Part shown: positions 1 through 64,000 of the stretch, in pieces
Position numbering within the stretch: the first letter of the stretch is position 1
How the letters are laid out: each line of letters begins with the position of its first letter
From: Candidatus Levyibacteriota bacterium
GTDB lineage: Bacteria; Patescibacteriota; Microgenomatia; Levybacterales; UBA12049
Length of the DNA stretch: 64,000 nucleotides
Reading direction: 5' to 3'
NCBI GenBank assembly: GCA_029260965.1
Contig: JAJDCG010000001.1
Location: 376,012 to 440,011 of the forward strand
The notes under the pieces: generated by a model
Told to the model about the DNA's origin: nothing
Databases searched by the model: none
What the model saw: the letters and a program-made list of their open reading frames with translations, nothing else
Program-made: the position numbers and the translations under genes

Positions 1-229
1 ATAAAATCAAGGAGAATTAAAGCTTTTTAGAGTGTCCAGCAATGTTGATTGTTACCTCAATTCCCTGTGATTCTTTTTTGCAAAAAAGGTATTTTATGTC
101 AGCGTTTTTCTGCAGTGTTTTTCAAGACTTGGGGTGAGGTCTTTCATGGCAACTGGTTTTGATAATCGCTACTGAAAGATTTTTTATGCTTCTATTTTGG
201 ATAGGAGATTTTTTGTTTTTTGAGCATGA

Positions 230-844
230 TTATTTATTTACCAATTTTTCAATATATTTTGCAAGTACATCTATTTCTATATTGACCAAGTCATCGATTT
301 TTGCTTTGTGCAACATTGTTTTCATCCACGTATGAGGTATGATGCCGATTGTAAAATAGTTTTTTCCGATATCTATAACTGTGAGTGAAATTCCATTTAT
401 TGCTACAGAGCCTTTGGGTACTAGATATTTTAAGAGTTTCTTATCACCTGTAAATGTAAAAATACTACTGTTGCCATCTTTTGTAATTTTCAATATTTTG
501 CCTACACCATCAACATGTCCCTGGACTATGTGTCCAGATAGTAGAGTATCAGGGGTTGCAGGTAGTTCTAGATTTACAAGATCGCGTTTTGAAAGGGTAC
601 CGATGTTTGTTTTCTTTTCGGTTTCAGGCATAAAATCGATTGAAAAATCTGTGTTTGAAAACTCTGTAACGGTGAGGCAGATTCCATTTATCGAGATACT
701 TGATCCTGTCTTGAGTTTTTGTAATAATTTTTTCTCAGTTGATATAGTCAGTTTTCCATTTTGTTTATCAACAACTTTTCCAAGTTGTTCTATGATGCCT
801 GTGAACATAGAGGTATTATACAAAGAAAGATATGATTGTCGCAA
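230..844 (-). CDS. ribE: riboflavin synthase alpha subunit
   Basis: N-terminal MFTGIIE signature. Two lumazine-binding repeats: NGICLTV and NGISLTV. GHIVQGHVDGVG motif. 204 aa, typical length. Confidence 0.85.
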   Translation of the reverse strand: MRQSYLSLYNTSMFTGIIEQLGKVVDKQNGKLTISTEKKLLQKLKTGSSISINGICLTVTEFSNTDFSIDFMPETEKKTNIGTLSKRDLVNLELPATPDTLLSGHIVQGHVDGVGKILKITKDGNSSIFTFTGDKKLLKYLVPKGSVAINGISLTVIDIGKNYFTIGIIPHTWMKTMLHKAKIDDLVNIEIDVLAKYIEKLVNK

Positions 845-2168
845 TGCCGGCAGCAGTCATAACTATAGTTATAAAAAAACCAAGAAAAGATATGACAGGG
901 TGATTTATTCTCTCCTTGACTACTTTTTTATTATTGGTCATCTGGACGATTAAGAAAAGTATAACTGGTGCGACAAGCCCATTGACAACAGCGGAATAGA
1001 TAAGAAGTTTAATTGGATCAAATCCGAGGAAATTAATATCCATTGCTAATATCATTGAGAGTATGATTACACCATAAAACGGTCTTGCCTGGTGAAGTGT
1101 ACGGAAAAGCCCTGAGCGCCATTTGAAGCTTTCGGCAACAGTGTATGCTGCAGAGCCTGCGAGAATTGGGACTGAGAGCAGTCCTGTTCCGATTATTCCT
1201 ATGGAAAAGAGCAAAAAAGCATATTCTCCTGCAAGAGGTCTGAGTGCACGGGCTGCATCTGATGCTGTATTTATAGAATGGATTCCGTTTGAGAACAGAA
1301 CTGCTGCAGTTGTCGCGATTATGGAGAACATGACAGCATTTGAGATAAACATCCCAGTCCAGACATCTATCCGCATTTTGCGTACTTCCTCGTTTGTTGT
1401 CTCTGATCTGAGTCTAATTGACGTCTTACCATGTTGTATTTCTTCTTCTATTTCATGTGATGTCTGCCAGAAAAAAAGATAGGGCGATATGGTTGTTCCC
1501 AGAATTGCAGTTACAATAAATATTTGGTCTTTTGTGAATTGGAATGATGGGATTAGGGCATGATGGATTAGGAGTCTTGGGTCAATTCTTACCAAGAAAG
1601 CTGTTATTACATAAGAAAAAAGTACAAGCACTAGATACTTTAGATATCTGGCGTATTTTTCGTAGGGCGTGAAGATTTGTAAACCTAGACAAAGGAAGCT
1701 AAAAAAAACTACCAGAACAGGAAAATTCATACTCGGATAAATAAGGCGTGTTGCTTCACTCATGGCGCCGATGTTTGCTGCGATGTTAAGTGTGTTTGCG
1801 CCAAAAAGTAGGGCTGCTGTTATATAGAGTACCCATCTGGGATAATTTATTCTGATATTTCCAGCAAGTCCGCGTCCTGTTGTGAGGCCGATTCTAGCGC
1901 ACATTTCCTGAACAATAGACATCAGAGGAAAGGTAAAAATAGACATCCATAGGAACTGAAATCCATACTTAGCACCAGTTTGTGAATATGTTGCGATTCC
2001 AGAAGGATCATCGTCAGCAGCTCCTGTAACAAATCCTGGTCCAAGTCCTCGCCAGAATCCACGGGCTCGAGTAAAGCTCCTGCCTTTGCCAAGTTTTTTA
2101 CCTGCCTCAATTCCCTTTTCAAGCATGATGGATGAACCCTCTGCCAATTCTTCAATTTCTTTTTCCAT
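816..2168 (-). CDS. mntH: Nramp-family divalent metal (Mn2+/Fe2+) transporter MntH
   Basis: GPGFVTGAADDDPSGIATYSQTGAKYGF matches the Nramp consensus (GPGFL..DPGN..T..Q.GA.YGY). About 11 predicted TM segments, 450 aa. Confidence 0.85.
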   Translation of the reverse strand: MEKEIEELAEGSSIMLEKGIEAGKKLGKGRSFTRARGFWRGLGPGFVTGAADDDPSGIATYSQTGAKYGFQFLWMSIFTFPLMSIVQEMCARIGLTTGRGLAGNIRINYPRWVLYITAALLFGANTLNIAANIGAMSEATRLIYPSMNFPVLVVFFSFLCLGLQIFTPYEKYARYLKYLVLVLFSYVITAFLVRIDPRLLIHHALIPSFQFTKDQIFIVTAILGTTISPYLFFWQTSHEIEEEIQHGKTSIRLRSETTNEEVRKMRIDVWTGMFISNAVMFSIIATTAAVLFSNGIHSINTASDAARALRPLAGEYAFLLFSIGIIGTGLLSVPILAGSAAYTVAESFKWRSGLFRTLHQARPFYGVIILSMILAMDINFLGFDPIKLLIYSAVVNGLVAPVILFLIVQMTNNKKVVKERINHPVISFLGFFITIVMTAAGIATIISFFV

Positions 2169-2292
2169 ATATTAATTAAGACGATTTTTAACAATTTTGG
2201 CAATAGTCTTTTGAATACTTGCTATATATTGTGAGGCACTATGTGTGTCTTGACTTAATTTAATTAAACAAGTTAAATATTAACAGCGGTTT

Positions 2293-2664
2293 ATGAATAA
2301 AAAAGTTGGCATCGCTCTAGGATTGATAATCGTTTTATCAGGAATCGGTTTTTTTGTAAATAGCCCAACCACAACCTCCGACTCCTCAATAACAGCAGAA
2401 GATATACCAGAGAATACAGTAATTATCAAAGATTTTAAATTTAACCCTCCTAAATTAACTGTAAAAAAGGGTACTACAGTAACTTTTATAAATGAGGATG
2501 TGGCTCAGCACAATGCAGTGGACGATGATGAAAAACCCGCAGGTCCTGATGGTCCGTTGCTTCTCAAGGGAAAAAAATATGAATACACCCCAACTGAAAC
2601 TGGAGAATTTAACTATCATTGCGCGCCTCATCCATTTATGAAGGGCAGAATTGAGGTAATCTAA
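2293..2664 (+). CDS. secreted cupredoxin (plastocyanin/azurin-like type-1 blue copper protein)
   Basis: N-terminal signal/TM peptide. Central His (VAQHNAV) plus C-terminal YHCAPHPFMKG giving Cys-x2-His-x2-Met, the type-1 copper ligand set. 123 aa beta-sandwich-sized. Confidence 0.7.
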   Translation: MNKKVGIALGLIIVLSGIGFFVNSPTTTSDSSITAEDIPENTVIIKDFKFNPPKLTVKKGTTVTFINEDVAQHNAVDDDEKPAGPDGPLLLKGKKYEYTPTETGEFNYHCAPHPFMKGRIEVI

Positions 2665-2694
2665 TAGAGAGTAAAGAGAGGGGGTGAATAAAAC

Positions 2695-3069
2695 ATGAAT
2701 GTTAAATCAGTATCAATGTGGGTTGGTGTTTTTTTCCTGGTATTAGGAATTATCGGGTTTGTCCCAGCTCTTACTCCAGACGGATTAGTGCTTGGTCTTT
2801 TCCTGGTTGACCCATTGCACAATATCGTCCATATATTGACAGGTGTAGTAGCAGTTTTTGCTGCAATGTCTAGTGTAAATGCTGCCAAAGTCTATTTTCA
2901 GGTTTTTGGAGTAGTCTATGCGTTAGTTACGGTTCTTGGATTTATGACTGGAACAGGATTATTTGGTCTCTTGCCAGTAAATCTAGCCGATAACGTATTC
3001 CATCTAGCTGTAACAGCTGTATATTTATACTATGGATTTGGAGGATCAAGTTCTTCAGCAAAAGCCTAG
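2695..3069 (+). CDS. small multi-TM membrane protein (DUF4383-like)
   Basis: 124 aa with 4 hydrophobic segments and a Gly/Ser-rich C-terminus. No catalytic motif recognised. Confidence 0.45.
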   Translation: MNVKSVSMWVGVFFLVLGIIGFVPALTPDGLVLGLFLVDPLHNIVHILTGVVAVFAAMSSVNAAKVYFQVFGVVYALVTVLGFMTGTGLFGLLPVNLADNVFHLAVTAVYLYYGFGGSSSSAKA

Positions 3070-3082
3070 TGGATTTTTTAGT

Positions 3083-3120
3083 AAGCGGTCTGTTCTCAAA
3101 AGGAACAGATCGCTTATTTA
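3083..3120. terminator. bidirectional intrinsic terminator hairpin between convergent genes
   Basis: aagcgGTCTGTTC-tcaaaag-GAACAGATcgctt forms a 13-bp stem with one mismatch and a 7-nt loop. Flanked by T-runs on both strands (ttttttag upstream, attta downstream). Lies between the + gene ending at 3069 and the - gene ending at 3136. Confidence 0.5.
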
Positions 3121-3135
3121 GTGTTGGGTTGATAC

Positions 3136-3426
3136 TTATTTCTCAGTTTTCACAGTAGGCCAACCGTGCGGATTTGAAGGAGTTATAGGACCGTGATGTA
3201 TTTCAGTATTAGGTCTGTTGGCAGAATTCATTATTTCTTCAGTCAATTTTTCGCGAATGTTAGTTGGGGAGTTAGCTATCATCTTTTCTATGTTTTTAAT
3301 TTGCTGTTGTGCGTCTTCGGGAGTTAGCCCAGCAGTTATTTTTCTTTCCCTCACCTTTTCCAATGCATCCTTGAGAGTCTTGACTGGTTCATTTATGGTA
3401 ATTGTTGATTCTGGGCTTTCTGGCAT
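3136..3426 (-). CDS. hypothetical protein
   Basis: 96-aa ORF with charged helical character, convergent with upstream gene. No recognisable motif. Confidence 0.35.
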   Translation of the reverse strand: MPESPESTITINEPVKTLKDALEKVRERKITAGLTPEDAQQQIKNIEKMIANSPTNIREKLTEEIMNSANRPNTEIHHGPITPSNPHGWPTVKTEK

Positions 3427-3469
3427 GATAAATCTATTATAGAAGCTTATTTATTCTTGTCAAGGCTGG

Positions 3470-4897
3470 ATGGTAAATGATATGATGTTTGCGGTAGATA
3501 TTATGGAAAGGATATTGGTAAAAAATACTTCGGGTTTAATTAATCAAGAAATACTGGTTCAGGGTTTTGTGCAGGCACGGCGTGATCATGGCAAGCTAAT
3601 TTTTATTGACCTTCGCGATAGGACGGGACTTCTTCAGGTCGTATTCAATCCTCGTGTCGCACAGGATGCCCACAAGATAGCATCAAATTTGCGTCCTGAA
3701 TATGCAGTTTCGGTCAGGGGTACGGTCAAAAAAAGACCTGAGCATATGATTAATGAAAAAATCATTAGTGGTACAGTTGAGCTGGAGGCAGTAGAGATTG
3801 ATATACTTTCCAAAGCTGATACACTCCCATTTGATATGGGTGGTGAGAGCTTGGATGTTGAGCTGCCAACACTTCTGGATCACCGCGCGCTTACACTTAG
3901 ACATGAAAGGGTTAAGAAAATATTTGAAATCCAAGCAGCGATAATTGAGGAATTCCGCAGAGCATCACTTGACCTTGATTGTACGGAGGTAGTTGTCCCA
4001 ACCATTGCATCTGGCGCGACAGAAGGAGGCGCCGAGGTCTTCCCAATTGATTATTTTGGTCACCATGCATTCCTAACTCAGAGCCCACAGCTCTATAAAC
4101 AAATAATGGTGGGTGTTTTTGAACGAGTTTTTCTCATTGCCAAAGCATACAGGGCAGAGCCGTCTGTAACTACTAGGCATTTAACTGAAGCTACACAAAT
4201 GGATATTGAGATTGGGTTTATAAAGGATTTTACAGAGCTTCTTGACGCTCTTGAAAAAGTGGGGGTTGCGATGATCAATAATGTTTCTGAAAAGCATCCT
4301 GAAATCTTAAAAGAATTTGGAGTTGACAAACCTCTTGTTCCGACAAAAATCCCCCGTCTCACTCTGAGAGAGGCGCAAGAAATAATAAGCAAAAGAACAA
4401 ATCGCGACCTTTCAAAAGAGATGGATCTAAACCCTGAAGATGAGCGCGAGATATGTAAGTGGGCAAGGACTGAGCATAAATCAGATTTTGTTACCATCAC
4501 TCATTTTCCAACCAAAAAACGTGCGTTCTATACTATGCCCGATCCAGCGGATCCAGAATACAGTCTCTCATATGATCTTTTATTTAGGGGTATTGAGGTT
4601 CTCAGTGGGTCTGAGCGTATTCATGATTACGATCAGCTAGTAGAAGCTATGAAACACAAGGGAGTAGATCCAGCGAATTTTGGTATCTATCTCCAAGCCT
4701 TCAAATACGGCATGCCTCCAGAAGGAGGGTTTTCATTTGGATTGGAAAGGCTTACAATGAAATTACTGGAGTTAACAAACGTAAGGGAAGCATCACTCTT
4801 CCCACGCGATATGGAACGCATTGATGAAAGATTCTCAAAAACAGAAGAAGAAAAAGAGGTACTTCAAAAAAACAAATCCTCAGAAAGAAACAACTAA
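3470..4897 (+). CDS. aspS: aspartate--tRNA ligase, archaeal/eukaryotic type (probably non-discriminating)
   Basis: Flipping-loop motif LTQSPQLYKQ. Class II motif 3 GGFSFGLERL. FPRD near C-terminus. N-terminal OB-fold region. True start may be the internal Met (MERILV...). A 25-aa K/E-rich C-terminal tail overlaps the next gene. Confidence 0.85.
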   Translation: MVNDMMFAVDIMERILVKNTSGLINQEILVQGFVQARRDHGKLIFIDLRDRTGLLQVVFNPRVAQDAHKIASNLRPEYAVSVRGTVKKRPEHMINEKIISGTVELEAVEIDILSKADTLPFDMGGESLDVELPTLLDHRALTLRHERVKKIFEIQAAIIEEFRRASLDLDCTEVVVPTIASGATEGGAEVFPIDYFGHHAFLTQSPQLYKQIMVGVFERVFLIAKAYRAEPSVTTRHLTEATQMDIEIGFIKDFTELLDALEKVGVAMINNVSEKHPEILKEFGVDKPLVPTKIPRLTLREAQEIISKRTNRDLSKEMDLNPEDEREICKWARTEHKSDFVTITHFPTKKRAFYTMPDPADPEYSLSYDLLFRGIEVLSGSERIHDYDQLVEAMKHKGVDPANFGIYLQAFKYGMPPEGGFSFGLERLTMKLLELTNVREASLFPRDMERIDERFSKTEEEKEVLQKNKSSERNN

Positions 4898-5897
4898 ACC
4901 AACTCCAAAGGAAACAGTTGTATATAAATCAAAGAAGAGAAATCTTAATTTTGATATTTTTTTTAAAAAACATGAGATAAATATTCAGTTGTTTTTGATT
5001 GTATTTATTTTACTAGTTATTTTCGCTACGCTTTTTTTTGTAAATAAGCATCTCTCTATAGAAAGAGTATCAGTTTCAGCTGAAAAAGACCTGAGCATAG
5101 GAGGCAATGGACTGCTTCCTGTTCTGTTAAATGATTTTAGACCATCTGTTTCGGCTAGGGCTGCGATAATAACTGATTCCAGTTCTCAGAAAATTCTTTT
5201 CGCAAAAAATTCCGACCTCAGACTTTCAACTGCATCTACGGCAAAGATAATGACTGCGCTTGTAGCGCTCTCTCACTACAAAGAAGGTGATATTTTAACT
5301 ATAGCTCCAAGAATTGTTGAGGGATCTAGGCTTGGTTTCCTGCCTGGGCAACAATATTATTTCAAAGATGTGCTTCTTGCGCTCATGCTTCCTTCTGCAA
5401 ATGATGCAGCCTATGCGATTGCAGATAATTATCCTGGCGGTTACAGTGCTTTTATTGAGGCAATGAATAAAAAAGCAAGAGAGTTGGGGCTCTCAAATAC
5501 ACATTTTTCAGATCCTGCGGGACTAGAGGATGATACTAGTTATACAACAGTTGTTGACATGGCGAGGCTCGCATCAATTGCAATTAAAAATCCCACTTTT
5601 AAAAAAGTTGTTTCGATCAGGGAGGCAGCAATAAGCGGAATAACTGGTTATCCTTATTTTGAAATTGAGAATCTAAATGAACTTTTGGGTACTAGGGGCG
5701 TGATAGGTATAAAAACAGGCACAACAGTTGGTGCTGGTGAAGTACTTGTGACCTCGGTTGAATATCAGGACAGTATATTTATAATAGTGGTTATGCAGAG
5801 TCAGGATAGATTTACTGATACGTTGACACTGATTGATTTTTTAGAGAATAATGTATTTTTTATAAAACCTGATATAAATTCATATGTCAAAAATTAA
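4821..5897 (+). CDS. dacA: D-alanyl-D-alanine carboxypeptidase (S11 peptidase / PBP5-like)
   Basis: SxxK motif (LSTASTAKIMT), SxN motif (LPSANDAA) and KTG motif (GIKTGTT). K-rich cytoplasmic N-terminus followed by a TM anchor. The annotated start overlaps aspS by 77 nt, so the true start is uncertain. Confidence 0.8.
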   Translation: MMKDSQKQKKKKRYFKKTNPQKETTKPTPKETVVYKSKKRNLNFDIFFKKHEINIQLFLIVFILLVIFATLFFVNKHLSIERVSVSAEKDLSIGGNGLLPVLLNDFRPSVSARAAIITDSSSQKILFAKNSDLRLSTASTAKIMTALVALSHYKEGDILTIAPRIVEGSRLGFLPGQQYYFKDVLLALMLPSANDAAYAIADNYPGGYSAFIEAMNKKARELGLSNTHFSDPAGLEDDTSYTTVVDMARLASIAIKNPTFKKVVSIREAAISGITGYPYFEIENLNELLGTRGVIGIKTGTTVGAGEVLVTSVEYQDSIFIIVVMQSQDRFTDTLTLIDFLENNVFFIKPDINSYVKN

Positions 5898-8229
5898 ATT
5901 AGTCATATTTCTTTTAATATTTGTATTTACTTTCTTGCATTCTGCAAAGTCTGTGTTGGCAACAGGGGAATCTAAACCAACGGTTACAGTTGTAAATCCT
6001 ATTCGGGGACCACAGTTGGGTCTTGAAGGAAGAGATTTACTAGAAAGTCTTGAGGGTCATTGGAAAGCAACAAAAGATGAAAATATTGGTGCTACCTGGC
6101 TTTGGCAATATTCAGCACTTGAGGATGATGAGCTTGTACAGTTTGCAAAATCGAATATGTCAAATCAGGAATTTGGTATCTTTCTGGAGATTGACAAAAA
6201 TTTTGCAGAAAAAACAAATGTTAGATACAGAGGAATTGGTCCATGGTTTCTTTCAGACGGATTATTTCCTACCTCATATGAACAGGGTGAGAGGGAAAAA
6301 TTTATAACTAACGTTTTTGAAACTTTCAGAGAAAGGTTTGGTTATTATCCAAAAACAGTCGGTGCTTGGTGGGTTGGAGCAGAGTCAATTAAATTCATGA
6401 AAGAAAAGTATGGAGTAATTGCTGTGCTGCAGTGCGCTGATCAATTTATGACAGATAGATATTCAATTTGGGGGACTCCATGGAGTATTCCTTATGTGCC
6501 TTCGTCTATAAATTCAGGCATACCTGCACAATCTTCTTTTTACAAAATTGACGATGTTGTAGTAATCCAGTGGGCAATGCGAGATCCTGTTAATGGGTAC
6601 GGGGAATCAGTAGAGTATAGCACTTTTAGTATTCAGGATTATACATTAAAAAAATATGACCCTAAATCATACCTTGAATATCTTAGGAAAATTTATTTAA
6701 AAAGACAGTTTGATCATATGGTTGTGGGACTGGAGTCAGGATTTGGAGGTGCTTCATATGGTGGAATGTATCAAGACAATTTGAAAGTCATAGCGGAGTG
6801 GAGAAATGAGGAAAAAGTGCAGGTTCAGACAGCTGTTGATTATGCGTTAGGATTTATAGATGCAAATATTATATTTCCACCAACAAGTCACTTTTTAAGT
6901 AGTGGATTTGATAGTCAGGATCAAGCATTTTGGTACCACTCTCCAGGTTACAGAATTGGAATAAAAAAAGAAGGAGATCGGGTTTATCTGATCGACTTGA
7001 GGGATTATACTCAGACTCCTGCGGAAGAGTTTTATGTCTTGCCCAATACAAATGAATATTTCCGTATAAATACAGCTGCGATAATTGATTCTGTTAGATT
7101 TCCAGAAGAGAAAGTATTGCTTTTCTCATCCGATGAACAGCTGAAAACTGAGGAAAACAATGGTGGTGTTTCTTTATATGCTGGTGATAAGAAGATAGTA
7201 GATCTTAACAAATCAAAAATTATTTTTTCTGAAGTCAAAGAGTCAGAAAAGTTCAGCAGACTGTCGGATAGGGTTAATCTTTTGGAAGATGGGATAATTG
7301 TTGCATTTGATAATTTTAGATTCAATATGGCTGTTTTGAGTGTAATTGTGCCACTATTTTTGTATGTGATGTATTTGATTTATTTTTATCGTGGAAAAGT
7401 AAAAAGGTTGTTAATAAATTTTTTCTATTTGATTTTAGGTATTGTTGCTCTTTATCCAATATACTCAAGTGGTGCTTTTTTTCAAGATGCAATAGGATTT
7501 AGCAGGTTTGGGTTCCAAATGTTTGAATATGTAAAATTTATACCTCTTAATCCAGAGCACAAGATTCTATTTATCTATCAGATCATTCCAATAAGTTTTA
7601 TTATTGTTTTTCATTTTTTGGTCATTAAATTTATTAAAAAAGCAAGCGTTATCCTAGCGATTTATACAGTTTTGTTAGTTTTATATTTTGCTTATTTTGG
7701 AGACCATATTTCAGATATTCAAAACTTCTTTAACCTGGGAAGAAGAGCCAAGTTGATTGTTTTTGCGTTTGCAGCGTTAATTTTTGGAGGAATTTGGCTT
7801 ATGTACGATCTTTTTACACGAAAAAAGGAACGAACTCTTAAATTAATATTTATCGGGATTGTTATTTCAATTTTGTTTTTGTACAGAGGTGACATATTTG
7901 GCCATAGGCATTATATAATTTTACCGTTTGAAATGTCAGCATTGGAAAAGGTGTATGAAGTGCGAGAAGATGTTTTGTATAGGCTGCCAGATTTTGATCA
8001 GAGAAGTTATCAGTCTGTCACGCCTCTATTAATTTTAGATGTAAAGTATATGGAGGCATTAACGGCTGTTGAATGGGAGGTTGTTGAAAAAGAAGATATT
8101 GTTTTAGAATTGAAAAATAGAAAAGCAAAATTAATATTTTTACCAAGATATTTAGGCGCAGGTATGAGTCATGCTGACAAGCTGGAGAAAATTTTCGACA
8201 ATGGACAGATAGCTATATTTAAGGATTAG
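5884..8229 (+). CDS. large membrane protein: N-terminal extracytoplasmic domain (~470 aa) plus C-terminal multi-TM domain, function unknown
   Basis: Signal peptide, long soluble domain (GIGPWFLSDGLFP, AWWVGAESIKFMKEKYG), then about 8 hydrophobic helices. No catalytic motif recognised. Confidence 0.5.
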   Translation: MSKIKLVIFLLIFVFTFLHSAKSVLATGESKPTVTVVNPIRGPQLGLEGRDLLESLEGHWKATKDENIGATWLWQYSALEDDELVQFAKSNMSNQEFGIFLEIDKNFAEKTNVRYRGIGPWFLSDGLFPTSYEQGEREKFITNVFETFRERFGYYPKTVGAWWVGAESIKFMKEKYGVIAVLQCADQFMTDRYSIWGTPWSIPYVPSSINSGIPAQSSFYKIDDVVVIQWAMRDPVNGYGESVEYSTFSIQDYTLKKYDPKSYLEYLRKIYLKRQFDHMVVGLESGFGGASYGGMYQDNLKVIAEWRNEEKVQVQTAVDYALGFIDANIIFPPTSHFLSSGFDSQDQAFWYHSPGYRIGIKKEGDRVYLIDLRDYTQTPAEEFYVLPNTNEYFRINTAAIIDSVRFPEEKVLLFSSDEQLKTEENNGGVSLYAGDKKIVDLNKSKIIFSEVKESEKFSRLSDRVNLLEDGIIVAFDNFRFNMAVLSVIVPLFLYVMYLIYFYRGKVKRLLINFFYLILGIVALYPIYSSGAFFQDAIGFSRFGFQMFEYVKFIPLNPEHKILFIYQIIPISFIIVFHFLVIKFIKKASVILAIYTVLLVLYFAYFGDHISDIQNFFNLGRRAKLIVFAFAALIFGGIWLMYDLFTRKKERTLKLIFIGIVISILFLYRGDIFGHRHYIILPFEMSALEKVYEVREDVLYRLPDFDQRSYQSVTPLLILDVKYMEALTAVEWEVVEKEDIVLELKNRKAKLIFLPRYLGAGMSHADKLEKIFDNGQIAIFKD

Positions 8230-9403
8230 TCTGGCTTTTTATTGCTGGGACGTAGGCTTTGAACTCATCTTGCCCTTCAAAAACAATTACAGGCATTAGA
8301 TATTGCTGCTCATTCTTGTCTATGTAATATGCTAAAAAGATATTTGTGATTAATATCTGATCATCAAGCCCTTGGAAAGATGCGATATAAGCTTTGCCAT
8401 CTTTTAGTTCTTCAAATGCTTCATTTGGCGTCTTGACTGGATAAGTCGAGAATTCATCAAAGGTAATTTCTTTATGGGTAAAATCAGCCCTCACAACCTC
8501 TGGAAAAGATCTACCAGATGCAATCCAAAAACTCATTGTAGAAAAAGGAGGGTTTGGATATACGATTGGTGCCTTTATTTTCAATTTTTCCGTATCTTTG
8601 AATCCCGTATCCATTTCGTACTCAAGATCTTTTTGAAATAAATCAACCCTGATAACCTGTGTGGTTGCGAGGCTTGTGGCTGGTGCAAGAGAGTTATTCT
8701 GAATTGAAAACAATTTCGGTTCTTTTGTTTTAGCAGGGTCAATATCTTCTGGCAGTAAATCAATTTTTTCTAGGAATGACAGTGATACTTCTTTTGCTCC
8801 AGCTTGGTCAGAAAGATTTTGCCCTCCCCTTACTGTTAGATTGGTTAAAAATCCTGAATCCATAATGAAGTTAAACGATACGATGTCAAGCGTGATTTTT
8901 CTTCTTAATTCTTTTTTTTCTGACCATTCATACTTACCCCCTCCTAGGGAAGTTTCTGGGACTGGTTGTCCTAGTTCATCTGTTATGCCTATTTTTGCAA
9001 TTTTTTCTTTTGCTTTTTCAAGGTTCAATAGGTTTGGAGTTGGTTTTTTTATTTTATAAACATGAAGTCTATCTGGAAAATCTTGAGGTAGCTCGCCCGT
9101 TATCGTATTTATTGTATATGTTTTTTTTCTTGTTATGCCACTTTCAGGGAATTGCATAACAGGTAGCTGTCCAAACGCCATTTCTGGTTCAGTCGCGCGG
9201 GGAGGAGCTATAATATTTTTTATAAACCCTCCTAGCTGGAAAATTAAAACTAGTACTATTATTCCGACTATTGCTGCTCCTGCCCCGATTGCTACCTTTT
9301 TGGAATTTTCTGTTACATTATGTAGGGTCATATATTGAGTATATGGCAAAATTTGCGTATAATGCAAGGAGGCTTGATGCTGATAGTGAATGCCAGACAA
9401 CAA
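8219..9403 (-). CDS. hypothetical membrane-anchored extracytoplasmic protein
   Basis: Single N-terminal TM (VAIGAGAAIVGIIVLVLIFQLGG) followed by about 340 aa of soluble domain. Start may be the internal Met at 9331. Divergent from gltX. Confidence 0.45.
   Translation of the reverse strand: MLSGIHYQHQASLHYTQILPYTQYMTLHNVTENSKKVAIGAGAAIVGIIVLVLIFQLGGFIKNIIAPPRATEPEMAFGQLPVMQFPESGITRKKTYTINTITGELPQDFPDRLHVYKIKKPTPNLLNLEKAKEKIAKIGITDELGQPVPETSLGGGKYEWSEKKELRRKITLDIVSFNFIMDSGFLTNLTVRGGQNLSDQAGAKEVSLSFLEKIDLLPEDIDPAKTKEPKLFSIQNNSLAPATSLATTQVIRVDLFQKDLEYEMDTGFKDTEKLKIKAPIVYPNPPFSTMSFWIASGRSFPEVVRADFTHKEITFDEFSTYPVKTPNEAFEELKDGKAYIASFQGLDDQILITNIFLAYYIDKNEQQYLMPVIVFEGQDEFKAYVPAIKSQTNP
9335..9363 (+). 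promoter_or_regulatory. sigma70-like promoter upstream of gltX
   Basis: TTGAGT at 9335-9340, a 17-nt spacer, then perfect TATAAT at 9358-9363. Followed by AAGGAGG at 9366-9372 and an 11-codon uORF (9377-9412). Confidence 0.3.
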
Positions 9404-10661
9404 AAGCTGTGATAAGTTTATGAAAGTACGAACCCGTATCCCCCCAAGTCCAACAGGAATACCACATATAGGAAATACAAGGACTGCACTTTTTAATTAT
9501 CTTTTTACTAAAGCACAGGGCGGTGAATTAATCCTGAGAATAGAGGATACTGATAGAGCTAGATTTGTACCTGAGGCAGAAAAGGCGATTGTTGAAATAC
9601 TGGAGTGGTTGGGTATCAAGTATAGTCCAAAAGTTGAAAGACAGTCAGAGAGGCTTGAGATATATAAACAGCATGCAGAGATCTTGAAAAACAAAAAATT
9701 AGCGTATACAGATCAAGGCGCTCTGAGATATAGGATGCCCAAAACAGGATCGACTAAATGGACTGATGCAATAGGAAATAAAGATATTACTTTTGAAAAT
9801 AAGACTCAAGAAGATTTCGTAATCATAAAATCTGACGGTTTTCCTACATATAATTTTGCAAATGTGGTGGATGATCATCTAATGGATATAACTCATGTAC
9901 TACGTGGTGAAGAATTTATTTCGTCTACACCCAAGCATATTCAGCTTTATAGAGCATTTGGTTGGGAGCTACCAGTTTTTGCACACCTACCTGTAATTTT
10001 AGGCAATGATCATCAAAAACTTTCCAAGAGGCATGGTGCTAAGTCAGCACTTGACTATAGAGATGAGGGATATCTCAAAGATGCTTTGCTTAATTACATG
10101 GTGCTTCTTGGATGGAATCCTGGTGGTGATCGCGAGATAATGTCGATTAATGAGATGATACAAATTTTTGATTTGAAGGATATTAATACGACAAGTCCTA
10201 TTTTTGATTCGCTAAAGCTAACATGGATGAATCAGGAATATATTCAAAAGAAGACAGATGCAGAATTGAAAGATCTATTGGTTGAATATTATTCTGATTT
10301 AAAAGCTTTACAATCCGATGTTTTTGATAAAATAATTCCACTTGTTAAGACAAGAATTAAGACGCTTGCGGAATTTAAAGAACTCACAGAAATATTTTTT
10401 ATTAATTCGATCAATTGGGATCTTATTGATCAAGAAATGGAAATAGCAAAATCAACACTCACAGATTTAAAGGAGTTAAGGGACTGGAATAAAGATAAAC
10501 TTTTTGCAATAATGAAAGTGCACATGGAAAGAAAAAAAATAAAAATGAAAGTCTTTTATAAAATGTTTACAGGTAGGGAAAGAGGCCTTCCGTTGCCAGA
10601 GACACTTGAGATACTGGGAAGGGAAAAGACTATAAATATTTTAGAAAGTTTAATCAAATGA
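9390..10661 (+). CDS. gltX: glutamate--tRNA ligase (possibly non-discriminating)
   Basis: HIGH motif PTGIPHIGN. KMSKS motif KLSKRHGA. Class I catalytic core; 413-423 aa, shorter than typical. Alternative start ATG at 9420. Confidence 0.85.
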   Translation: MPDNKSCDKFMKVRTRIPPSPTGIPHIGNTRTALFNYLFTKAQGGELILRIEDTDRARFVPEAEKAIVEILEWLGIKYSPKVERQSERLEIYKQHAEILKNKKLAYTDQGALRYRMPKTGSTKWTDAIGNKDITFENKTQEDFVIIKSDGFPTYNFANVVDDHLMDITHVLRGEEFISSTPKHIQLYRAFGWELPVFAHLPVILGNDHQKLSKRHGAKSALDYRDEGYLKDALLNYMVLLGWNPGGDREIMSINEMIQIFDLKDINTTSPIFDSLKLTWMNQEYIQKKTDAELKDLLVEYYSDLKALQSDVFDKIIPLVKTRIKTLAEFKELTEIFFINSINWDLIDQEMEIAKSTLTDLKELRDWNKDKLFAIMKVHMERKKIKMKVFYKMFTGRERGLPLPETLEILGREKTINILESLIK

Positions 10662-11251
10662 TAAAAATTATTGCCCGTTATTTGTCTCTTATTTTTAACC
10701 CTTTTTTGGTTTTAGTTTTTCTTCCTTTTGTTTTGGTTTATAGAACAACTGATAACGTAGAAACAAGTATTATTTGGACTATTTATACCTTCATATTCTT
10801 TTTGGTGATTGCAGCATTTGTTTTATACAACGTAAAGAAAGGTGTGTTTACAGATATGGATGTTTCAAAACGTCAGCAACGTCCTATTCTTTTTAAGTTT
10901 TTCTTTATTCTCGGTAGTATATATCTTGTAGGATTGTTTCTTTTTGGTGGTCCTGAAATACTTCTATATATAGTCGTGAGCATCATGCTTAGTATTATTG
11001 TTGTTAGTCTTTTGAACAAAAAGATAAAACTAAGTCTTCATGTGGCAACGCTTTCTGCTCTTTTGTCTGCAGTAACCGTCTATTATCGTGGGTATTCATT
11101 TTTTCTTTTATTTTTGATTCCACTGATTGCATGGTCTAGGGTGAAGGTTAAAAGACACTCAGTCGAAGAAACTGTTGTTGGTGCTATAGTGGGAAGTGCT
11201 CTTTCACTCTCTACATATACAATTTTAAAAATGGTGATTTATAATACATGA
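10658..11251 (+). CDS. PAP2-superfamily membrane phosphatase-like protein
   Basis: 6 TM segments. C-terminal SRVKVKRHSVEE fits the PAP2 C3 motif SRx5Hx3D/E. A preceding SLH may be a degenerate PSGH motif. 4-nt overlap with gltX. Confidence 0.45.
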   Translation: MIKIIARYLSLIFNPFLVLVFLPFVLVYRTTDNVETSIIWTIYTFIFFLVIAAFVLYNVKKGVFTDMDVSKRQQRPILFKFFFILGSIYLVGLFLFGGPEILLYIVVSIMLSIIVVSLLNKKIKLSLHVATLSALLSAVTVYYRGYSFFLLFLIPLIAWSRVKVKRHSVEETVVGAIVGSALSLSTYTILKMVIYNT

Positions 11252-11252
11252 T

Positions 11253-11618
11253 ATGGATATAAAAAAATTTAATAAATCTTTTCATTACGCAATTTCAGGT
11301 ATTGATTATGCACTTAAAAATGATCAAAATTTAGTGATTCATTTTATCGTTTCATTTATCGTAATAATTGCCAGTATTCTTTTTCAAGTTACTGCATTTG
11401 AAATGGGGATTCTTGGAATATCGATGGTAATGGTTGTTATTGCTGAGATGTTAAATACTGCTATAGAGAAAATGGTAGATCTGATAACGCGTGAACATAG
11501 AAATGACGCAAAAATCGCCAAGGATGTCTCATCTGGCATGGTTCTCCTGACAGTAACAGGAGCTGTGATAATTGGCATGTTGGTGTTTTTGCCTCATGTC
11601 TTAAATATTTTTAGATAG
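11253..11618 (+). CDS. dgkA: diacylglycerol/undecaprenol kinase
   Basis: 121 aa with 3 TM segments. Conserved EMLNTAIEKMVD and HxxAKxxKD-like block, characteristic of the DgkA family. Confidence 0.8.
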   Translation: MDIKKFNKSFHYAISGIDYALKNDQNLVIHFIVSFIVIIASILFQVTAFEMGILGISMVMVVIAEMLNTAIEKMVDLITREHRNDAKIAKDVSSGMVLLTVTGAVIIGMLVFLPHVLNIFR

Positions 11619-11621
11619 ATC

Positions 11622-12143
11622 ATGTCAAAAAAAATGTATTTTTTAGTTCCATTGGTAATTCTCCTTTCTGGAGGGTCAACACTTATTGGTATAGGTCTTT
11701 ATAAAGAATACACAAAACCCATTGAGGTACATTTGCATGCAGGATTTCAGGTATATGAGGATGGTAAGTTGCAGGATTTTTCAGGATCAGAGTTCATGAA
11801 TGAGAAGCCCTGCAGCATTGATGATGGATCGCCGGTTGATGAGCAGCTAGAGAAGGCGCACCTTCATGATGGTATTGGGGATGTGGTACATGTGCATAGG
11901 GACCATGTTCTATGGAGTGATCTGTTTGATAACCTGGGCTATAGCTTTAGTGTGGGTAAAAAAGTAAGAAGTTTTGTAAACGGTAAAGAAGTGGATGATA
12001 TTCTCAATTTTCCCATAAAACCATATGATAGTATTGTCATTTTTGTAGGAGAAATTGAAAATTTTGAGAAAAAACTTGAGGGTGGAATTTCTAAAGATAG
12101 GATTTTAGAAGCAGAGAATATGCCAGAGAGCTGTGGAAAATAA
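11622..12143 (+). CDS. hypothetical secreted/membrane-anchored protein with His-rich segment
   Basis: N-terminal TM or signal peptide. His-rich stretch HLHDGIGDVVHVHRDH. No family recognised. Confidence 0.4.
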   Translation: MSKKMYFLVPLVILLSGGSTLIGIGLYKEYTKPIEVHLHAGFQVYEDGKLQDFSGSEFMNEKPCSIDDGSPVDEQLEKAHLHDGIGDVVHVHRDHVLWSDLFDNLGYSFSVGKKVRSFVNGKEVDDILNFPIKPYDSIVIFVGEIENFEKKLEGGISKDRILEAENMPESCGK

Positions 12144-12249
12144 TATTTCAGACCTTTATCTTCTTAGAATATTTTAAAATTATTTATATTTATTCTTTTG
12201 TTACTTAAATTAGATTTTTAGGTGAAGTTTTAGTACAATACTACCTATC

Positions 12250-12321
12250 TCCGGGATCATCTAATGGTAGGATAGCAGACTCTGAATCTGTTCATCTTGG
12301 TTCGAATCCAAGTCCCGGATC
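12250..12321 (+). tRNA. tRNA-Gln (anticodon CTG)
   Basis: Cloverleaf read by hand: acceptor TCCGGGA/TCCCGGA, D-arm, anticodon stem GCAGA/TCTGT with loop CTCTGAA (U33, CTG, A37), T-arm CTTGG-TTCGAAT-CCAAG. CCA not encoded. Confidence 0.75.
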
Positions 12322-12432
12322 AAAAAATAGTATAATTCAAAGATTTAACAGGCAACCTCCTCGCTGTCTCAGGGTAATACATGAATGTTATTTGAAAAAA
12401 TAAGATTTATTAATTTTCCAGATCTGAAGCTA

Positions 12433-13212
12433 TTATTTGATTTTTGTATTAGTTTTAAGTTTATATTCTCCTACTTTAGTTCTCAGGATGTCTAGGGCGA
12501 TTGCACCGTAACCAATTTCTTCTCCCATTTCATTTGTCAGGCTTCTGACGTATGTTCCGCTTGAGCAGGAAATTCTAAATATGGCAACAGTGAAGGTTTG
12601 AGGAGCGTTTTTTTCAAAAAACTCTTCCCACTTTTCCAAAATTTCATTCTGTCTGAAGTCGCCTGTAATTTGATTTATATTTTCAAAAATTCTTTTCTTA
12701 ATTTTCTTGCTTGGGATTTGTTTGATTTCCAATAATTCAAAATTGTAGATTTCAATTTCTTTTGTTGGGATTTTTATTTCACCCAATCTTTTCTCCCGTG
12801 CCCATTGGAAAAGCGGTTTGCCATTTACTTCCTTTGATGAATAAGGAGGATAGGGTTGGAACTGTTTTCCAATCTTGGATTCTATAAATTTTTTAATGTT
12901 GTTTTTAAGCAGTTTTGAACTATTAGCTATTTTAAAATTAAAACTTTTAATAATTCCAAGAGCATCATAAGTATCTGTAGAAACGCCAAAAAGGACTTCA
13001 AATTCATACTCTTTATCAAGACTCAAATATTTATCTCGATTTTTTGTCTCCGCTCCAATCATCAGGAGTAGTACTCCTTGTGCCATGGGATCAAGCCGGC
13101 CTGCAATTCCTATCTTGATATCCCTATATTTAAGATTCTCTTTTCGAAATTTATCTATTGCCTGAAGCGGTGTTATACCGATTGGTTTGTTAATTTTAAT
13201 TATTTTTCTCAT
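12433..13212 (-). CDS. truB: tRNA pseudouridine(55) synthase
   Basis: GIAGRLDPMAQGVLLLMIG matches the TruB catalytic motif (Asp in GxLDPxAxGVL). C-terminal PUA-like region. Confidence 0.85.
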   Translation of the reverse strand: MRKIIKINKPIGITPLQAIDKFRKENLKYRDIKIGIAGRLDPMAQGVLLLMIGAETKNRDKYLSLDKEYEFEVLFGVSTDTYDALGIIKSFNFKIANSSKLLKNNIKKFIESKIGKQFQPYPPYSSKEVNGKPLFQWAREKRLGEIKIPTKEIEIYNFELLEIKQIPSKKIKKRIFENINQITGDFRQNEILEKWEEFFEKNAPQTFTVAIFRISCSSGTYVRSLTNEMGEEIGYGAIALDILRTKVGEYKLKTNTKIK

Positions 13213-13230
13213 ATTATTTTTTTATGTTAT

Positions 13231-13239
13231 TGATATAAT
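13231..13239 (+). promoter_or_regulatory. extended -10 element (TGaTATAAT) in the truB / CaCA divergent intergenic region
   Basis: TGATATAAT lies 14 nt upstream of the ATG at 13254. No SD present, so the transcript may be nearly leaderless. Confidence 0.25.
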
Positions 13240-13253
13240 ACATAGAACCAAGA

Positions 13254-14345
13254 ATGTTTGCTGCTATATTTTATTTAATTGTCCTCATTTTCTTGTTTTA
13301 TATTCTTGCAAAAATTTGTGATCAGTATTTTATTCAAAGCCTTGATATTATATCAAGTAAGCTGAATTTATCTCAAAGCGTTGCAGGAGCTAGCTTTATG
13401 GCAATTGGCACTAGTGCTCCAGAGTTCTTTACCTCTGTTATTGCTCTTACAAAAGTTGGATCTGAAAACATAGGAGCAGGCACAATCGTCGGTTCTGCAA
13501 TTTTTAACATACTTGTTATTGTTGGATTTTCCGCAATAGTCTCGACCGCTTTTCTTTCTTGGAAGCCAGTGGTTCGGGATATGGGATTTTACGTTGTCTC
13601 AATTTTAGTTTTATTTTTTACTTTTAATGATGGAATAGTTACGCTTTATGAAGCAAGTATGTATTTAGTAGTATATAGCTTTTATATTTTCATACTTTCA
13701 AAGTGGAGCAAGTGGTTTCCGGAAGTATCAACGATTGACGAGGGAGAAGAATTAGTAAGAGAGATGCAGAGAGAAGACAAGTTGCTTAAAAAAAATTCGA
13801 AGCTTATTTCAAGGATATTGTTATTGATTGATAATCTTCTTTCGTTGTTCTTCCCAGACTTAAATAAAAAACCTCAACTTTTTTGGTTGACCTTTATTGT
13901 TTCAATTTCTTTGATTATTTTATCAAGCTGGGGATTGGTGGAGTCAGCCGTCTCTTTTGCAAACATTGTTGGAATACCTGAGGTTATTGTAGCTCTGACA
14001 ATTTTAGCTGCGGGAACATCAGTTCCTGATTTATTAGCATCAGTCATAGTTGCAAAAAAAGGAAGAGGTGACATGGCAATTAGCAATGCAGTAGGTAGTA
14101 ATACTTTTGATATATTGATTGCTCTTGGATTGCCATGGTTTTTCTATATTGTATATACAGGCAGATCTGTTGTTGTTGGTATAGAAAATTTAACATCTTC
14201 AATCCTTCTTCTTTTCTTTACCGTTGTTGCAATATTTTTTGTTTTATTAGTTCAAAAATTTAAAATAGGGAAAAAGTCTGGTTATTTTCTCGTAGCTTTG
14301 TATATTATGTATGTTTTCTATTCTGTAATTAGTATACAAAGTTAA
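13254..14345 (+). CDS. Na+/Ca2+ exchanger family (CaCA) membrane protein
   Basis: Two alpha-repeat signatures, GTSAPEFFTSVIA and GTSVPDLLASVIVAKKG, separated by a hydrophilic loop. About 10 TM segments. Confidence 0.8.
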   Translation: MFAAIFYLIVLIFLFYILAKICDQYFIQSLDIISSKLNLSQSVAGASFMAIGTSAPEFFTSVIALTKVGSENIGAGTIVGSAIFNILVIVGFSAIVSTAFLSWKPVVRDMGFYVVSILVLFFTFNDGIVTLYEASMYLVVYSFYIFILSKWSKWFPEVSTIDEGEELVREMQREDKLLKKNSKLISRILLLIDNLLSLFFPDLNKKPQLFWLTFIVSISLIILSSWGLVESAVSFANIVGIPEVIVALTILAAGTSVPDLLASVIVAKKGRGDMAISNAVGSNTFDILIALGLPWFFYIVYTGRSVVVGIENLTSSILLLFFTVVAIFFVLLVQKFKIGKKSGYFLVALYIMYVFYSVISIQS

Positions 14346-14385
14346 CCTCTTCTAATTGCTTCATTAATTGTTGTAAACTATAACA

Positions 14386-16074
14386 ATGGAGATTTTTGTT
14401 GAGGTTGGATTACTTCTTGTTCTTGCGACATTTTCTGCTATTTTGATGCGTGTTCTCAAGCAGCCTCTTATTGTTGGATATATACTTGCTGGAATTGCGG
14501 CGGGACCTTATTTCCTCAACATCCTTCACTCCACAGAGCACATAGAACTTTTTTCCAAACTCGGCATCACAATTCTTCTTTTTATTGTAGGTCTGAATCT
14601 TTCACCAAAAGTAATAAAGGAAGTGGGTAAGGTTTCATTAGTTGGTGGTATAGGACAGATCATTTTTACAACTATGATTGGATTTTCAATTGCCGTATTT
14701 TTAGGAATAGATAAATTGGCTGCGATGTATCTAGCAATTGCCCTTACTTTTAGTAGTACTATTATAGTGCTCAAGCTCCTTTCTGATAGGGGAGATCTGA
14801 ATAAACTCTATGGAAAGATTGCTGTTGGTTTTTTAATAGTTCAGGATATTGTTGCTACTCTAATACTTCTATTCGTTTCAGCTTTTGCAGAGAGTACAGG
14901 TGCAGATGTTGTGAGCATGGCGGGAATTATTTTTGCAAAAGGTGTTTTTCTCCTTGCAGCATTATATGTAATAAGCATTTATATTATACCCAGATTTAGC
15001 AAGTTTCTTGCTAGTTCACAGGAGATTCTTTTCCTTTTTTCTATTAGCTGGGGTGTGGCACTGGCTGGACTTTTCTATGCACTAGGATTGTCAATGGAAA
15101 TAGGCGCACTCGTTGCAGGTGTGGCACTTTCTCTTACGCCATTCTCCTATGAGATTGAGGCACGTCTCAAGCCTCTTAGGGATTTTTTTATAGTGCTTTT
15201 TTTCTTGCTTCTTGGCTCACAGCTGGTACTTGATAATGTATCAGCGATATTTATCCCATCACTTATTCTTTCTCTCTTTGTTTTGATCGGAAATCCTTTT
15301 ATTGTTATTGTTCTCATGAGTGTAATGGGACATAAGAATAAAACTGGATTTATGACAGGTTTGACTGTCGCGCAAATTAGTGAGTTTTCGCTTATTCTTG
15401 CAGCGCTAGGTTTTAGGGTGGGACATGTTTCTCAAGAAGTACTATCAATTGTGACCCTGGTTGGGCTTATTACGATTGCAGGATCAACTTATTTTATTCT
15501 CTATGCGGATAATCTGTACAGAAAGGTCGAAAAACTTTTAAAATTTTTAGAACTTGAAAAAAATACAGCGAGCCTGGGTGCTGACAGCGAAAAATACGAC
15601 ATGTTACTTTTTGGATATGATCGTGTTGGAAGGGATTATGTATCTGCGTTTGAAAAACTAGCAAAACCATATATGGTGATTGATTTTAATCCAGAGTCTA
15701 TTACCCGTCTCAGGAGTGAGAAAATTCCTTATAAATTTGGTGATGCAGAGGACGCTGAGTTTTTGCAGGAGCTACATCTTGGTGATGTTAAGATGGTTGT
15801 TTCGACGTTGCCTGATCTGAGGAGCAATATACTTCTTACAAAATCAATAAGGCTGGTTAATCAAAAAGCTGTTGTCATAGCTCTTTCTCACAATCTTGAG
15901 CAGGCTGAGGAATTGTATGCTGCAGGAGCTACATATGTGGTAATGCCTCACTATATAGGGGCAACATATACTATAGATATGATTTTAAAAAATGAATTAG
16001 ATTTGCAGGGATTTGAAAAAGAGCGCAAAAAACACATGTTGTATATTAAACAAGAAAAAGCAATTAATTTATAA
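14386..16074 (+). CDS. monovalent cation:proton antiporter-2 (KefB/CPA2-like) with C-terminal RCK/TrkA-N domain
   Basis: About 12 TM Na_H exchanger core followed by a soluble Rossmann-like domain (MLLFGYDRVGRDY...VIDFNPE). Confidence 0.8.
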   Translation: MEIFVEVGLLLVLATFSAILMRVLKQPLIVGYILAGIAAGPYFLNILHSTEHIELFSKLGITILLFIVGLNLSPKVIKEVGKVSLVGGIGQIIFTTMIGFSIAVFLGIDKLAAMYLAIALTFSSTIIVLKLLSDRGDLNKLYGKIAVGFLIVQDIVATLILLFVSAFAESTGADVVSMAGIIFAKGVFLLAALYVISIYIIPRFSKFLASSQEILFLFSISWGVALAGLFYALGLSMEIGALVAGVALSLTPFSYEIEARLKPLRDFFIVLFFLLLGSQLVLDNVSAIFIPSLILSLFVLIGNPFIVIVLMSVMGHKNKTGFMTGLTVAQISEFSLILAALGFRVGHVSQEVLSIVTLVGLITIAGSTYFILYADNLYRKVEKLLKFLELEKNTASLGADSEKYDMLLFGYDRVGRDYVSAFEKLAKPYMVIDFNPESITRLRSEKIPYKFGDAEDAEFLQELHLGDVKMVVSTLPDLRSNILLTKSIRLVNQKAVVIALSHNLEQAEELYAAGATYVVMPHYIGATYTIDMILKNELDLQGFEKERKKHMLYIKQEKAINL

Positions 16075-16080
16075 TGTTTT

Positions 16081-16635
16081 ATGAAAAATGCTTTAATTCT
16101 ACATGGTACTGATGCCACTTCAAAAGATCATTGGTTTGTCTGGCTTGGAAAAGAGCTAGAGAAATTAGGGTACGAAGTTTGGATTCCAGACTTGCCAGGT
16201 GCTGATCGTCCAAATGTTAAAAAATACAATGATTTTATCTTATCAAATAAGGAATTTCTTTTTAATAAGGAGACAATAATCGTAGGGCATTCATCAGGGG
16301 CAGTTGAAATATTTGGATTACTACAAGAGCTTAGGGATAAAGTTAAGGCGGTATATTTAATAGGCTCATTCATGAATGATTTGGGTTGGAAATCACTTAG
16401 TTCGCTGTTTGTTGAGCCATTTGATTTTGATCTTATAAAAACAAAATCTGATAAGTTTGTGTTTTTTCATTCTGACGATGATCCGTATTGTCCCCTTGAT
16501 CATGCGAAATTTTTATCAGAAAAAACAGGGGGCGAGCTGATAGTTTTACCTGGGCAAAAACATTTTTCAACTGGTACTGCAGGCGAAAAATATAAAAAAT
16601 TTCCTGAGCTTTTGGAAATGATAAAGGAGTGTTAG
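16081..16635 (+). CDS. alpha/beta serine hydrolase, YdeN/RBBP9-like
   Basis: 184 aa. LILHGTDATSKDHWF N-terminus. Nucleophile elbow GHSSG (GxSxG). Downstream Asp/His candidates. Confidence 0.6.
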   Translation: MKNALILHGTDATSKDHWFVWLGKELEKLGYEVWIPDLPGADRPNVKKYNDFILSNKEFLFNKETIIVGHSSGAVEIFGLLQELRDKVKAVYLIGSFMNDLGWKSLSSLFVEPFDFDLIKTKSDKFVFFHSDDDPYCPLDHAKFLSEKTGGELIVLPGQKHFSTGTAGEKYKKFPELLEMIKEC

Positions 16636-17651
16636 TTCAAAGTTATGGTTTTTTGTAATTTTTTATAGACAGATGACAGGCCGAGTATTATCAGGATAGA
16701 GAGCAGGGTGTATGTCGGTGCCAGATAGATATTGCGAAGTTCTATTATTGTCTCGGATGAGATAAAAAGCATCAAAAAACGGCTGATGTATGAAAATACA
16801 ATGAGATGAAATACAAAAAGAGGCATAGTATTTTTTCCAAGAATTTCTAGAACTCGGTTTGATTGTATTTTTATACTTGCCAGAATAAGAAGGGTTATAG
16901 CGCTGAGTGCAGCCCCGTAAAAAAGAAAATAATCTCCCAGTCTGTTGAGACGTATATCAACCTGTGCTCCTATAAAAGCATAGTTAATACCAGCAGATAA
17001 TAGAAATATTATAATTAGCAGCAATAAACTTCTTGTCATGTGGGTTTTGAAATAGCTAACGAGTTTCTCGGGTAATTCACGCGAGAGAAATCCAAGCCCG
17101 AAGAAGACAACAGCATTCAGTGCAGCCTCAACCCCCCAGGGTAATTTAGTTTTTGGAAGTGCAACAGAGATGGTATAGCCAATGATGGAGATAAGAGCGA
17201 GCGAGAATAAAATATTTTTTTTGTTTTGCAATTTGGCAATATGATAAAAAATTGTTCTGGTTACAAAAAGTGTGGGGAGGAACCAGAGTACTATATTTAT
17301 CGCTAAATAGCCATTGTTGCCGTTGCCATATAAGATTCCATAAGCTTGTTTGGAGAGCAATTCGGCTGTTCTATTGTCCGGTGGGACATTTGAGAGCCAA
17401 AGCGAGTAGGATATTGCAGCGAAAATAAAATAAGGAATCATTATTCGCCGAAAATCTTTTTTTAATGATGCAAAAAAACTTCCATTTTTTCGTGAGTGAA
17501 AAACATATCCTGAGAGAAAGAAAAAAAGTGGCATATGAAAAGAATAGATGAGAAAGCGTGGACTATTGGCAGCCAATCCGTGTCCGTAAATGACAAAAAG
17601 TATAGCAAGACCCCGTGCTACATCAATCCATGAGATTCTAGCATTTTGCAC
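16632..17651 (-). CDS. acyltransferase family 3 membrane protein (OatA/OafA-like)
   Basis: N-terminal WIDVARGLAILFVIYGH with conserved R and H. 10 TM segments. 339 aa. Confidence 0.75.
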   Translation of the reverse strand: MQNARISWIDVARGLAILFVIYGHGLAANSPRFLIYSFHMPLFFFLSGYVFHSRKNGSFFASLKKDFRRIMIPYFIFAAISYSLWLSNVPPDNRTAELLSKQAYGILYGNGNNGYLAINIVLWFLPTLFVTRTIFYHIAKLQNKKNILFSLALISIIGYTISVALPKTKLPWGVEAALNAVVFFGLGFLSRELPEKLVSYFKTHMTRSLLLLIIIFLLSAGINYAFIGAQVDIRLNRLGDYFLFYGAALSAITLLILASIKIQSNRVLEILGKNTMPLFVFHLIVFSYISRFLMLFISSETIIELRNIYLAPTYTLLSILIILGLSSVYKKLQKTITLN

Positions 17652-17717
17652 CTAACTAGTATTCCATGTAATCTGTTGCTCTGTCAATTGTTGGGAGTTT
17701 GTTATAATAAAATAGTT

Positions 17718-18296
17718 ATGTATGTGTGCCCAATGCATTCTGATCAAAAATCAGACAAACCCAGTAAATGCAATAAGTGCGGGATGAATCTTGTTCTTGA
17801 GATAGAGGTCGGAAAAGAAAAGGAAAGCTATTTGCCAATCTATATAATCGTTGCACTGATCGTGGTTGTTTCATTTGTTGTCACTATTTCTGCTGACGCG
17901 GGATTTGATATTTATATTTTTTTGAAAAATTTTATGGCAGGATTTTTCCTCATATTTGCAATGTTCAAGCTGATTGATTTGAAAGGTTTTGCAGAGGGAT
18001 ATGCGACATATGATCTTTTGGCAAAAAGATTTTATAGCTATGGTTATCTTTATCCGTTTATAGAGTTATTTTTTGGTCTTTCAATGATTGCAGAATTTTA
18101 CACAGTAGAGATACTCTGGGCAGAGGTATTTGTTATGATATTTAGCGGAACAGGAGTGTTAATAAAGCTGTTAAATAAAGAAAAATTCCGCTGTGTGTGT
18201 TTGGGAACAGTTCTGAAAGTTCCACTCACAAAGGTAACTCTTGTAGAAGATTTTGGGATGGCGGCTTTAGCAGTTTTGATGATAATTATCTCCTAA
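17718..18296 (+). CDS. heavy-metal-binding domain (CPMH...CxKCGM) fused to DoxX/MauE-like 4-TM membrane domain
   Basis: N-terminal YVCPMHSDQKSDKPSKCNKCGMNL matches the HMBD Cu/Ag-binding motif (CPMHP..x..CPKCGM.L). Followed by 4 hydrophobic helices. Start placed at the Met preceding the motif; the ORF is open from 17646. Confidence 0.5.
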   Translation: MYVCPMHSDQKSDKPSKCNKCGMNLVLEIEVGKEKESYLPIYIIVALIVVVSFVVTISADAGFDIYIFLKNFMAGFFLIFAMFKLIDLKGFAEGYATYDLLAKRFYSYGYLYPFIELFFGLSMIAEFYTVEILWAEVFVMIFSGTGVLIKLLNKEKFRCVCLGTVLKVPLTKVTLVEDFGMAALAVLMIIIS

Positions 18297-18757
18297 GATA
18301 TTTTTGTGATTTTGTATTTGAATTTTCCAGTCGGAGTTTCGATCTCTACCTCTTCATTTAGAGACTTTCCTACAATAGCTTTTCCAACAGGAGAAAGAAG
18401 CGAGAGCTTGCCTGCTGAGGGTTCTGCTTCAGTGTCACCTACGATTTGATATGTTTTAGTGCGTTTTCCATCAGTTAGTGTTACCTGGCTTCCTATATAT
18501 ACAGAATCAATTGGGTGAGTAGTCCCATCACGATTAGTTATATCTGCGCGTTTTAAAAGATCAGAAAAGCGTCTCAGTCTGCCGTCGATAAATCCTAGCT
18601 TTTGCTTGGAAGCCTTGTAATAGCCATTTTCCGAGAGGTCTCCGAGCTCACGTGATTTTTTTACATCCTCAATTACGAGTGGTCTTTGTTTGAGGAGCTC
18701 ATTATATTCACCCTTTAATTTATCGTATCCTTCTTTTGTAAATCTAACTTTATTCAT
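18293..18757 (-). CDS. greA: transcription elongation factor GreA
   Basis: N-terminal coiled-coil with conserved acidic tip (RELGDLSENGYYKASKQ) and a C-terminal FKBP-like domain. 154 aa. Overlaps the recJ stop by 8 nt, consistent with an operon. Confidence 0.85.
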   Translation of the reverse strand: MNKVRFTKEGYDKLKGEYNELLKQRPLVIEDVKKSRELGDLSENGYYKASKQKLGFIDGRLRRFSDLLKRADITNRDGTTHPIDSVYIGSQVTLTDGKRTKTYQIVGDTEAEPSAGKLSLLSPVGKAIVGKSLNEEVEIETPTGKFKYKITKIS

Positions 18758-20447
18758 AAATTTTTACATCTTTTATTTTTAGTTGGAGCTTGGTGTTTCC
18801 GTTCCAGGTGTTTTTATCAATAGAGTAGGCAATATCCACTGTGGATTTCTTTTTTAATTTTACCGTTAGTTTTCCCATTCCAAAAGCGATTGCTTCATGG
18901 CTTATGGATTCAGGTTTTTGGTTCTTGGAGCTCAGTTCTAGCCTCAGGTGGCTTTGATCTTTTCCCAATAGCCTGAAGTCTTTAACCCAAACATCTCGCG
19001 TTATAAAAACTGGTTCAGGATTCCCCATGCCAAACGGTGCAAGCGTTTGAATAGTATCATATAGTGATGTGTTAATACATGCTAATTCAAGTTCGCAGTC
19101 AATTTTTAGTTTTCTTTTTAACAAGTCATCCGTGATTGCGATTTCTGCTGCTTTTTCTAGTGTTTTGATCAGGCTGTCCAGGTTTTTAGTTTTTATAGTA
19201 AACCCTGCTGCCATTGGGTGTCCACCTATATCCGTGAAGAATTTGGGGTGTGATCTGAGAAAATCAACTATGTTGAATCCCGGGATAGACCTTACAGAGG
19301 CTTTAGAATATTCATCGCCGATTGAAATAGCAATCGATGGTCGATAGAATTCTTCAACTAGTTTTCCAGCTATAAGTCCTATTACGCCTTGTTTGTATAA
19401 TTGATCCGCAACAATTAATATTTTTTTACTTTTTATTTTTTGCTTTTTGTTTACTTCTTGTATTGCATGTTCTGTTGATTCTTTGAGTATGTGCTGGCGA
19501 TCGCGATTTATTAACTCGAGTTTCTGTGCAAGAGTTCTAGCTCGATTTGCGTCTTTCGTACACAAAAGTCTCAGGCTGTCCATGGCAGATTCCATGCGTC
19601 CTGCAGCATTTAGTCGGGGTGCTATAATATAGCCAACATCATAGATTGAAAATAGTTTTTTTTCTATTTTTGCTTCATTAAAAAGTTCTTTTAGTCCCAT
19701 GCGTTGTGATCTCCCCAAAGCTCCAAGTCCAAATTTGGCAATCGTGCGGCTAGTGCTAGTTAGTGGTACGAGATCAGCAACTGTTCCAAGCATTGCTAGC
19801 TCGAGATGAGAATCCTGAGGGTGTGGCGCGTGGCGTGTGGTGCGTATTTCTTTTGCGAGTAGATAAGCAACAGCTGCGCCACAAATCTTTGTAGTATGTA
19901 TTGTAGTAAATGCATTCGGCAAAATTTTTCCGACAGTATGATGATCGGTTATTATTACATCAATATTTTTTGTTTTTGCAAAATCAACAGCATCATGCGC
20001 AACAATTCCGTTATCAACAGTAATTATGAGGGAGACATTTTTGCTTTTTGATTTTTGTTCTAGAATTTTTTCAATTCCACGAATCGAAAGTCCGTATCCT
20101 TCATCAATTCTGTGTGGGATATATGGCATCACATTGCCATTCATTGCATGAATTGTCTCCCAGAGTATCGCTGAACCCGTGATGCCATCAACATCATAGT
20201 CACCATATATGATTATTTGTTCTTTATTATCAACAGCTTTTAGGATGCGTTTTACAGCTTTCTTGAGATTGGTAGTATTTATGTCGACGTTTTTTGCGTT
20301 TACTTTTGAGATGTCTGGATTTAGAAATTCTTCCTTGTCTTTTTTTGTTTTTATATTTCTATTTTCAAGTAATAAATCTATTAACCCTTCATTTTGCCAC
20401 TTGTCACTTATGATCCGTGATTTATTTAAAATTTTCCATTCTTTCAT
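18750..20447 (-). CDS. recJ: single-stranded-DNA-specific exonuclease RecJ
   Basis: DHH motifs: IIIYGDYDVDGITGSAIL, ITDHH and GGHPMAAG (DHHA1). Confidence 0.85.
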   Translation of the reverse strand: MKEWKILNKSRIISDKWQNEGLIDLLLENRNIKTKKDKEEFLNPDISKVNAKNVDINTTNLKKAVKRILKAVDNKEQIIIYGDYDVDGITGSAILWETIHAMNGNVMPYIPHRIDEGYGLSIRGIEKILEQKSKSKNVSLIITVDNGIVAHDAVDFAKTKNIDVIITDHHTVGKILPNAFTTIHTTKICGAAVAYLLAKEIRTTRHAPHPQDSHLELAMLGTVADLVPLTSTSRTIAKFGLGALGRSQRMGLKELFNEAKIEKKLFSIYDVGYIIAPRLNAAGRMESAMDSLRLLCTKDANRARTLAQKLELINRDRQHILKESTEHAIQEVNKKQKIKSKKILIVADQLYKQGVIGLIAGKLVEEFYRPSIAISIGDEYSKASVRSIPGFNIVDFLRSHPKFFTDIGGHPMAAGFTIKTKNLDSLIKTLEKAAEIAITDDLLKRKLKIDCELELACINTSLYDTIQTLAPFGMGNPEPVFITRDVWVKDFRLLGKDQSHLRLELSSKNQKPESISHEAIAFGMGKLTVKLKKKSTVDIAYSIDKNTWNGNTKLQLKIKDVKIYE

Positions 20448-20496
20448 GTTTTTGGTTTGCTATACTATAACAGACCCCGTTAGGTGGGACAAGAAT

Positions 20497-21978
20497 ATGA
20501 TTGATAAGTCTAGTACAAAAAAGATAGTTAGTAATCCCTCTCAAGCAAAGAGTGGCAAGTCAGTTCTGGATAAAATTCCGCAACACATACTTGATATTGA
20601 TAAGAAATTTCGTGGTGCAGGATTTGAAATATATCTTGTAGGTGGACCTGTCCGTGATCTACTGAGCGGTAACAAGGTAAAAGACTGGGATTTTACTACA
20701 AATGCGACGCCTCAGGAGATACAAAAGCTTTTCCCAGAAAATGTGTATGAAAATAATTTTGGTACAGTTGGCATAAAAGTAGACGGTTTGATTGAGGCGG
20801 AACATGCTGGAGTTGTAGAAGTTACAACTTATCGTACAGAAAAAGGATACTCGGACAACAGGAGGCCTGATAGCGTTACATGGGGAAAGACAGTTGAGGA
20901 TGATTTATCTAGGAGGGATTTTACTATTAATGCTATGGCTCTGAATCTAGCAGAAAGCAAAAAGGATAAAAAAAATAGTGAGAAAAATTTAGCGTTCGAT
21001 ACTTCAGGGTTTACTCTTGTAGATCCATTTGATGGACAGACTGATCTAAAAAATAAAATTATCAGATCAGTAGGTGATCCTGCGGTCAGATTTAAAGAGG
21101 ATGCGCTTAGACTTATGAGGGCTATCCGATTTGCGATACAACTCCAATTTGATATAGAAGAAGCAACATTGAGGGAGATAACAAACGATGCAAAATTATT
21201 GGAAAATATAGCTAATGAGCGGATTCGTGATGAACTGATGAAAATACTCGGAAGTGATTTTCCGTACGAAGGTGTCTCTCTATTAAAGAATACAGGTTTG
21301 CTAGAGCATATAATTCCAGAACTTTTGGAAGGAGTTGGTATATCTCAGGAGAGGCCAGGAAGACATCATAAAGACGATGTTTTTACTCACAATGTTTTGT
21401 CTCTCAAATTCTGTACATCAAAAGACCCGATAGTTCGCTTTGCAACACTTATTCATGATGCTGGTAAATCACGCGTTGTTGGGAAAGATCAAGATGGATT
21501 GGTTATTTTTCATAATCATGAGATGGCTGGTGCAAAATTGGCATATGAAATTTGTCAAAGACTAAGATTTTCTAAAAAAGATCGTGAAAAAATTGTAAAA
21601 CTAGTCAGATGGCACATGTTTACAGTGGATGAACATATAACAGATGCTGCTGTTAGAAGATTTATCAGGAGAATAGGAGTTGAAAACGTACAGGACATGA
21701 TGGACTTGAGAGTTGGTGATAGGTTGGGTGGGGGCACACAGACTGCAGAAAGCTGGAGACTAAAGCTTTTCAAAAAAAGGCTTGATGAGCAGATGGCACC
21801 TGCGCCTTTTTCTATAAATGATCTTGCAATTGATGGAAATGATCTAATGAAGGAACTCAACATGAAGCCTGGGCCAAAAATAGGAGCCATGCTTCAGAAG
21901 CTATTTGAAGAGGTAGATGAGGATATGGGCAAGAATAACAAGGAATATCTCCTTAAGAGGATTCACGAGTTGACATGA
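20497..21978 (+). CDS. cca: CCA-adding tRNA nucleotidyltransferase with HD domain
   Basis: Polymerase-beta head motif FEIYLVGGPVRDLLSG...DWDF. RxxRxxRF motif (LRLMRAIRFA). C-terminal HD region (THNVLSL...HDAGK). The ORF opens at 20209 but the first ATG after recJ is at 20497. Confidence 0.8.
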   Translation: MIDKSSTKKIVSNPSQAKSGKSVLDKIPQHILDIDKKFRGAGFEIYLVGGPVRDLLSGNKVKDWDFTTNATPQEIQKLFPENVYENNFGTVGIKVDGLIEAEHAGVVEVTTYRTEKGYSDNRRPDSVTWGKTVEDDLSRRDFTINAMALNLAESKKDKKNSEKNLAFDTSGFTLVDPFDGQTDLKNKIIRSVGDPAVRFKEDALRLMRAIRFAIQLQFDIEEATLREITNDAKLLENIANERIRDELMKILGSDFPYEGVSLLKNTGLLEHIIPELLEGVGISQERPGRHHKDDVFTHNVLSLKFCTSKDPIVRFATLIHDAGKSRVVGKDQDGLVIFHNHEMAGAKLAYEICQRLRFSKKDREKIVKLVRWHMFTVDEHITDAAVRRFIRRIGVENVQDMMDLRVGDRLGGGTQTAESWRLKLFKKRLDEQMAPAPFSINDLAIDGNDLMKELNMKPGPKIGAMLQKLFEEVDEDMGKNNKEYLLKRIHELT

Positions 21979-22058
21979 GAGATAGGGAATGTTTTAATAG
22001 AAGGGAATTCCTAGCTTGACAATTAGCAGAATCTGTGATAGATTGCTAATATATATTT

Positions 22059-24419
22059 ATGCAAAGACTGGTCCCAATTATACCAATAAGAGATGGCATA
22101 ATTTTCCCCAATACTGATTCAGTTCTTACTTTTGGTAGACCCAAGAGTTTGGCTGCTCTAGAGTCAGCATTCCAAAGAGAACGTGTTGTTTGTTTCGTAT
22201 TACAGAAAAACGCACGTCTCAATGATCCATCGCCTGAAGACCTCTATGAGATGGGTACTCTTTCTCGCATAGAACGCATGATCAAGACAGATGGCGAGAT
22301 TAACGCACAGGTAAAAGGAATTTCCCGTGTAAAAATACTTTCATATGAGAGGTATGATTCATATTTCATGGCTAATGTCGAGGATATACAGGATGATAAA
22401 GAGGACAATGAAGAAATTAAGGCTCTATGTAATCACCTGACATCAGAATTTCGCAAAGCCATGAATTTTGGTAAATCAGCGGATTTTCTTCTCTTTATGA
22501 ATATCATGTCTGAGAATTCTCCATCTGAACTGGCTGATCTTATCGCATCAGCACTAGATATAAAACCGCAGGAAAAACAGGATCTTCTCGAGACTATAGA
22601 TATCAGATCCAGGCTTAAAAAAGTTACCGAATTTTTGGCAAAGGAAATAAAAATTCTAGAACTTGAGCGTAGAATTGCCTCCAAAACTCAGGAAAGGTTC
22701 GAAAAAGGTGCACGAGAGGCCATGCTTCGAGAGAGACTTAGAACTATTGAGGAGGAGCTTGGTGAAAAAGAAGAGCATTCTGAGACGCAAGTACTTTTGA
22801 GTAAAATAAAAGATGCAAAGATGCCCGAGGAGGTAGAAGAGAAAGCAAAAAAAGAGCTTTCAAAGCTTCAGAACATGAATCAATTCAATCCTGAGGCTGG
22901 ATATATCAGAAATTACTTGGAACTCATGGTGGCTCTTCCATGGAATAAAACCAGTAAGGATGTGACTAATATAAAAAATGCAGAGAAGATTCTAGATCAG
23001 GATCACTATGGCCTTAATAAGGCAAAAGAAAGAATTACCGAATACTTGGCTGTTCACAAGCTTGCAGGTAAGATGAAGGGACCGATTCTTTGCTTTGCAG
23101 GCCCTCCAGGTGTTGGTAAAACATCTATTGGTAAATCAATAGCGCATGCACTTGGTCGTAAGTTTATTCGAGTGTCACTGGGTGGCATTAGAGATGAGGC
23201 AGAGATAAGAGGTCATAGGAGAACGTATGTTGGTGCACTTCCTGGACGCATCCTTCAGGGTATTAAAGATTCAGGTACAAAAAATCCTGTTTTTATGCTT
23301 GATGAGATTGATAAGGTGGGGTCAGATTTTCGTGGAGATCCATCAAGTGCCCTTCTGGAAGCATTGGATCCAGAGCAAAATGGAGCGTTCTCAGATCATT
23401 ATCTTGAGGTGCCTTTTGATCTTTCAGATGTTATGTTTATAACAACTGCCAATGTGCTTGATACCATTCCTCCAGCTCTTCGTGACAGGCTTGAGATAAT
23501 TAACTTTTCAGGTTACACTCATGATGAAAAGTTCAAGATTGCACATGATTTTCTTCTCAAAAAACAACTCGATAATCATGGTTTGAAAGCTGATCAGGTA
23601 ATGGTTGCAAATGATGCACTAAAATTCATGATCCACCATTACACACGTGAGGCAGGAGTCCGTAATCTTGAACGAAAAATTGCTACAGTTTTTAGAAAAG
23701 TTGCCAAAAAAATAGCTGAAGGCGAGAAAGGGAAGATTTCAATTAAGGCTCAGGATGTACCAAAATATCTCGGACCAATAAAATTCACAGGAAATCTGAT
23801 TGAGAAAAAAGATGAGATTGGCATGTCTACGGGTCTTGCCTGGACTGAGGCGGGAGGAGACATACTCTTTATCGAAGTGGCACTCATGCCTGGAAAAGGT
23901 CAGCTCACCTTGACAGGTCAGTTGGGGGATGTCATGAAGGAATCAGCCCAAGCTTCTCTTTCCTATATCAGGTCCAGATCCCACCTCATGGGTCTTCCAG
24001 ATAAGATTTTTCAGAAAACAGACGTCCATGTGCATGTCCCAGAGGGGGCAGTACCCAAGGATGGTCCGTCAGCTGGTACGGCAATCACAGCAGCAATTAC
24101 CTCAGCGCTCACAAAGATTCCTGTAAAGCGCACTGTTGGCATGACAGGTGAGGTGACGCTCAGGGGGCGTGTGTTAGAAATAGGTGGAGTCAAAGAAAAA
24201 GTGATAGCAGCGCACCGGGCAGGTCTCAAAACTATTATTCTTCCAAAAGATAACAAGAAAGATCTAGAGGATGTACCCAAAGAAGTTCTGAATGATCTTA
24301 CTTTTAAATTTGTATCACACATGGATGAGGTTCTTGGATTTGCGTTGCTAAAACCACTCCCCAAGCCCAAGTTAAAAACAAGAGATCAGGGCTTTCAAGC
24401 ACCAGTTCTCCATGCATAA
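22059..24419 (+). CDS. lon: ATP-dependent Lon protease
   Basis: Lon N-domain. Walker A CFAGPPGVGKTS. Walker B MLDEIDK. S16 catalytic PKDGPSAGTA with downstream Lys (KEKVIAAHRAG). Confidence 0.9.
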   Translation: MQRLVPIIPIRDGIIFPNTDSVLTFGRPKSLAALESAFQRERVVCFVLQKNARLNDPSPEDLYEMGTLSRIERMIKTDGEINAQVKGISRVKILSYERYDSYFMANVEDIQDDKEDNEEIKALCNHLTSEFRKAMNFGKSADFLLFMNIMSENSPSELADLIASALDIKPQEKQDLLETIDIRSRLKKVTEFLAKEIKILELERRIASKTQERFEKGAREAMLRERLRTIEEELGEKEEHSETQVLLSKIKDAKMPEEVEEKAKKELSKLQNMNQFNPEAGYIRNYLELMVALPWNKTSKDVTNIKNAEKILDQDHYGLNKAKERITEYLAVHKLAGKMKGPILCFAGPPGVGKTSIGKSIAHALGRKFIRVSLGGIRDEAEIRGHRRTYVGALPGRILQGIKDSGTKNPVFMLDEIDKVGSDFRGDPSSALLEALDPEQNGAFSDHYLEVPFDLSDVMFITTANVLDTIPPALRDRLEIINFSGYTHDEKFKIAHDFLLKKQLDNHGLKADQVMVANDALKFMIHHYTREAGVRNLERKIATVFRKVAKKIAEGEKGKISIKAQDVPKYLGPIKFTGNLIEKKDEIGMSTGLAWTEAGGDILFIEVALMPGKGQLTLTGQLGDVMKESAQASLSYIRSRSHLMGLPDKIFQKTDVHVHVPEGAVPKDGPSAGTAITAAITSALTKIPVKRTVGMTGEVTLRGRVLEIGGVKEKVIAAHRAGLKTIILPKDNKKDLEDVPKEVLNDLTFKFVSHMDEVLGFALLKPLPKPKLKTRDQGFQAPVLHA

Positions 24420-24642
24420 TTTTTTTACCCAATCATTTTTGTCATTCAACATTATCGGTACTGTTTATGCACATGAGGGAAAAGATCCACTTTCAGAACA
24501 AGCTCACCTAACCGGGCATATTATACTTTTAATTATGTTGGTGATCGCATCAGCAGGAGTTGTCTACTATATATTTGAAGAGAGAAAGAGCATGAGGAAA
24601 AAAAATTCAATCTCAAAAAAAGAAAATGATATAAAGGAATAA
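24412..24642 (+). CDS. small single-TM protein (hypothetical)
   Basis: 76 aa with one hydrophobic helix and a K-rich tail. 8-nt overlap with the lon stop. Confidence 0.3.
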   Translation: MHNFFTQSFLSFNIIGTVYAHEGKDPLSEQAHLTGHIILLIMLVIASAGVVYYIFEERKSMRKKNSISKKENDIKE

Positions 24643-24840
24643 TCAGGACTAACTCTTCATGCTTTGTAATGCATAGCAACCTTTTTCTTTTTAGTTTGAT
24701 GATCTAGATCATTAGACTAAAATTATTATTTGCTATTGCATGCCAGAGAATAGATGTATTCAGGCAATAAGTTATATTAAAATTTATTAAAAGCGCCATG
24801 AAGGAAGTTTGCTATTTAAGAATAGGTATTCTGCTATAAT

Positions 24841-25298
24841 ATGCAAGATATGGCAGCAGAAATGGATAGAATTATAAGAGATTTAAGAAGGGAGGGTTTT
24901 GGTACAGGTGCTGACAGGTTAGAGGAATTAAAAACTGTTTTAGTAACAGAGGGTTTGATACCTGAGAGAATTGGTATAGTTAGTGATCTTCCTCCATTTG
25001 AATTTGATCTTCGAACAAGAAGATCAGAGCGAGATCTTGAGACCATGGCACTTGGTTTGCCAAATCGAGTTGTTTGGGCATTGGCAAGAGGTGGCATAAC
25101 TAGTGTTAGGCAAAACTATACGATTTGCCTGTGGAGAAACTTCACATGATGAGAAGCATCGGAAAAAAATCCCTAGAGCAGATTGGTGCTAGTCTGGTAG
25201 CATTCAAAAAAAGAGTGATGGAAAAAAGAGAGAATGAAGGGATAATTGATGATACGCCTGTAGTTTTTTCATACCCTCAATATCATAATGAAGTTTGA
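24841..25298 (+). pseudogene. RNA polymerase alpha-subunit C-terminal-domain-like (HhH) protein, split by a frameshift near 25130
   Basis: Frame 1 (24841-25149) encodes LGLPNRVVWALARGGITSV, aligning to the alpha-CTD helix L-LSVRS-NCLK-AGI-TV. Frame -1 (25146-25298) encodes LYDLPVEKLHMMRSIGKKSLEQI, aligning to alpha-CTD -NLGKKSLTEI-. The segment is visibly GC-richer than its flanks. Confidence 0.4.
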
Positions 25299-25350
25299 CA
25301 AGAGCGATCGTTGCCTTGTGAGCCTGGATATTGTAAAATATACACTCAAT

Positions 25351-25423
25351 GGCCCCATCGTCTAGTGGCCTAGGACGTCAGGTTCTCATCCTGGAGACCG
25401 GGATTCGACTTCCCGTGGGGTCA
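25351..25423 (+). tRNA. tRNA-Glu (anticodon CTC)
   Basis: Acceptor GGCCCCA/TGGGGTC. D-arm TCGTCTAGTGGCCTAGGAC, typical of tRNA-Glu. Anticodon stem TCAGG/CCTGG with loop TTCTCAT. T-arm CGGGA-TTCGACT-TCCCG. Discriminator A. Confidence 0.7.
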
Positions 25424-25467
25424 CTGTTTTATTTGTGCCTCTTCTTGAGTTTTAGTATAATTATCCA

Positions 25468-26226
25468 ATGAAAGATATTTTTTTGTCTGTTGTGGTGCCT
25501 TGTTATGATGAGATGGCCAATTTGCGCAAAGGCGTTCTGGATAAGATTGCGCATTTTTTGACAAAAAAGAGTTTTTCGTACGAAGTGATCATAGTTGATG
25601 ATGGATCAACTGACGGAAGTGTCGAGTTTATAGAAAAGTTTATCAAAGAAAACTCCCGTTTCAGGCTTATCAAAAATCCCCATTACGGCAAGGCAGGTGC
25701 CGTGACAACAGGAATGCTGCAGGCGAGTGGCAAATACAGGCTTTTTACTGATATGGATCAGGCAACACCTATTGAAGAGATTGACAAGCTACTTCCCCAT
25801 GTCAAAAATGGAGCAGATATAGTGATAGGCTCGAGAAAAGGTCAGCGTAAAGGTGCGCCATTTATCAGGCTTTTTGTTTCGCGCAGTTCTATAATTCTCA
25901 GAAAAATTGTTGTGGGGCTTCCGAGGATCTCTGATACTCAGTGTGGGTTCAAGCTATTTTCAGAAAATGCAGCAGTTGATCTTTTTGGCAAATTGATAAA
26001 AATCAAGAAAGGATTCAAAAAAGTTTCAGGACCTGCTGTGACATACGGATCAGACATAGAGCTTCTTTATTTGGCGGATAAGATTGGATATAAAATAAAA
26101 GAAGTCCCAGTTGAATGGCTTTTTGTTGAGTCGCGAAGAGTTAGTCCAGTGCAGGATTCTGTGCAGGGAGTATTGGATCTTCTGACAATAAAGAAAAATA
26201 TAGTCTCTGGAATATATGATGTTTAG
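25468..26226 (+). CDS. GT2 glycosyltransferase, DPM1/GtrB-like polyprenyl-phosphate sugar synthase
   Basis: LSVVVPCYDE, IIVDDGSTDGS, DxD-like TDMDQ. About 250 aa single GT-A domain without TM segments. Confidence 0.8.
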   Translation: MKDIFLSVVVPCYDEMANLRKGVLDKIAHFLTKKSFSYEVIIVDDGSTDGSVEFIEKFIKENSRFRLIKNPHYGKAGAVTTGMLQASGKYRLFTDMDQATPIEEIDKLLPHVKNGADIVIGSRKGQRKGAPFIRLFVSRSSIILRKIVVGLPRISDTQCGFKLFSENAAVDLFGKLIKIKKGFKKVSGPAVTYGSDIELLYLADKIGYKIKEVPVEWLFVESRRVSPVQDSVQGVLDLLTIKKNIVSGIYDV

Positions 26227-26240
26227 ACACTTTTGACAAT

Positions 26241-27446
26241 ATGATTCGAATCATGAGAACAAAAATAATGTTTTATTTTCTGCTTATTTTTGGGCTTTTT
26301 CTTTATTCGTTTACTCAAGTTGATCTTTCTCTTACCGTCTCGCGTAGTTTATTTCTGAATAATATAATTGACTCTTTTCAGCATATAGGTTTTTTCATGA
26401 GACCTCTGTCAACTTATATTTTTTCAGCAATAGTGCTAGCGCTTTTTGGTTTTTGGTTTTATTTTTTGAATCTAGCAAGGGAAAATAAAATAGATAAAAG
26501 AAATATTTGGAAAATCATAATTATTACGAGTTCAATACTAATTTTCTCATACAATGCTTTTTCGTATGATTTATTTAATTACATATTCGACGCAAAAATA
26601 TTCACCCACTATGGTCTCAATCCATATCTTCACAAAGCACTTGATTTTCCAGGAGATCCGATGCTCTCTTTCATGCGCTGGACGCATAGGGTGTATCCAT
26701 ATGGACCTGTTTGGCTTGCGCTTACTGTGCCCTTATCATACTTGGGGTTAAATTTTTTTATTCCGACATTTTTTCTTTTTAAACTTTTTATTGGTGCATT
26801 TTTTGTGGGCAGTATTTATTTTATAGGTAAGATATTACAAAAAATAGCTCCGAAAAAAGAAGTCTTGGGACTTGTTTTTTTTGGGCTCTCTCCATTGGTG
26901 CTCATCGAAAGCTTGGTGAGTGCGCATATTGATATCGTAATGGTGTTTTTCGTACTTTGGGCGACATACAGTCTGGTAAACAAAAAATATATTTTGTTGA
27001 TCCTACTGTTTTTAATCTCAATTGGGATAAAATTCGCAACTGTATTTATATCTCCAGTTTTTTTCTGGATTTGGATACGGAGAGGAAAGACGAGTTTGGA
27101 GAGCATGTTTTCATTTGCTGTAATTCTACTTATTTTGTCGGCACTTGTCTCATCCTACTACAGTGGCAATTTTCAGCCTTGGTATCTTCTCCTTCCTTTG
27201 AGTTTCGCTGCATTTGTGTCATATAAATATTACATTTTCATTCCATCTGTATTTGTCTCAATTTTTGCGATTTTTAATTATGTGCCCTATCTTTATTTAG
27301 GCAATTGGGACCCTCCAGTTCCTGAGTTTTTATTTTGGATACAAATAGGTTCAGTGATTGTCTCAATTTTAGCGGTGGCAGCTTATTTCTTATATCAAAA
27401 ATCAAAAGTTAAAAATCAAAAATATAATTCAAAAGGAAAAAGTTAG
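26241..27446 (+). CDS. GT-C membrane glycosyltransferase, GT87/DUF2029-like (polyprenyl-P-mannose-dependent mannosyltransferase-like)
   Basis: About 11 TM segments. First-loop motif SYDLFNY...GLNPY...YPYGPVW resembles the DUF2029/PimE-type D..Y...G.NPY...YPP signature. Confidence 0.5.
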   Translation: MIRIMRTKIMFYFLLIFGLFLYSFTQVDLSLTVSRSLFLNNIIDSFQHIGFFMRPLSTYIFSAIVLALFGFWFYFLNLARENKIDKRNIWKIIIITSSILIFSYNAFSYDLFNYIFDAKIFTHYGLNPYLHKALDFPGDPMLSFMRWTHRVYPYGPVWLALTVPLSYLGLNFFIPTFFLFKLFIGAFFVGSIYFIGKILQKIAPKKEVLGLVFFGLSPLVLIESLVSAHIDIVMVFFVLWATYSLVNKKYILLILLFLISIGIKFATVFISPVFFWIWIRRGKTSLESMFSFAVILLILSALVSSYYSGNFQPWYLLLPLSFAAFVSYKYYIFIPSVFVSIFAIFNYVPYLYLGNWDPPVPEFLFWIQIGSVIVSILAVAAYFLYQKSKVKNQKYNSKGKS

Positions 27447-27460
27447 CTTATTATACTATA

Positions 27461-28990
27461 ATGGTAGAAAGTTTTATGGAATTTATAAAAAGAAATTACT
27501 TTTCGATTTCAGTCATGGGGTTAGCAGTTTTGTACTTTACGCTTCGTCTTAATAATATTCTTTCGCTTCCTATATTCACTGATGAAGCAATTTATGTTCG
27601 CTGGAGTCAGATCGCATCAAACGATGCAAGCTGGCGGTTCATCTCACTTACCGATGGCAAGCAGCCAAGTTTTGTCTGGATCGCCATGATTTTGATGAAA
27701 TTTATCTCTGATCCGCTTTTGGCAGGTCGTTTGGTTTCTGTTTTTGCTGGTGTAGGTTCTGTCATAGGAATTTATTTTTTGGGAAGCGAGTTATTTAAAG
27801 ATCGGAAAATAGGTCTTCTGGCGAGTTTGATTTATGTAGTATTTCCATTTGCATTAGTGTATGACCGTCTCGCATTATACGATTCATTGGTTGGGATGTT
27901 TATCATCTGGGCAATGTATCTGGAGGTGCTTTTGGTGCGCAAGCCTCGTCTTGATACAGCACTCATATTGGGTATGGTAATCGGTGCTGGTATGCTTACC
28001 AAGACCAGTAATAATTTTGCGTTTATACTTCTTCCTTTTTCGCTTCTTTTGTTTGATTTTAAAAACAAAAAATGGAAGGAAAATCTTAAAAACTGGATAG
28101 TCTTTGCACTCATTGCAGTAGGACTGTCGCAGGTGATGTATGCAATTCTTAGACTTTCACCTTTTTATCACATTGTTTCAGATAAAAATGCAGTATTTGT
28201 TTACCCGATTAGTGAGTGGATCAGAAGTCCTTTTGCTTTTTTTACTGGCAACATAAAAGGACTTACGAGTTGGCTTTTTACATACATGAGTTATCCGTTT
28301 ATAGTTTTGGTGGTCTCTTCTTTTTTGATAGATAAAAAAACTTTTAGAAAAAAATTATTTTTGCTTGTATGGTTTGCTGCTCCGTTTTTCGCGCTTGCTC
28401 TTTTTGGTAAAGTAATATATCCGAGATTTATTCTTTTTATGAGCATGCCTCTTCTTCTTCTCGGAGCATATGCTTTGTTTAATCTGGTAAGAACAGCAGA
28501 AAAAAAATGGATGAAAATCACGATTCCTTTTGTCTTCCTGGTGGGTTTTATAATAAATGATTATTTCATTGTTACAGATTTTTCAAAAGCTTCCATACCG
28601 ACTGCTGATCGTGAACAATTTATCACGGATTGGCCAGCAGGTGTGGGTGTGAAGGAGACGGTTGAGTTTTTGAGACAAGCATCTAGCAATGAAAAGTTGT
28701 TTGTAGCAACACAGGGGACGTTTGGTCTTATGCCATATGCCTTGGAAATCTATCTTTCAGACAATCCAAATATAGAGATAAAAGGATATTGGCCGATTGA
28801 GGATCATCTAAGTCAGGAAATATTGGAAAAATCAAAAGAAAAGAAAACATATTTTATTTTTTACCAACCATGTCCTCCGTGCATGAAAACTGGTGTTGCA
28901 CCAAGTCAATATCCTCTTAAAGAGGTATTCCAAATAGAAAAAGAGCAAATGGGTAGTTATTACACTCTTTATGAAGTTCAAAACCTTTAG
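27461..28990 (+). CDS. GT-C membrane glycosyltransferase, ArnT/PMT-like (GT39/GT83-like)
   Basis: First extracytoplasmic loop carries FTDEAIY (DE motif) between TM1 and TM2. About 11 TM segments plus a C-terminal soluble domain. Confidence 0.55.
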   Translation: MVESFMEFIKRNYFSISVMGLAVLYFTLRLNNILSLPIFTDEAIYVRWSQIASNDASWRFISLTDGKQPSFVWIAMILMKFISDPLLAGRLVSVFAGVGSVIGIYFLGSELFKDRKIGLLASLIYVVFPFALVYDRLALYDSLVGMFIIWAMYLEVLLVRKPRLDTALILGMVIGAGMLTKTSNNFAFILLPFSLLLFDFKNKKWKENLKNWIVFALIAVGLSQVMYAILRLSPFYHIVSDKNAVFVYPISEWIRSPFAFFTGNIKGLTSWLFTYMSYPFIVLVVSSFLIDKKTFRKKLFLLVWFAAPFFALALFGKVIYPRFILFMSMPLLLLGAYALFNLVRTAEKKWMKITIPFVFLVGFIINDYFIVTDFSKASIPTADREQFITDWPAGVGVKETVEFLRQASSNEKLFVATQGTFGLMPYALEIYLSDNPNIEIKGYWPIEDHLSQEILEKSKEKKTYFIFYQPCPPCMKTGVAPSQYPLKEVFQIEKEQMGSYYTLYEVQNL

Positions 28991-30659
28991 TATTTTACTA
29001 GTCATTATTTTGCTTGCAATTTTTCTCCGGTTTTTTCGACTGGACAGTATCCCAAATGGGCTTTATCAGGATGAGACATCAATAGGTTATAGCGCATATT
29101 CGATAATTGAGACAGGAAAAGACGAGTATGGAAAAGATTTTCCTGTTTATTTTAAATCATTTGGAGACCAGAAGTTGCCTGTTTATATTTACTCGACAGT
29201 TGCATCTGTTAGGATGTTTGGTTTAACCCCGTTCGCAGTACGAACACCGTCCGCGTTTTTTGGCGTGCTGTCAGTTGTTGCATTTTTTTTCTTCGTTAAA
29301 TTTTTTACAAAAAGTGAAAATTTAGCACTCACATCAAGTTTTCTGCTTGCGATAAATCCATGGAGTCTTCATTATAATCGTGCAGCATTTGAGGTGAGCA
29401 TAGGACTTTTCTTGTTTATTGTTGGTGGATATCTACTTGGAAGATTTTTCAAAAACAGAACAAAGGGTGCATTTTTGGGAGGGACAATCTGTTTTGTATT
29501 GGCACTTTATTCTTATAATCTGACTCGACTTTTATCTCCGCTTCTTTTTCTTTTTTTTGTTTTTGTGTATAGAAATAAATTAAAAAGCGTATCAAAAAAA
29601 GAAGTAATTATAGCTATCACAGTTGGAGGATTTATGTTGATACCCTTTCTGACAAGCCTGATGGCTCCAGGTGGTGTTTCTTCAGCAGCAGGAACGCTTA
29701 TCAATTCGAGCGCAGTAGCTCAGGCACCCATTGCGGAATTGAGGGCATATATGCTTGCTCTCCCTACAGGTTTTGATAAGTTATTTTTTAATAAATATGT
29801 GCTTACTGGATGGCAATACGTCCAGAATATTTTTTCATATTTTTCTGTTGATTTTTTCTTTCTCAAAGGTTCTGGACACGGTAATCATGGAATGGGCAAT
29901 ATGGGATATTTTTATTTAGTAGAGTTGCCTTTTATTTTAATCGGAATTATTAGTTTTATCCGTAATAAAATTGCAGGGTTTGGCATGCTAATTGGATGGG
30001 GGGTAATTACAATTATGGTAGCCTCGCTTACTAGAGAAGCACCACATGCAACCAGGAGTTATTTTTTAACTGTCCCGTTAATTATTTTTTCAGGCGCTGG
30101 AGTAATTAGTGTATTTGAATATTTAAAAAAAGTTAAGTCGCAGTATTTAAGAAATTTATTAATTTTGATAATTTCTATATCAGCTTTTTATAACTTAACT
30201 TATTATTTTTTAAATTATTATATACGTTTTCCAGTTGCGTTTGCCGAAGACTGGAGGGCGCAGGACGTAGAATTGGTAAATTATCTAAAAAAAAATGAAG
30301 ATAAGTTTGAAAAAATAATTATTGATCCTAGGTCAAAATTTATTTACACTTCTCATCTTTTTTATACGAAATACGATCCTATTATGTTTCAGGAAACAGT
30401 AAAGCGATCACCTGATGATCCAGAGGGTTTTAGCGTTGTTAGATCTTATGGAAATTTTGAATACAGAGATATTGATTGGGAGGAGGATCTAAATTCACCA
30501 AAAACTTTAATAATTTCTTCTCCTGATTTTGCGCCTTATGATCTGGATGCGGATTTTATTGTTTTTCACCCTGAATATCCTGTTGCATTCGCAAAGGATC
30601 AGAAAGTAATACTGAATTTGGTGAATGATAAAGCATATGTCTTATTTGAAACAAAATAA
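28971..30659 (+). CDS. GT-C membrane glycosyltransferase, PMT_2-like paralog 1
   Basis: YQDETSIGYSAYSIIETGKDEYGKDFPVYFKSFGDQKLPVYIY and FGLTPFAVRTPSAFFGVL, shared with the ORFs at 43300, 44955 and 49830. C-terminal soluble domain with REAPHATRS. Confidence 0.65.
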   Translation: MKFKTFSILLVIILLAIFLRFFRLDSIPNGLYQDETSIGYSAYSIIETGKDEYGKDFPVYFKSFGDQKLPVYIYSTVASVRMFGLTPFAVRTPSAFFGVLSVVAFFFFVKFFTKSENLALTSSFLLAINPWSLHYNRAAFEVSIGLFLFIVGGYLLGRFFKNRTKGAFLGGTICFVLALYSYNLTRLLSPLLFLFFVFVYRNKLKSVSKKEVIIAITVGGFMLIPFLTSLMAPGGVSSAAGTLINSSAVAQAPIAELRAYMLALPTGFDKLFFNKYVLTGWQYVQNIFSYFSVDFFFLKGSGHGNHGMGNMGYFYLVELPFILIGIISFIRNKIAGFGMLIGWGVITIMVASLTREAPHATRSYFLTVPLIIFSGAGVISVFEYLKKVKSQYLRNLLILIISISAFYNLTYYFLNYYIRFPVAFAEDWRAQDVELVNYLKKNEDKFEKIIIDPRSKFIYTSHLFYTKYDPIMFQETVKRSPDDPEGFSVVRSYGNFEYRDIDWEEDLNSPKTLIISSPDFAPYDLDADFIVFHPEYPVAFAKDQKVILNLVNDKAYVLFETK

Positions 30660-32211
30660 AAACAACATACTAATAATTTTATTTTTGATCGTGGTTATGT
30701 TACCAGCGGTTTTTCCACTTCTGAGAGAGGGTTTTTTCGTAACAGATGATGCAGAGTGGATGATAATACGTTTTTCTGCATTTCATGAAGCATTTCGTGA
30801 TGGTCAATTTCCAGTTCGATTTTTAGGAAGGTTAAATCATGGGTTTGGCTATCCAGCACCCACATTTTTATATCCAGGTTTTATGTATATTGCAGAAATT
30901 TTTCATCTCCTTGGAGTTGAATTTTTAGAGAGTATAAAAATGGTTATTTTATTTTCTATTGTTTTGTCGGGTATATTTACCTTTTTTTGGTTGAGAAAGT
31001 TTTTTACTTTACTACCATCTTTTATAGGAGCAATTGTTTATGTTTATTCACCCTATCATTTATATGATGTGTATGTCAGAGGTTCTGTAGGGGAGGTGCT
31101 TGCGATTGCAGTCCTTCCTTTTATACTCTGGCAGATCGAGCGAAAAAGCGTTTTCTGGACAGCACTGAGTATTGGGCTTTTGATACTTTCCCACAATATA
31201 TTGGCTGCTATGTTCGTACCGCTAATTGTTGCATATATGATTCTTGATTGGTATGTGCTGAAAAAAACACAGACACATTTTTTTATTCAAACTGTTTTTT
31301 TTGGACTCGGAATATCTTCGTTTTTTTGGATACCAGCATTAACTGAATTAAGACATACAGTTTTTCTTGATACAAATATTTCTGATTGGAGTAGATATTT
31401 CGCAGATATAAATTTGATAGGAACCAAAACTTTGGCAGTTCTTCTTTTTGCATTGATCAGTATGGTAAGTAAAAAAATATCGATAAAAAAGCATCGTCTT
31501 AGTGTGTTCTTTTTTATAGTAGGTACCTTGGTAGTTTTTATGTCAAGTGTATTAAGTATGTTTATTTGGAAATTTTTTCCTGTTCAGTTTATCCAGTTTC
31601 CATACCGCTTTTTATCAATAGCGCTTATCAGTACGGCTTTTTTGATGGCAGTAAACATCACTGTTTTAACAGGGGTTAGGAAAAAGTTTTTTATTGGGTT
31701 GGTAGTTGTTATTTTAGCTATCCCATTTTTTGCTCGTATGAGGGCTATTGAGTTTATTGACAAAGGTAACGGGTTTTATGCGACTAACAATGCAACAACC
31801 ACCATACACGATGAATATATGCCTGTTTGGGTAAAGGAAATTCCAATGACTGGTGTGTATAATAAAGTAGAGATTATCAATGGCGATGGGGGTGTAAAAG
31901 ACTTGATAGTAACAAATGACATGATCAAATTTACGACAGATATAAAAAGTACTGCTGTTGCACGGGTAAACACAATTTATTGGCCAGGATGGAAAGTCAG
32001 TATTAATCAGGTGCCTGCTGATTTAGATTATTCAAATAAAAAGGGAGTAATGGACATAAAGGTTCCCAGGGGGCTATCTGTGGTTGAGCTGACTTTCGAT
32101 GAGACCCTGATGAGAATGTTTGCAAATACAGTATCTATGACTAGTATGATATTTTTGATACTTATTGCCTTGATAAACAAGAAAAATAAATTTTTATTAT
32201 GGAATTCGTAA
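30625..32211 (+). CDS. polytopic membrane protein, 6-pyruvoyl-tetrahydropterin-synthase-related family (putative GT-C)
   Basis: N-terminal DDAEWMIIRFSAFHEAFRDGQFPVRFLGRLNHGFGYPAPTFLYP fits the PTPS-related membrane family signature (DD..H..R...G.FP.RW...GYGYP.F.FY.PL). About 13 TM segments plus a C-terminal beta-rich domain. Confidence 0.5.
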   Translation: MIKHMSYLKQNKNNILIILFLIVVMLPAVFPLLREGFFVTDDAEWMIIRFSAFHEAFRDGQFPVRFLGRLNHGFGYPAPTFLYPGFMYIAEIFHLLGVEFLESIKMVILFSIVLSGIFTFFWLRKFFTLLPSFIGAIVYVYSPYHLYDVYVRGSVGEVLAIAVLPFILWQIERKSVFWTALSIGLLILSHNILAAMFVPLIVAYMILDWYVLKKTQTHFFIQTVFFGLGISSFFWIPALTELRHTVFLDTNISDWSRYFADINLIGTKTLAVLLFALISMVSKKISIKKHRLSVFFFIVGTLVVFMSSVLSMFIWKFFPVQFIQFPYRFLSIALISTAFLMAVNITVLTGVRKKFFIGLVVVILAIPFFARMRAIEFIDKGNGFYATNNATTTIHDEYMPVWVKEIPMTGVYNKVEIINGDGGVKDLIVTNDMIKFTTDIKSTAVARVNTIYWPGWKVSINQVPADLDYSNKKGVMDIKVPRGLSVVELTFDETLMRMFANTVSMTSMIFLILIALINKKNKFLLWNS

Positions 32212-33941
32212 AAAAGAATATTTTTATAATACTACTTTTGATTTTGTCTTATTGGTCTTTGAAGCCACTATTTCACTCTAATTTTTTTCCAATACATGAC
32301 GACATACAGGTTGCAAGAGTTTTTGAAATGCACAAGGCACTAGATGACGGCATGTTTCCTGTGAGATGGAGTCAGGGTCTTGGTTATAATTTTGGATATC
32401 CGATATTTAATTTTTATGCACCCCTAGCTTATTATCTTGGGGCATTAGTAATGATATTGGGATTAGACGCTTTGTCTGCAACAAAAGTCATGATGGGGGT
32501 GGGAATATTGCTTGCTTTGGTTGGGATGTACTTGTTTGCTAAAGAGATTTGGGGTAGAAGGGGTGCTTTTATTTCAGCACTTTTATATTTATATGCACCA
32601 TATCATGCAGTGGATATTTATGTTAGAGGAGATGTTGCAGAGTTTTTTGCGTATGGTTTTATCCCGTTTGTTTTCCTTGGGATTTATAAAATTTATAAAA
32701 CAACAAAGGAGTATGTTGATGTTAAAAACAAAAATAAAATTTCTGCTCTTAAAAAGAAAATATGGAATTGGGTAATTCTTGCCTCTTTGTCGTTTGCAGC
32801 TGTTATACTTTCTCACAACCTAAGTGCGATGATGGTGACACCATTTTTACTTATATTTTCCTTTTGTTTGTATATTAGCTTGCGAAGAAAAGAAAAATTG
32901 TACAATCCTTATTTTATTTTTTTGAGTTTGATAGTGGGTATTCTAATTGCAGGATTTTATTGGGTACCAGTATTTCCGATGATGCAGTACACAGATGTAT
33001 TGTCAGTGGTAGGTGGAGGATCATATTACGGAGATCATTTTGTATGTATTGGTCAATTGTGGGATAGCCCTTGGGGATTTGGTGGTTCTGCGCCTGGATG
33101 TATTGATGGTATTTCACTAAAGATAGGAAAACCTCATTTGCTTCTTGGATTGACATCTCTCATTATGCTAAGTTTTTTTAGAAAAAAGCTAAAATATAAC
33201 AAAAAAGTAGTATGGTTTTTTACTTTTTCATTTGTTTTTTCAATTTTTTTGACAATTGAACAATCAAAATTTATTTGGGACATTTTATCTCCAATGGCAT
33301 TTTTTCAATTTCCTTGGAGATTTTTACTTGTTGCTACTTTTTTTATCTCATTCTTGGGTGGGGGACTTTTTTATGTTTTGGATATGATTATTTCAAATAA
33401 TAAAAGACTTAATCCTTTTTATACACTTTTCCTATTAACAATAGCATGTGCGATCTTGTTTTATAATGCAAAGCTTTTTAATCCACAAATTTTTAATACC
33501 AAGACAGTCGAGGATTATACATCTTTTGACGAGGTATCATGGCGAGTGTCAAAGCTATCTGATGAATATATGCCACCAGATTTTTTTAGACCCTTGGGCA
33601 TTCGGGTCGTGCCCAAAAACAAAATAATGAACACCATGCAAGTTAAAATTTTGGAGCAAATAGAAAAAACAAACCATCTCTTTGCAGTCGTTGAGGCATC
33701 GTCTGAATCAAAACTGACTGTAAATCTTGCCTATTTTCCTGGGTGGCATGTCTATATCGACGGTAGACAAGAGTGGTTTAGTTACTTCAACCAGGGTTTA
33801 ATCATAAATATTCCAGAGGGTAGGCATGATCTAGACATTGTTTACCAGCAAACACCCGTACAGATAATGGGAAACATACTTACTATCACTGGATCACTAA
33901 TACTTCTTATTGGTATAATTAAACTCAAGAAAGATAAATAA
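32199..33941 (+). CDS. polytopic membrane protein, PTPS-related family, tandem paralog
   Basis: HDDIQVARVFEMHKALDDGMFPVRWSQGLGYNFGYPIFNFYAPLAYY. C-terminal YFPGWHVYIDG parallels IYWPGWKVSIN in the upstream paralog. Confidence 0.5.
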   Translation: MEFVKKNIFIILLLILSYWSLKPLFHSNFFPIHDDIQVARVFEMHKALDDGMFPVRWSQGLGYNFGYPIFNFYAPLAYYLGALVMILGLDALSATKVMMGVGILLALVGMYLFAKEIWGRRGAFISALLYLYAPYHAVDIYVRGDVAEFFAYGFIPFVFLGIYKIYKTTKEYVDVKNKNKISALKKKIWNWVILASLSFAAVILSHNLSAMMVTPFLLIFSFCLYISLRRKEKLYNPYFIFLSLIVGILIAGFYWVPVFPMMQYTDVLSVVGGGSYYGDHFVCIGQLWDSPWGFGGSAPGCIDGISLKIGKPHLLLGLTSLIMLSFFRKKLKYNKKVVWFFTFSFVFSIFLTIEQSKFIWDILSPMAFFQFPWRFLLVATFFISFLGGGLFYVLDMIISNNKRLNPFYTLFLLTIACAILFYNAKLFNPQIFNTKTVEDYTSFDEVSWRVSKLSDEYMPPDFFRPLGIRVVPKNKIMNTMQVKILEQIEKTNHLFAVVEASSESKLTVNLAYFPGWHVYIDGRQEWFSYFNQGLIINIPEGRHDLDIVYQQTPVQIMGNILTITGSLILLIGIIKLKKDK

Positions 33942-34660
33942 TGGAAAATAAGCTATCAGAATTATCAATATTTTTTCCTTTTTGGGATGAGGAACAAAAT
34001 GTCAGGGGAGTAGTTACGCAAGCAATTCCTATTGCTGAAAGTGTGGCGAAAAAATGGGAAATTATCATGATTGACGATGGATCAGCTGATAAAACTTTGG
34101 AAGTAATGAAGGATATGGCAGAAAAAGATAAAAGACTTAAAATAGTTCATCACAAAATAAATAGAGGTTATGGTGCAGCTCTAAGATCAGGTTTCGAAAA
34201 TTCGCAATATAAATATATAGTCTTTACAGATGGAGATGGGCAGTTTGATTTTTCAGAAGTAGATAAGTTTGCAGAAAAAATAAAATCAGCTGACATAGTT
34301 GTAGGTTTTCGAAAAAAGAGGCGTGACCAAAAGATATTAAAAAGGCTTCTCTTGATGAATCTTTTGAAAGTATGGGATTTTATACTTTTTAGATTTTATT
34401 TCAAAGACATTGATTGCGGATTTAAGATGTTTAGAAAAGAAGCTATTGAAAAATTGAATCCGCTTAGATCAGAGGGTGCGATGATAACATCAGAAATATT
34501 TGCGAAAGCAAAAAGAAAAAAATTAAAACTGGACGAGGTCGGTATTACCCATTATCCACGAACTGTTGGTCATCAAAGTGGTGCAAATATCCCCGTAGTT
34601 GTACGTGCAGTTCTTGAGAGTTTCATTCTCTGGTACGATTTACATTATGGAAGGACCTGA
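33941..34660 (+). CDS. GT2 glycosyltransferase, DPM1/GtrB-like
   Basis: IIMIDDGSADKT, FTDGDGQFD (DxD). 239 aa, no TM segments. Confidence 0.8.
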   Translation: MENKLSELSIFFPFWDEEQNVRGVVTQAIPIAESVAKKWEIIMIDDGSADKTLEVMKDMAEKDKRLKIVHHKINRGYGAALRSGFENSQYKYIVFTDGDGQFDFSEVDKFAEKIKSADIVVGFRKKRRDQKILKRLLLMNLLKVWDFILFRFYFKDIDCGFKMFRKEAIEKLNPLRSEGAMITSEIFAKAKRKKLKLDEVGITHYPRTVGHQSGANIPVVVRAVLESFILWYDLHYGRT

Positions 34661-36104
34661 CCTACTTCATATAGGGAGGCAATCATTGCGTGGGGTTCTG
34701 GCGCTTTCGTCAAGGACATTTTTTCTGCAGCTTATTTCTTTTGGTACTTTTTTTGTTATCTCTACTTTTCTATCCCCGGTTGAAATAGGTATATACACTG
34801 CTGTAGTTGCAGTTCAACGTGTCATTAATTTTTTTACGGATTTTGGTCTCGGTGCTGCTCTTATCCAGAAAAAAGAAGCCTTAACTGATGAGGACTTAAA
34901 GACAAGCTTTACTATGCAGGCTGCTATAACCTTTTTGATATTTTTGCTGGTGTTTTTTAGCAGTAATCAGTTGGCTAGTTTTTTAAATCTTAATTCAGAT
35001 GGCGAAATGCTTCTTTTAGCACTTGTTTTTACTATTTTCATCTCATCGTTTAAGACAATACCATCGATCCTGCTTGAGAGAAAGATTCAATTTCATAAAT
35101 TAGTAATCCCTCAGATCGTAGAGAGCTTAGTATTTAATTTAATACTTGTGGTTCTTGTTATAAAGGGGATGGGCGTTAATAGTTACACATACGCATTTTT
35201 GATCTCTAGCATAGTCGGTCTCCCTTTTTATTATCTAGTCTCTCCATGGAAAATTGGCATTGGTGTTGATAGAAAATCTTTATCTCACCTGAAGTTTGGT
35301 ATCGCGTATCAGGGTAAAAATGTCATAGCAACAATAAAAGATGATCTATTGACTGTTATATTAGTTAGATTTCTTCCATATGCAGAAATAGGGTTTATCG
35401 GTTTTGCACAAAGAATAGCCTTTTTTGTTTATCGATATGTTGTTGATAGTGTAACCAAGGTTACTTTTTCATCGTATGCGCGCATACAGCATGATACAGC
35501 CCTGCTTAGGAAGGCTGTAGAAAAGTCTCTTTTCTTTGTCAGTGGTGTAATGTTTCCACTTTTGATGGGAATTATTCTGGTTGTTCCATATTTTATTGAC
35601 TATTTCTCCAAATGGAACAACAAATGGGAACCAGCGATTATTAGTATTGTATTTTTTAGTCTAAATGCAGCAGTGTCTTCTCTTTCAGGAATTCTGATTA
35701 ATGCACTTGATGCTACAGGACATGTTAAAAAAACTCTTCAGCTTATGATTATTTGGACTATTATTACTTGGACTTTGACGCCTTTATTAATATTCAAATT
35801 GGGCTATAATGGAGTTGCGGCCGCGTCATTCGTGACCTCACTTACTGTTTTTTACACAATATATCTTGTTAAAAAGATTGTTGAGTTTAGTTTGATAAAA
35901 AGCACTTATAAAGCTGTATTAGCAACCATGGTTATGGGAGCTGTAATAACCATTTTGGGAACTTTTTTCATAACAGATATGGTAAAACTTTTTATAACTA
36001 TTGCTGTGGGAGGTCTAATCTATCTAGGTGTTTTTTATGTCCTTGCAAGGCAGGAAATTCGTGAGGGCTTAATACTAGCTTTTAAAAAAAATGACAAAGA
36101 ATAA
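34647..36104 (+). CDS. oligosaccharide flippase (MOP/Wzx family)
   Basis: About 12-14 TM segments with a typical Wzx-like N-terminus (LRGVLALSSRTFFLQLISFG). 14-nt overlap with the upstream GT2. Confidence 0.65.
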   Translation: MEGPDLLHIGRQSLRGVLALSSRTFFLQLISFGTFFVISTFLSPVEIGIYTAVVAVQRVINFFTDFGLGAALIQKKEALTDEDLKTSFTMQAAITFLIFLLVFFSSNQLASFLNLNSDGEMLLLALVFTIFISSFKTIPSILLERKIQFHKLVIPQIVESLVFNLILVVLVIKGMGVNSYTYAFLISSIVGLPFYYLVSPWKIGIGVDRKSLSHLKFGIAYQGKNVIATIKDDLLTVILVRFLPYAEIGFIGFAQRIAFFVYRYVVDSVTKVTFSSYARIQHDTALLRKAVEKSLFFVSGVMFPLLMGIILVVPYFIDYFSKWNNKWEPAIISIVFFSLNAAVSSLSGILINALDATGHVKKTLQLMIIWTIITWTLTPLLIFKLGYNGVAAASFVTSLTVFYTIYLVKKIVEFSLIKSTYKAVLATMVMGAVITILGTFFITDMVKLFITIAVGGLIYLGVFYVLARQEIREGLILAFKKNDKE

Positions 36105-36996
36105 AAAAATATCAGTTGCAATTTGTGCCTTTAATGAGGAAGAAAATATTGAAAGATGTCTGAAGTCTCTAAAATGGGTAGATGAAATAGTGGTGGTTGA
36201 TCCGGGATCTACTGATAAGACCTCTTCTGTAGCAGGTAAATATACTGATAAAATTTTTACTCATAAGAATCCTGGATTTGTTGAGCCACTGCGTAATTTT
36301 TCAATACAAAAAACAACAGGAGAATTTGTGTTGGTCATTGATGCAGATGAGGAAATATCTAGTACTTTGGCGAAGAAGCTAAGGGAGATTGCGGAGAATA
36401 ATAGTGCTGATATAGTAAAGATTCCGAGAAAGAATTTTATTTTTGGTAAATGGATGCAGGCTTCTATGTGGTGGCCAGATTATCATGTGCGTTTTTTCAA
36501 AAAAGGAAAAGTTGTTTGGGGAGATGGAATACATAGCGTTCCAAAAGTTGAGGGACGGGAGGTAAGGCTTGATTTAAAAGAGGAGAATGCAATTATTCAC
36601 CACAATTACGACAATCTATCAGAATTCGTTAAAAGAAATAGTTATTATAGTAAAATCCAGGCAAAAGAACTTTTTGATAGTGGTTATCGATTTGTATGGA
36701 CAGATCTGGTTAGAAGGCCACTGGGCGAGTTCCTTGGTAGATTTTTTGCCAATAAAGGCTATAAGGACGGGCTGCATGGACTAGCATTGAGCATGCTTCA
36801 GGCTTTTATGTTTCTTCTTCAATATATTTATATTTGGGAACTACAAGAATATAAAGATCAGGAGATCTCTTTGAAAGTACTAAAAAAAGAGGCAAAATCC
36901 GCAGGCAAGGAGCTAAAATACTGGTTTGATTTTTCAAATTTTTCTCGTAATCCTACTGCCCGTTTTTTTCAAAAAATAAAAAACAAAATATCATGA
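36091..36996 (+). CDS. GT2 glycosyltransferase
   Basis: ISVAICAFNEEENIERCL...VVVDPGSTDKT, DADEE. 14-nt overlap with the flippase gene. Confidence 0.8.
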   Translation: MTKNKKISVAICAFNEEENIERCLKSLKWVDEIVVVDPGSTDKTSSVAGKYTDKIFTHKNPGFVEPLRNFSIQKTTGEFVLVIDADEEISSTLAKKLREIAENNSADIVKIPRKNFIFGKWMQASMWWPDYHVRFFKKGKVVWGDGIHSVPKVEGREVRLDLKEENAIIHHNYDNLSEFVKRNSYYSKIQAKELFDSGYRFVWTDLVRRPLGEFLGRFFANKGYKDGLHGLALSMLQAFMFLLQYIYIWELQEYKDQEISLKVLKKEAKSAGKELKYWFDFSNFSRNPTARFFQKIKNKIS

Positions 36997-37898
36997 CGAA
37001 GATCACCGCTGTTACGGTTAACTATAATACAAAAAAACAAACCATTGAGTTTTTAAATTCGATTAAAAAAATAAATACTCCAAATATTGAACTAAAAAAA
37101 ATAGTAGTTGATAATGGTTCAGTTGATATTTTCCCATCTTCTCAGAAGGGGGATGCGATCCTTTTACGTTCTGAAGATAATCTTGGATTTACAGGAGGAT
37201 ATAATTTAGGAATAAAAAAAGCGTTAGAAGATTGTGCTGATTACGTGCTGGTAATTAATAACGATACTGCAGTTGATAGAAATTTTTTGGTAAATCTTTT
37301 GAAAGGTTTTGATAAAGAAAAAGATACAGGATTGGTTGTCCCGAAAATTTACTTTGCAGAGGGGCATGAGTTTCATAAAAGCAGGTATAAAAAGTCTGAT
37401 TCTGGAAAAGTACTATGGTATGCAGGGGGACATGTCGATTGGGATAATATAAAAGCCATTCATCGCGGATTGGATGAGGTGGACAGGGGGCAGTTTGATC
37501 GGATGCAAAAAATTACTTTTGCAACAGGTTGCGCTGTTCTTGTAAAAAAGGAGGTTTTCGAAAAAATCGGTTTTTTTGATGATGATTATTTTCTTTACTA
37601 TGAAGATTTAGATTTTTCTTTCAGGGCGAAAAGAGCAGGATTTGAGATAGTTTATGCACCAGGTGCAATAGTCTATCATTTTAATGCATCATCTACTGGA
37701 GGATCGGGGTCAGGCCTGCATGATTATTTCTTGACTCGTAATCAAATGCTTTTAGGCATAAAATATGCACCTCTGAGATCAAAACTCGCGCTTGTGAGAC
37801 AAGGTTTGAAGCTGTTACTTAACGGCAGAAAATATCAGAAAAAAGGAATAAAAGATTATTATTTAAAGAAATTTGGAAAAGGGAGTTATTTTGAATAA
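36993..37898 (+). CDS. GT2 glycosyltransferase (rhamnosyltransferase-like)
   Basis: ITAVTVNYNT, VVDNGS, YYEDLDFSFRA (DxD / ED motif). Confidence 0.8.
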   Translation: MTKITAVTVNYNTKKQTIEFLNSIKKINTPNIELKKIVVDNGSVDIFPSSQKGDAILLRSEDNLGFTGGYNLGIKKALEDCADYVLVINNDTAVDRNFLVNLLKGFDKEKDTGLVVPKIYFAEGHEFHKSRYKKSDSGKVLWYAGGHVDWDNIKAIHRGLDEVDRGQFDRMQKITFATGCAVLVKKEVFEKIGFFDDDYFLYYEDLDFSFRAKRAGFEIVYAPGAIVYHFNASSTGGSGSGLHDYFLTRNQMLLGIKYAPLRSKLALVRQGLKLLLNGRKYQKKGIKDYYLKKFGKGSYFE

Positions 37899-38659
37899 TG
37901 AATAAGTTGTCGGTTGTTATTATCGCAAAAAATGCAGAGACTGTGATCGCGGACAGTATCGAATCTGTGCGTGGTTTTGCATCAGAGGTCATAGTTATAG
38001 ATGATGGTTCGACTGATCATACAGTTGAGATCGCCAGGTTGTTGGAGGCAAAAATTTATGAACATAGAGAAAAAAGTTTTGCTGAAAAGCGTAATTTTGG
38101 TCTAAAAAAAGCCAAATATAAATGGATATTTTATATAGACGCAGATGAGAGAACCACACCTGATTTGGTAGAAAGTATCAAGAAGCAGGTATTGGGCACA
38201 AATAAGATTGAGTTCGCTGCATTTGCTGTAAAAAGGAAAAATTTTTATCTGGGAAAGCACGAATGGCCTCAGATTGAAACACACACCAGAGTGTTTGATA
38301 GAAAATTTTTGAAGAAATGGCAGGGCGATCTGCATGAAACTCCTGTAGTTGATGGAGCAATAGGACTGCTTGATGGGCTTCTTGTGCATTATACTCATCA
38401 GAGCTTGGAGGCAATGATAGAGAAAACAGTGGAGTGGTCGGAGGTAGAGGCAAAGCTTAGATTCAAGTCTGGGCATCCCCGAATGAGTAGTTGGCGTTTT
38501 TTACGAGTGATGATGACTGCTTTTTATGACTCATATTTTCGTCAAGCTGGATACAAAGCAGGAACTGCAGGTTTGATAGAAAGTATTTATCAGTCATATA
38601 GCATGTTTATTACGTATGCGAGGCTTTGGGAGATGCAAGAAAAAAAATTTTCTAAATAA
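37898..38659 (+). CDS. GT2 glycosyltransferase (LPS-core-type)
   Basis: LSVVIIAKNAE, VIVIDDGSTDHT, IDADER. TAATG overlap with the upstream gene. Confidence 0.8.
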   Translation: MNKLSVVIIAKNAETVIADSIESVRGFASEVIVIDDGSTDHTVEIARLLEAKIYEHREKSFAEKRNFGLKKAKYKWIFYIDADERTTPDLVESIKKQVLGTNKIEFAAFAVKRKNFYLGKHEWPQIETHTRVFDRKFLKKWQGDLHETPVVDGAIGLLDGLLVHYTHQSLEAMIEKTVEWSEVEAKLRFKSGHPRMSSWRFLRVMMTAFYDSYFRQAGYKAGTAGLIESIYQSYSMFITYARLWEMQEKKFSK

Positions 38660-38908
38660 TTATTTTTTGATAAAGGTGGTCTGGAACCAATGCTTTATTT
38701 CTTTTATAGTCATTTTTTTCTTGGCAAACCTGAAAAGATATATGATGTCCAGAAGTCCCAGTGTATTTAAAAGGAGAAGAGCAATAAACCAATTTCGCTG
38801 AGAAAATTTTGCAGAGCGCCACATCGAGAGACCTTTCCAGATTAGGGTCCACACGAAAAATAAATAAACAATCAATGTTTCTGATTGAGAAAATCCTTCA
38901 AAATTCAT
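38660..38908 (-). CDS. small 2-TM membrane protein (hypothetical), only opposite-strand ORF inside the locus
   Basis: 82 aa with two hydrophobic helices. No recognisable motif. Confidence 0.3.
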   Translation of the reverse strand: MNFEGFSQSETLIVYLFFVWTLIWKGLSMWRSAKFSQRNWFIALLLLNTLGLLDIIYLFRFAKKKMTIKEIKHWFQTTFIKK

Positions 38909-38979
38909 AATTCTTCAATAACTATAGCATTTATGATGATAGACATGCAAGAAGCTCCAAAAATTGGTAGAATTAAATT

Positions 38980-40038
38980 ATGAGGGTTGGAATATATAGT
39001 CCTTATCTTGAAACACTCGGGGGCGGGGAAAAGTATGCACTAGATATAGCAGACATGCTCCAAAATAAAGCTAGAGTAGATGTATTCTGGGATGATAAAG
39101 AAATTCTGTCATTGGCTGAAAAGAAATTTGGATTTCATTTAGTAAATGTTAGAACTACCAGTAATATTTTTGACCCTTCGATTTCTTTGTTGAAAAAAAT
39201 TTCTAAAATGAGAAAATATGATTTGATTTTTTTCTTTAGCGACGGGAGTATACCAGTTCTTACTGCCAAAAAAAACATCCTTGTTTTACAATTTCCAGTT
39301 AATTGGGCAAAAACTAAAAGTTTGGTAAATCAGTTAAAGCTTTTCAATATTCATAGCATCCTCTGTTATAGCTTCTTTGTTAAAAAACATCTTGAGAAAT
39401 TATTTAATAAAAAGATTTACGTATTACCTCCTGCTGTAAGTCCCATTGATAGTATTGGAGTAGAAAAAGAAAATATTATTCTCACTGTCGGGCGCTTCAC
39501 TCGTGGTATGAATACAAAAAAACAAGGTTTATTGGTTGATATTTTCAAAAACATGGTTGATAGCGGACTTAAAGGATGGAAATTTGTTGCAGTAGGATCC
39601 TATTTACCTGACGATTTAGCTTTTGTTGAGGATTTGATTGAAGGATCTGTTAACTATCCGATTGAAATAAAAGCAAATGCTTCATATAAAGAGCTTCAAA
39701 GTATGTATAAAAAATCAAAAATATATTGGCATGGTGCTGGGTTTGGTGAGGATCTCGAGCGGCATCCTGAGCTGGCCGAGCATTTCGGTATTACAACTGT
39801 TGAGGCAATGAGTGCAGGATGTATCCCGCTTGTTTTCAGAGGCGGGGGTCAAAAAGAAATAGTAGGTGATGGAATCAACGGATACGCATGGGAAACAGAG
39901 GGGGAATTAATTGAAAAAACCCAAAAAGTCATAAATGATGAGGTTTTGATAAATGAGATAGTAGAAAAGTCAAAAAAAAGATCTATAGATTTTGCGCCAG
40001 GTAAATTTAGAAAAAAATTACAAGAAATTATCCTATGA
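38980..40038 (+). CDS. GT4 glycosyltransferase (GT-B fold)
   Basis: EHFGITTVEAMSAGCIPLVFRGGGQKEIV matches the GT4 E-x7-E motif. Confidence 0.8.
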   Translation: MRVGIYSPYLETLGGGEKYALDIADMLQNKARVDVFWDDKEILSLAEKKFGFHLVNVRTTSNIFDPSISLLKKISKMRKYDLIFFFSDGSIPVLTAKKNILVLQFPVNWAKTKSLVNQLKLFNIHSILCYSFFVKKHLEKLFNKKIYVLPPAVSPIDSIGVEKENIILTVGRFTRGMNTKKQGLLVDIFKNMVDSGLKGWKFVAVGSYLPDDLAFVEDLIEGSVNYPIEIKANASYKELQSMYKKSKIYWHGAGFGEDLERHPELAEHFGITTVEAMSAGCIPLVFRGGGQKEIVGDGINGYAWETEGELIEKTQKVINDEVLINEIVEKSKKRSIDFAPGKFRKKLQEIIL

Positions 40039-42326
40039 AGAAATTTTTACCTTATGTTGCAATTTCTATAATTGTTGCAGTATTATTTTTTCCAGTTCTT
40101 TTTCAGGAAAAGTATCCAGTCCCCGCTGATAGTATTGCAGCACTATATCATCCTTATCGTGATTTTTTTATAGAGGAATTCCCACAGGGATATCCATTCA
40201 AAAATTTTCTTATTACTGATCCACTCCGTCAACAATATTCCTGGCGAGAAATATCAGTTGATGCATTTAGAAGTTTTAAGTTGCCTTTGTGGAACCCTTA
40301 TAATGGTACTGGTGAGCCACTGCTTGCCAATATTCAGGCAGGGGCATTGTATCCTCTGAATTTATTATTTTTCGTTTTTCCATTTCAGATCTCATGGTCA
40401 ATTCTCATAATGCTGCAGCCTTTATTGGCTGGCATATTTCTTTATTTATATCTGGTAAACTTAAAGCTCTCCCCAAAAGCATCACTTATCGGATCAATCG
40501 CATTTGCATTTTCTGGGTTCAACACAACTTGGCTTGAGTGGGGGACAATAGTCCATACGGGATTATGGTTGCCAATTATTCTTTTGTCTATTGACAAGCT
40601 AATTTTGTGTACTGATAGGAAGGCATCAAGCATTAAAGATAAGAGCATGTGGTTTTGGGGCATCATTCTTGTATTTTCTTTTTCTTCTTCACTTTTTGCA
40701 GGACATCTCCAAACATTTTTCTATCTCTTTGTTTTTGCTCAGATTTACTTTCTAGCACGTTGGATTACAAAAGGTAAAAATAAAAAAATGTTTATTACAT
40801 ATATAATGCTTAATACTTTTTTTTTAATACTCACCTCTGTTCAGTGGATTCCGACACTTATACTTATATTAAATTCGGCAAGAGGTATTGATCAGCTTTG
40901 GCAAAAAGAAGGGTGGTTTTTGCCTTTTGAACACTTGGTCCAATTTGTGGCACCTGATTTTTTTGGTAATCCGAGCACCCAAAATTATTGGGGAACATGG
41001 AACTATGGAGAGTTGACAGGGTACATAGGGCTATTGCCACTGTTGTTGGCGTTTGTTGCTATTTTTTGCAGGAGAGATAAAAAAACTTTATTTTTTGGTG
41101 GCGCTGTTTTGGTATCTTTTATTATGGCAATACCCAATTTTATTTCTAAAATACCCTTTGTCTATCAGATTCCATTTATATCAACAGCACAGCCGACACG
41201 GCTTATATTTGTGATAGGTTTTTCACTTAGTGTACTTGCTGCTCTCGGATTTGATTATTTTGAAAAAAGAAAAAAATCTGTATTTTTGCCATTCTTATTC
41301 TTATTTATTATTTTTATCTTTCTTTGGATAATCGCTTTAGGAGGGTTATCGTATTTTGACATAAGTCAGGAGAGCTTAAATATTATTAAAAGCAATTTAA
41401 GACTTCCCTCGTTACTTTTATTAGCATCAGTGGTGCTTGTGGGCTCATATTCTCTTTTTACAAAAAACAAAAAGATAATTGCTCTGGTTTATGTCGGTCT
41501 GTTTCTACTTATTTCGTTTGATCTGTTAAGATTTTCATCAAAATTTAATTCATTTTCAGAAAAAAGACTTTTGTTTCCAGAGACTAAGACAGTTAAATTT
41601 TTGCAAGAAAAATCCAGAGATTACCCATGGCGTTTTTTAGCAGTTGATTATGTTGAAAATCAAAAAAGAATTTTTGCGCCCAACTTATCAAGCCATCACG
41701 GACTTTACACCCTTGATACTTACAATCCCCTTATTCTCAGACGTTATCAGGAATTTGCTGCAGTATCTGAGTGGGGCTTCACAGATATCCCTGATTTTTC
41801 ATTTAACAGAAGCATAATGCTCAATAATTATGAATCTCCTCTTATTGATTTTATGGGAGTAAAATATATAGCATCAATTATTGATATTGATTCCGAGTCA
41901 CTAAAATTCTTGTTTAGTGAAGGCGAGACAAGAGTCTATGAAAATCTGGAAGTATATGATCGTGCGTTTATGGTTTATGATTTTGTAGTATTGAGTGATA
42001 AAAAAGAGCTTGCAAAAAAAATCTATGATCCCACGACAAACCTTGGCATTACTGCTGTTGTGGAGGAGGCCCTACCAGTTGGTATCGAGAATGTTGGTGA
42101 GACAATGTCTGCTGTTGAAATCGTTGATTATCAATCAGAAAAAATTGAAATAACTGTTGATACTAAAAATGCGGGCATGCTTGTTCTAACGGATGCATAT
42201 TATCCAACATGGAAAGTTTTTGTTGATGGACAAGAGAAAAAAATTTACAGAGTAGACTATAATTTTAGGGGAGTTATAGTGCCATCGGGAAAGCATAAAG
42301 TGATATTCAGGAATTCCCTGTTATAA
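40035..42326 (+). CDS. YfhO-like polytopic membrane glycosyltransferase (GT-C)
   Basis: 763 aa with about 14 TM segments. N-terminal region YHPYRDF...LWNPYNGTGEPLLANIQAGALYPLN resembles the YfhO signature. C-terminal beta-rich domain. Confidence 0.5.
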   Translation: MKKFLPYVAISIIVAVLFFPVLFQEKYPVPADSIAALYHPYRDFFIEEFPQGYPFKNFLITDPLRQQYSWREISVDAFRSFKLPLWNPYNGTGEPLLANIQAGALYPLNLLFFVFPFQISWSILIMLQPLLAGIFLYLYLVNLKLSPKASLIGSIAFAFSGFNTTWLEWGTIVHTGLWLPIILLSIDKLILCTDRKASSIKDKSMWFWGIILVFSFSSSLFAGHLQTFFYLFVFAQIYFLARWITKGKNKKMFITYIMLNTFFLILTSVQWIPTLILILNSARGIDQLWQKEGWFLPFEHLVQFVAPDFFGNPSTQNYWGTWNYGELTGYIGLLPLLLAFVAIFCRRDKKTLFFGGAVLVSFIMAIPNFISKIPFVYQIPFISTAQPTRLIFVIGFSLSVLAALGFDYFEKRKKSVFLPFLFLFIIFIFLWIIALGGLSYFDISQESLNIIKSNLRLPSLLLLASVVLVGSYSLFTKNKKIIALVYVGLFLLISFDLLRFSSKFNSFSEKRLLFPETKTVKFLQEKSRDYPWRFLAVDYVENQKRIFAPNLSSHHGLYTLDTYNPLILRRYQEFAAVSEWGFTDIPDFSFNRSIMLNNYESPLIDFMGVKYIASIIDIDSESLKFLFSEGETRVYENLEVYDRAFMVYDFVVLSDKKELAKKIYDPTTNLGITAVVEEALPVGIENVGETMSAVEIVDYQSEKIEITVDTKNAGMLVLTDAYYPTWKVFVDGQEKKIYRVDYNFRGVIVPSGKHKVIFRNSLL

Positions 42327-42338
42327 TTATTAGAGCAT

Positions 42339-43292
42339 ATGAATATAAGTATTATTATACCCAACTACAATGGGGAGGAATTGTTGAAAAAAAATCTACC
42401 AAAAGTACTCAGTGCAGCAAGGAATTATAAAAATGGAAGTGTTGAAATAATAATTCCCGATGACCCATCAACAGATGATTCTGCAAAGATAATAGATAAT
42501 TTTATAAAAAATATAAAAGATAAAAATGTAAAAGGAATGACTATTAAAAATTCCAATAAAAGTCATGCAGGATTTTCTCATAATGTTAACCGAGGCGTGA
42601 TTCATTCAACTGGAGAAATAATAATATTATTGAATACCGATGTGGCTCCTAGAGAAGATTTTCTTGATCCACTGATTTCTCATTTTGAGGATGAGAGTGT
42701 TTTTGCTGTCGGATGCATGGATGAAAGTGTAGAAAATGGGAAAACTGTGCTGAAGGGACGAGGGATTGGGAAATTCGAAAGAGGATTCCTTATTCACAGT
42801 AAGGGTGGGATTCATAAAGTAAATACGCTTTGGGTTTCAGGTGGGAGTGGTGCATTTAGGAGAGCAACATGGGACAAGTTGGGTGGGCTAGATACTTTGT
42901 ATGACCCTTTTTATTGGGAAGACATTGATATATCATATCGTGCTCTTAAATCAGGATTCAAAGTTTTTTTTGAGCCAAGAAGTGTAGTCAGGCATGAGCA
43001 CGAAAAAGGTATAGTCAAAAGGGATTATGAGGAGTCATACGTTAAAAGAATTGCCTATAGGAATCAGTTTATTTTTGTTTGGAAAAATATAACAGATCGA
43101 AAAATGATCAACTCTCATTTTTTGCATCTTCCCTATCATTTGTTAAAATCAATAAAAGATCTGGATTTTGCTTTTTGGTCAGGATTTTTTATGGCATTAT
43201 CTGAAATAAAAAAGATAGAAAACCAGCGACGTGAAATAAAAAAATTATTTGTTAGAACAGATAGTTCTATTCTCAGGGATTACAAAGATTGA
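42339..43292 (+). CDS. GT2 glycosyltransferase
   Basis: ISIIIPNYNGEELL, IIPDD, LNTDVAP, WEDIDIS. Confidence 0.8.
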   Translation: MNISIIIPNYNGEELLKKNLPKVLSAARNYKNGSVEIIIPDDPSTDDSAKIIDNFIKNIKDKNVKGMTIKNSNKSHAGFSHNVNRGVIHSTGEIIILLNTDVAPREDFLDPLISHFEDESVFAVGCMDESVENGKTVLKGRGIGKFERGFLIHSKGGIHKVNTLWVSGGSGAFRRATWDKLGGLDTLYDPFYWEDIDISYRALKSGFKVFFEPRSVVRHEHEKGIVKRDYEESYVKRIAYRNQFIFVWKNITDRKMINSHFLHLPYHLLKSIKDLDFAFWSGFFMALSEIKKIENQRREIKKLFVRTDSSILRDYKD

Positions 43293-43299
43293 TTAATAA

Positions 43300-44958
43300 A
43301 TGATTAGACAGTTATCAAAAATAAACATTCTCTTATTATTCATAATAATTATTGCTTCATATCTCCGCTTTTTTCAGCTTGATATAAATCCTCCCTCTCT
43401 TACATGGGATGAGGCAGCATGGGGGTACAATGCATACTCACTCGGTATTGATGGGCGTGATGAATTCGGGCGCTTTTTGCCCATAGATTATCTAGAGTCG
43501 TTTGGAGATTTCAAGCCACCTATGTATGCGTATTTGGCAGTTCCGGCAGTAAAAATTTTTGGACTAAATGAATTTGCAACTCGTTTTCCATCAGCTTTTT
43601 TTGGCGTGCTTACGGTTTTCTTGACCTATTTTTTAGTAAAAAAGATTTTTCCTGGTCGTGAGTCTATTGCACTGTTTGCTACATTTTTACTTAGTATCTC
43701 ACCTTGGCACATACTTCTTTCACGAGCAGCATTTGAAGCGAATGTGGCAACCTTTTTTATAGTGTTGGGTGTTTTTACTTTTATCAAAGGAGTCAGGGAA
43801 AAGCCATGGCTTCTTATTTTGTCAGCGATTTCTTTTGTTTTTTCAATTTATACTTTTAATACAGCTCGTGTAGTTGCACCGCTTTTGGTTTTGGTTTTGA
43901 CAGTCGGATACAGGAGGAGGCTCTGGGATATTAAAAAGGAGTTTATCTCAGCAGGTGTTGTAGGTTTTTTGATTCTCTTACCCATTATTCCCTTTCTCCT
44001 TTCTCCCCAGGCAAGTCTTAGATTCAAAGAAGTAAATATTTTTTCTGATCTGAGTGTTATTGAGCGTTCTAATCAGGAGGTATTAAATGACAATAGTCTT
44101 TTTTATTCAAAAATAATTCACAATAGAAGGTTTTATTACGGAATAGAAGTTCTTAAACATTATTTTGATAATCTATCATTTGATTTTCTTTTTATATCAG
44201 GCGACGAGAATCCTAAATTTTCAACAAAAAACACAGGACAAATGTATTTATGGGAATTACCCTTTTTTATAGCTGGATTGCTTTTTCTTTTTAGAAAGCG
44301 TGAAGGGAGTTGGTGGATCGTTCCCTGGTGGCTTTTGGTGGGATTAATTCCTGCGTCTTTGGCGCGCGAGACACCTCATGCACTCAGAACGGAGATTGTT
44401 CTTCCGGTTTTTCAAATTTTGTCTGCAATAGGTGTTTTTACATTCTTGAATTTTTTGAATAATAAAAAAAGTTTTTCTACGAAGCTTGTTAACTCAATTA
44501 TTTTGATTATGTCAGTATTGCTTTTTATAAATGTATCTTATTTTCTACATGGATATTTTTTCCATTATCCTCGTGAGACATCAAGAGAATGGCAATGTGG
44601 ATATGAGGAGTCAATTGCTTACGTAAATGCTGTTTCAGGTCTTTATGATGAAGTAAGGGTTACTCGGCAATTTGGACGACCTTATATTTATTATTTATTC
44701 TATCTGAAATATGATCCTAGAAATTTTAGACGAGAAGCAGTGATTGATAGGGATGTTTTTGGTTTCGTAAAAATAAAAAGTTTTGATAAATATTATTTTG
44801 GTGATTCAGAAATAAATGTAGAGCCAGGTGATGATAAAAAAGTATTGGTGATAGAAACGCCAGAAAGGATACCAGAAAACAATATCAAAAAGCTTGAGGA
44901 GTTCAAACTGTTAAACGGCGATGGGGCATTTGATGCATATACATGGAGTAACTTATGA
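43300..44958 (+). CDS. GT-C membrane glycosyltransferase, PMT_2-like paralog 2
   Basis: TWDEAAWGYNAYSLGIDGRDEFGRFLPIDYLESFGDFKPPMYAY, FGLNEFATRFPSAFFGVL, RETPHALRT. Confidence 0.65.
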   Translation: MIRQLSKINILLLFIIIIASYLRFFQLDINPPSLTWDEAAWGYNAYSLGIDGRDEFGRFLPIDYLESFGDFKPPMYAYLAVPAVKIFGLNEFATRFPSAFFGVLTVFLTYFLVKKIFPGRESIALFATFLLSISPWHILLSRAAFEANVATFFIVLGVFTFIKGVREKPWLLILSAISFVFSIYTFNTARVVAPLLVLVLTVGYRRRLWDIKKEFISAGVVGFLILLPIIPFLLSPQASLRFKEVNIFSDLSVIERSNQEVLNDNSLFYSKIIHNRRFYYGIEVLKHYFDNLSFDFLFISGDENPKFSTKNTGQMYLWELPFFIAGLLFLFRKREGSWWIVPWWLLVGLIPASLARETPHALRTEIVLPVFQILSAIGVFTFLNFLNNKKSFSTKLVNSIILIMSVLLFINVSYFLHGYFFHYPRETSREWQCGYEESIAYVNAVSGLYDEVRVTRQFGRPYIYYLFYLKYDPRNFRREAVIDRDVFGFVKIKSFDKYYFGDSEINVEPGDDKKVLVIETPERIPENNIKKLEEFKLLNGDGAFDAYTWSNL

Positions 44959-46643
44959 AAAAAAACTTATTTCTTTTTTTAATAATTTTTTTAGCAACTT
45001 TGTTGCGATTTTATAATTTGGGAAGCACACCTGTATCGCTTGACTGGGATGAAGCAGCTCTGGGTTATAATGCATACTCAATAGCTGAGACTGGCAGGGA
45101 TGAGTATGGAGAATTTATGCCAGTAGTTTTAAAATCTTTTGGCGATTATAAACCAGCGCTTTATGCTTATCTTTCAGTTCCTGCAGTTAAAATATTTGGT
45201 TTAACTCCTTTTGCCGTACGAACGCCTTCTGCTTTATTTGGTGTTCTGACTGTTCTAGCGACTTATTTTTTAACAAAGGAGCTCTTTATCGGTACGAGAT
45301 CTTCTAAGCTAAAAAAGCTTATTGATCCTGAGTCTATTGCGCTTCTTGCTTCTTTTCTTCTCGCAATAAGCCCATGGCATATTCAGTTTTCGCGCACTGG
45401 TTTTGAGGCAAACGTGGCTCTTGCTCTTAATATATTTACAGCTCTCTTTTTTCTAAAGGGTCTCAAGAAACCATATTTTCTCATTGTCTCAGCAGTATTT
45501 GCTGCTTTTTCTATTTATTCATATCAAAGTGAGAAGGTTTTTGTCCCGCTTTTTGTTTTAGCGCTTATATTTATTTATAGAAAAAATTTATTCAGTTTTC
45601 CCAAAAAATATATCACACTGACAGCCGTTGTTGGAATTATTGTTATATTGCCAATGGTCAGTTATATTTTGAAAAATGATCAAGCGCTTTCTCGCGCGAG
45701 GGGATCACTTGTTTTTTCAAATGAAACAAAGCATCTTGAAGAAAATCAGAATAGAATTAGAATTGATAAAGAGAGATCAGATATCGTAGGTCTTGTTTTT
45801 GACAACAGAAGGATTTTGTATGTTAAATCAGCAATTGGCGGATATTTGTCGCATTTTGACATAAATTGGCTTTTTATCTCAGGAGATAGTGCCAGACATC
45901 ATGCACCTGGAATGGGAATTATGTATCTGTGGGAGTTACCATTCTTGCTGGTTGGAATATATGTACTTGTTTTTAACAAATTTTTTATTAAGGAAAATAA
46001 AAATGGAACAATATTTATTTTTGCATGGTTATTGATGGCTCCAATCCCTGCGGCATTTACAACAGATGTGCCTCATGCTGTTAGAACGCTTAATTTTCTA
46101 CCTACTTTCCAGATTTTTACCGCAGTAGGTTTGTTGATCGGAATCAGCAAAATATTAAGTATTAAATATAAAATATTAAGCATTAGAGTTTCCTTTCTTT
46201 TGCTTTTTGCTTATTGTTTATTTATTATTTTTAACTTTGCTTATTATCTTAACCAATATTTCGTGCAGCAGGATTATTTTTATTCAAAGTACTGGCAGTA
46301 TGGTCATAAAGAAACGATCGAATTTGTAGAAAAAGAAGCGGGTAATTACAATAAGGTAGTTGTTAGTAATGAAGATTTTCTAGACCAATCATATATATTT
46401 TATCTTTTTTATACAAAATATCCACCTCAGAAGTATCAAGAAGAGGTGGAATTACCCGCAAATACAAAGGGCAAAAACCGAGCATTTGGGATATATGAGC
46501 ATAGACCAATCAGGTGGGATAAGGAAGATAAAAATGCTGACATTCTATATGTTGGTAGACCAAGAGATGTAAAAAAAGATGCCCGTGTCCTAAAAATAAT
46601 TAACTATTTAGATGGGGAAGAGGCAATTATAATTTTTGATTAA
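44955..46643 (+). CDS. GT-C membrane glycosyltransferase, PMT_2-like paralog 3
   Basis: DWDEAALGYNAYSIAETGRDEYGEFMPVVLKSFGDYKPALYAY. FGLTPFAVRTPSALFGVL is near-identical to the block in paralog 1. ATGA start/stop overlap with paralog 2. Confidence 0.65.
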   Translation: MKKNLFLFLIIFLATLLRFYNLGSTPVSLDWDEAALGYNAYSIAETGRDEYGEFMPVVLKSFGDYKPALYAYLSVPAVKIFGLTPFAVRTPSALFGVLTVLATYFLTKELFIGTRSSKLKKLIDPESIALLASFLLAISPWHIQFSRTGFEANVALALNIFTALFFLKGLKKPYFLIVSAVFAAFSIYSYQSEKVFVPLFVLALIFIYRKNLFSFPKKYITLTAVVGIIVILPMVSYILKNDQALSRARGSLVFSNETKHLEENQNRIRIDKERSDIVGLVFDNRRILYVKSAIGGYLSHFDINWLFISGDSARHHAPGMGIMYLWELPFLLVGIYVLVFNKFFIKENKNGTIFIFAWLLMAPIPAAFTTDVPHAVRTLNFLPTFQIFTAVGLLIGISKILSIKYKILSIRVSFLLLFAYCLFIIFNFAYYLNQYFVQQDYFYSKYWQYGHKETIEFVEKEAGNYNKVVVSNEDFLDQSYIFYLFYTKYPPQKYQEEVELPANTKGKNRAFGIYEHRPIRWDKEDKNADILYVGRPRDVKKDARVLKIINYLDGEEAIIIFD

Positions 46644-48392
46644 ATGCTAAATATAAAAAAAATACTTAAACAAAATTATTTTTTAATAGGTCTTATACTT
46701 ATTATTTCTTCTTTTCATTTTTTATGGCTTGATCGAGTGCCACCTGGAATGTCTCATGATGAGGTTGTGTACTCTTTGAGCAGCAAGACTTTCAATTTGC
46801 AAGGAACTGATATAACAGGAACTGGTTTTCCAATTGGTTTGTTCAAAACGGAAACAGAAGGAAATATAAGCATCCTTCCTCTTATGCTTTTATCTCCCGT
46901 GCATTTTTTCCTTGAGCAAACTCAACAAAGCGCAAGGTTTCCATACGTTATTTTTATACATTTGAGCGCGTTGGCGATTTTTGTGATCGCTAAAAATCTC
47001 TTTGAAAATGAAAAGATAGGAATTATTGCCTTTTTACTGTTTCTTTTGGCACCCTGGAGTTTTTTCCTTGCTCGTTTTGCTGCTGAACCACCGATAGCCT
47101 TGGTATTTTATCTCTGGGCAATTGCAACGCTCTTTATGTTTAGGGGTAAAAAACTTTTATTGCCTTTTTTTCTTTTTGTTTTGGCATTTTTTTCTTACCA
47201 TGGAGGCAAGGTGCTCTTTCTTCCACTCGTTGTGGCCTGTTTAGGCTATTTTATTTACCAAAACAGATTAAGCAAAAAAGAGGCACTAGTTTTTTTCTTG
47301 GGAACAGTTTTTGTATTTGTCTCGTTTTTTACTACATCACTTAGTCTTCCTGGGGGAATAGTTGGGGAGCGGAAAAATGAGATTTTCTTTTTAAATCAAG
47401 AACTTTTGACAAAAGAAGTTAATGCAAAAAGGAAAATAGTTCTGGAAAATCCTTTTACACCCATATTTGTAAATAAAGCTACAATAGCAGGAGCTATTTT
47501 CTTTCAGAAATATTCGACAGCTTTTTCACCCAGAGTATTATTTTTGGAGGGCGATACTAGACTGGTTTATTCTTTTTTTTATCATGGCCTTTTATATGTA
47601 TTTGATGTTATTTTTATTTTGGTAGGGATAGTTTGTTTGTTTTTAAAGCAAAAAAAACCTGTTGTATTTTTCTTGCTTACATTACTACTGATTGCGCCAC
47701 TTCCTGCTGCAGTTAATGGGATAGAGAATTCATATATTAACCGTTCCAGTTTTTTGCTCCCCGTTCTTATGATTATATCTGCGTATGGTGTTTATAATAT
47801 ATTTATTATTGCCACAGAAAAGTTTTCAAAAATTTTGGTGATGGTCGCTTTGATTGCAGGACCAGGCATTTTCGTTTTTAACTTTTTGTTTTTCTATTTT
47901 TTCCAGTATCCTGTTGCTGTTGCGGATTATTATTCACTTGGTGAGAAGACGGCAGCATATTTTATAAAACATTCATGGGATGGAGAACAGGATATAGAGG
48001 TTGTAAAAAACGAGCCCGGCAATCTGTATCTTGAGACTGTTTTCTTTTTTCAAGATGAAAAGATTACAAATACTTTTCTTCAAAATATGGACGAGTTCAG
48101 AAATAATGTCTATAAACTTCCCAGAGTTACATTTGAGGGGGATTGTCCAACAGAATTTGATAAAGAAACAGTATATATTATCCAGGATGTAAAGGTGTGT
48201 GAGCTACCTTTTGCCAAAAGTTATACACTCAAAAGTCCTAGAGATGGTGGGGGTGTTTACACTATTTATAATTCAAGTTTATGTAAAGATTATCAGATTC
48301 AAAGCTGGCTTAGATATCATTACTCCAAGGATTTTGATATGGAGTCTATGGATACAAGAACATTTTGTGAGAGGTGGGTGTCTGGCGTATGA
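46644..48392 (+). CDS. GT-C membrane glycosyltransferase, divergent PMT_2/ArnT-like
   Basis: First loop SHDEVVYSLSSKTF...GTGFP carries the DE motif. About 11 TM segments plus a C-terminal soluble domain. Confidence 0.5.
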   Translation: MLNIKKILKQNYFLIGLILIISSFHFLWLDRVPPGMSHDEVVYSLSSKTFNLQGTDITGTGFPIGLFKTETEGNISILPLMLLSPVHFFLEQTQQSARFPYVIFIHLSALAIFVIAKNLFENEKIGIIAFLLFLLAPWSFFLARFAAEPPIALVFYLWAIATLFMFRGKKLLLPFFLFVLAFFSYHGGKVLFLPLVVACLGYFIYQNRLSKKEALVFFLGTVFVFVSFFTTSLSLPGGIVGERKNEIFFLNQELLTKEVNAKRKIVLENPFTPIFVNKATIAGAIFFQKYSTAFSPRVLFLEGDTRLVYSFFYHGLLYVFDVIFILVGIVCLFLKQKKPVVFFLLTLLLIAPLPAAVNGIENSYINRSSFLLPVLMIISAYGVYNIFIIATEKFSKILVMVALIAGPGIFVFNFLFFYFFQYPVAVADYYSLGEKTAAYFIKHSWDGEQDIEVVKNEPGNLYLETVFFFQDEKITNTFLQNMDEFRNNVYKLPRVTFEGDCPTEFDKETVYIIQDVKVCELPFAKSYTLKSPRDGGGVYTIYNSSLCKDYQIQSWLRYHYSKDFDMESMDTRTFCERWVSGV

Positions 48393-49837
48393 ACAAAAAA
48401 TTAAAAATACTTTTAATTTTAAGTATATTAATCCCGCTTGTGATTGCAGTAACCCGTATCATAAGCGGTAACATATCGTTTTGGTATGATCCCGCGCGCG
48501 ATTTACTTTTAGCGATTGACAATCATCAAAAATTCAGCCTTATAGGTCAGACCTCAGGAATTCCCGGCATCTTTTACGGTCCATATTGGATTTGGATATT
48601 AAGCATTGTACTTTTGGTTTTCAAGGATCCCAGAATTGTCGCGTTCATTGTTCTTACTATTCCTTACTTTACTATTTTCCCATTTATTTTATATAAATTA
48701 AAAGATGTTTGGGGGTTGTGGGTTTCAGTCATGCTTTGGCTTTTTTTCATGTTTTCCTACGATGGATACGTTATTCATCTCTGGAATCCACACCTTGCTC
48801 CAGTTTTGACATTAGCAACTGTTTATTTACTCTCAAAAATTGATTTTAATAATAAAAATTTTACTAAATTGAAGATTGCTGCACTAGCTGGATTTCTAGC
48901 AGGGTTTACAATGAATTTTCATATTTCTTTCGGTCTTGGACTAGTGATAGGATCCACAGTTTTCGTATTTTTGAGGCGTAATATCAAAGCATTTGCATTA
49001 TTTATAGCTGGTCTGGTTCTTGCGTTTGTGCCGTTTGTTGTATTTGAGCTGCGTCATGGATTTAACCAGGTATCAACAGTCATACAAACAATTACAAGCC
49101 CAACAGCAGTAGTCAGCGAGCAGTCAGGAGTAAGCACTCAGATCTTTTATCTATTTTTTGATAGTTTGTCACGGTTAATCAATATTCCAGATGGGGCAGG
49201 AATCGTTTTCTTTTTTACGGTAATAGTTAGTTTGTTTTTAAAAATAAAGAATAAAAAAATAAAACTCTCAAAGAATGAGAAAGGCATACTTCTTTTAACA
49301 TCGCTTATTTCACTTTCAACTCTTAGTATTTATTTGTTATCCAAAAATCCAGTTTGGGACTATCATTTTATTGGTTTTGAAATTTTATTTCTCTTTTTTT
49401 TGGGGATTATTTCCAAACATTTAAAAATATTTAGATACTTACTTATTGTATCTTTGTTAATTTTGATTTTGATAAAACTAGTAGATTTTTCAAAAGAAAT
49501 TAGCGCCAATCATTTATCAAATTCATCACTTGTCACAAAACAATATATAGTTGATATTATTTATTCAAATTCAGAAAATCGTGATTTTGGTGTCTTTACA
49601 TTTAGCAATACTGCATATGCTCCTGCTTTTGATTATCTTTTGATGTATCATGATGGTGTCAGTAATTATCGGGGTGAAGAGAGGGTGGATCTTGTTTATC
49701 TTATTATCCCATGGACTACAATTGATTTGAGAGATGATTTTATTGATAATAGGACACCAAATGAAGAATATGAAACAATCAAAAAATGGGAAATTGATGA
49801 TGGAACTCTATTATTGAGGAGGGAAAGATTTGAATAA
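48374..49837 (+). CDS. polytopic membrane protein (possible GT-C), unknown family
   Basis: 487 aa with about 11 TM segments. WYDPARDLL in the first loop. C-terminal soluble domain. 19-nt overlap with the upstream gene. Confidence 0.4.
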   Translation: MGVWRMNKKLKILLILSILIPLVIAVTRIISGNISFWYDPARDLLLAIDNHQKFSLIGQTSGIPGIFYGPYWIWILSIVLLVFKDPRIVAFIVLTIPYFTIFPFILYKLKDVWGLWVSVMLWLFFMFSYDGYVIHLWNPHLAPVLTLATVYLLSKIDFNNKNFTKLKIAALAGFLAGFTMNFHISFGLGLVIGSTVFVFLRRNIKAFALFIAGLVLAFVPFVVFELRHGFNQVSTVIQTITSPTAVVSEQSGVSTQIFYLFFDSLSRLINIPDGAGIVFFFTVIVSLFLKIKNKKIKLSKNEKGILLLTSLISLSTLSIYLLSKNPVWDYHFIGFEILFLFFLGIISKHLKIFRYLLIVSLLILILIKLVDFSKEISANHLSNSSLVTKQYIVDIIYSNSENRDFGVFTFSNTAYAPAFDYLLMYHDGVSNYRGEERVDLVYLIIPWTTIDLRDDFIDNRTPNEEYETIKKWEIDDGTLLLRRERFE

Positions 49838-51371
49838 AATGAAGTTTTTACTACTTTTTGCATTAATTACAATTGGAGGCTTTCTGAGAATTTTTAACGT
49901 AGATCAAAACCCTCCTGGTCTTTATATAGACGAGGTATCAATTGGTGTTAACGCTTACGAAATTCTTACTAGGGGAGTAGATGAGCATGGTGTGTCATTT
50001 CCCCTATTTTTTGAAGCATTTGGAGAATACAAGATGCCAGCATATATCTATCTCGTCTCAGGGGCAATGGCAGTTGTCGGCAAGATTGATCTTGCAGTAC
50101 GTCTTCCGTCAATCATTTTTGGCATTCTGACAATACCGCTACTATACTTATTTATTAGAAAGCTAATTGAGTTAAATCCGAAACAGATACAAAATAATAA
50201 ATTTCAAATTTCAAAATTCAAAATTCCAATAGTTGCGGCAGCATTATTGGCGCTCTCCCCTTGGCATATACACTTTTCTCGCGCTGGTTTTGAGGCAAAT
50301 GTGGCACTTTTTATCTTTCTATTGGGATCATACTTTGGGTTACTTTTTTGGAGTAATAAAAAATACAAATTTTTGATTTTATGTTTTATCTTTTTTTCTC
50401 TTACACTTTATACCTACAATGCCTATCGTGTAATTTCACCTCTTATGGTCCTGATTATTTCACTATTCATATTTTTAAAATTTATTAAGTTTAGAAAAAA
50501 AGTAGTTGCTGCGCTTATTGGTTTTGCACTTCTTATTTTACCTGTAGTTCAGTTTTCCATGACTGAGGCAGGCGCAACACGTTTTGATGATGTATCTGCC
50601 TTCACTAAGTACGAGGACAGATCTTCACAGGAAAAGCTGAAGATTTATCCTATGGAAGTGATGAATAACTATTTTTCTTATTTCTCTTTGGAATTTTTAT
50701 TTTCAACTGGAGACAACAACAACCGCCACCAACTGCCTGGCTTTGGTCTTGTCTGGCGCTGGCTTATACCATTTACCCTGATAGGTTTTTATCAGAGCAT
50801 GCACAGGAAAAATAAATTATTTAAATACTCATTTTTAACCATGTTGCTTCTAGCACCACTTCCAGCCAGCATTGTTCAGCCAAATCCTCACTCGCTAAGA
50901 TCACTTCTCATGGTACTTCCCCTCACTGTTTTTGCCGCATATGGTTTAGTTTGGTTTTTTGAACATTTTAAAAAATACAAGCTTCTTGTTGCTTTTTGCT
51001 TATTGCTTATCTCTTTTTACGAATTTAGTCTTTTCATGCACAATTATTATTTCCACTACCCGCGTGCAAACTCACCAGATTGGGGAGCAGGATACAAGCA
51101 GATGACATTGCGGATGAATGAGATAAAAAGTGGTTATGATCATATTGTGGTCGACCAAAATCTTTCGAATGCGTCTTCATATATTGATTTTTATGGAGAT
51201 GGTATTGAGCCATTGTATGTTGATACTTCGTGGACCAAACCAGATGCTTGGGATGAAGAGGATGTTTTGTATGTCAGGCCTTTTTACGGCAATCGAGAGG
51301 GAGAGTATATAATTGAAAATATTTATTTACCACAGAGAGATGATATACATGCGCAATTTTGGAAATTATGA
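49830..51371 (+). CDS. GT-C membrane glycosyltransferase, PMT_2-like paralog 4
   Basis: YIDEVSIGVNAYEILTRGVDEHGVSFPLFFEAFGEYKMPAYIY, PNPHSLRS, HNYYFHYPRANSPDWGAGY. Confidence 0.65.
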   Translation: MNKMKFLLLFALITIGGFLRIFNVDQNPPGLYIDEVSIGVNAYEILTRGVDEHGVSFPLFFEAFGEYKMPAYIYLVSGAMAVVGKIDLAVRLPSIIFGILTIPLLYLFIRKLIELNPKQIQNNKFQISKFKIPIVAAALLALSPWHIHFSRAGFEANVALFIFLLGSYFGLLFWSNKKYKFLILCFIFFSLTLYTYNAYRVISPLMVLIISLFIFLKFIKFRKKVVAALIGFALLILPVVQFSMTEAGATRFDDVSAFTKYEDRSSQEKLKIYPMEVMNNYFSYFSLEFLFSTGDNNNRHQLPGFGLVWRWLIPFTLIGFYQSMHRKNKLFKYSFLTMLLLAPLPASIVQPNPHSLRSLLMVLPLTVFAAYGLVWFFEHFKKYKLLVAFCLLLISFYEFSLFMHNYYFHYPRANSPDWGAGYKQMTLRMNEIKSGYDHIVVDQNLSNASSYIDFYGDGIEPLYVDTSWTKPDAWDEEDVLYVRPFYGNREGEYIIENIYLPQRDDIHAQFWKL

Positions 51372-51946
51372 TTAAAAAAATCATTTTATTTATTGGAGTA
51401 TTCGTAATTATTTCAACAGTAGGTCCTTTTCTGGATTGTTGGCGATTTGACGAACGAATTTATTTTTCTCCGCTTGAGATGGATCTTAAATTAATTGAGG
51501 CAGTTCATAATGACGTTGGATATGCACCCAATATCGCGCGAATTTTTCATAACAAGGCTCAGCTTGGTGCATTTTTTGTATTTGACAGTTATCTTTATTT
51601 TTTTGATATCCGTTTTCTTGCACCCATTTTTTCGCTTGTCGGTTATGTAGGAATATTTTGGGGATTTTGGTATTTGTTTGGTTTAAAAAATAAATTTAGA
51701 CAATTTATAATTTCTTTACTCCTAGTCCTTCCTTTTATAGAAATTTTTAAATTAATTGACAACACTTTTGCCCGTGCTTTGATTATTTCTGTGCCATATT
51801 TTGTATTATCGATTTTTGGGATATGGCAGTTTTTGAAATCTCATAAATGGATAGGCGTGTTGGTGGTTCTGATTTTGGTTGTATTATCGGTTTGGTACAC
51901 CGATGTTTTTGGTTCAGGCATAGTTGATGCCTGCAGCAAAGTATAG
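51359..51946 (+). CDS. small polytopic membrane protein (hypothetical)
   Basis: 195 aa with about 5 TM segments. 13-nt overlap with the upstream gene. Confidence 0.4.
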   Translation: MEIMIKKIILFIGVFVIISTVGPFLDCWRFDERIYFSPLEMDLKLIEAVHNDVGYAPNIARIFHNKAQLGAFFVFDSYLYFFDIRFLAPIFSLVGYVGIFWGFWYLFGLKNKFRQFIISLLLVLPFIEIFKLIDNTFARALIISVPYFVLSIFGIWQFLKSHKWIGVLVVLILVVLSVWYTDVFGSGIVDACSKV

Positions 51947-52086
51947 CATTACATAAACATAAAATTATGGAAAAATATTTGATTTTATGATCCAAACCAT
52001 GGAATTATGATGAGTTGGGTTATTGATCAATATCTGGTATTGGGAGATAGGTATAAAGTAGGTAATGATTTTGCTACAATAGTCTT

Positions 52087-53064
52087 ATGAAGATTTTAGT
52101 TACAGGTGGTGCTGGATATATTGGTAGTTTCATGACTCGTCGCTTGCTTGATGGAGATCACAGCGTCGTGGTAGTTGATAGTCTGGATCGTGGACATAGG
52201 GATGTTATTGATGGTCGCGCAGCTTTTGAAGAGGGAAATTTGTTGGATAATGATTTTCTGAAAAAAGTTTTTGAAAAGTACCAATTCGACGGCATTATCC
52301 ACTTTGCGGGGTTTATAGCAATGGGTGAGTCGATGCAGAGGCCAGATCTTTATTTTTCAAACAATACGTTTGCAACTATGAATCTGTTGGAGGAGGCACG
52401 TCTTGCAGGTGTTAAAAAAATTATTTTTTCTTCAACAGCAGGTGTTTACGGAACACCAAGTAAAGTCCCCATAAATGAAGATCATCCCAAAAATCCTGAA
52501 AATCCATATGGTGAGAGCAAACTGATGATTGAGCGTATGCTTGCCTGGTATCAGAGGATCCACGGTGTTAGTTTTGTCGCGCTTAGATATTTTAATGCAG
52601 CTGGTGCATCACTTGATGGTAGATTTGGCGAGAGACATACTCCTGAGGAGAGTCATATCATTCCCAATGTCATGAAGGCAGCGCTTTCTGGTAGTTCGTT
52701 CAAGCTTTTTGGATCTGATTATGATACTCCTGACGGAACATGTGTGAGAGACTATATTCATGTGCTTGATCTGGTTGAGGCGCATATATTGGCGCTTGAG
52801 AGATTGATTAGTAAAAAAGGAGGATTTTACTACAATGTTGGTACGGGAAAGGGTTTTAGCAACAAAGAGGTTGCTCAGATGATAAAGAAAGTATCAAATG
52901 TGGATTTTAGCATAGATATGGTTGGTCGTAGACCAGGAGATACAGACTCACTTATTGCTGCAACCGATAAAATTAGGAAAGAGCTTGGATTTGAACCAAA
53001 ACACTCAGATCTTGAAACAATAGTTCGTTCTGCGCTACTCTTTTACAAGACTAGAAGTTTGTAA
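52087..53064 (+). CDS. galE: UDP-glucose 4-epimerase
   Basis: MKILVTGGAGYIGS (NAD-binding GxxGxxG). SDR catalytic YGESK. 325 aa. Confidence 0.85.
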   Translation: MKILVTGGAGYIGSFMTRRLLDGDHSVVVVDSLDRGHRDVIDGRAAFEEGNLLDNDFLKKVFEKYQFDGIIHFAGFIAMGESMQRPDLYFSNNTFATMNLLEEARLAGVKKIIFSSTAGVYGTPSKVPINEDHPKNPENPYGESKLMIERMLAWYQRIHGVSFVALRYFNAAGASLDGRFGERHTPEESHIIPNVMKAALSGSSFKLFGSDYDTPDGTCVRDYIHVLDLVEAHILALERLISKKGGFYYNVGTGKGFSNKEVAQMIKKVSNVDFSIDMVGRRPGDTDSLIAATDKIRKELGFEPKHSDLETIVRSALLFYKTRSL

Positions 53065-53126
53065 GGCTGCAAGTTGGAAAGACCGTTTGACAAACCTTAA
53101 AAACTTAAAAACCAAATTACTAATCT

Positions 53127-54158
53127 ATGAAAATTGCAATTGATGTTTCACCTTTAAAGTCAGGTCATAGGGTTCGTGGAGTTGGATCTTACCTTAGAAA
53201 TCTCAAAGATGCACTAATTAAGTATCATGACAAAGAGAAATTTGTTTTTTTTGAACACGAATCAGAAATTCCAAGCAATATTGACCTAGTGCACTATCCA
53301 TATTTTGATCCCTTTTTTCGTACACTCCCGTTTGATAAAAAATATAAAACAGTTGTTACGGTTCATGACCTTACACCGCTTGTTTTCCCTCAACATTTTC
53401 CAGCAGGAGTGAGGGGTAGGATAAACTGGGAGATTCAGAAATATAATTTGAAAAAAGTAGACAGAATTATAACCGATTCTAAAAATTCAAAAAAGGACAT
53501 AGTACGCCTTGCTGGAGTCTCATCTGACAAAGTTGACGTAGTCTATCTAGCTGCTTCGGAGAATTTTAAAAAATTGGAAATTCAATGTAAATACAATTTA
53601 CCTGATAAATTTGTTTTGTATGTTGGTGATGTTACTTGGAATAAAAACTTGCCACGTCTTATTGATGCTTGTTTGAGCGCTGGTGTTTCACTCGTGATGG
53701 TAGGAAAGGCAATTGAAGATAAAAATTTTGATAGATCTAATCTATGGAATAAAGATTTAATTAGAATCAAAGATCAAAAATCAAGGGTCAAAGATCAGAT
53801 TATAACGCTAGGTTTTGTATCTGATGAAGATTTGGTCGCTATTTATAATAAGGCAACTGTATTTGCAATGCCCAGTCTTTATGAAGGGTTTGGATTGCCT
53901 ATTCTGGAGGCAATGCAGAGTGGCACACCGGTTGTAACAAGTGATCGAGGTTCAATTCCTGAGGTTGTGGGTGATGCTGCTTTGATAGTCGATGCAGAAA
54001 ATTCAGAAAGTATAGCAAGTGTTATAAAGGAGGTTTTTGATAACGAAAAGCTTCAAAAAGAATTATCTGAAAAAGGCTTGAAACAAGCGAAGAAATTTAG
54101 ATGGAAAAAGACTGCTGCTCAAACGCTTTCAGCGTATGAGCGGGTTCTTGGTTCCTAG
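53127..54158 (+). CDS. GT4 glycosyltransferase
   Basis: YEGFGLPILEAMQSGTPVVTSDRGSIPEVVGDAALIV matches the GT4 EX7E motif. Confidence 0.8.
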   Translation: MKIAIDVSPLKSGHRVRGVGSYLRNLKDALIKYHDKEKFVFFEHESEIPSNIDLVHYPYFDPFFRTLPFDKKYKTVVTVHDLTPLVFPQHFPAGVRGRINWEIQKYNLKKVDRIITDSKNSKKDIVRLAGVSSDKVDVVYLAASENFKKLEIQCKYNLPDKFVLYVGDVTWNKNLPRLIDACLSAGVSLVMVGKAIEDKNFDRSNLWNKDLIRIKDQKSRVKDQIITLGFVSDEDLVAIYNKATVFAMPSLYEGFGLPILEAMQSGTPVVTSDRGSIPEVVGDAALIVDAENSESIASVIKEVFDNEKLQKELSEKGLKQAKKFRWKKTAAQTLSAYERVLGS

Positions 54159-54192
54159 TTCTTAGATCTTAGTAGAATAATAATTTACTATT

Positions 54193-54576
54193 ATGAATAA
54201 TTTTGAAAAACTTGAAGCATGGAAAGAGTCTCATAAATTAGTACTTATGATTTATAAACTAGTTAAGAAGATTCCCTCAGACGAGAAATTCAGATTAATA
54301 GATCAGCTATGCCGTGCCGCAAGTTCTGTCCCAGCAAACCTGGTTGAAGGCGGAGCTAGGGCATACAGGAAGGAATATATTCAATACTGCTATCAAGCAA
54401 GAGCTTCTTTGGAAGAAACAAAGTATCATTTAATACTTACACGCGATTTAGAATTTTTAAGTACAAGAAACTATGCTGAGATTATGAATCAGGCGGATAA
54501 AGCCGGAAAATTAATAAATGGTTTGATATCATATTTGAGGAAAAATACAAAAGACCAAAGGCCAAATAATCTATGA
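54193..54576 (+). CDS. four-helix-bundle protein (23S rRNA intervening-sequence protein family)
   Basis: 127 aa with characteristic AASSVPANLVEGGARAYRKEYIQY...ASLEETKYHL of the IVS / four-helix-bundle family. Confidence 0.7.
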   Translation: MNNFEKLEAWKESHKLVLMIYKLVKKIPSDEKFRLIDQLCRAASSVPANLVEGGARAYRKEYIQYCYQARASLEETKYHLILTRDLEFLSTRNYAEIMNQADKAGKLINGLISYLRKNTKDQRPNNL

Positions 54577-55859
54577 TCCAAGAACCAACATCCAAGATCC
54601 AGCATCTGGCGCGCTTCGCGCGCAATCCTCTCATCTCAGGTAGTGCCGTCATGTTTGTTGGTTCTCTCCTGGGTAATGTATTTCATTTTCTTTTCAATAT
54701 TTTCATGAGCCGTAGTTTGAGTGTTGCAGAATACGGGATACTAATCGCACTCACTTCAGTTGCTACATTTCCGGGATTTCTATTTACTTCAATAGTTCCG
54801 ACTACTGTTCGTTTTGCAACGACTTTTATCACAAACAACGAGAAGGGAAAGCTTAAAGGACTATATATAAAAATTAGTAAAATTATGTTTTATTCAGGTG
54901 TGTTTTTTATGGCGCTTTTTGTCATTTTTTCCAGTCAAATTGCCAGCTTTTTGCGCATAGAAAATATCCAGTCATTTATTTGGTTTTTAGGAGCTTGGGT
55001 GATGGTTGGTTTGATTGGCAATGTAAATATGGCTTTTTTTCAGGCGCAGCTTTCTTTTAAATTTTCGTCATTCCTCACTTTTCTTGGCGGAATTCTCAAG
55101 TTTATATTTGGTGTCACGCTTGTGCTTTTGGGATTTAGAATAGGTGGGATATTGGTAGGAATAATTTTATCTGGATTTGTGGTTTTCTTGGTGGGACTTG
55201 TGCGTTTGCGGCCTATTTTTTACAACGCCACAAAATCTGTGCATATGAGCTACGGAGAGATTCTTCATTTTGGAGTACCTGCTACACTGGCGCTTTTAAG
55301 TGTAACTTCTTTTATAAATACAGACATCATACTTGTCAAGCATTTTTTTCCAGCGCATGAAGCAGGTCTCTATGCAGGATTGTCTCTAATAGGAAAAGTA
55401 ATATTTTATTTTTCTGCTCCTATTGGTGCTGTTATGTTTCCACTGATTGTTAAAAAACACGAACTTGGTCAAGCGAAGGGTCGGATGCTCTTGGCATCTC
55501 TCGGTCTTGTTTTGATTCCATCAGTAGCACTTACCTTGTTTTATTTTATTTTTCCAGAGTTCACAATTGGTTTTTTTCTCAAAAGAGCTGACTATCTGGC
55601 GGTGTCAGGAGTGCTTGGATTTTTTGGACTTTTTATGGCACTTTATGCCATTCTTTATATGTTGACCAATTTTTATCTTTCGATTAAAAAAACAAGAATC
55701 TATATCCCGATTTTTGTTGGTGCGCTTTTACAGATTGTCCTCATTTCTTTTTTTCATGAAAGTTTTTATCAGGTTATTGCCGTCTCAACAAGCTTAACAT
55801 TTTTACTTGTTGTTGGGCTTTTGCTATACTACAGGCATGCCACGCGTGAAAGAATTTAA
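54573..55859 (+). CDS. polysaccharide biosynthesis / oligosaccharide flippase family membrane protein (MOP/Wzx-like)
   Basis: 428 aa with about 12 TM segments. 4-nt overlap with the upstream gene. Confidence 0.55.
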   Translation: MIQEPTSKIQHLARFARNPLISGSAVMFVGSLLGNVFHFLFNIFMSRSLSVAEYGILIALTSVATFPGFLFTSIVPTTVRFATTFITNNEKGKLKGLYIKISKIMFYSGVFFMALFVIFSSQIASFLRIENIQSFIWFLGAWVMVGLIGNVNMAFFQAQLSFKFSSFLTFLGGILKFIFGVTLVLLGFRIGGILVGIILSGFVVFLVGLVRLRPIFYNATKSVHMSYGEILHFGVPATLALLSVTSFINTDIILVKHFFPAHEAGLYAGLSLIGKVIFYFSAPIGAVMFPLIVKKHELGQAKGRMLLASLGLVLIPSVALTLFYFIFPEFTIGFFLKRADYLAVSGVLGFFGLFMALYAILYMLTNFYLSIKKTRIYIPIFVGALLQIVLISFFHESFYQVIAVSTSLTFLLVVGLLLYYRHATRERI

Positions 55860-56655
55860 AATTAATCTTCTCTCTGTAGTCATTCCCTCATACAAACAGG
55901 AGAAAACAATTGTAAAGGATATCAAAAACATAGTAAAAAATCTCAAAAATCTTGGTGTTAAACATGAGGTGATAGTGGTGATTGATGGAAAAGTTGATAA
56001 AACACTTGAAAAGCTTAAAAAAGGTTTTGGTTCTTTGCTTAGGGTTCAAAGACGATCCAAGTCAAAGATCCAAGAGCTGAGATTAAAGAACTTGCGCATA
56101 ATTTATTACGGAGAGAATCAGGGTAAAGGTCATGCTGTTCGAATAGGCATGATGACAGCCAGAGGTGATGTGGTAGGATTTATGGACGCTGGGATGGACA
56201 TACATCCTGCAGGATTTAGGATGCTCCTCAATCACATGGAGTGGTATGATGCGGATGTGATTGTCGGTTCCAAACTTCATCCTGTATCTCAGGTCAGGTA
56301 TCCCATCTACAGGAAAATTCTGTCCAAAGGTTACAGAGGAGTGACGCGTCTCCTGTTTGGATTCAAAGTACGTGATACACAGGTTGGTCTCAAGTTTTTT
56401 AGAAAAAAAGTTGTTCGCAAAGTCTTTCCAAGGCTTCTGGTTAAAAAATACGCTTTTGATATAGAAATTCTCGCAGTCAGCTATCAATTGGGATTTAAAA
56501 AGATCTATGAAGCACCAGTGATGATAGTGTTTAAAGAAAATAGTATTGACAAGAAAGGCCTGTTAAAGATAGTCTATCTGATGCTCATAGATACGGCAGC
56601 AGTATTTTACCGCATAAAATTCCTTGATTATTATAGAAAACGGCGTAGATCTTAG
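55837..56655 (+). CDS. GT2 glycosyltransferase, DPM1/GtrB-like
   Basis: LSVVIPSYKQEKTI, VIVVIDGKVDKT, FMDAGMD. Start chosen at the ATG at 55837; the ORF opens at 55807 inside the flippase gene. Confidence 0.75.
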   Translation: MPRVKEFKINLLSVVIPSYKQEKTIVKDIKNIVKNLKNLGVKHEVIVVIDGKVDKTLEKLKKGFGSLLRVQRRSKSKIQELRLKNLRIIYYGENQGKGHAVRIGMMTARGDVVGFMDAGMDIHPAGFRMLLNHMEWYDADVIVGSKLHPVSQVRYPIYRKILSKGYRGVTRLLFGFKVRDTQVGLKFFRKKVVRKVFPRLLVKKYAFDIEILAVSYQLGFKKIYEAPVMIVFKENSIDKKGLLKIVYLMLIDTAAVFYRIKFLDYYRKRRRS

Positions 56656-56717
56656 ATCCTCGATCTTAGATCGTAGGAGAATGATCTCCCAAGAACCAAG
56701 AACTAGAAACTAAATAT

Positions 56718-57869
56718 ATGGACAAAGACCCAGCATCAAAGACCCAAGAACCAGGATCTGAGGACAAAATCCTCCGGATTTTGATCCTCAACTGGCGAGA
56801 TCCTGCTCATCCATTAGCAGGCGGTGCTGAGTATTCTATGTACGAGCATGCTTTGTATTGGAGGAAAAAAGGTGCGCATGTCACATGGGTTGGGTCAGCT
56901 TTTGAAGGCGCAAAAAAAAACGAAACCAAAAAAGGGATTAAGTTTTTACGGATGGGATCGCATTTCACAGTGCATTTGAAGACTTTTTTCAGATACATGA
57001 GGGGTGAGTTCAGGGATGCCGATATCGTTATAGACTGTTTTCATTTCGTACCATACTTCACACCCCTTTATGTTCGGAATAAGAGTATAGTTGCCTGGAT
57101 CAATGAACCTGCGAAGAATGCGTGGTTCAAAAACATCTTTTTCCCCGCAAGCCTTATTGGATTTATATTTGAACCGTTGTTTTTTGTACCTTACCGCAAG
57201 GCTCAATTTGTGACATCAGCCAAATCGATAAAGAAAGAATTAATAAAGCTGGGGGTAAGAAGAATAAAAGTTATACCACATGGGATTGAAATACTGGATA
57301 TGGACCGCATAAAAAAAGAACAATCACTTACTCTTATTTATCTTGCGCAAATTACAGAAGATAAAGGTATTGAAAATGCCCTGCGGGCATTTTCAATCAT
57401 AAGTCATAAATCAGAAATCATAAATCCTGTTCTCTGGGTTGTCGGCAAGGCACCAGACAGTAAATATCTGAAAAAAGTTAAGAAACTGGTCAGGGATTTG
57501 AAATTAGTAAAAAATGTTAAATTTTTTGGGTATGTTGATAAAAGACAGAAATTTACACTTTTGAAAAAAGCCTGGATTCTGGTGCATCCGTCTGTCAGAG
57601 AAGGATGGGGGTTAAATGTAATTGAGGCTGCAGGTGTTGGTACTCCGAGTGTTGGGTATGATGTGGTGGGATTGAGAGATTCGATAAAAAATGGCAAGAC
57701 AGGACTTTTGTCAGAGGAGAATCCTGAAGATATGGCAGAAAAATGCATGAAGCTTGTACGTGATAGGGATTTTTATGATAAACTGTCTGTTAATGCAAAG
57801 GAGCATGCAAATAGTTTTTCCTGGCAAAAAGCAGGTAAAAAAAGCCTCCAAATTATAAAAAGTTTATGA
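56718..57869 (+). CDS. GT4 glycosyltransferase
   Basis: VREGWGLNVIEAAGVGTPSVGYDVVGLRDSIKNGKTG matches the EX7E motif. Confidence 0.8.
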   Translation: MDKDPASKTQEPGSEDKILRILILNWRDPAHPLAGGAEYSMYEHALYWRKKGAHVTWVGSAFEGAKKNETKKGIKFLRMGSHFTVHLKTFFRYMRGEFRDADIVIDCFHFVPYFTPLYVRNKSIVAWINEPAKNAWFKNIFFPASLIGFIFEPLFFVPYRKAQFVTSAKSIKKELIKLGVRRIKVIPHGIEILDMDRIKKEQSLTLIYLAQITEDKGIENALRAFSIISHKSEIINPVLWVVGKAPDSKYLKKVKKLVRDLKLVKNVKFFGYVDKRQKFTLLKKAWILVHPSVREGWGLNVIEAAGVGTPSVGYDVVGLRDSIKNGKTGLLSEENPEDMAEKCMKLVRDRDFYDKLSVNAKEHANSFSWQKAGKKSLQIIKSL

Positions 57870-58681
57870 AAAAGTCCCCTCTGGTTTCAGTAATTATTCC
57901 AACTAAAAATTCACGACTCACTATCAAAAAATGTCTTGAGAGTATAAAAAATCAGAGCTATAAAAAGATTGAGCTAATAGTTGTAGACAACAACTCGACT
58001 GATGATACCAAAAAGATTGCCTGGAAATATACAAAAAATGTTTTTAATCGAGGACCTGAGAGATCCGCACAAAGAAACTATGGTGCATCCAAATCTAGAG
58101 GCGCATATTTACTCTTTGTAGACAGCGATATGGTACTTTCCCGAAATGTGGTCAAAGAGTGTGTTGAGGTTGCGCAAAATTCAAATGCAAAAGGCATAGT
58201 AATTCCAGAGAAGTCAATTGGAGTTGGATTCTGGGCGAGGTGCAAAGCGCTTGAGCGAGAGTTTTATGTAGGAGTCGACTGGATGGAAGCTGCCCGCTTT
58301 TATGAGAAAAAAATATTTGATAAAACTAAGGGGTTTAATGAAAAGATGATAAGTGGAGAGGACTGGGATTTGTCGCAAAGAGTTGGTAGAATAGATAAAT
58401 TGGGGAGAATAAAAAGTTTTATATTACATGATGAAGGAAATCTTAGGTTTTTTGAGCTTCTTAAAAAGAAATATTATTACGCAAAGAATATTAATAAATA
58501 CAAGATCAATAAATCAGATATTTCTAATATAGCAAAACAAACTAGTGTCATTAATAGGTATGGTCTATTTTTATCAAAACCTGGTAAGTTATTGAATAAT
58601 CCAATAATCGGATTAGGTATGATTTTAATGAAGACTTCTGAGTTTATTTCTGGAGGAATGGGGATAATTTTAAAAAAATGA
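57866..58681 (+). CDS. GT2 glycosyltransferase
   Basis: VSVIIPTKNSRLTI, LIVVDNNSTDDT, VDSDM. Confidence 0.8.
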   Translation: MKKSPLVSVIIPTKNSRLTIKKCLESIKNQSYKKIELIVVDNNSTDDTKKIAWKYTKNVFNRGPERSAQRNYGASKSRGAYLLFVDSDMVLSRNVVKECVEVAQNSNAKGIVIPEKSIGVGFWARCKALEREFYVGVDWMEAARFYEKKIFDKTKGFNEKMISGEDWDLSQRVGRIDKLGRIKSFILHDEGNLRFFELLKKKYYYAKNINKYKINKSDISNIAKQTSVINRYGLFLSKPGKLLNNPIIGLGMILMKTSEFISGGMGIILKK

Positions 58682-59373
58682 AAAATATTATCAATGAAAA
58701 ACCTAATGGAAAATTGACAGGCAGATTGAAATTCACTGTTAAGAGTTTTGTAAAGAAAGAAGACATAAAAAATAAAAAAGTTTTGGATATCGGGTGTGGC
58801 TATGGCTGGTTTGAATTAAATGCATTAAAAAATGGTGTAAAAGAGATCGTAGGAATTGAAATAACCAAGTCCGATTTAAAAACTGCGAAAGAAAATATTC
58901 ATGATGAAAGAGCTTTGTTCAAAGTTGCTGGAGCTCTCAAATTACCCTTCAAAGACAATTATTTTGATACTGTTGTTGCTTGGGAAGTAATAGAGCATAT
59001 ACCAAAAGGCACTGAATACAAGATGTTTAAAGAAGTGAGTAGAGTATTGAAGAGGAATGGTACTTTTTATTTATCGACTCCTTTTGACTCTTTCTTTTCG
59101 AATTTTTTTGACCCAGCATATTGGCTAATAGGTCATAGGCATTATTCAAAGAAGATGTTGATTGACTTTTGTAAAAAAAATAATCTCGAAGTAGAAAAAA
59201 TATTTGTTAGAGGGGGATACTGGAATTTAGTTGGGTTATTAAATATGTATTTTTCTAAATGGATCCTCAGAAGAAATCCATTATTTCAAAAATACTTTGA
59301 GGAAAAAGAAAATCAAGAGTTTGGTAGTAAAAATGGATTTATGGATATTTTTGTCCAATATAAAAAAAGATAA
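58678..59373 (+). CDS. class I SAM-dependent methyltransferase
   Basis: Motif I VLDIGCGYGWF. Post-I acidic residue (EI). Motif LKRNGTFYLSTP. Confidence 0.75.
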   Translation: MKNIINEKPNGKLTGRLKFTVKSFVKKEDIKNKKVLDIGCGYGWFELNALKNGVKEIVGIEITKSDLKTAKENIHDERALFKVAGALKLPFKDNYFDTVVAWEVIEHIPKGTEYKMFKEVSRVLKRNGTFYLSTPFDSFFSNFFDPAYWLIGHRHYSKKMLIDFCKKNNLEVEKIFVRGGYWNLVGLLNMYFSKWILRRNPLFQKYFEEKENQEFGSKNGFMDIFVQYKKR

Positions 59374-59490
59374 AATTTTATATATTTCATTTTCCTAATC
59401 TCATTTCAGAATTTAAAATGGTTTTCATAAGGAAAGTGTTCTTGTAAAATCAAAGAGTTATTTTAAAATAAAATTTATTATAAATTATTT

Positions 59491-60474
59491 ATGAGCATAG
59501 AAAAAAAAGGTAACGGTAAAATATCTATAATTATTGTTAATTGGAATGGAAAAAAATGGTTAAAAAAATGTATTTCTTCATTGGAAAGCCAAACCTACAA
59601 AAATTTTGAAATAATTTTTGTTGATAATGCATCTACGGATGGCTCTGTTGCGTATGTAGAGAAAAATTTTCCAAAAGTAAAAATAATACAAAATAATGTG
59701 AATCTCGGGTTTGCAGGTGGAAATAACGTTGCCATAAATATGGCACAGGGAAAATATATATTGCTTATAAATAATGATACATGGGTAAACAATAATTTTA
59801 TTGAATTATTGATAAATTTTTACATATCGAACAAGTTCAATGTTGTATCCCCTAAGGAGTCTGATTACTCAGAGAAGAAAAGAGACGACTATGCATCAAA
59901 AATAGACGTATTAGGTCATTCAGTATACATTCGTAAAAAACTTCAAAGCGATACATCATTTTTCTTAACGGGAGTTTGCTTATTTTTTTCAAAAAAATTT
60001 TATCAAGAAACAGGAGGCTTTGATAACAATTTTTTTATGTATGCAGAAGAGGTTGATTGGTTTTGGAGACTTCGACTTTTTGGAAAAACTTTTTCTTATG
60101 CAGACAATATTTATATAAATCATGCAGGCGCTGGTAGTACTGGAACGGGCATCCAATATAATTTGTTTTTGTGGCGTAATCAAAATACGCTTCAGATGCT
60201 TCTCAAGAACTATAAATGGTATAATTTATTGTGGGTATTACCAGTTTACTTTTTTCAAAATATTATAGAAATAATATTTTTTTTACTGCTTCTTAAGCCA
60301 GGGATCGCTTATTCATACATTCGAGGCTGGTGGTTTAATGGTAAAAATTTTAATAAAATTATGAAAAAAAGAAGATGGGTACAGAAAAATAGAGTCGTAA
60401 ACGATAAGAAAATTTTTTTAAGTATGTATTTTGGTTTAGGAAAATTAAAACATCTACTAAATCATAGAATATAA
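59491..60474 (+). CDS. GT2 glycosyltransferase (rhamnosyltransferase-like, C-terminal TM)
   Basis: ISIIIVNWNG, IIFVDNASTDGS, YAEEVDW. C-terminal hydrophobic helix. Confidence 0.8.
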   Translation: MSIEKKGNGKISIIIVNWNGKKWLKKCISSLESQTYKNFEIIFVDNASTDGSVAYVEKNFPKVKIIQNNVNLGFAGGNNVAINMAQGKYILLINNDTWVNNNFIELLINFYISNKFNVVSPKESDYSEKKRDDYASKIDVLGHSVYIRKKLQSDTSFFLTGVCLFFSKKFYQETGGFDNNFFMYAEEVDWFWRLRLFGKTFSYADNIYINHAGAGSTGTGIQYNLFLWRNQNTLQMLLKNYKWYNLLWVLPVYFFQNIIEIIFFLLLLKPGIAYSYIRGWWFNGKNFNKIMKKRRWVQKNRVVNDKKIFLSMYFGLGKLKHLLNHRI

Positions 60475-60479
60475 TTAAT

Positions 60480-61181
60480 ATGAAAGTTTTAGAAATTGGC
60501 TGTGGACAGGGTTTTTTTTCATCCGTTCTTTCAAGCAGTAAAGATAAAAAAATCACAGGGATCGATTTATCAAGTAAAGATATTGATATTGCAAAAAAAA
60601 GATATCCTCATATCAATTTTTTATGGATGAATGCTGAAAAACTAAAATTTAAAAAAGATATGTTCGATGAAATTTATGCATTGGACGTCTTGGAGCATGT
60701 AGACAATCTGGAACGAGTTCTAAGTGAAGTTTCAAGAGTAATTAAAAAAGGAGGTTTATTTTATGTCAATATACCTGCGGAAAAATCAGAAAAATGGTTA
60801 TTAAAATTGAGACCAAATTACTTTAAGGAAATACATCATGTCAGGATTTTTAAAAATGAACAATTAGATAACTATCTAAAAGGAAAAGAGTTTATATTAA
60901 TCAAAAAAAAGCCGAGGGGTTTTATTCAGCATATTGAATTATATTATCTATTTACATCTAAAAATAAAGCAAATAGTCAATTAAGTGTAGGAAATTGGAG
61001 AAGTAATTGGATGTCCAAGTTCGTACATATTACTTTACTTTTTTTTGATCCTATTGTATTGAAAACCCCCCTAAGGTACTTGCCAATTTGGTTAATTACC
61101 CTTCCCTTAGGAAGTATTGTAAATGGCATAGGAAACAAATTTTTTCCAAAATCTATTTATTATATATTTAAAAAGAAATGA
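60480..61181 (+). CDS. class I SAM-dependent methyltransferase (paralog)
   Basis: VLEIGCGQGFF, IKKGGLFYVNIP. Confidence 0.75.
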   Translation: MKVLEIGCGQGFFSSVLSSSKDKKITGIDLSSKDIDIAKKRYPHINFLWMNAEKLKFKKDMFDEIYALDVLEHVDNLERVLSEVSRVIKKGGLFYVNIPAEKSEKWLLKLRPNYFKEIHHVRIFKNEQLDNYLKGKEFILIKKKPRGFIQHIELYYLFTSKNKANSQLSVGNWRSNWMSKFVHITLLFFDPIVLKTPLRYLPIWLITLPLGSIVNGIGNKFFPKSIYYIFKKK

Positions 61182-62392
61182 TTAAAATTCTGTACTCTCC
61201 ATGTCATTATAAATTTAGTAAAAGTGAAGGATCAGAATCATATTGGGCATATAATATTGCTGATAAGATTGCATCTGTTAATTATCGATCAATAGTTGTA
61301 ACTGGTTTTACTGAAGATAAAAATAAAAAATATCGAATTATAGAATTACAAAAAAATAAAACTGAGATTGATCTTTCGCTTATTAATGCATTGAAATTTA
61401 ATTTTTTATATTTTTTTGCTACAATATTTTTTTTGAAAAAGGAAAATTTTGATCTTGTCCATCATGTTTTACCATTTGGAATAGGTAGTACATTTAATCT
61501 TTCTGTAATACTTGGATTGACCAACAATAAGCCATTTATTGTTGGACCGATTCAAGGAGTGCTTCAGTATAGAGACGATGACATAAATAACTCAAACATA
61601 AGAATTGCTAAGCCTAACAAATCTATAAATTTTACATTAATTTTACAAAAAATTTTTTCATTTTTAACACAAAAATTATCATATAAAACTTTAAAAAAAT
61701 CTGATAAAATTGTTGTTATCGACGAGTGCTCAAAAGCTATTTTAATTAAGAATAATGTTCCGAGAGAAAAAATTATAATTATATCTCCAGGTATTGACTG
61801 CAATAAATATAAAAAGAATATAAGGAAAAAAATTAGACATAAAAAGATTATAATGGTTTCAAGTTATTTATTAAAAAGAAAAGCAATAGATTTTGTTATA
61901 AAGTCATACGATGAAGTGAGATATCTAAGAAATAATACAGAGTTAATAGTTGTTGGAGATGGGCCTCAGAAAAAAAATCTAGAAAAATTAGTTAAAAGAT
62001 TAAAATTAAAAAATTCAGTAAATTTCGTTGGACACGTTCCAAATAATGAAATAAGTAAATTCTATAGAAAGGCAGATATATTTGTAAGCATGAGTAGGGC
62101 TGAGAGCTGGGGACAGATGTATCTTGAGGCGATGGCTTCAGGCCTACCTATCGTCTCATCAAGAAATGTAGGATCTGAGAGTATAATAAAAGATGGAGAA
62201 TTTGGATATTTGGTAGATCAGGAGGATTATAAAGAGCTTGCAAAAAAGATAATATATCTAATAGACCATCCAGACGTGATGGAAAGATTTGGGAAAAAAG
62301 CAAGAAAAGAAGTAGAGGAAAAATATGATTGGGATCGTGTAGTTATACCAAAATATGTTAAACTGTATAAACAGCTAATAAATGAAAAGTAA
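61178..62392 (+). CDS. GT4 glycosyltransferase
   Basis: SRAESWGQMYLEAMASGLPIVSSRNVGSESIIKDGEFGYLV matches the EX7E motif. Confidence 0.8.
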   Translation: MIKILYSPCHYKFSKSEGSESYWAYNIADKIASVNYRSIVVTGFTEDKNKKYRIIELQKNKTEIDLSLINALKFNFLYFFATIFFLKKENFDLVHHVLPFGIGSTFNLSVILGLTNNKPFIVGPIQGVLQYRDDDINNSNIRIAKPNKSINFTLILQKIFSFLTQKLSYKTLKKSDKIVVIDECSKAILIKNNVPREKIIIISPGIDCNKYKKNIRKKIRHKKIIMVSSYLLKRKAIDFVIKSYDEVRYLRNNTELIVVGDGPQKKNLEKLVKRLKLKNSVNFVGHVPNNEISKFYRKADIFVSMSRAESWGQMYLEAMASGLPIVSSRNVGSESIIKDGEFGYLVDQEDYKELAKKIIYLIDHPDVMERFGKKARKEVEEKYDWDRVVIPKYVKLYKQLINEK

Positions 62393-63059
62393 ACAAATTA
62401 TTAATCAGCAAAATAGGTATTATGCAACTTATGCAAAAATACTGAGAAATCCAAGATATCGTAAGTCCTGGGATTATATATTTAAAAATATTAAAGGAAG
62501 AAAAAAAATTCTTGATATTGGATGTGCAGATGGGGAGTTTTTGACTCCATTTATTGAAAAAGGATATGATTGTTATGGATTGGAAGCAATCGACGAAGCG
62601 ATAAGAGATTCAAGAAAAAAAGGAATTAAGGTAAAAAAAGGTTCTTTTTTAGAAAAGTTTCCTTTTAGAGATAACACTTTTGACATCGTGTTTGCAGGAG
62701 AGGTGATTGAGCACACTTTTGATGATGATTATTTTCTCCGAGAAGCTAATAGAGTTCTTAAAAAGAATGGATTACTTATCATTACAACTCCAAATCTTGT
62801 TTCATTAGGTAATAGATTCTTGATGCTTTTAGGTCGTTTGCCTCGATTTGCATACGCCCCTTTTCATTACAGAATATATACCCCCGAACTTTTAAAAGAC
62901 AAGCTTACTAGTAATAAGTTTATAATAAAAAAATTTGAGTCGAGCTATATTCTTATATCTACTTATTTTAATAAATACGCTGGCTATTTTGGGGAAGCAA
63001 TGGGATCTGTGATTCCATTTTTTGGTGAACATATGATTTTATTTTCAAAAAAAAGCTGA
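62382..63059 (+). CDS. class I SAM-dependent methyltransferase (paralog)
   Basis: ILDIGCADGEF, LKKNGLLIITTP. Confidence 0.75.
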   Translation: MKSKQIINQQNRYYATYAKILRNPRYRKSWDYIFKNIKGRKKILDIGCADGEFLTPFIEKGYDCYGLEAIDEAIRDSRKKGIKVKKGSFLEKFPFRDNTFDIVFAGEVIEHTFDDDYFLREANRVLKKNGLLIITTPNLVSLGNRFLMLLGRLPRFAYAPFHYRIYTPELLKDKLTSNKFIIKKFESSYILISTYFNKYAGYFGEAMGSVIPFFGEHMILFSKKS

Positions 63060-63070
63060 ACGAATATATA

Positions 63071-64000
63071 TGAACCGTTATTGGAAAATGTTTAAAAAGA
63101 TTTATGACAAACATTTTTTCATAATCAACCTCATAACATCTATATACATCTTTTTTCTTATAATAAGTTTTTTTATCCCAGAGGCTAAATTTTTTTTGGT
63201 TGGGGAATATGTATTTTCTTTTGACTATCCAGGACACATACGAAACATAATAGCTGACTACAATAACGATTACGGAGAGTTGCTTAGTAGCACACAGTGC
63301 ATTGGTTGCCCTGACTTTTATCATTATTCACGTTGGTATTCACTTGTATTGTTTTTAATACTACAGTCAGGTGTGGTAATTGGACTCCATCCATTTATGT
63401 CATATCTTTTTTGGGCGATCTCTATGCAGATGTTGTCATTGTATATAAGTTTTAATTTATTTTTTAATAAATTAAATAAATTTGCATTTATTATTAGTTC
63501 AGCACTATTAATTCTATTTCCATATAAATATGCACTTTTGGGAAGTGGGGGCTTCTATGCATTAATCTATGCAATTATGATTATTTATCATTCGATGATC
63601 GTCTACATAATAAAAGATTTAAGTAAATATAAAAAAAGTTATATTTTGAAATACTCATTTTTTATAGGTGTTGCAGCTTCATTTTTCTTAAATATAGGAA
63701 TAGGCTATTTCCCAATTGTAGTTTATTCAACTCTTATAATTTTTTTGTATTTTTGGAAGCAAATTTTCAAAAATATAAGGAAATTTATTTTGTTGCTGAT
63801 TCCAATAGGGATATTGCCTATTTTATTAAATTTGCCAATGGTGCTTTCGGTTATATTAGCTAGTAAAAATGCGTCAAGGGTTTATCTAGACTTCTCGTCG
63901 TATGATTTTTTAGATGCATTTACTGGAGGATTATTCTTCTATAGCGATTTAAAATTAGGAGGAGCATTGCTAATTCTTTTATTGATTTATTTTGTATCGG
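63071..64000 (+). CDS. polytopic membrane protein, 3' end beyond window (possible polymerase / GT-C)
   Basis: Reading by hand, the frame stays open from the ATG at 63071 to the window end and encodes a highly hydrophobic multi-TM protein. It is not in the supplied ORF track, presumably because no stop lies in the window. Confidence 0.35.

Follow-up and report, generated by a model that had tools for sequence, protein, structure and literature searches.

A run of sugar-attaching enzymes rich in GT-C-type membrane proteins fills about 44 kb of one strand in Candidatus Levybacteria

In the tiny genome of Candidatus Levybacteria (Microgenomates, CPR), sugar-attaching enzymes fill about 44 kb of one strand. 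The locus seems, with the balance tipping modestly in favor, to serve the assembly or decoration of an envelope glycan, where most sugar transfers would take place outside the cytoplasm through at least 13 GT-C enzymes (11 in the window, the whole 64-kb stretch of DNA analyzed, and two GT-C-like ones downstream). It is best read as a conserved GT-C battery fed by lipid-phosphate sugars together with a variable Wzx-type cassette. The conserved loci of relatives point to a hitherto undescribed surface-sugar machinery.

Positions 25468-64000 hold 33 + strand open reading frames (ORFs) and a single - strand ORF (38660-38908), confirming gene for gene the original prediction of a glycosylation locus lying almost entirely on one strand (Table 1; genes are named by their first coordinate). 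Its start was predicted just past a tRNA-Glu, which ARAGORN places 43 nt before the first gene; a Logan contig bearing the locus begins at about this tRNA. Gene overlaps, also anticipated, are frequent: under the longest-ORF rule, 20 of the 32 junctions overlap or abut, with seven 4-nt overlaps. Every ORF is intact, and the packing is tight. The last is truncated by the window end; the locus goes on for about 5.5 kb more, where two further GT-C-like proteins and a polytopic orphan are encoded. Both strands of the 25 kb upstream carry housekeeping genes (Lon, CCA-adding enzyme, RecJ, transporters), and the clustering of glycosylation functions is therefore not a window-wide property. The main part matches its flanks in GC content, which drops to 26-31% from about 58.4 kb; this low-GC part of the 3' half (58.4-64.8 kb) varies between strains.

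Table 1. Features of the locus, with supporting matches (TM, predicted transmembrane helices).
Position	Strand	Feature	Matches and remarks
25351..25424	+	tRNA-Glu (CTC)	ARAGORN; 5' boundary
25468..26226	+	Short soluble GT2 resembling polyprenyl-phosphate sugar synthases	PF00535 90 bits
26241..27446	+	GT87/MptA-like polytopic protein	TIGR03459, E 9e-12; 401 aa, 8 TM
27461..28990	+	PMT_2/GT39-type GT-C	PF13231 55.3 bits, PF02366 30.9 bits, both over threshold
28971..30659	+	PMT_2-like GT-C, paralog of 43300/44955	PMT_2 22.9 bits, under 26.1 threshold
30625..32211	+	PTPS_related polytopic protein (GT-C-like)	PF10131 42.8 bits
32199..33941	+	PTPS_related polytopic protein, YfhO-like C-terminus	PF10131 40.3 bits; YfhO C-terminal 25.7 bits
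33941..34660	+	Short soluble GT2 resembling polyprenyl-phosphate sugar synthases	PDB and NCBIfam
34599..36104	+	Wzx/MOP-type flippase 1	PF13440 156 bits; NCBIfam MOP flippase 2.5e-30; 11 TM
36091..36996	+	GT2 (GT2c family)	PF00535
36993..37898	+	GT2	PF00535, PF13641
37898..38659	+	GT2	PF00535 76.7 bits
38660..38908	-	DUF5652 small protein	PF18893 80.4 bits
38980..40038	+	GT4	PF00534 62.8 bits
40035..42326	+	YfhO-family GT-C	PF09586 87.4 bits; 763 aa
42339..43292	+	GT2	PF00535, PF13641
43300..44958	+	GT39/PMT-type GT-C, most conserved gene of the locus	PMT_2 above Pfam threshold
44955..46643	+	PMT_2 GT-C, 40% identity to 43300	PF13231 38.5 bits; BLAST 1e-114
46644..48392	+	Divergent PMT_2-like GT-C	No Pfam match; hhalign 100% to 28971, 43300, 44955
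48374..49837	+	GT-C of a family without Pfam model	
49830..51371	+	PMT_2-like GT-C	PMT_2 20.8 bits, under threshold; BLAST 5e-74 to 43300
51359..51946	+	195-aa, 5-TM protein	No Pfam or NCBIfam match
52087..53064	+	UDP-glucose 4-epimerase GalE	TIGR01179 379.7 bits (equivalog cut-off 262.3); PF01370
53127..54158	+	GT4	PF00534 112.7 bits
54193..54576	+	23S_rRNA_IVP four-helix-bundle protein, passenger	PF05635 115.7 bits
54573..55859	+	Wzx-type flippase 2	PF13440 48.8 bits; 11 TM
55807..56655	+	GT2	PF00535 66.3 bits
56718..57869	+	GT4	PF00534 117.2 bits
57866..58681	+	GT2	PF00535 91.4 bits
58678..59373	+	SAM methyltransferase, start of low-GC cassette	PF08241
59491..60474	+	GT2	PF00535 104.3 bits
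60480..61181	+	SAM methyltransferase	PF08241 78.1 bits
61178..62392	+	GT4	PF00534 137.7 bits
62382..63059	+	SAM methyltransferase	PF08241 66.2 bits
63070..64000	+	Orphan polytopic protein, truncated at window end	No Pfam match; 9 TM

Pfam profile searches of the window ORFs, with NCBIfam additions, bore out the predicted nine GT2s, four GT4s, two Wzx-type flippases, GalE and three SAM methyltransferases. They also placed the ten polytopic proteins singled out beforehand in GT-C families (six PMT_2/GT39-like, two PTPS_related, one YfhO and one GT87/MptA-like), counting 46644, which is tied in by hhalign; a crude hydropathy count gives these ten 7-10 TM helices each. Beyond the original prediction come an eleventh GT-C in the window (48374), the proteins 51359, 54193 and 63070, the downstream continuation and conservation across the lineage. 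Judged by its equivalog-level match, the product of 52087 is a bona fide GalE.

The GT-C paralogs share just 24-40% identity with one another. Both 43300 and 27461 exceed the Pfam threshold for PMT (PF02366), and 28971 and 49830 are related to 43300/44955 at 1e-57 to 1e-97 by BLAST and hhalign (28971 against 44955: BLAST 5e-81, hhalign 100%). Profile-profile links (hhalign) tie together the PMT_2, PTPS_related, YfhO and 48374 families: 30625 reaches the YfhO family at 98.2%, 46644 and 48374 at 96.5% and the other PMT_2 profiles at 30-90%, while 32199 reaches YfhO at 99.4%. By the same method 26241 is unrelated to the remaining GT-C families. Its 44.6 bits against TIGR03459 lie far below the equivalog cut-off of 439; a syntenic relative (L002) bears PF26314 (MptA_B_family) in a protein whose best window match is 26241.

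An acidic residue behind TM1 is conserved in five of the six family alignments (two PMT_2, two PTPS_related, YfhO and 48374), as in the TDEA motif of 27461 and D42 of 30625; on examination of the alignments, none was placed for the GT87-like 26241. The motifs QDET, HDEV and IDEV occur in 28971, 46644 and 49830, and D34 and D62 are conserved in 32199 and 40035. Two smaller or truncated proteins are harder to classify. The middle TM part of PMT_2 is weakly matched by 51359 (hhalign, 79-86% to 28971, 46644 and 49830; lower to 43300 and 44955), whose counterpart in L003 sits behind the PMT2-f ortholog. The protein 63070, 555 aa long in L001, has one homolog (39% identity) among 5.8 billion proteins and no more than a weak hhalign link to PTPS_related; it may be either a GT-C enzyme or else a Wzy-like polymerase.

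The battery is widely conserved. Across 33 species-level genomes of relatives, each with a locus of 20 kb or more, the roughly 21.6 kb surrounding the GT39 ortholog encodes 6-12 large polytopic proteins other than Wzx (median 10); 92% of the ORFs in related loci are co-directional, and gene order is kept among relatives from several candidate phyla. In sampled neighborhoods, 43300, 44955, 40035 and 48374 have their own orthologs in 42-80 related loci (71 for 44955), and catalytic-type residues are conserved among GT-C orthologs. The YfhO protein 40035 has orthologs in 31 of 34 related loci and the GT2c family is found in 32 of 34. Even the DUF5652 gene keeps its position and strand in L003 and L004, two loci set apart by a strain-level three-gene insertion. 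Because 43300 and 44955 are only 40% identical, yet each has orthologs at 50-69% identity, they are old paralogs, and the comparison points to distinct conserved roles. It is the GT-C battery and not the Wzx cassette that is conserved across the 33 genomes: Wzx1-type and Wzx2-type ORFs occur in 3 of 34 related loci each, a rarity beside the conserved core that counts against the favored reading.

Which enzymes could feed so many GT-Cs? Two short soluble GT2s are candidates. For 25468 the best PDB matches are DPMS 5mlz (1.7e-16), GtrB 5ekp and ArnC, and the top NCBIfam match is PgfS, far under its cut-off, with ArnC and PpgS among the others. For 33941 they are ArnC 9bhc (2.2e-14), GtrB 5ekp and DPMS 5mlz, and its NCBIfam matches include AglJ, PgfS, ArnC and PpgS; of the 47 related loci with its ortholog, 37 have it beside a GT-C-like ORF. 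The other GT2s tested have best solved-structure matches other than DPMS, GtrB or ArnC. Also against the favored reading, neither putative synthase has membrane helices like those of GtrB, ArnC and DPMS (zero are predicted for 25468), and no GacJ-like or GtrA-like partner or GtrA-type flippase was recognized in the locus. Systems with a soluble GT-A, Wzx and GT-C have precedent (PMC8035078).

In the pathway that we infer, from donor lipids and sugar identity to flippase-substrate pairing and acceptor, GalE would provide UDP-hexose epimers, and 25468 and 33941 would put single sugars on a polyprenyl phosphate carrier at the inner membrane face. A Wzx-type protein or another flippase would turn these over, and each GT-C paralog, whether PMT_2/GT39-like, PTPS_related/YfhO-like, GT87/MptA-like or of the new 48374 family, would move its sugar to a particular position of the acceptor glycan via the conserved Asp in the first outer loop. 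Meanwhile, a methylated lipid-linked oligosaccharide for export by Wzx may be made in the cytoplasm by the GT2s, GT4s and methyltransferases encoded in the 3' half.

The original prediction had preferred a Gtr-type logic and had noted no initiating enzyme. Indeed, no WecA/WbaP-type initiating phosphoglycosyl transferase, Wzy, Wzy_C, EpsG or Wzz was found in the 64-kb window and 10 kb downstream (74 kb), nor among 66 unclassified polytopic ORFs of related loci, and the two synthase-like GT2s fit as well. Taken alone, this logic leaves unexplained two Wzx proteins, four GT4s, the seven other GT2s and three methyltransferases. Their presence implies that a lipid-linked oligosaccharide is assembled in the cytoplasm, and an initiating transferase is therefore likely to be encoded outside the scanned 74 kb.

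The original prediction had suggested O-mannosylated proteins, an S-layer, pili or a wall polymer as possible acceptors. To us, a wall polysaccharide or a membrane-anchored lipoglycan seems the most likely acceptor, ahead of proteins. Both proteins and polymers can be substrates of YfhO- and PMT-type enzymes (PMC12041528), and family membership therefore leaves the acceptor unfixed. A general protein O-glycosylation system, to which perhaps a quarter of our belief goes, would use the GT39/PMT-like and YfhO-like GT-Cs to glycosylate Ser/Thr of secreted, S-layer or pilus proteins from lipid-phosphate donors, with paralogs for separate protein classes or O-glycan extension, resembling actinobacterial Ppm1/Pmt, streptococcal Pgf and GtrB/PgtC2. 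It would account for the PMT-level scores of 43300 and 27461 and their PMT-typical loop-1 Asp-Glu pair, for PgfS as top match of 25468 (the Pgf operon likewise combines a GT-A, an epimerase and two GT-Cs; PMC12041528) and for the best PDB match of the conserved GT2c family to GmaR (4.8e-18), a flagellin O-GlcNAc transferase. However, at least 13 GT-Cs from four unrelated or distant families outnumber any known protein O-glycosylation system, the MptA-like enzyme instead suggests polymer extension, and neither the window nor the 10 kb downstream encodes a Ser/Thr-rich candidate substrate.

An ordinary Wzx/Wzy surface polysaccharide cluster (O-antigen- or capsule-like), with its initiating transferase elsewhere, orphan polytopic proteins as Wzy polymerases and GT-Cs merely decorating side chains, is improbable. 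Classic components (GalE, Wzx, GT2s, GT4s and methyltransferases) do occur in the 52-65 kb half, and its low-GC block closes with a near-orphan 9-TM protein, the usual look of Wzy genes, but this accounts at best for the 3' third of the locus, and the absence of polymerase, Wzz and initiating genes, the conserved GT-C battery and the rarity of Wzx in relatives all argue against it. Finally, a recently acquired or rapidly duplicating tRNA-adjacent island with many redundant or decaying GT-C copies would fit the nearby tRNA-Glu, the low-GC 3' block, the variable family copy number (1-3 per genome for the 48374 family) and the insertion that distinguishes L004 from L003, but is very hard to reconcile with intact, packed ORFs, divergent paralogs with their own orthologs, conserved catalytic-type residues, gene order kept across candidate phyla and flank-like GC.

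The envelope glycan reading can be set beside known systems. Compared with lipid A modification by ArnC/ArnT, the locus is without ArnA, ArnB and ArnD genes and has marginal sequence identity to ArnT (E 0.015); lipid A synthesis is not known from this group of CPR bacteria. With Wzx/Wzy clusters it shares the GalE, Wzx, GT2/GT4 and modifying enzymes of 52-65 kb and a low-GC, strain-variable block, but its dominant, conserved part is the GT-C battery and initiating transferase, Wzy and Wzz were not recognized. The envelope pathways of Corynebacterineae (Ppm1; PimE, MptA/B/C, EmbA/B/C, AftA-D; the mycobacterial arabinogalactan gene cluster) are like the pathway proposed here in that one or two lipid-phosphate sugar donors are common to many GT-Cs (with mycobacterial Ppm1, a single lipid-linked donor feeds many), an envelope glycan is polymerized and branched outside the membrane, several GT-C genes lie in partial clusters and GT4s initiate on a lipid anchor with no need of a phosphoglycosyl transferase; the locus also has an MptA-like protein. 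However, there is no orthology (MptA match 44.6 bits, cut-off 439), arabinose-donor pathway genes are absent, the host differs in kind as a CPR bacterium, and with a genome well under 1 Mb, Levybacteria has a far greater genomic density of GT-Cs.

GT-C protein O-glycosylation systems, such as actinobacterial Ppm1/Pmt (GT39), streptococcal PgfS-PgfE-PgfM1-PgfM2 and GtrB/PgtC2 (PMC12041528), resemble the locus in GT39/PMT Pfam membership with the loop-1 Asp-Glu pair, in the GT-A, epimerase and GT-C combination of the Pgf operon and in a YfhO-type enzyme. They differ in using one or two GT-Cs instead of at least 13, in adjoining or acting on Ser/Thr-rich substrates (none was found in the window plus 10 kb downstream) and in being without Wzx, GT4 and methyltransferase modules, all three of which the locus has. 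The three-component Gtr-type systems (GtrA/B/C, CsbB-GtcA-YfhO, GtlA/GtlB, GacI/J/K/L and lactococcal CsdAB/CD/EF) follow a logic that the locus proteins would share, from a GT-A making polyprenyl-phosphate sugar through a flippase to a polytopic GT-C, and their GT-Cs carry an acidic outer-loop motif as those of the locus do (PMC8035078). YfhO and PMT_2 families occur in both, and a variant with soluble GT-A and Wzx-type flippase is known from S. pyogenes (PMC8035078). In contrast to these systems, the locus has just two candidate donor synthases for at least 13 GT-C genes, and GtrA-type flippase and GacJ-like partner were not recognized. Whereas a Gtr-type system has one GT-C, with few per genome, the locus carries at least 13 in 44 kb of co-directional genes and adds PTPS_related, MptA-like and Pfam-less GT-C families.

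From gene 25468 (locus genes are named by their start coordinate) to the window end, 33 plus-strand ORFs follow one another head to tail, accompanied by a single small ORF on the minus strand, and a tRNA-Glu gene lies 43 nt ahead of the first of them. Under a longest-ORF rule, 20 of the 32 junctions overlap or abut, seven by 4 nt; promoter and terminator scans returned counts at chance level and did not delimit operons. Ahead of the locus, both strands carry genes for ordinary housekeeping and transport functions (Lon, CCA-adding enzyme, RecJ, two cation antiporters, an AspRS/LysRS-type synthetase, Nramp and TruB). At the 3' end the locus runs on into L001, a Logan contig with an 11,619-base stretch identical to the window. 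Beyond the window this contig encodes the full 555-aa form of 63070 (the orphan whose gene the window end cuts), a 708-aa PTPS/YfhO-like protein (hmmsearch 1e-9, hhalign 97.7%), a 346-aa membrane protein and, on the minus strand, a 511-aa paralogue of 48374 (2.5e-63), followed by unrelated genes for a PsbP-like protein and then a Kelch/M23-like secreted protein. With this continuation the locus comes to about 44 kb, or about 8% of a 549,591-bp contig encoding a protein identical over 99% of 48374. It contains 13 supported GT-C genes and, in addition, the polytopic orphan, which may be either a GT-C or a Wzy-like polymerase.

Coordinates of the locus, its parts and neighbouring features (window positions unless a related locus is named)
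Feature	Position	Strand	Remark
781-aa protein	5884-8229		signal peptide, ~480-aa outer domain, seven C-terminal TM helices
PAP2-like phosphatase, then DgkA-type kinase	10658-11618		phosphatase 26 bits, just below threshold
Acyl_transf_3 membrane acyltransferase	16632-17651	-	118.9 bits; 8 kb upstream of locus
tRNA-Glu	25351-25424
Conserved GT-C core	~25.5-52 kb
GT2c	36091-36996	+	gene 36091
DUF5652 ORF	38660-38908	-	L003 and L004: 5335-5595
195-aa protein	51359-51946	+	5 TM; after last PMT_2-like gene
3' Wzx-type oligosaccharide module	52-65 kb
23S_rRNA_IVP four-helix-bundle gene	54193-54576	+	115.7 bits; between GT4 and second Wzx gene, overlapping the latter by 4 nt
Low-GC block	58380-64000, on to about 64780 (~58.4 to ~64.8 kb in extended coordinates; L001 6001-12400)		methyltransferase, GT2, methyltransferase, GT4, methyltransferase, 555-aa orphan
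Two more GT-C-like genes	about 64.8-69.5 kb
Kelch-repeat secreted protein	L001 17874-20678		just past locus; 971 residues as called, locus sequence ending within the gene
Three-gene insertion	about 2000-4550 in L004		L003 vs L004

Every locus gene was searched against Pfam. The original prediction's tallies of nine GT2 and four GT4 transferases, two Wzx-type flippases and three SAM methyltransferases were reproduced, both Wzx-type proteins (34599 and 54573) being Polysacc_synt_3 and the methyltransferases class I, and the epimerase taken for GalE clears the NCBI GalE equivalog cut-off (379.7 vs 262.3 bits). Its count of ten GT-C-like proteins is likewise upheld when the large polytopic proteins are sorted by Pfam, BLAST and hhalign. 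The PMT_2 threshold is passed by 27461, 43300 and 44955; 43300 (48.3 bits) and 27461 (30.9 bits) also pass that of PF02366 (PMT, 22.7 bits), with loop-1 motifs WDEA and TDEA. 28971 and 49830 fall just under the PMT_2 threshold and are clear paralogues of 43300/44955 (BLAST 1e-60 to 1e-81, hhalign 100%), and 46644 has no Pfam match, yet belongs to the same PMT_2 group (hhalign 100%). The PMT-type proteins have no Pfam match to the MIR domain; bacterial Pmt enzymes are in any case not known to carry one. Pfam places 30625 and 32199 in PTPS_related and 40035 in YfhO. The GT87-like 26241 has no Pfam match in this copy and a weak one to TIGR03459 (MptA; E 9e-12, 44.6 bits vs a cut-off of 439.4); its syntenic relative carries PF26314 MptA_B_family, and six unclassified ORFs of relatives match PF09594. 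Judged from sequence, 26241 is related to the MptA/MptB (GT87-related) polymerases at superfamily level only. Among the 16 non-flippase polytopic proteins of the extended locus, the small 195-aa and 346-aa ones included, six lack any Pfam match and three more score below threshold, misses which show how under-annotated GT-C enzymes are.

A sequence search of solved structures was near-blind: its sole match was ArnT for 43300 (E 0.015), and nothing was found with 48374, 26241 or 40035. Comparison of folds was therefore needed. A crude hydropathy count gives 7-10 TM helices in all 11 in-window GT-C candidates, and in the predicted models, made for 48374 and 43300, a helical bundle is joined to a C-terminal alpha/beta domain, the three-dimensional fold of GT-C enzymes. 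The 43300 model (pLDDT 92.5) scores 22.3 against STT3B and 22.0 against ArnT, and the 48374 model behaves in the same way. Profile-profile comparison (hhalign of small family alignments from 80 related loci) ties PTPS_related to YfhO at 98-99%, 32199 to the PMT_2 group at 91-96% (30625 less evenly, at 30-96%), and 48374 both to PTPS_related/YfhO and to the PMT_2 group at 96-97%. The acidic residue of the first outer loop (modified DxD) was scored for the PMT_2, PTPS_related, YfhO and 48374 families; none could be placed in the GT87-like 26241. An invariant Asp stands directly after TM1 in all seven PMT_2-like paralogues, mostly as Asp-Glu; D37 and E38 are invariant across 71 GT39 sequences, D39 across 73 members of the 48374 family, and the PTPS_related and YfhO family alignments show conservation of D42, D34 and D62. 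Because of the profile links, the conserved post-TM1 Asp and the GT-C-like models, the objection that the polytopic proteins are transporters fails. By its predicted model 48374 is the eleventh in-window GT-C protein, of a family without a Pfam or NCBIfam model. At E<=1e-30, a search of 1.84 billion representatives gives the family 315 clusters, and its few named members come from Roizmanbacteria, Woesebacteria, Microgenomates and one record labelled Limnocylindrales.

A scan of one genome per species yielded the 80 related loci; most titles that name a lineage are Levybacteria, and Roizman-, Shapiro- and Blackburnbacteria and Microgenomatus occur as well. In Candidatus Levybacteria/Levyibacteriota genomes, the orthologues of 43300 (57-69% identity) bear GT39 or ArnT-like names. 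The closest relative, at 69% identity, shares the window's gene order between the PTPS gene and the 195-aa gene, minus-strand DUF5652 included, and diverges directly past the latter. In the 33 loci of at least 20 kb, 6-12 (median 10) large polytopic non-Wzx ORFs were counted within the ~21.6 kb around the 43300 orthologue; most fit the window's families, and 92% of ORFs there are co-directional. A recurrent order is GT4, YfhO, GT2, synthase-like GT2, the PMT_2 paralogues PMT2-c and PMT2-d, the 48374 family (1-3 copies), PTPS_related, GT2c, GalE, a small protein and GT87-like. Paralogues are just 24-40% identical to one another, and each of 43300, 44955, 40035 and 48374, the copies within the sampled ±10 kb, is matched by orthologues of its own in 42-80 loci, so these duplications are old and the copies maintained.

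Several smaller observations concern these relatives. Many records with Levybacteria-type loci (L006, L009, L012 and others) are titled 'uncultured Gammaproteobacteria', and others just 'bacterium'; gene content suggests that the former titles are wrong. L003 and L004 encode an identical GT39 protein and differ by an insertion between two GT2 genes (HAD hydrolase, Asp/Glu racemase and DUF4037), a strain-level structural variation inside the locus. The DUF5652 ORF keeps its position and orientation in both of these closest relatives, so it probably represents a true gene and not a fortuitous reading frame.

In our reading the locus falls into a conserved GT-C core and a 3' oligosaccharide module. 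The module is not shared with the closest relative, and its last stretch is a block with a GC content of 26-31%, vs 35-38% on either side. This block resembles a cassette within the locus that is specific to the strain or was gained horizontally. The 195-aa protein, weakly similar to the middle TM part of PMT_2 proteins and with a counterpart in L003 after the PMT2-f orthologue, may act as an accessory subunit or as a flippase-like partner, or may be what is left of a gene. Outside the locus, the 781-aa protein matches neither Pfam nor the locus GT-C profiles; the acyltransferase belongs to a type of enzyme that O-acetylates surface glycans; and the Kelch-repeat protein is M23-peptidase-like by eye, without a family match, its GC content (41-47%) being well above the local average.

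Which genes could supply the GT-C enzymes? Polyprenyl-phosphate sugar synthases are the best matches for just two of the nine GT2s, 25468 and 33941 (solved matches DPMS 5mlz, GtrB 5ekp and ArnC). Both are short, with zero TM helices by hydropathy count, and their NCBIfam matches include PgfS, AglJ, ArnC and PpgS, every score lying far under the equivalog cut-off. Two other GT2s compared with solved structures match GmaR or a generic archaeal GT2 best. GT2c has Listeria GmaR as its best solved match (4.8e-18) and orthologues in 32 of 34 related loci; GmaR is a flagellin O-GlcNAc transferase, and the likeness is a lead towards protein glycosylation. The GT-A gene 25468 is followed directly by the GT-C-type genes 26241 and 27461, the 33941 orthologue adjoins a GT-C-like ORF in 37 of 47 related loci, and the start of the Wzx gene 34599 overlaps the end of 33941. 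Wzx-type genes are rare near the core elsewhere, ORFs of the 34599 and 54573 types each occurring in just 3 of 34 related loci, and Pfam matched no GtrA-family protein in the scanned window ORFs or five downstream genes. The combination of a soluble GT-A, a Wzx-type flippase and a GT-C is a recognised system variant (PMC8035078). Upstream of the locus, the PAP2-like/DgkA-type pair may serve to recycle the polyprenyl carrier on which the locus would draw.

The model with the best support is an extracytoplasmic machinery for glycan assembly and decoration. Lipid-phosphate monosaccharides are predicted to serve as donors for many linkage- or acceptor-specific GT-C enzymes, whose transfers would be coupled to a methylated oligosaccharide built in the cytoplasm and exported by Wzx; we infer the steps from donor lipid to acceptor. 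What, then, is the acceptor? A wall polysaccharide or lipoglycan is favoured, because four different GT-C families are present, an MptA-like one among them, and because so many GT-C enzymes drawing on one or two donors are otherwise known only from the mycobacterial routes to arabinogalactan and lipomannan. The serious rival is protein O-glycosylation: PMT- and YfhO-type enzymes glycosylate proteins in actinobacteria and streptococci (PMC12041528), and what counts against it, and for the wall polymer or lipoglycan, is that no Ser/Thr-rich acceptor protein is encoded near the locus.

An ordinary Wzx/Wzy cluster would explain at most the 3' third of the locus. Pfam matched neither an initiating phosphoglycosyl transferase (PF00953/PF02397) nor Wzy_C, EpsG or Wzz in all locus genes, nearly all large window ORFs and five downstream ORFs, in agreement with the original prediction, which had recognised no initiating transferase. 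None of these was found among 66 unclassified large polytopic ORFs of related loci either, where the only matches are GT87, DUF2079, PMT_2, PMT, DUF6541 and one TgpA_N. The 555-aa orphan, whose partial query found one homologue among 5.8 billion proteins, could be a divergent Wzy. The ORFs are intact, residues of catalytic type are conserved and synteny is kept, all of which contradicts a decaying island. The lipid A (Arn) pathway was rejected, there being no other Arn gene.

Each component of the locus is of an already known kind. What appears to be new is the scale, a genome well under 1 Mb carrying at least 13 GT-C genes in a single co-directional locus, the many GT-C enzymes per two candidate donor synthases, the conservation of the GT-C-dense core in Levybacteria and in the Microgenomates lineages related to them, and at least one GT-C family without a database model. 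The searchable literature gave no relevant description when CPR, Patescibacteria, Microgenomates or Levybacteria were paired with terms for GT-C, GT39, ArnT, mannosyltransferases or the envelope, which is not proof of absence. CPR bacteria have minimal genomes and an almost uncharted surface chemistry. That about 44 kb is spent on one glycosylation locus, and that its core is kept in relatives, suggests a product central to their biology, plausibly in envelope integrity or host-cell contact. The locus also offers targets: two candidate lipid-sugar synthases, a conserved GT39 orthologue as a marker and a new GT-C family for structural study. A far broader reading, which we consider rather unlikely, is that Microgenomates (Levybacteria and relatives) possess a major, lineage-defining envelope glycopolymer that might mediate host-cell attachment. 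Such a polymer would be built almost wholly outside the cytoplasm by a dozen or more GT-Cs, at least one family of them unrecognised, on one or two lipid-phosphate sugars and without a phosphoglycosyl-transferase/Wzy pathway, as an independent counterpart of the mycobacterial arabinogalactan/lipomannan logic.

Follow-up and report, generated by a model that had tools for sequence, protein, structure and literature searches.

In the GtrA/GtrB/GtrC systems of Shigella and Salmonella phages, and in YfdG/YfdH/YfdI of E. coli CPS-53, a lipid-phosphate sugar synthase, a flippase and a polytopic transferase act in that order, and the synthase GtrB carries two C-terminal membrane helices. The streptococcal GacI/GacK/GacL system is built from a cytoplasmic GT-A enzyme, a Wzx flippase and a PMT_2 GT-C enzyme (PMC8035078; 10.1101/180810), and Rismondo et al. 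[quoted passage not shown]" [quoted passage not shown] The Ppm1 to MptA/MptB route of mycobacteria and corynebacteria combines the polyprenyl-phosphate mannose synthase Ppm1, a DPMS-type catalytic domain that lacks membrane helices of its own, with GT-C mannosyltransferases of the MptA/B family.

We analyzed a window of 64,000 nucleotides, the whole stretch of DNA considered here, from a Candidatus Levyibacteriota bacterium. Levybacteria are CPR bacteria with tiny genomes. A preliminary description of the window had singled out three small, single-domain GT2 proteins as DPM1/GtrB-like enzymes that supply polyprenyl-phosphate sugars to GT-C glycosyltransferases. All three open reading frames are present on the + strand: GT2-A (25468..26226, 252 aa), GT2-B (33941..34660, 239 aa) and GT2-C (55837..56655, 272 aa, or 269-282 aa depending on whether it starts there, at a TTG at 55807, or at about 55846, which is the gene caller's choice). 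Each matches PF00535 (E 1.9e-25, 3.8e-26 and 4.1e-18, respectively) and has no other substantial Pfam match. As had been claimed, none has a transmembrane segment, since no 19-residue hydropathy window reaches 1.6 in any of the three. On the evidence that follows, we consider it fairly likely that the three proteins make polyprenyl-monophosphate sugars for the GT-C enzymes of the window, by way of MOP/Wzx flippases.

The three are diverged paralogues with 24-30% identity, and among the nine GT2s of the window the best matches of each are the other two (GT2-A with GT2-B, 7.5e-19; GT2-A with GT2-C, 2.4e-14 over 239 aa), and a profile-profile comparison of the GT2-A and GT2-C families gives a probability of 99.4% (E 1.9e-21). 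In hundreds of Levybacteria-type genomes, the members of each family share about 60-80% identity. When the single sequence of GT2-A is compared with solved structures, PfDPMS is the best match (1.7e-16), followed by GtrB (4.7e-12) and ArnC (3e-11), and the family profile also places PfDPMS on top (3e-18). For GT2-B, the best match is ArnC (2e-14), then GtrB and DPMS, and the family profile again prefers ArnC (2e-20 over residues 5-212). GT2-C matches DPMS at 5.4e-9, with chondroitin synthase (3e-4) as the only other significant GT2 match, and its family profile finds PfDPMS at 2.5e-19, 5 orders ahead of the next match. AF2 models of GT2-A (pLDDT 85) and GT2-C (pLDDT 80) have a predicted GT-A fold, and Foldseek searches of the PDB with these models return exclusively DPMS, GtrB and ArnC in the top 25 for GT2-A and in the top 15 for GT2-C, with WrtF and glucosyl-3-phosphoglycerate synthase close behind in the latter case (6e-11 vs 1e-14).

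The preliminary description had made its assignment turn on grouping with DPM1/GtrB/ALG5 rather than with processive, nucleotide-sugar-dependent GT2s. In a tree made by a simple NJ method with few references (ArnC, GtrB and DPMS; E. coli WcaA, WcaE and PgaC), the three families fall with ArnC, GtrB and DPMS, and apart from the six other GT2s of the window with WcaA, WcaE and PgaC, in 184/200 bootstraps. Control GT2s from the window (42339, 37898 and 59491) have PcManGT, GmaR/SunS and GalT1-type proteins as their best matches, and none of them matches DPMS or GtrB. The discrimination from generic GT2s by sequence is moderate: with the three family profiles, chondroitin synthase trails the polyprenyl-phosphate enzymes by 1 to 5 orders of magnitude, since the N-terminal half that they have in common contributes much of the score. 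The six other GT2s had been expected to be larger and more heterogeneous; at 301, 301, 253, 317, 271 and 327 aa, two of them (253 and 271 aa) are no larger, and it is in belonging to other subgroups that the expectation was borne out. In profile comparisons, the family profiles fit DPMS or ArnC best, and no NCBIfam equivalog reached its cut-off for any GT2 of the window, so that no sugar can be assigned from these models. There is little identity to E. coli YfdH (BLAST 22-49 bits), and a phage collection searched with GT2-A gave weak matches only, to genes annotated as DPM1-like or YfdH.

These sequence comparisons support placing GT2-A, GT2-B and GT2-C in the branch of GT2 whose members attach sugars to polyprenyl phosphate (DPMS/ALG5, GtrB and ArnC), and the predicted folds of GT2-A and GT2-C support the same placement. 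We regard GT2-A as very probably a polyprenyl-phosphate glycosyltransferase, a putative hexose synthase of the ALG5/DPMS type, and GT2-B as probably one, of the ArnC/GtrB type. For GT2-C, a DPMS-like GT2 with a variant metal motif and an insertion of about 20 aa, the balance tips only slightly toward this activity. JGI names close relatives of GT2-A dolichyl-phosphate beta-glucosyltransferase, which is ALG5, the glucose enzyme, and labels some relatives of GT2-B dolichol-phosphate mannosyltransferase. GT2-A and GT2-C share the sequence DTQCGFK, which we take to resemble the ALG5 signature and which would fit the JGI glucosyltransferase label.

The motifs read from the sequences are LSVVVPCYDE, VDDGSTDGS and DMDQ in GT2-A, LSIFFPFWDEE, IDDGSADKT and DGDGQ in GT2-B, and LSVVIPSYKQE and VIDGKVDKT in GT2-C, where DAGMD stands at the expected DxD position. 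The DPM1-type motifs had been ascribed to all three proteins; GT2-A and GT2-B do carry the DxD and keep the DAD-x-Q-type metal motif of PfDPMS, whereas in GT2-C a Gly takes the place of the second Asp of DxD, and Asp121 aligns with Gln93 of PfDPMS. DAGMD is invariant in the GT2-C family alignment of 35 sequences (D117, G119, M120 and D121) and conserved in the best 120 matches. In the GT2-A family, DMDQ, R123 and R134 never vary and at least 80% of members have S138, and R123, R134 and S138 align with the Dol-P ligands R117, R131 and S135 of PfDPMS. The same three positions are occupied in GT2-C by K146, R159 and S163, all invariant, with Lys in place of the first Arg, and the IFH1 sequence YPxYRKxxSKG is near-identical to WPFYRKLISKG of PfDPMS. 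In GT2-B, DGDGQ is conserved and R124 is invariant; the equivalents of R131 and S135 do not align with confidence.

In the AF2 models of GT2-A and GT2-C, helices occupy the positions of the interface helices IFH1 and IFH2, and the hydrophobic moments of the predicted helices do not set these putative interface helices apart from ordinary surface helices. The four-helix GtrA-like membrane domain of PfDPMS is absent in GT2-A, GT2-B and GT2-C and present only in fused relatives. Among the scanned ORFs of the window, we found no GtrA (PF04138), no DUF2304/GacJ and no DPM3-like partner, and around GT2-A and GT2-B, where at most 14 nt separate neighboring genes, there is no small DUF2304 (GacJ)-like ORF. 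We rejected GtrB proper as an identity for the three proteins because they have no transmembrane helices, including the two at the C terminus of GtrB, and because there is no GtrA in the window. The template of a GtrB-like enzyme, a flippase and a GtrC-like transferase, proposed in the preliminary description, fails for the same reasons, and the flippases of the window are MOP/Wzx-type. What is shared with GtrABC is the logic of synthase, flippase and polytopic transferase, together with the high rank of GtrB in both the sequence and the fold comparisons. With no membrane anchor, and no GtrA or membrane partner found in the window (a partner may be encoded elsewhere in the genome), the locus is closer to GacI/GacK/GacL or Ppm1/MptA than to GtrABC.

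GT2-A directly precedes five genes for polytopic membrane proteins, with 14-nt gaps or overlaps, which agrees with the five GT-C genes described earlier; all are on the + strand. The first encodes an MptA/B-like GT-C glycosyltransferase (26241..27446, about 10 transmembrane segments), which has a precomputed match to PF26314 (MptA_B_family) and none with the local Pfam copy; against TIGR03459 MptA it reaches 9e-12, at 44.6 bits vs a cut-off of 439, and a sequence search of solved structures gave chance-level matches only. It is followed by a PMT_2 (ArnT/PMT-like) GT-C (27461..28990; PF13231 1.2e-14, PF02366 2.7e-7; ArnT model NF009784 5e-7, below cut-off) and by a PMT_2-like GT-C (28971..30659; weak PF13231 1e-4; Agl23-like TIGR03663 1e-9, below cut-off) that is a paralogue of the proteins at 43300, 44955, 49830 and 46644 (BLASTP 1e-18 to 6e-81). 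The last two are PTPS_related membrane proteins that we presume to be GT-C enzymes, one with about 12 transmembrane segments (30625..32211; PF10131 3.4e-11) and the other with a YfhO-type C terminus (32199..33941; PF10131 1.9e-10; C-terminal PF09586 4.7e-6).

This order is conserved. The MptA/B-like gene, the constant downstream partner of GT2-A, starts 300 nt or less after it in 78/78 Levybacteria-type genomes, and homologues of the 27461, 30625 and 32199 proteins lie downstream in 59/59, 57/59 and 58/59 loci, although the 80 synteny loci are not independent because all are of one lineage. The upstream neighbors are less well kept (a Lon gene in 19/64, tRNA-Glu in 22/74). Relatives of GT2-A at 38-45% identity include natural fusions of the GT2 domain to PMT_2/PTPS_related (P0408, P0414), to GtrA_DPMS_TM (P0407, P0458) and, in the order LPG_synthase_TM then GT2, to an MprF-type flippase domain (P0498), and one homologue with 45% identity sits among PMT_2 genes. 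Two more distant homologues (P0370 and P0390) are on contigs shorter than 2.2 kb, which gave no information on gene context. The conserved adjacency and the fusions support a link between GT2-A and GT-C enzymes. In pairing a DPMS-type catalytic domain without its own membrane helices with an MptA/B-like GT-C, here as a fixed gene adjacency, the locus resembles Ppm1 and MptA/MptB. It differs in that no Lnt-like or Ppm2 membrane partner is seen here, the score against the MptA model falls far short of its cut-off, and the JGI orthology call for GT2-A is the glucose enzyme and not a mannose enzyme; moreover, the organism is a Levybacteria-type CPR bacterium and is not known to have a lipomannan.

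GT2-B had been said to stand directly before a flippase, and its end indeed overlaps the start of a MOP/Wzx-type flippase gene (34599..36104, +; PF13440, Polysacc_synt_3, 1.7e-45; NF007773 MOP flippase 2.5e-30, below cut-off). The adjacency recurs in three other loci (L001, L003 and L004), and GT2-B is on the same strand as GT2-A and 10 kb or less from it in at least 36/59 loci. Matches to the Oglyco_Wzx model also occur among the flippases of the window, beside NF007773. After the flippase come three GT2 genes, the first of which (301 aa) is kept in L004 and in 14/59 loci. Farther along the + strand are a YfhO-family GT-C (40035..42326; PF09586 1.1e-24) and a tandem run of five polytopic proteins (43300..51371), four of which are PMT_2-like paralogues by BLASTP (43300, 44955, 46644 and 49830), with PF13231 matches of 3e-13, 2e-9 and 5e-4 in the run; the fifth, at 48374, has about 10 transmembrane segments and no family assignment.

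GT2-C belongs to a module of five genes on the + strand: a GalE-like NDP-sugar 4-epimerase (52087..53064; PF01370 5e-59), a GT4 glycosyltransferase (53127..54158; PF00534 1.8e-32), a second MOP-type (Polysacc_synt_3) membrane protein (54573..55859; PF13440 7.7e-13; about 12 transmembrane segments), GT2-C itself and a second GT4 glycosyltransferase (56718..57869; PF00534 7.5e-34). The flippase at 54573, which directly precedes and overlaps GT2-C, had been missed in the preliminary description. The module is conserved in three relatives (L010, L011 and L012), with both GT4 positions kept in all of them; the flippase position holds a polytopic gene in 3/3, with a Polysacc_synt match in L010 and L011 and no Pfam match on record in L012. 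It contains no GT-C gene, and in 2/3 of the relatives examined it is far from the GT2-A cluster. The claim that the three enzymes provide donors for GT-C enzymes is supported for GT2-A, by its invariant adjacency and its fusions; the gene content of the GT2-C module lends it no such support.

In GacI/GacJ/GacK/GacL, a cytoplasmic helix-less GT2 makes an Und-P-sugar, the flippase is a Wzx/MOP rather than a GtrA protein, and the final transferase is a PMT_2-type GT-C; the window offers a set of genes of matching composition in GT2-B with flippase 34599, in GT2-C with 54573 and in the PMT_2 proteins at 27461, 43300 and 44955. The differences are that no DUF2304/GacJ-like partner was found in the window and that there are ten or more GT-C genes vs one. 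In the pathway that we propose, GT2-A, GT2-B and GT2-C would act as peripheral proteins on the cytoplasmic face of the membrane, each binding a nucleotide sugar through its N-terminal GT-A half and the metal site (DMDQ, DGDGQ or DAGMD). The phosphate of undecaprenyl (polyprenyl) phosphate, which we infer to be the acceptor, would be held by the Arg/Lys-Arg-Ser triad on the first interface helix, and the product of each enzyme would be a polyprenyl-monophosphate sugar. The MOP/Wzx-type flippases 34599 and 54573 would move this lipid-linked sugar outward, and the window's GT-C enzymes, at least ten in number and of the MptA/B-like, PMT_2, PTPS_related and YfhO types, would transfer it to surface acceptors. 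GT2-A would be coupled specifically to the adjacent MptA/B-like enzyme.

The gene order around GT2-B and GT2-C also bears on a different use of the lipid product. GT2-C, and possibly GT2-B, could start a lipid-linked oligosaccharide; rather than simply supplying monosaccharide donors, one or both would begin a lipid-monophosphate-linked glycan that soluble glycosyltransferases (the three GT2s after GT2-B and the two GT4s around GT2-C) extend, that a MOP flippase flips whole and that one GT-C transfers en bloc. Archaeal AglJ acts in this way on dolichyl phosphate, and AglJ is the best NCBIfam match of GT2-B (2.3e-19, below cut-off). The GT2-C module without a GT-C and away from the GT2-A cluster fits such a scheme, as does the series of flippase and three GT2s behind GT2-B, and the scanned ORFs of the window include no WecA- or WbaP-type phosphoglycosyltransferase that we could see, which leaves room for a monophosphate-linked start. 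The usual cargo of MOP/Wzx flippases is diphosphate-linked oligosaccharides, and this counts against monosaccharide flipping here, as do the NF007773 and Oglyco_Wzx matches. The flippase type is not decisive, however, because the Wzx-type GacK is proposed to flip a monosaccharide lipid (10.1101/180810). The GT2s at 36091 and 37898 resemble the protein/peptide glycosyltransferases GmaR and SunS and so may not act on a lipid-linked glycan, and the large excess of GT-C enzymes in the window needs several monosaccharide donors. We consider the oligosaccharide start unlikely on balance, and retain the supply of monosaccharide donors as our reading.

The absence of transmembrane segments, and of any membrane partner found in the window, would also suit ordinary soluble Leloir GT2s whose acceptor is not a lipid (for instance a protein, a growing polysaccharide or a phosphorylated small molecule) and that resemble DPMS, GtrB and ArnC by shared ancestry only. 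The near scores of chondroitin synthase by sequence and of WrtF and glucosyl-3-phosphoglycerate synthase in the GT2-C fold ranking point the same way. This is very unlikely in our view, given that conservation extends to the residues that bind the Dol-P phosphate and to the IFH1 sequence, that the top fold matches of both models are all lipid-phosphate enzymes, that GT2-A-like domains are fused to GtrA/DPMS membrane, GT-C and MprF-type flippase domains, and that GT2-A is invariably adjacent to a GT-C gene; DPMS-type enzymes without transmembrane segments do exist, in human DPM1 with DPM3 and in GacI. For GT2-C alone, the replacement of the second Asp of DxD by Gly, at the position of the PfDPMS metal ligand Asp91 (PMC5526996), and the invariance of the variant could mean that its catalysis is impaired or that it has taken on another role, in which it would assist the adjacent flippase or GT4s without catalysis or without a metal. 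PfDPMS D91A retains residual activity, though, Asp121 at the position of Gln93 could take over metal binding, and both the nucleotide-binding half and the acceptor residues are strongly conserved, as would be expected if the enzyme is active. We regard such an impaired or altered GT2-C as highly improbable.

A more far-reaching version of this reading is speculative, and we think it improbable: that Levybacteria have a fixed core, made up of an anchor-less ALG5/DPMS-like synthase, an MptA/B-like GT-C and a variable set of about ten additional GT-Cs, which builds a glycopolymer or lipoglycan wholly extracellularly from polyprenyl-monophosphate sugars, in the manner of mycobacterial lipomannan, and that the GT2-C family has a DxGxD metal site of a kind not described before, with one ligand moved two residues downstream. 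CPR-directed full-text searches of the literature turned up no account of lipid-linked glycosylation in these bacteria, and glycosylation is not mentioned in a 2024 Patescibacteria perspective that was searched by term. The advance is incremental, because the pathway logic is textbook and automated pipelines already label the proteins ALG5-like and DPM1-like; it is a known kind of pathway in a little-studied, uncultured lineage. It does propose a specific function, open to experiment, for three CPR protein families that are very widespread and highly conserved, and it would explain where the unusually many GT-C enzymes concentrated in these reduced genomes could obtain their donors. Surface glycans likely matter for the host attachment of these epibiotic bacteria.

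The three small GT2 proteins that the preliminary description had singled out are all present as open reading frames on the plus strand: GT2-A at 25468-26226 (252 aa), GT2-B at 33941-34660 (239 aa) and GT2-C at 55837-56655 (272 aa). They lie in one nearly gapless run of plus-strand genes extending from 25.4 kb to 63 kb of the AT-rich window (30–40% G+C). GT2-C has alternative starts at 55807 (TTG) and about 55846, the latter being the one chosen by a gene caller. Each protein has a strong match to Pfam Glycos_transf_2 and to no other distinct domain in the Pfam search, and a hydropathy scan found no window compatible with a membrane helix in any of them, in agreement with the description of all three as free of transmembrane (TM) segments and extra domains. 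Titles of the records holding their relatives are Levy(i)bacteriota, Roizmanbacteria and Patescibacteria, which places the source among the CPR bacteria of the Microgenomates group. Upstream of the run, the ORF of a CCA-adding/HD-domain enzyme (20209-21978, plus strand, 589 aa) has a hydrophobic low-complexity N-terminal stretch that overlaps a RecJ-like gene (18750-20447, minus strand), and translation probably begins only around residue 95 (MIDKSS...).

GT2-A, GT2-B and GT2-C are a distinct kind of GT2 within the window. They are mutual best BLASTP partners among its nine GT2s, the alignment of GT2-A with GT2-C spanning 239 residues, and the other six, named by their starts, form two separate groups (36091, 37898 and 57866; 36993, 59491 and 42339). 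Against proteins of solved structure, the single sequence of GT2-A matched Pyrococcus furiosus DPMS (PfDPMS) at 1.7e-16, followed by Synechocystis GtrB and ArnC, while GT2-B matched ArnC, GtrB and DPMS, and GT2-C matched DPMS. The same search was sharper when repeated with family profiles, giving DPMS at 3e-18 for GT2-A, ArnC at 2e-20 over residues 5-212 for GT2-B, and DPMS at 2.5e-19 for GT2-C with a runner-up five orders weaker. Three of the other six GT2s, tested as controls, gave different matches, with PcManGT best for 42339, GmaR/SunS for 37898 and GalT1/K4CP-type enzymes for 59491, and neither DPMS nor GtrB was among their matches in this sequence search. AlphaFold models of GT2-A and GT2-C (pLDDT 85 and 80) have helices at both interface-helix positions, and Foldseek searches of the PDB returned only DPMS, GtrB and ArnC chains at ranks 1-25 for GT2-A and 1-15 for GT2-C, followed by the soluble GT2s WrtF, GpgS and RmlT. 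A neighbour-joining tree was built with E. coli ArnC, YfdH/GtrB, WcaA, WcaE and PgaC from the K-12 record and with DPMS and GtrB fragments read off printed alignments. The outcome named beforehand as contrary, a grouping with nucleotide-sugar-dependent processive GT2s rather than with DPM1/GtrB/ALG5, did not appear: with this small reference set, the families of GT2-A, GT2-B and GT2-C, together with the lipid-phosphate enzymes, were set apart from all else in 184 of 200 bootstraps.

In PfDPMS, the metal ligands are Asp91 and Gln93 of 89-DADLQH-94, and the dolichyl-phosphate group is bound by Arg117, Arg131 and Ser135 on IFH1 (PMC5526996). We took the equivalent residues from HMMER alignments. 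GT2-A has the metal motif D95-M-D97-Q98 and, for the three acceptor ligands, R123, R134 and S138, all invariant except S138 (at least 80%). GT2-B has D-G-D-G-Q and an invariant R124 for Arg117, the other two positions being less surely aligned. In GT2-C the acceptor ligands correspond to the invariant K146, R159 and S163, and its YP-x-YRK-xx-SKG is near-identical to WPFYRKLISKG of PfDPMS, so that, judged by sequence, the acceptor site is retained. Its metal motif is D117-A-G119-M-D121, where, compared with the DPMS-type D-A-D-L-Q, the second Asp of DxD is gone and an Asp sits at the place of the Gln ligand. The N-terminal motifs first ascribed to all three proteins thus hold for GT2-A and GT2-B but not for GT2-C, which has VIDGKVD for DDGSxD and DAGMD for DxD. 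DAGMD is invariant throughout the alignment of the GT2-C family; it is a consistent family-wide variant rather than a sequencing error, and it may represent a shifted metal site.

Five polytopic proteins directly follow GT2-A, as the preliminary description had it for GT-C genes: an MptA/B-like protein (precomputed PF26314; TIGR03459 at 9e-12), a PMT_2 protein, a weak PMT_2 paralogue and two PTPS_related proteins. Farther downstream are a YfhO GT-C-type gene at 40035 and a tandem run (43300-51371) of four more PMT_2-like paralogues with one unassigned ~10-TM protein at 48374; a 195-aa protein with ~5 TM segments follows at 51359. The five PMT_2-like paralogues (28971-30659 and the four of the tandem run) are 24–40% identical to one another, a local expansion that is unusual for a small genome. 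We examined synteny in 80 species-level genomes of the 402 matching the GT2-A profile, all loci coming from one lineage. An MptA/B-like gene starts no more than 300 nt 3′ of GT2-A in 78/78 usable loci, a PMT_2 homologue lies downstream in 59/59, and GT2-B is on the same strand less than 10 kb away in at least 36/59. Because the window's upstream neighbours are kept much less often (Lon in 19/64, tRNA-Glu in 22/74), the junction of GT2-A with the GT-C genes is conserved well beyond background synteny in this lineage. The tRNA gene, tRNA-Glu(CTC), is at 25351-25424 on the plus strand, 44 nt 5′ of GT2-A. Among genomes with the Levybacteria-type cluster (loci L014, L015, L018, L020 and others), many are titled "uncultured Gammaproteobacteria bacterium," and further ones Sulfotelmatobacter, Limnocylindrales or Acidiferrales, evidently placeholder or wrong taxonomic labels.

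Domain fusions among relatives of GT2-A (38–45% identity) are independent support for its tie to GT-C enzymes. P0408 and P0414 join a GT2 to PMT_2/PTPS_related, P0407 and P0458 join it to a GtrA/DPMS transmembrane domain of the type found in PfDPMS, and P0498 joins an MprF-type LPG_synthase_TM (flippase) to a GT2. One fusion-bearing locus is L093 (1114-3294), and a 45%-identical homologue sits amid PMT_2 genes and a GT2-PMT_2 fusion. A synthase-GT-C fusion is odd in topology, as donor synthesis takes place inside the cell and donor use outside it.

GT2-B overlaps the gene of a MOP/Wzx flippase, the flippase said to follow it, and the pairing recurs in relatives. The GT2s at 36091-36996 and 37898-38659 in its module are paralogues with 30% identity; the latter resembles GmaR (1.9e-15) and SunS, protein or peptide glycosyltransferases, a likeness that hints at glycosylation of proteins or peptides in the cytoplasm. 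GT2-C belongs to a conserved module of, in order, a GalE-like epimerase, a GT4, a flippase, GT2-C and a GT4, the protein immediately 5′ of GT2-C being the window's second Polysacc_synt_3 protein. A 127-aa ORF (54193-54576, plus strand) fills the module's only sizeable gap, between GT4 and flippase; the gene at its position in relative L010 matches PF05635 (23S rRNA intervening-sequence protein) and bAvd. Farther on, at 58000-64000, G+C falls to 27–30% against ~35% elsewhere; with a GT2, a GT4 and three methyltransferase genes, this region may be a variable glycan cassette that was acquired recently or evolves fast.

The best-supported reading is a synthase-flippase-GT-C scheme, in which the cytoplasmic synthases GT2-A, GT2-B and GT2-C would make polyprenyl-monophosphate sugars, flippases would carry these across the membrane, and GT-C enzymes would use them outside. 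JGI orthology labels assign glucose (ALG5-type) to GT2-A and mannose (DPM1-type) to some relatives only of GT2-B. The main rival holds that GT2-B and especially GT2-C are AglJ-like and start a lipid-linked oligosaccharide that neighbouring GT2 or GT4 enzymes extend. The GT2-C module includes an epimerase and, in the window and three relatives examined, no GT-C gene; it lies tens of kb to ~1 Mb from the GT2-A cluster in two of these relatives, and L012, the third, has a PMT_2 gene ~4 kb upstream. For the synthase-flippase-GT-C scheme, the GtrB/flippase/GtrC outline proposed earlier stands, but its GtrABC particulars do not: the synthases lack membrane helices, GtrA was not found in the window and the flippases are MOP-type. 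The composition instead matches GacI/GacK/GacL (PMC8035078; 10.1101/180810), with no GacJ/DUF2304-like partner within the window; amphipathicity analysis was uninformative as a clue to membrane attachment. GT2-A with its MptA/B-like neighbour echoes Ppm1 feeding MptA/B-type enzymes.

CPR-directed literature searches, and a term search within one perspective article, brought up no account of lipid-linked glycosylation for CPR bacteria. The kind of pathway and the clade of enzymes are both established, as are even the automated names. What is new is modest: a documented fixed pair of synthase and MptA/B-like enzyme, a large GT-C battery in Levybacteria, and the DxGxD variant of the GT2-C family.

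Follow-up and report, generated by a model that had tools for sequence, protein, structure and literature searches.

An anciently diverged array of GT-C glycosyltransferase paralogs in a Patescibacteria genome, with a probable role in stepwise extracytoplasmic glycosylation

Gene content of the glycan-biosynthesis locus

The window analysed here, i.e. the whole stretch of 64,000 nucleotides, derives, to judge by the names of homologs, from a Microgenomates/Levybacteria-like Patescibacteria genome and holds a conserved glycan-biosynthesis locus of approximately 38 kb, which extends from position 25468 to about 63059. According to Pfam and NCBIfam scans and to predicted structure, this locus comprises at least 11 GT-C membrane glycosyltransferases, and Pfam further recognizes Wzx, GT2, GT4, epimerase and methyltransferase genes. 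An earlier note on this DNA had singled out six GT-C open reading frames, here designated by their start positions (27461, 28971, 43300, 44955, 46644 and 49830). All six are present, with the positions and lengths given below, but the count is too low for the region, as five additional GT-C-type ORFs are found at 26241, 30625, 32199, 40035 and 48374. The features of the locus are the following:

25468..26226, + strand: small GT2, 252 aa, candidate polyprenyl-phosphate-sugar synthase (lipid-linked donor); Pfam Glycos_transf_2, 1.9e-25
26241..27446, + strand: MptA/MptB-like GT-C membrane protein, 401 aa; precomputed Pfam PF26314 MptA_B_family
27461..28990, + strand: remote PMT_2-type GT-C, 509 aa; Pfam PMT_2 1.2e-14, PMT 2.7e-7; family HMM 59.8 bits
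28971..30659, + strand: family paralog 1, 562 aa; 29-33% identical to 43300, 44955 and 49830, E 1e-64 to 1e-80
29217..29255, + strand: FGLTPFAVRTPSA block in 28971, end of EL1 and start of TM2
30625..32211, + strand: PTPS_related-type GT-C membrane protein, 528 aa; Pfam PF10131, 3.4e-11
32199..33941, + strand: PTPS_related/YfhO-like GT-C membrane protein, 580 aa; Pfam PF10131, 1.9e-10, and a YfhO C-terminus match
33941..34660, + strand: small GT2, 239 aa, candidate polyprenyl-phosphate-sugar synthase; solved-structure relatives
34599..36104, + strand: Wzx-type flippase; Pfam Polysacc_synt_3, 1.7e-45
36091..40038, + strand: three cytoplasmic GT2 (36091, 36993, 37898) and one GT4 (38980); Pfam
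40035..42326, + strand: YfhO-family GT-C, 763 aa; Pfam YfhO, 1.1e-24
42339..43292, + strand: GT2 gene directly upstream of the core pair; Pfam
43300..44958, + strand: core paralog A, 552 aa, modelled in structure
44955..46643, + strand: core paralog B, 562 aa, overlapping A by 4 nt; 40% identical to 43300, E 4e-114
45195..45233, + strand: FGLTPFAVRTPSA block in 44955
46644..48392, + strand: divergent paralog of the family, 582 aa, unmatched in Pfam; family HMM 338 bits
48389..49837, + strand: predicted GT-C-fold protein, 482 aa when counted from the ATG (start of the ORF: GTG at 48374); predicted structure
49830..51371, + strand: family paralog, 513 aa; identity of 29-33% to 28971, 43300 and 44955
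51359..51946, + strand: small multi-pass membrane protein, 195 aa, with no family match
52087..63059, + strand: epimerase, GT4 (53127, 56718, 61178), GT2 (55807, 57866, 59491) and three methyltransferases; Pfam
54573, inside 52087..63059, + strand: second Wzx-like gene; Pfam

The precomputed Pfam assignment of 26241 was not reproduced by a direct Pfam scan, which gave no match, and its resemblance to NCBIfam TIGR03459, alpha-(1->6)-mannopyranosyltransferase A (9e-12), lies under the model cut-off, while 30625 is a paralog of 32199 (E 2e-39). The gene order of 36091..40038 is repeated in two related loci, L002 and L005. Likewise, most related loci have a small GT2 similar to 25468 and 33941 ahead of the array, and a counterpart of the GT2 gene 42339 is kept upstream of it in most of them. 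Between 38 and 53 kb of the window, a scan for promoters and terminators found no excess over the shuffled expectation, and the PADLOC defence-system models gave zero matches.

Homology, fold and family assignment

The four main paralogs (28971, 43300, 44955 and 49830) match one another in BLASTP with E-values of 1e-59 to 1e-114 over approximately 480-540 residues, with identities of 29-40% in protein and 47-54% in nucleotide sequence. The remaining two had been described as more distant members carrying the same first-loop Asp-Glu, in accordance with what we find: 46644 is 24-26% identical to the main paralogs (E 1e-13 to 1e-18 over approximately 400 residues), and 27461, which in BLASTP matches 43300 with no better than E 2e-5 over 100 residues, is recovered by the family HMM (9e-18) and by Pfam PMT_2 (1e-14). 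The motifs previously quoted for the main paralogs are present, albeit with deviations, since 49830 displays VGKIDLAVRLPS and FGE instead and 44955 reads TDVPHAVRT where RE.PHA had been given. These motifs might have reflected nothing more than transmembrane composition; however, the main paralogs align over their soluble loops and are in fact most alike there (37-65% in EL1 and 43-79% in EL2), the TM segments being less alike. The family is very large: at E<=1e-30 it counts 6,182 representatives (clusters at 50% identity).

The proteins have a GT-C_A fold, a class marked by a membrane domain of 10-13 helices, juxtamembrane helices in the first extracytoplasmic loop and a structural likeness to STT3, PglB, ArnT and PMT. 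An Asp-Glu pair (D34-E35 of 28971, equivalent to D37-E38 of 43300) is invariant in all six ORFs and in 45 aligned family members. TM1 is followed directly by helix 36-51, and the pair, which probably has a catalytic role, occupies the N-terminus of that helix. Residues conserved in the ortholog groups of both 43300 and 44955 are found mainly in EL1 and EL2, which presumably form the donor-binding and catalytic core. Of 18 positions conserved within but different between these two groups, 7 fall in the outer region 236-318 and 4 around the loop 355-362. In view of this pattern, the suggestion that the paralogs diverged in acceptor specificity is a plausible one.

The databases label this family GT39/PMT_2. 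Relative to the gathering threshold of PMT_2 (PF13231; 26.1 bits), 27461, 43300 and 44955 lie above (55.3, 50.6 and 38.5 bits, respectively), 28971 and 49830 below (22.9 and 20.8 bits), and 46644 gives no match. For PMT (PF02366; 22.7 bits), 43300 (48.3 bits) and 27461 (30.9 bits) exceed the threshold, 28971 (17.2 bits) does not, and 44955, 46644 and 49830 have no match. Three of the six ORFs fall below or outside the Pfam thresholds. As a search of solved structures with the family profile returned only marginal matches (STT3, 0.007; ArnT, E 0.13), a comparison of folds was required to place the family.

In an alternative reading, these proteins would be true protein O-mannosyltransferases (GT39). 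Their targets would be pilins or other secreted or surface proteins and would differ from paralog to paralog, and 43300 and 44955 would form a heterodimer like yeast Pmt1-Pmt2. Nevertheless, STT3B (22.9), ArnT (22.6) and ALG12 (20.7) are structurally as close to the family as the PMTs, and ALG12, ALG9, AftA and AftD are all strong structural matches. The solved PMTs are not matched in sequence by the profile search, which retrieves only STT3 and ArnT, weakly, and identity to solved PMT and ArnT members is 11-17%. Pfam detects neither MIR nor PMT_4TMC domains in the six ORFs, and the model of 43300 has a C-terminal alpha/beta domain in their place. The combination of MIR and PMT_4TMC is a eukaryotic architecture, and actinobacterial Pmt enzymes are not known to carry MIR. 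Furthermore, the surroundings of the GT-C genes, with Wzx, GT2 and GT4, are those typical of polysaccharide loci. We therefore consider protein O-mannosylation an unlikely function of the array, although one that deserves to be kept in mind.

An ArnT-like (GT83-type) enzyme that modifies a membrane lipid with an amino sugar is a further alternative. However, the NCBIfam ArnT equivalog model NF009784 has a cut-off of 567 bits, and 27461, the only one of the six ORFs to match it, scores 28.6. Moreover, one lipid modification would hardly account for a set of 5-11 paralogs. Patescibacteria are reported to have no outer membrane (PMC7137472), and consequently lipid A would be absent from these organisms; no LPS genes were seen within the window. 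Such a modification is accordingly very unlikely.

The ORF at 48374, overlooked by the earlier note, belongs to a family that has no Pfam or NCBIfam model, and its structure is predicted to have a GT-C fold. Sequence homology of this protein to the main family is not claimed, as the profile-profile probability was 95% with a 5-sequence alignment and 3% with a 43-sequence alignment.

Inheritance and gene conversion among the paralogs

All window paralogs cluster with orthologs of their own from related Microgenomates genomes rather than with their neighbors, in clades with 93-100% bootstrap. Positional orthologs of the window paralogs in L002, L004 and L005 are 51-70% identical to them, in contrast to 24-40% among the paralogs themselves, and concerted evolution, in which copies within a genome are closest to each other, is not seen. 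Because each paralog clusters with its own positional ortholog elsewhere, the duplications are ancient, and the paralogs are old, stably inherited genes rather than recent recombining copies. Repeated duplication followed by divergence, as proposed earlier, is the right description of homologous but long-diverged proteins.

The ortholog of 44955 directly follows that of 43300 in at least 62 of the approximately 67 loci with room for it, usually with a 4-nt overlap, and the two constitute a near-universal, translationally coupled core pair. The other paralogs are accessory and come and go between species: 28971 has an ortholog in L005 (51% identity, 94% bootstrap grouping), 27461 has one at the same position in that locus (51%), 46644 in L002 only (62%), and 49830 in L002 (65%), L022 and L047. 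A scan of genome contigs with 28971 alone retrieved one locus, L005; a much larger yield came from scanning metagenomes with an alignment as query. Across 80 metagenomic loci the family HMM finds 2-6 members per locus (within 10 kb on each side), which fall into 24 clusters at >=45% identity.

A different view was taken in the earlier note, according to which high-identity blocks could mediate recombination between copies. In its full form, this view would make the paralogs recent duplicates, with recombination or conversion of near-identical blocks as the source of cassette-like variation of the surface glycan. This idea draws on an identical run of 13 residues, FGLTPFAVRTPSA, shared by 28971 and 44955 at sites 15,978 nt apart, and the run is real. 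It belongs, however, to a family-wide motif with the consensus FGLNEFAVRFPS, and at the DNA level only 31 of its 39 nt are identical; 5 of the 13 codons are the same and 8 differ at synonymous sites, so that the codon-level comparison proposed for this block speaks against gene conversion. Together with protein identities of 29-40%, these figures do not warrant the description of the main paralogs as close copies with near-identical blocks. Similar results were obtained beyond the block. Nucleotide identity between copies is 42-54%. No exact DNA match longer than 16 nt occurs in any of the 15 pairs of the six ORFs, and identical residues use the same codon with a frequency of 0.38-0.48, where 0.42-0.48 is expected from codon usage. 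Synonymous sites between the paralogs are saturated. The best direct repeat of the window measures 52 nt with 87% identity, and codon-level comparison of the 15 pairs found no conversion tracts. On the basis of the direct-repeat search, this comparison and the inspection of the block, gene conversion or recombination between copies is rejected for the window.

Conversion does occur in the family, in accordance with the recombination view. In fact, L066, a related metagenomic locus, displays a clean, exact conversion tract of 137 nt between its two adjacent core paralogs, which also serves as a positive control, as it demonstrates that the test is able to detect a real tract. The event is nevertheless rare, being found in 1 of approximately 235 pairs across related loci, and among 231 within-locus pairs from the 80 related loci protein identity does not exceed 43.8%. 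The paralog complement varies between genomes, as would be expected of cassettes, but these differences are between anciently diverged lineages and involve no new copies. A last point in favor of exchange is that at three positions the blocks of 28971 and 44955 agree in a residue uncommon in the family (T4 in 33, P5 in 7 and T10 in 0 of 170 members). Moreover, 43300 and 44955 have slightly more rare residues in common when they are co-resident than when they are not (2.7 versus 1.5, p=1e-5), and in view of both observations paralogs may have co-evolved, or may have exchanged sequence weakly or very long ago. As an account of this locus, cassette-like variation among recent duplicates has almost no chance of being correct, and the idea of phase- or cassette-like recombination can be removed.

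Proposed role in envelope glycan assembly

The small GT2 proteins encoded beside the GT-C genes resemble GtrB, DPM1 and ArnC, with E-values of 1e-10 to 1e-16 for 25468 and 33941. The best solved relatives of 25468 are the Dol-P-Man synthase of P. furiosus (1.7e-16), GtrB sll0501 and ArnC, and those of 33941 are ArnC (2e-14), GtrB sll0501 (3e-12) and Dol-P-Man synthase (1.5e-10). A scheme in which a lipid-phosphate-sugar synthase, a flippase and a GT-C enzyme act together has been described (PMC11127046). We favor the reading that the locus holds an anciently diverged array of GT-C paralogs, which probably carries out stepwise extracytoplasmic glycosylation with polyprenyl-phosphate sugars. The small DPM1/GtrB/ArnC-like GT2 proteins (25468, 33941 and 55807) would load a sugar onto polyprenyl phosphate at the cytoplasmic face, the lipid-linked sugar would reach the outer face of the membrane, and each GT-C paralog would then transfer it to its own site or acceptor on a glycan outside the cytoplasm. 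As acceptor, an oligosaccharide that the GT2 and GT4 enzymes of the locus make and the Wzx-type flippases export is likely, with a surface protein as the alternative. Hence, the paralogs would be stages of a single assembly line, in succession or as alternatives, rather than interchangeable cassettes. The donor sugar, the acceptor and even the activity are inferred.

The adjoining GtrB/ArnC/Dol-P-Man synthase-like GT2 and GT-C genes, as well as the presence of a YfhO member, recall the three-component GtrA/GtrB/Gtr*, CsbB/YfhO and polyprenyl-phosphoribose synthase/flippase/GT136 systems (PMC11127046). In contrast to these, which have one of each component, this locus has at least 11 GT-C genes and three candidate synthases, with no recognized GtrA-type flippase, and its genes are core and vertically inherited rather than phage-borne or serotype-converting. 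Among the window ORFs scanned, no GtrA- or MATE-type flippase was detected, only two Wzx-type Polysacc_synt_3 proteins, and a priming phosphoglycosyltransferase was likewise not detected in the window. The closest analogies are ALG3/9/12/6/8/10 of the ER lumen and MptA/B, AftA-D, EmbA-C and PimE of mycobacteria, in which each of many diverged GT-C paralogs contributes a single sugar or linkage on the extracytoplasmic side, with a lipid-phosphate sugar as donor. The MptA/B-like 26241 and the structural matches to ALG12, ALG9, AftA and AftD extend this likeness, whereas here the genes form a single co-directional cluster in a genome of approximately 1 Mb and belong to other sequence families. 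The family further differs from the PMT_2/GT39-GT83 GT-C_A enzymes (Pmt1/2/4, ArnT) in its low identity to solved members and its lack of MIR and PMT_4TMC, and from ArnT in an equivalog score far under the cut-off and in a host presumably without lipid A.

We may also hypothesize, tentatively and with more doubt than confidence, that the assembly line of at least 11 GT-C enzymes builds an envelope glycopolymer specific to Patescibacteria, in which 43300 and 44955 would form an obligate heterodimer like Pmt1-Pmt2. The variable accessory paralogs (including the Pfam-less family of 48374, and at least 24 clusters) would set a lineage-specific surface glycan code, with short conversions between neighbors, as in L066, as a minor source of novelty. 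If true, a code set by the accessory complement would be relevant to host attachment or phage evasion.

Patescibacteria, with genomes of approximately 1 Mb, have lost the majority of their biosynthetic pathways. The bacterium considered here still spends about 38 kb on surface glycosylation, at least 11 GT-C enzymes included. A Microgenomates genome paper counts 29 glycosyltransferase genes and goes no further (PMC7143001), a Saccharibacteria preprint calls glycosylation "unexplored" (PMC11623550), and literature searches for GT-C, GT39 or PMT arrays in CPR bacteria turned up no dedicated study. The present analysis provides a starting map of a core pair, variable accessory paralogs, candidate donor synthases and a GT-C family that databases do not recognize. 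It overturns no current view, its value residing mainly in annotation and in the choice of targets in the few cultivable relatives. A minor observation concerns the small membrane protein 51359, counterparts of which directly follow the 49830 orthologs in L002, L022 and L047, and which is a possible flippase candidate for the lipid-phosphate sugar.

Kinship and age of the six GT-C paralogs

The six GT-C reading frames that an earlier note had read from the DNA are all present, and are named here by their start coordinates:

27461-28990, more distant member
28971-30659, main paralog
43300-44958, main paralog, first gene of the core pair
44955-46643, main paralog, second gene of the core pair
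46644-48392, more distant member
49830-51371, main paralog

The encoded proteins are relatives with a similarity far beyond chance, since the four main paralogs align with one another over about 480-540 residues (29-40% identity, E 1e-59 to 1e-114), 46644 aligns with these four over about 400 residues (24-26%, E 1e-13 to 1e-18), and 27461, which shares 28% identity with 43300 over about 100 residues (E 2e-5), matches both Pfam PMT_2 (1e-14) and the family HMM built here (9e-18). Their description as close copies with near-identical blocks does not hold, the main proteins being no more alike than this and their DNA 47-54% identical. The motifs quoted for them do occur, with small departures mainly in 49830, and the 13-residue run FGLTPFAVRTPSA was confirmed in 28971 (29217-29255) and 44955 (45195-45233). 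In a multiple alignment, D34-E35 (28971 numbering) is invariant in all six. Among the four main paralogs identity peaks in two soluble regions, outer loop 1 (37-65%) and outer loop 2 (43-79%), and is lower in the transmembrane stretches; the resemblance is thus no artefact of membrane composition.

The source genome is a metagenome-assembled genome (MAG). Identical copies of the window's proteins are listed at NCBI, on a contig of 549,591 bp, and in the Logan assembly of SRR15505512, which holds a contig that matches the window base for base. Those homologs of 43300 that carry a source name are assigned to Candidatus Levybacteria/Levyibacteriota or to "Patescibacteria group", which corresponds to the Microgenomates group of Patescibacteria. 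Fully syntenic relatives with the same gene order were found in L002 (a 507-kb JGI contig), L004 (GCA_043823085.1) and L005, in which the positional orthologs of the window paralogs are 51-70% identical to them, versus 24-40% when paralogs within one genome are compared. In a bootstrapped neighbour-joining tree each window paralog pairs with its ortholog (93-100% support), and therefore the duplications are older than the split of these genomes. The repeated duplication and divergence proposed earlier is thus borne out as a series of ancient events, and there is no concerted evolution among the window paralogs. The record of L005 (CAZLZN010000016.1) is labelled "uncultured Gammaproteobacteria bacterium", and is syntenic with the window locus gene for gene, with a Lon protease 82% identical; this MAG is probably mislabelled or contaminated.

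Sequence exchange between paralogs

The more exciting proposal of the earlier note, that the shared blocks could allow recombination between copies as cassettes, finds no support in the window. The 13-residue block is identical at 31 of 39 nucleotides, with synonymous differences in 8 of 13 codons, and belongs to a family-wide motif (consensus FGLNEFAVRFPS) found across ortholog groups. At identical residues the same codon is used in a fraction of 0.38-0.48, as expected from codon usage (0.42-0.48; 15 pairs), and no conversion tract was found at the codon level in the block or in any of the 15 pairs. Uninterrupted nucleotide identity between any pair of the six genes extends over 16 nt at most. 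Between 26 and 52 kb, the best direct repeat measures 52 nt at 87% and falls within the SPWH...FEAN motif of loop 2. Accordingly, the blocks were rejected as recombination substrates or conversion tracts.

At three variable positions of the 13-residue block, 28971 and 44955 agree in having T, P and T. These states occur in 33/170, 7/170 and 0/170 family members, respectively, and the orthologs of the two genes carry N-E/N-N and F there. A very old micro-conversion, parallel change or co-evolution could account for the shared states, the first two being indistinguishable because the DNA is saturated.

While co-resident core paralogs were being tested for shared rare residues, one locus (L066, Ga0210057_1001922) was found in which the adjacent 43300 and 44955 orthologs share 50 identical residues and an exact match of 137 nt (10325-10461 and 12024-12160), which contains a threefold GTTATCA repeat and is flanked by ordinarily diverged sequence. 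Provided that it is no assembly artefact, this match represents a genuine short conversion tract, the only one in about 235 pairs within loci. Conversion can hence occur in the family, and the tests used here would have detected such tracts in the window. Co-resident core pairs share on average 2.7 family-rare states, versus 1.5 for non-co-resident pairs (Mann-Whitney p=1e-5; L002, L004, L006-L085), an excess for which a common bias in composition, parallel change, co-evolution between partners that interact, or rare or very old exchange of sequence could be responsible.

Variation around the core pair in related loci

A metagenome scan yielded 80 further loci. Of the roughly 67 loci in which there is room for both genes, at least 62 have the 44955 ortholog directly after that of 43300, mostly with an overlap of 4 nt, which suggests translational coupling. 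Around this pair the number of family members varies from 2 to 6 within 10 kb on each side (20 full-length loci). Clustering at ≥45% identity divides the 221 members into 24 groups, and within-locus pairs reach at most 43.8% identity (median 32%; 231 pairs). Copy number and content do therefore differ between species, through differential retention of ancient lineages rather than through fresh duplications. Rare orthologs, found in L002, L022 and L047, exist for 46644 and for the pair formed by 49830 and 51359. In these loci 51359, a 195-aa multi-pass membrane protein without family assignment (pair at 49830-51946 in the window), always comes directly after the 49830 ortholog; it could act as a partner protein or as a flippase.

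Fold, locus context and putative acceptor

Comparison with solved structures gave similar scores for several enzymes, at only 11-17% sequence identity:

STT3B, 22.9
ArnT, 22.6
Pmt4, 22.3
AglB, 21.2
ALG12, 20.7
Pmt2, 20.2

These comparable scores indicate a GT-C class A fold about equidistant from GT66, GT83 and GT39; a profile search of PDB sequences returned marginal matches at best. The family is very large (at E<=1e-30, 6,182 sequences that each represent a cluster at 50% identity), its database names are generic ("glycosyltransferase family 39 protein" or "ArnT-like"), and in 45 members the invariant outer-loop residues are D37, E38, D54, G57, G69, K72, W136, R142, E146 and R363.

The six genes are part of a glycan locus with all genes in one direction, which extends from 25468 at least as far as 63059 and also holds two Wzx-type flippases, three small GT2 genes, six other GT2 genes, four GT4 genes, one epimerase and three methyltransferases. 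Further membrane proteins of GT-C type had not been counted before:

26241, MptA/B-like
30625 and 32199, PTPS_related
40035, YfhO
48374, family without Pfam model

Sequence homology of the 48374 family to the main family is not claimed, since the profile-profile probability was 95% when the alignment held 5 sequences and 3% when it held 43; hhalign on shallow membrane-protein alignments calls for caution. Of the small GT2 genes, the two compared with solved structures, 25468 and 33941, have Dol-P-Man synthase, GtrB and ArnC as closest matches, and are thus candidate lipid-phosphate-sugar synthases. The window yielded no GtrA-type flippase and no priming enzyme.

The genes constitute an ancient, stably inherited GT-C-fold paralog family, with a conserved acidic pair in the outer loop, beside genes resembling lipid-phosphate-sugar synthases. 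We hypothesize that the small GT2 enzymes would charge polyprenyl phosphate with a sugar, that the lipid-linked sugar would be translocated, and that each GT-C paralog would then add the sugar at its own position on an extracytoplasmic acceptor. Other bacteria are known to use this general scheme, in which a synthase, a flippase and a GT-C enzyme act together (PMC11127046). The paralogs are new, uncharacterised members of a known enzyme kind. When 77 orthologs of 43300 were compared with 59 of 44955, residues conserved in both groups clustered in the first (32% of positions) and second (50%) outer loops, and of 18 positions conserved within but different between groups, seven map to the outer stretch 236-318 and four to the surroundings of loop 355-362. 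This pattern fits a common catalytic core with diverged acceptor recognition, and to that extent the suggested diversification of acceptor specificity. An acceptor of polysaccharide type is favoured by the Wzx/GT2/GT4 context, with a protein acceptor, as for PMT enzymes, as a serious rival, while an ArnT-like role on lipid A is unlikely, given that the organism lacks an outer membrane (PMC7137472). Three features stand out: how densely GT-C genes are packed in a reduced genome, the universal core pair, and the family without a Pfam model. They are of use to annotators and to later studies of the cell surface in Patescibacteria, a subject barely covered in the literature searched.

Other features of the window were also recorded. 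Inside the glycan locus, the stretch 54193-54576 between GT4 and Wzx-like genes codes for a "23S rRNA-intervening sequence protein" (PF05635, bAvd-like four-helix bundle), and two sizeable minus-strand ORFs without Pfam match lie at 5884-8229 (781 aa) and 8219-9403 (394 aa). Cumulative GC skew climbs monotonically over 1-64000, with nearly all genes on the plus strand beyond 20 kb, which recalls the strand-composition disparity described for a Microgenomates genome (PMC7143001). G+C is about 35%, falling to 0.27-0.30 in 58000-64000, where the distal glycan locus carries methyltransferase and GT2/GT4 genes; this segment may vary more than the rest or have been acquired.
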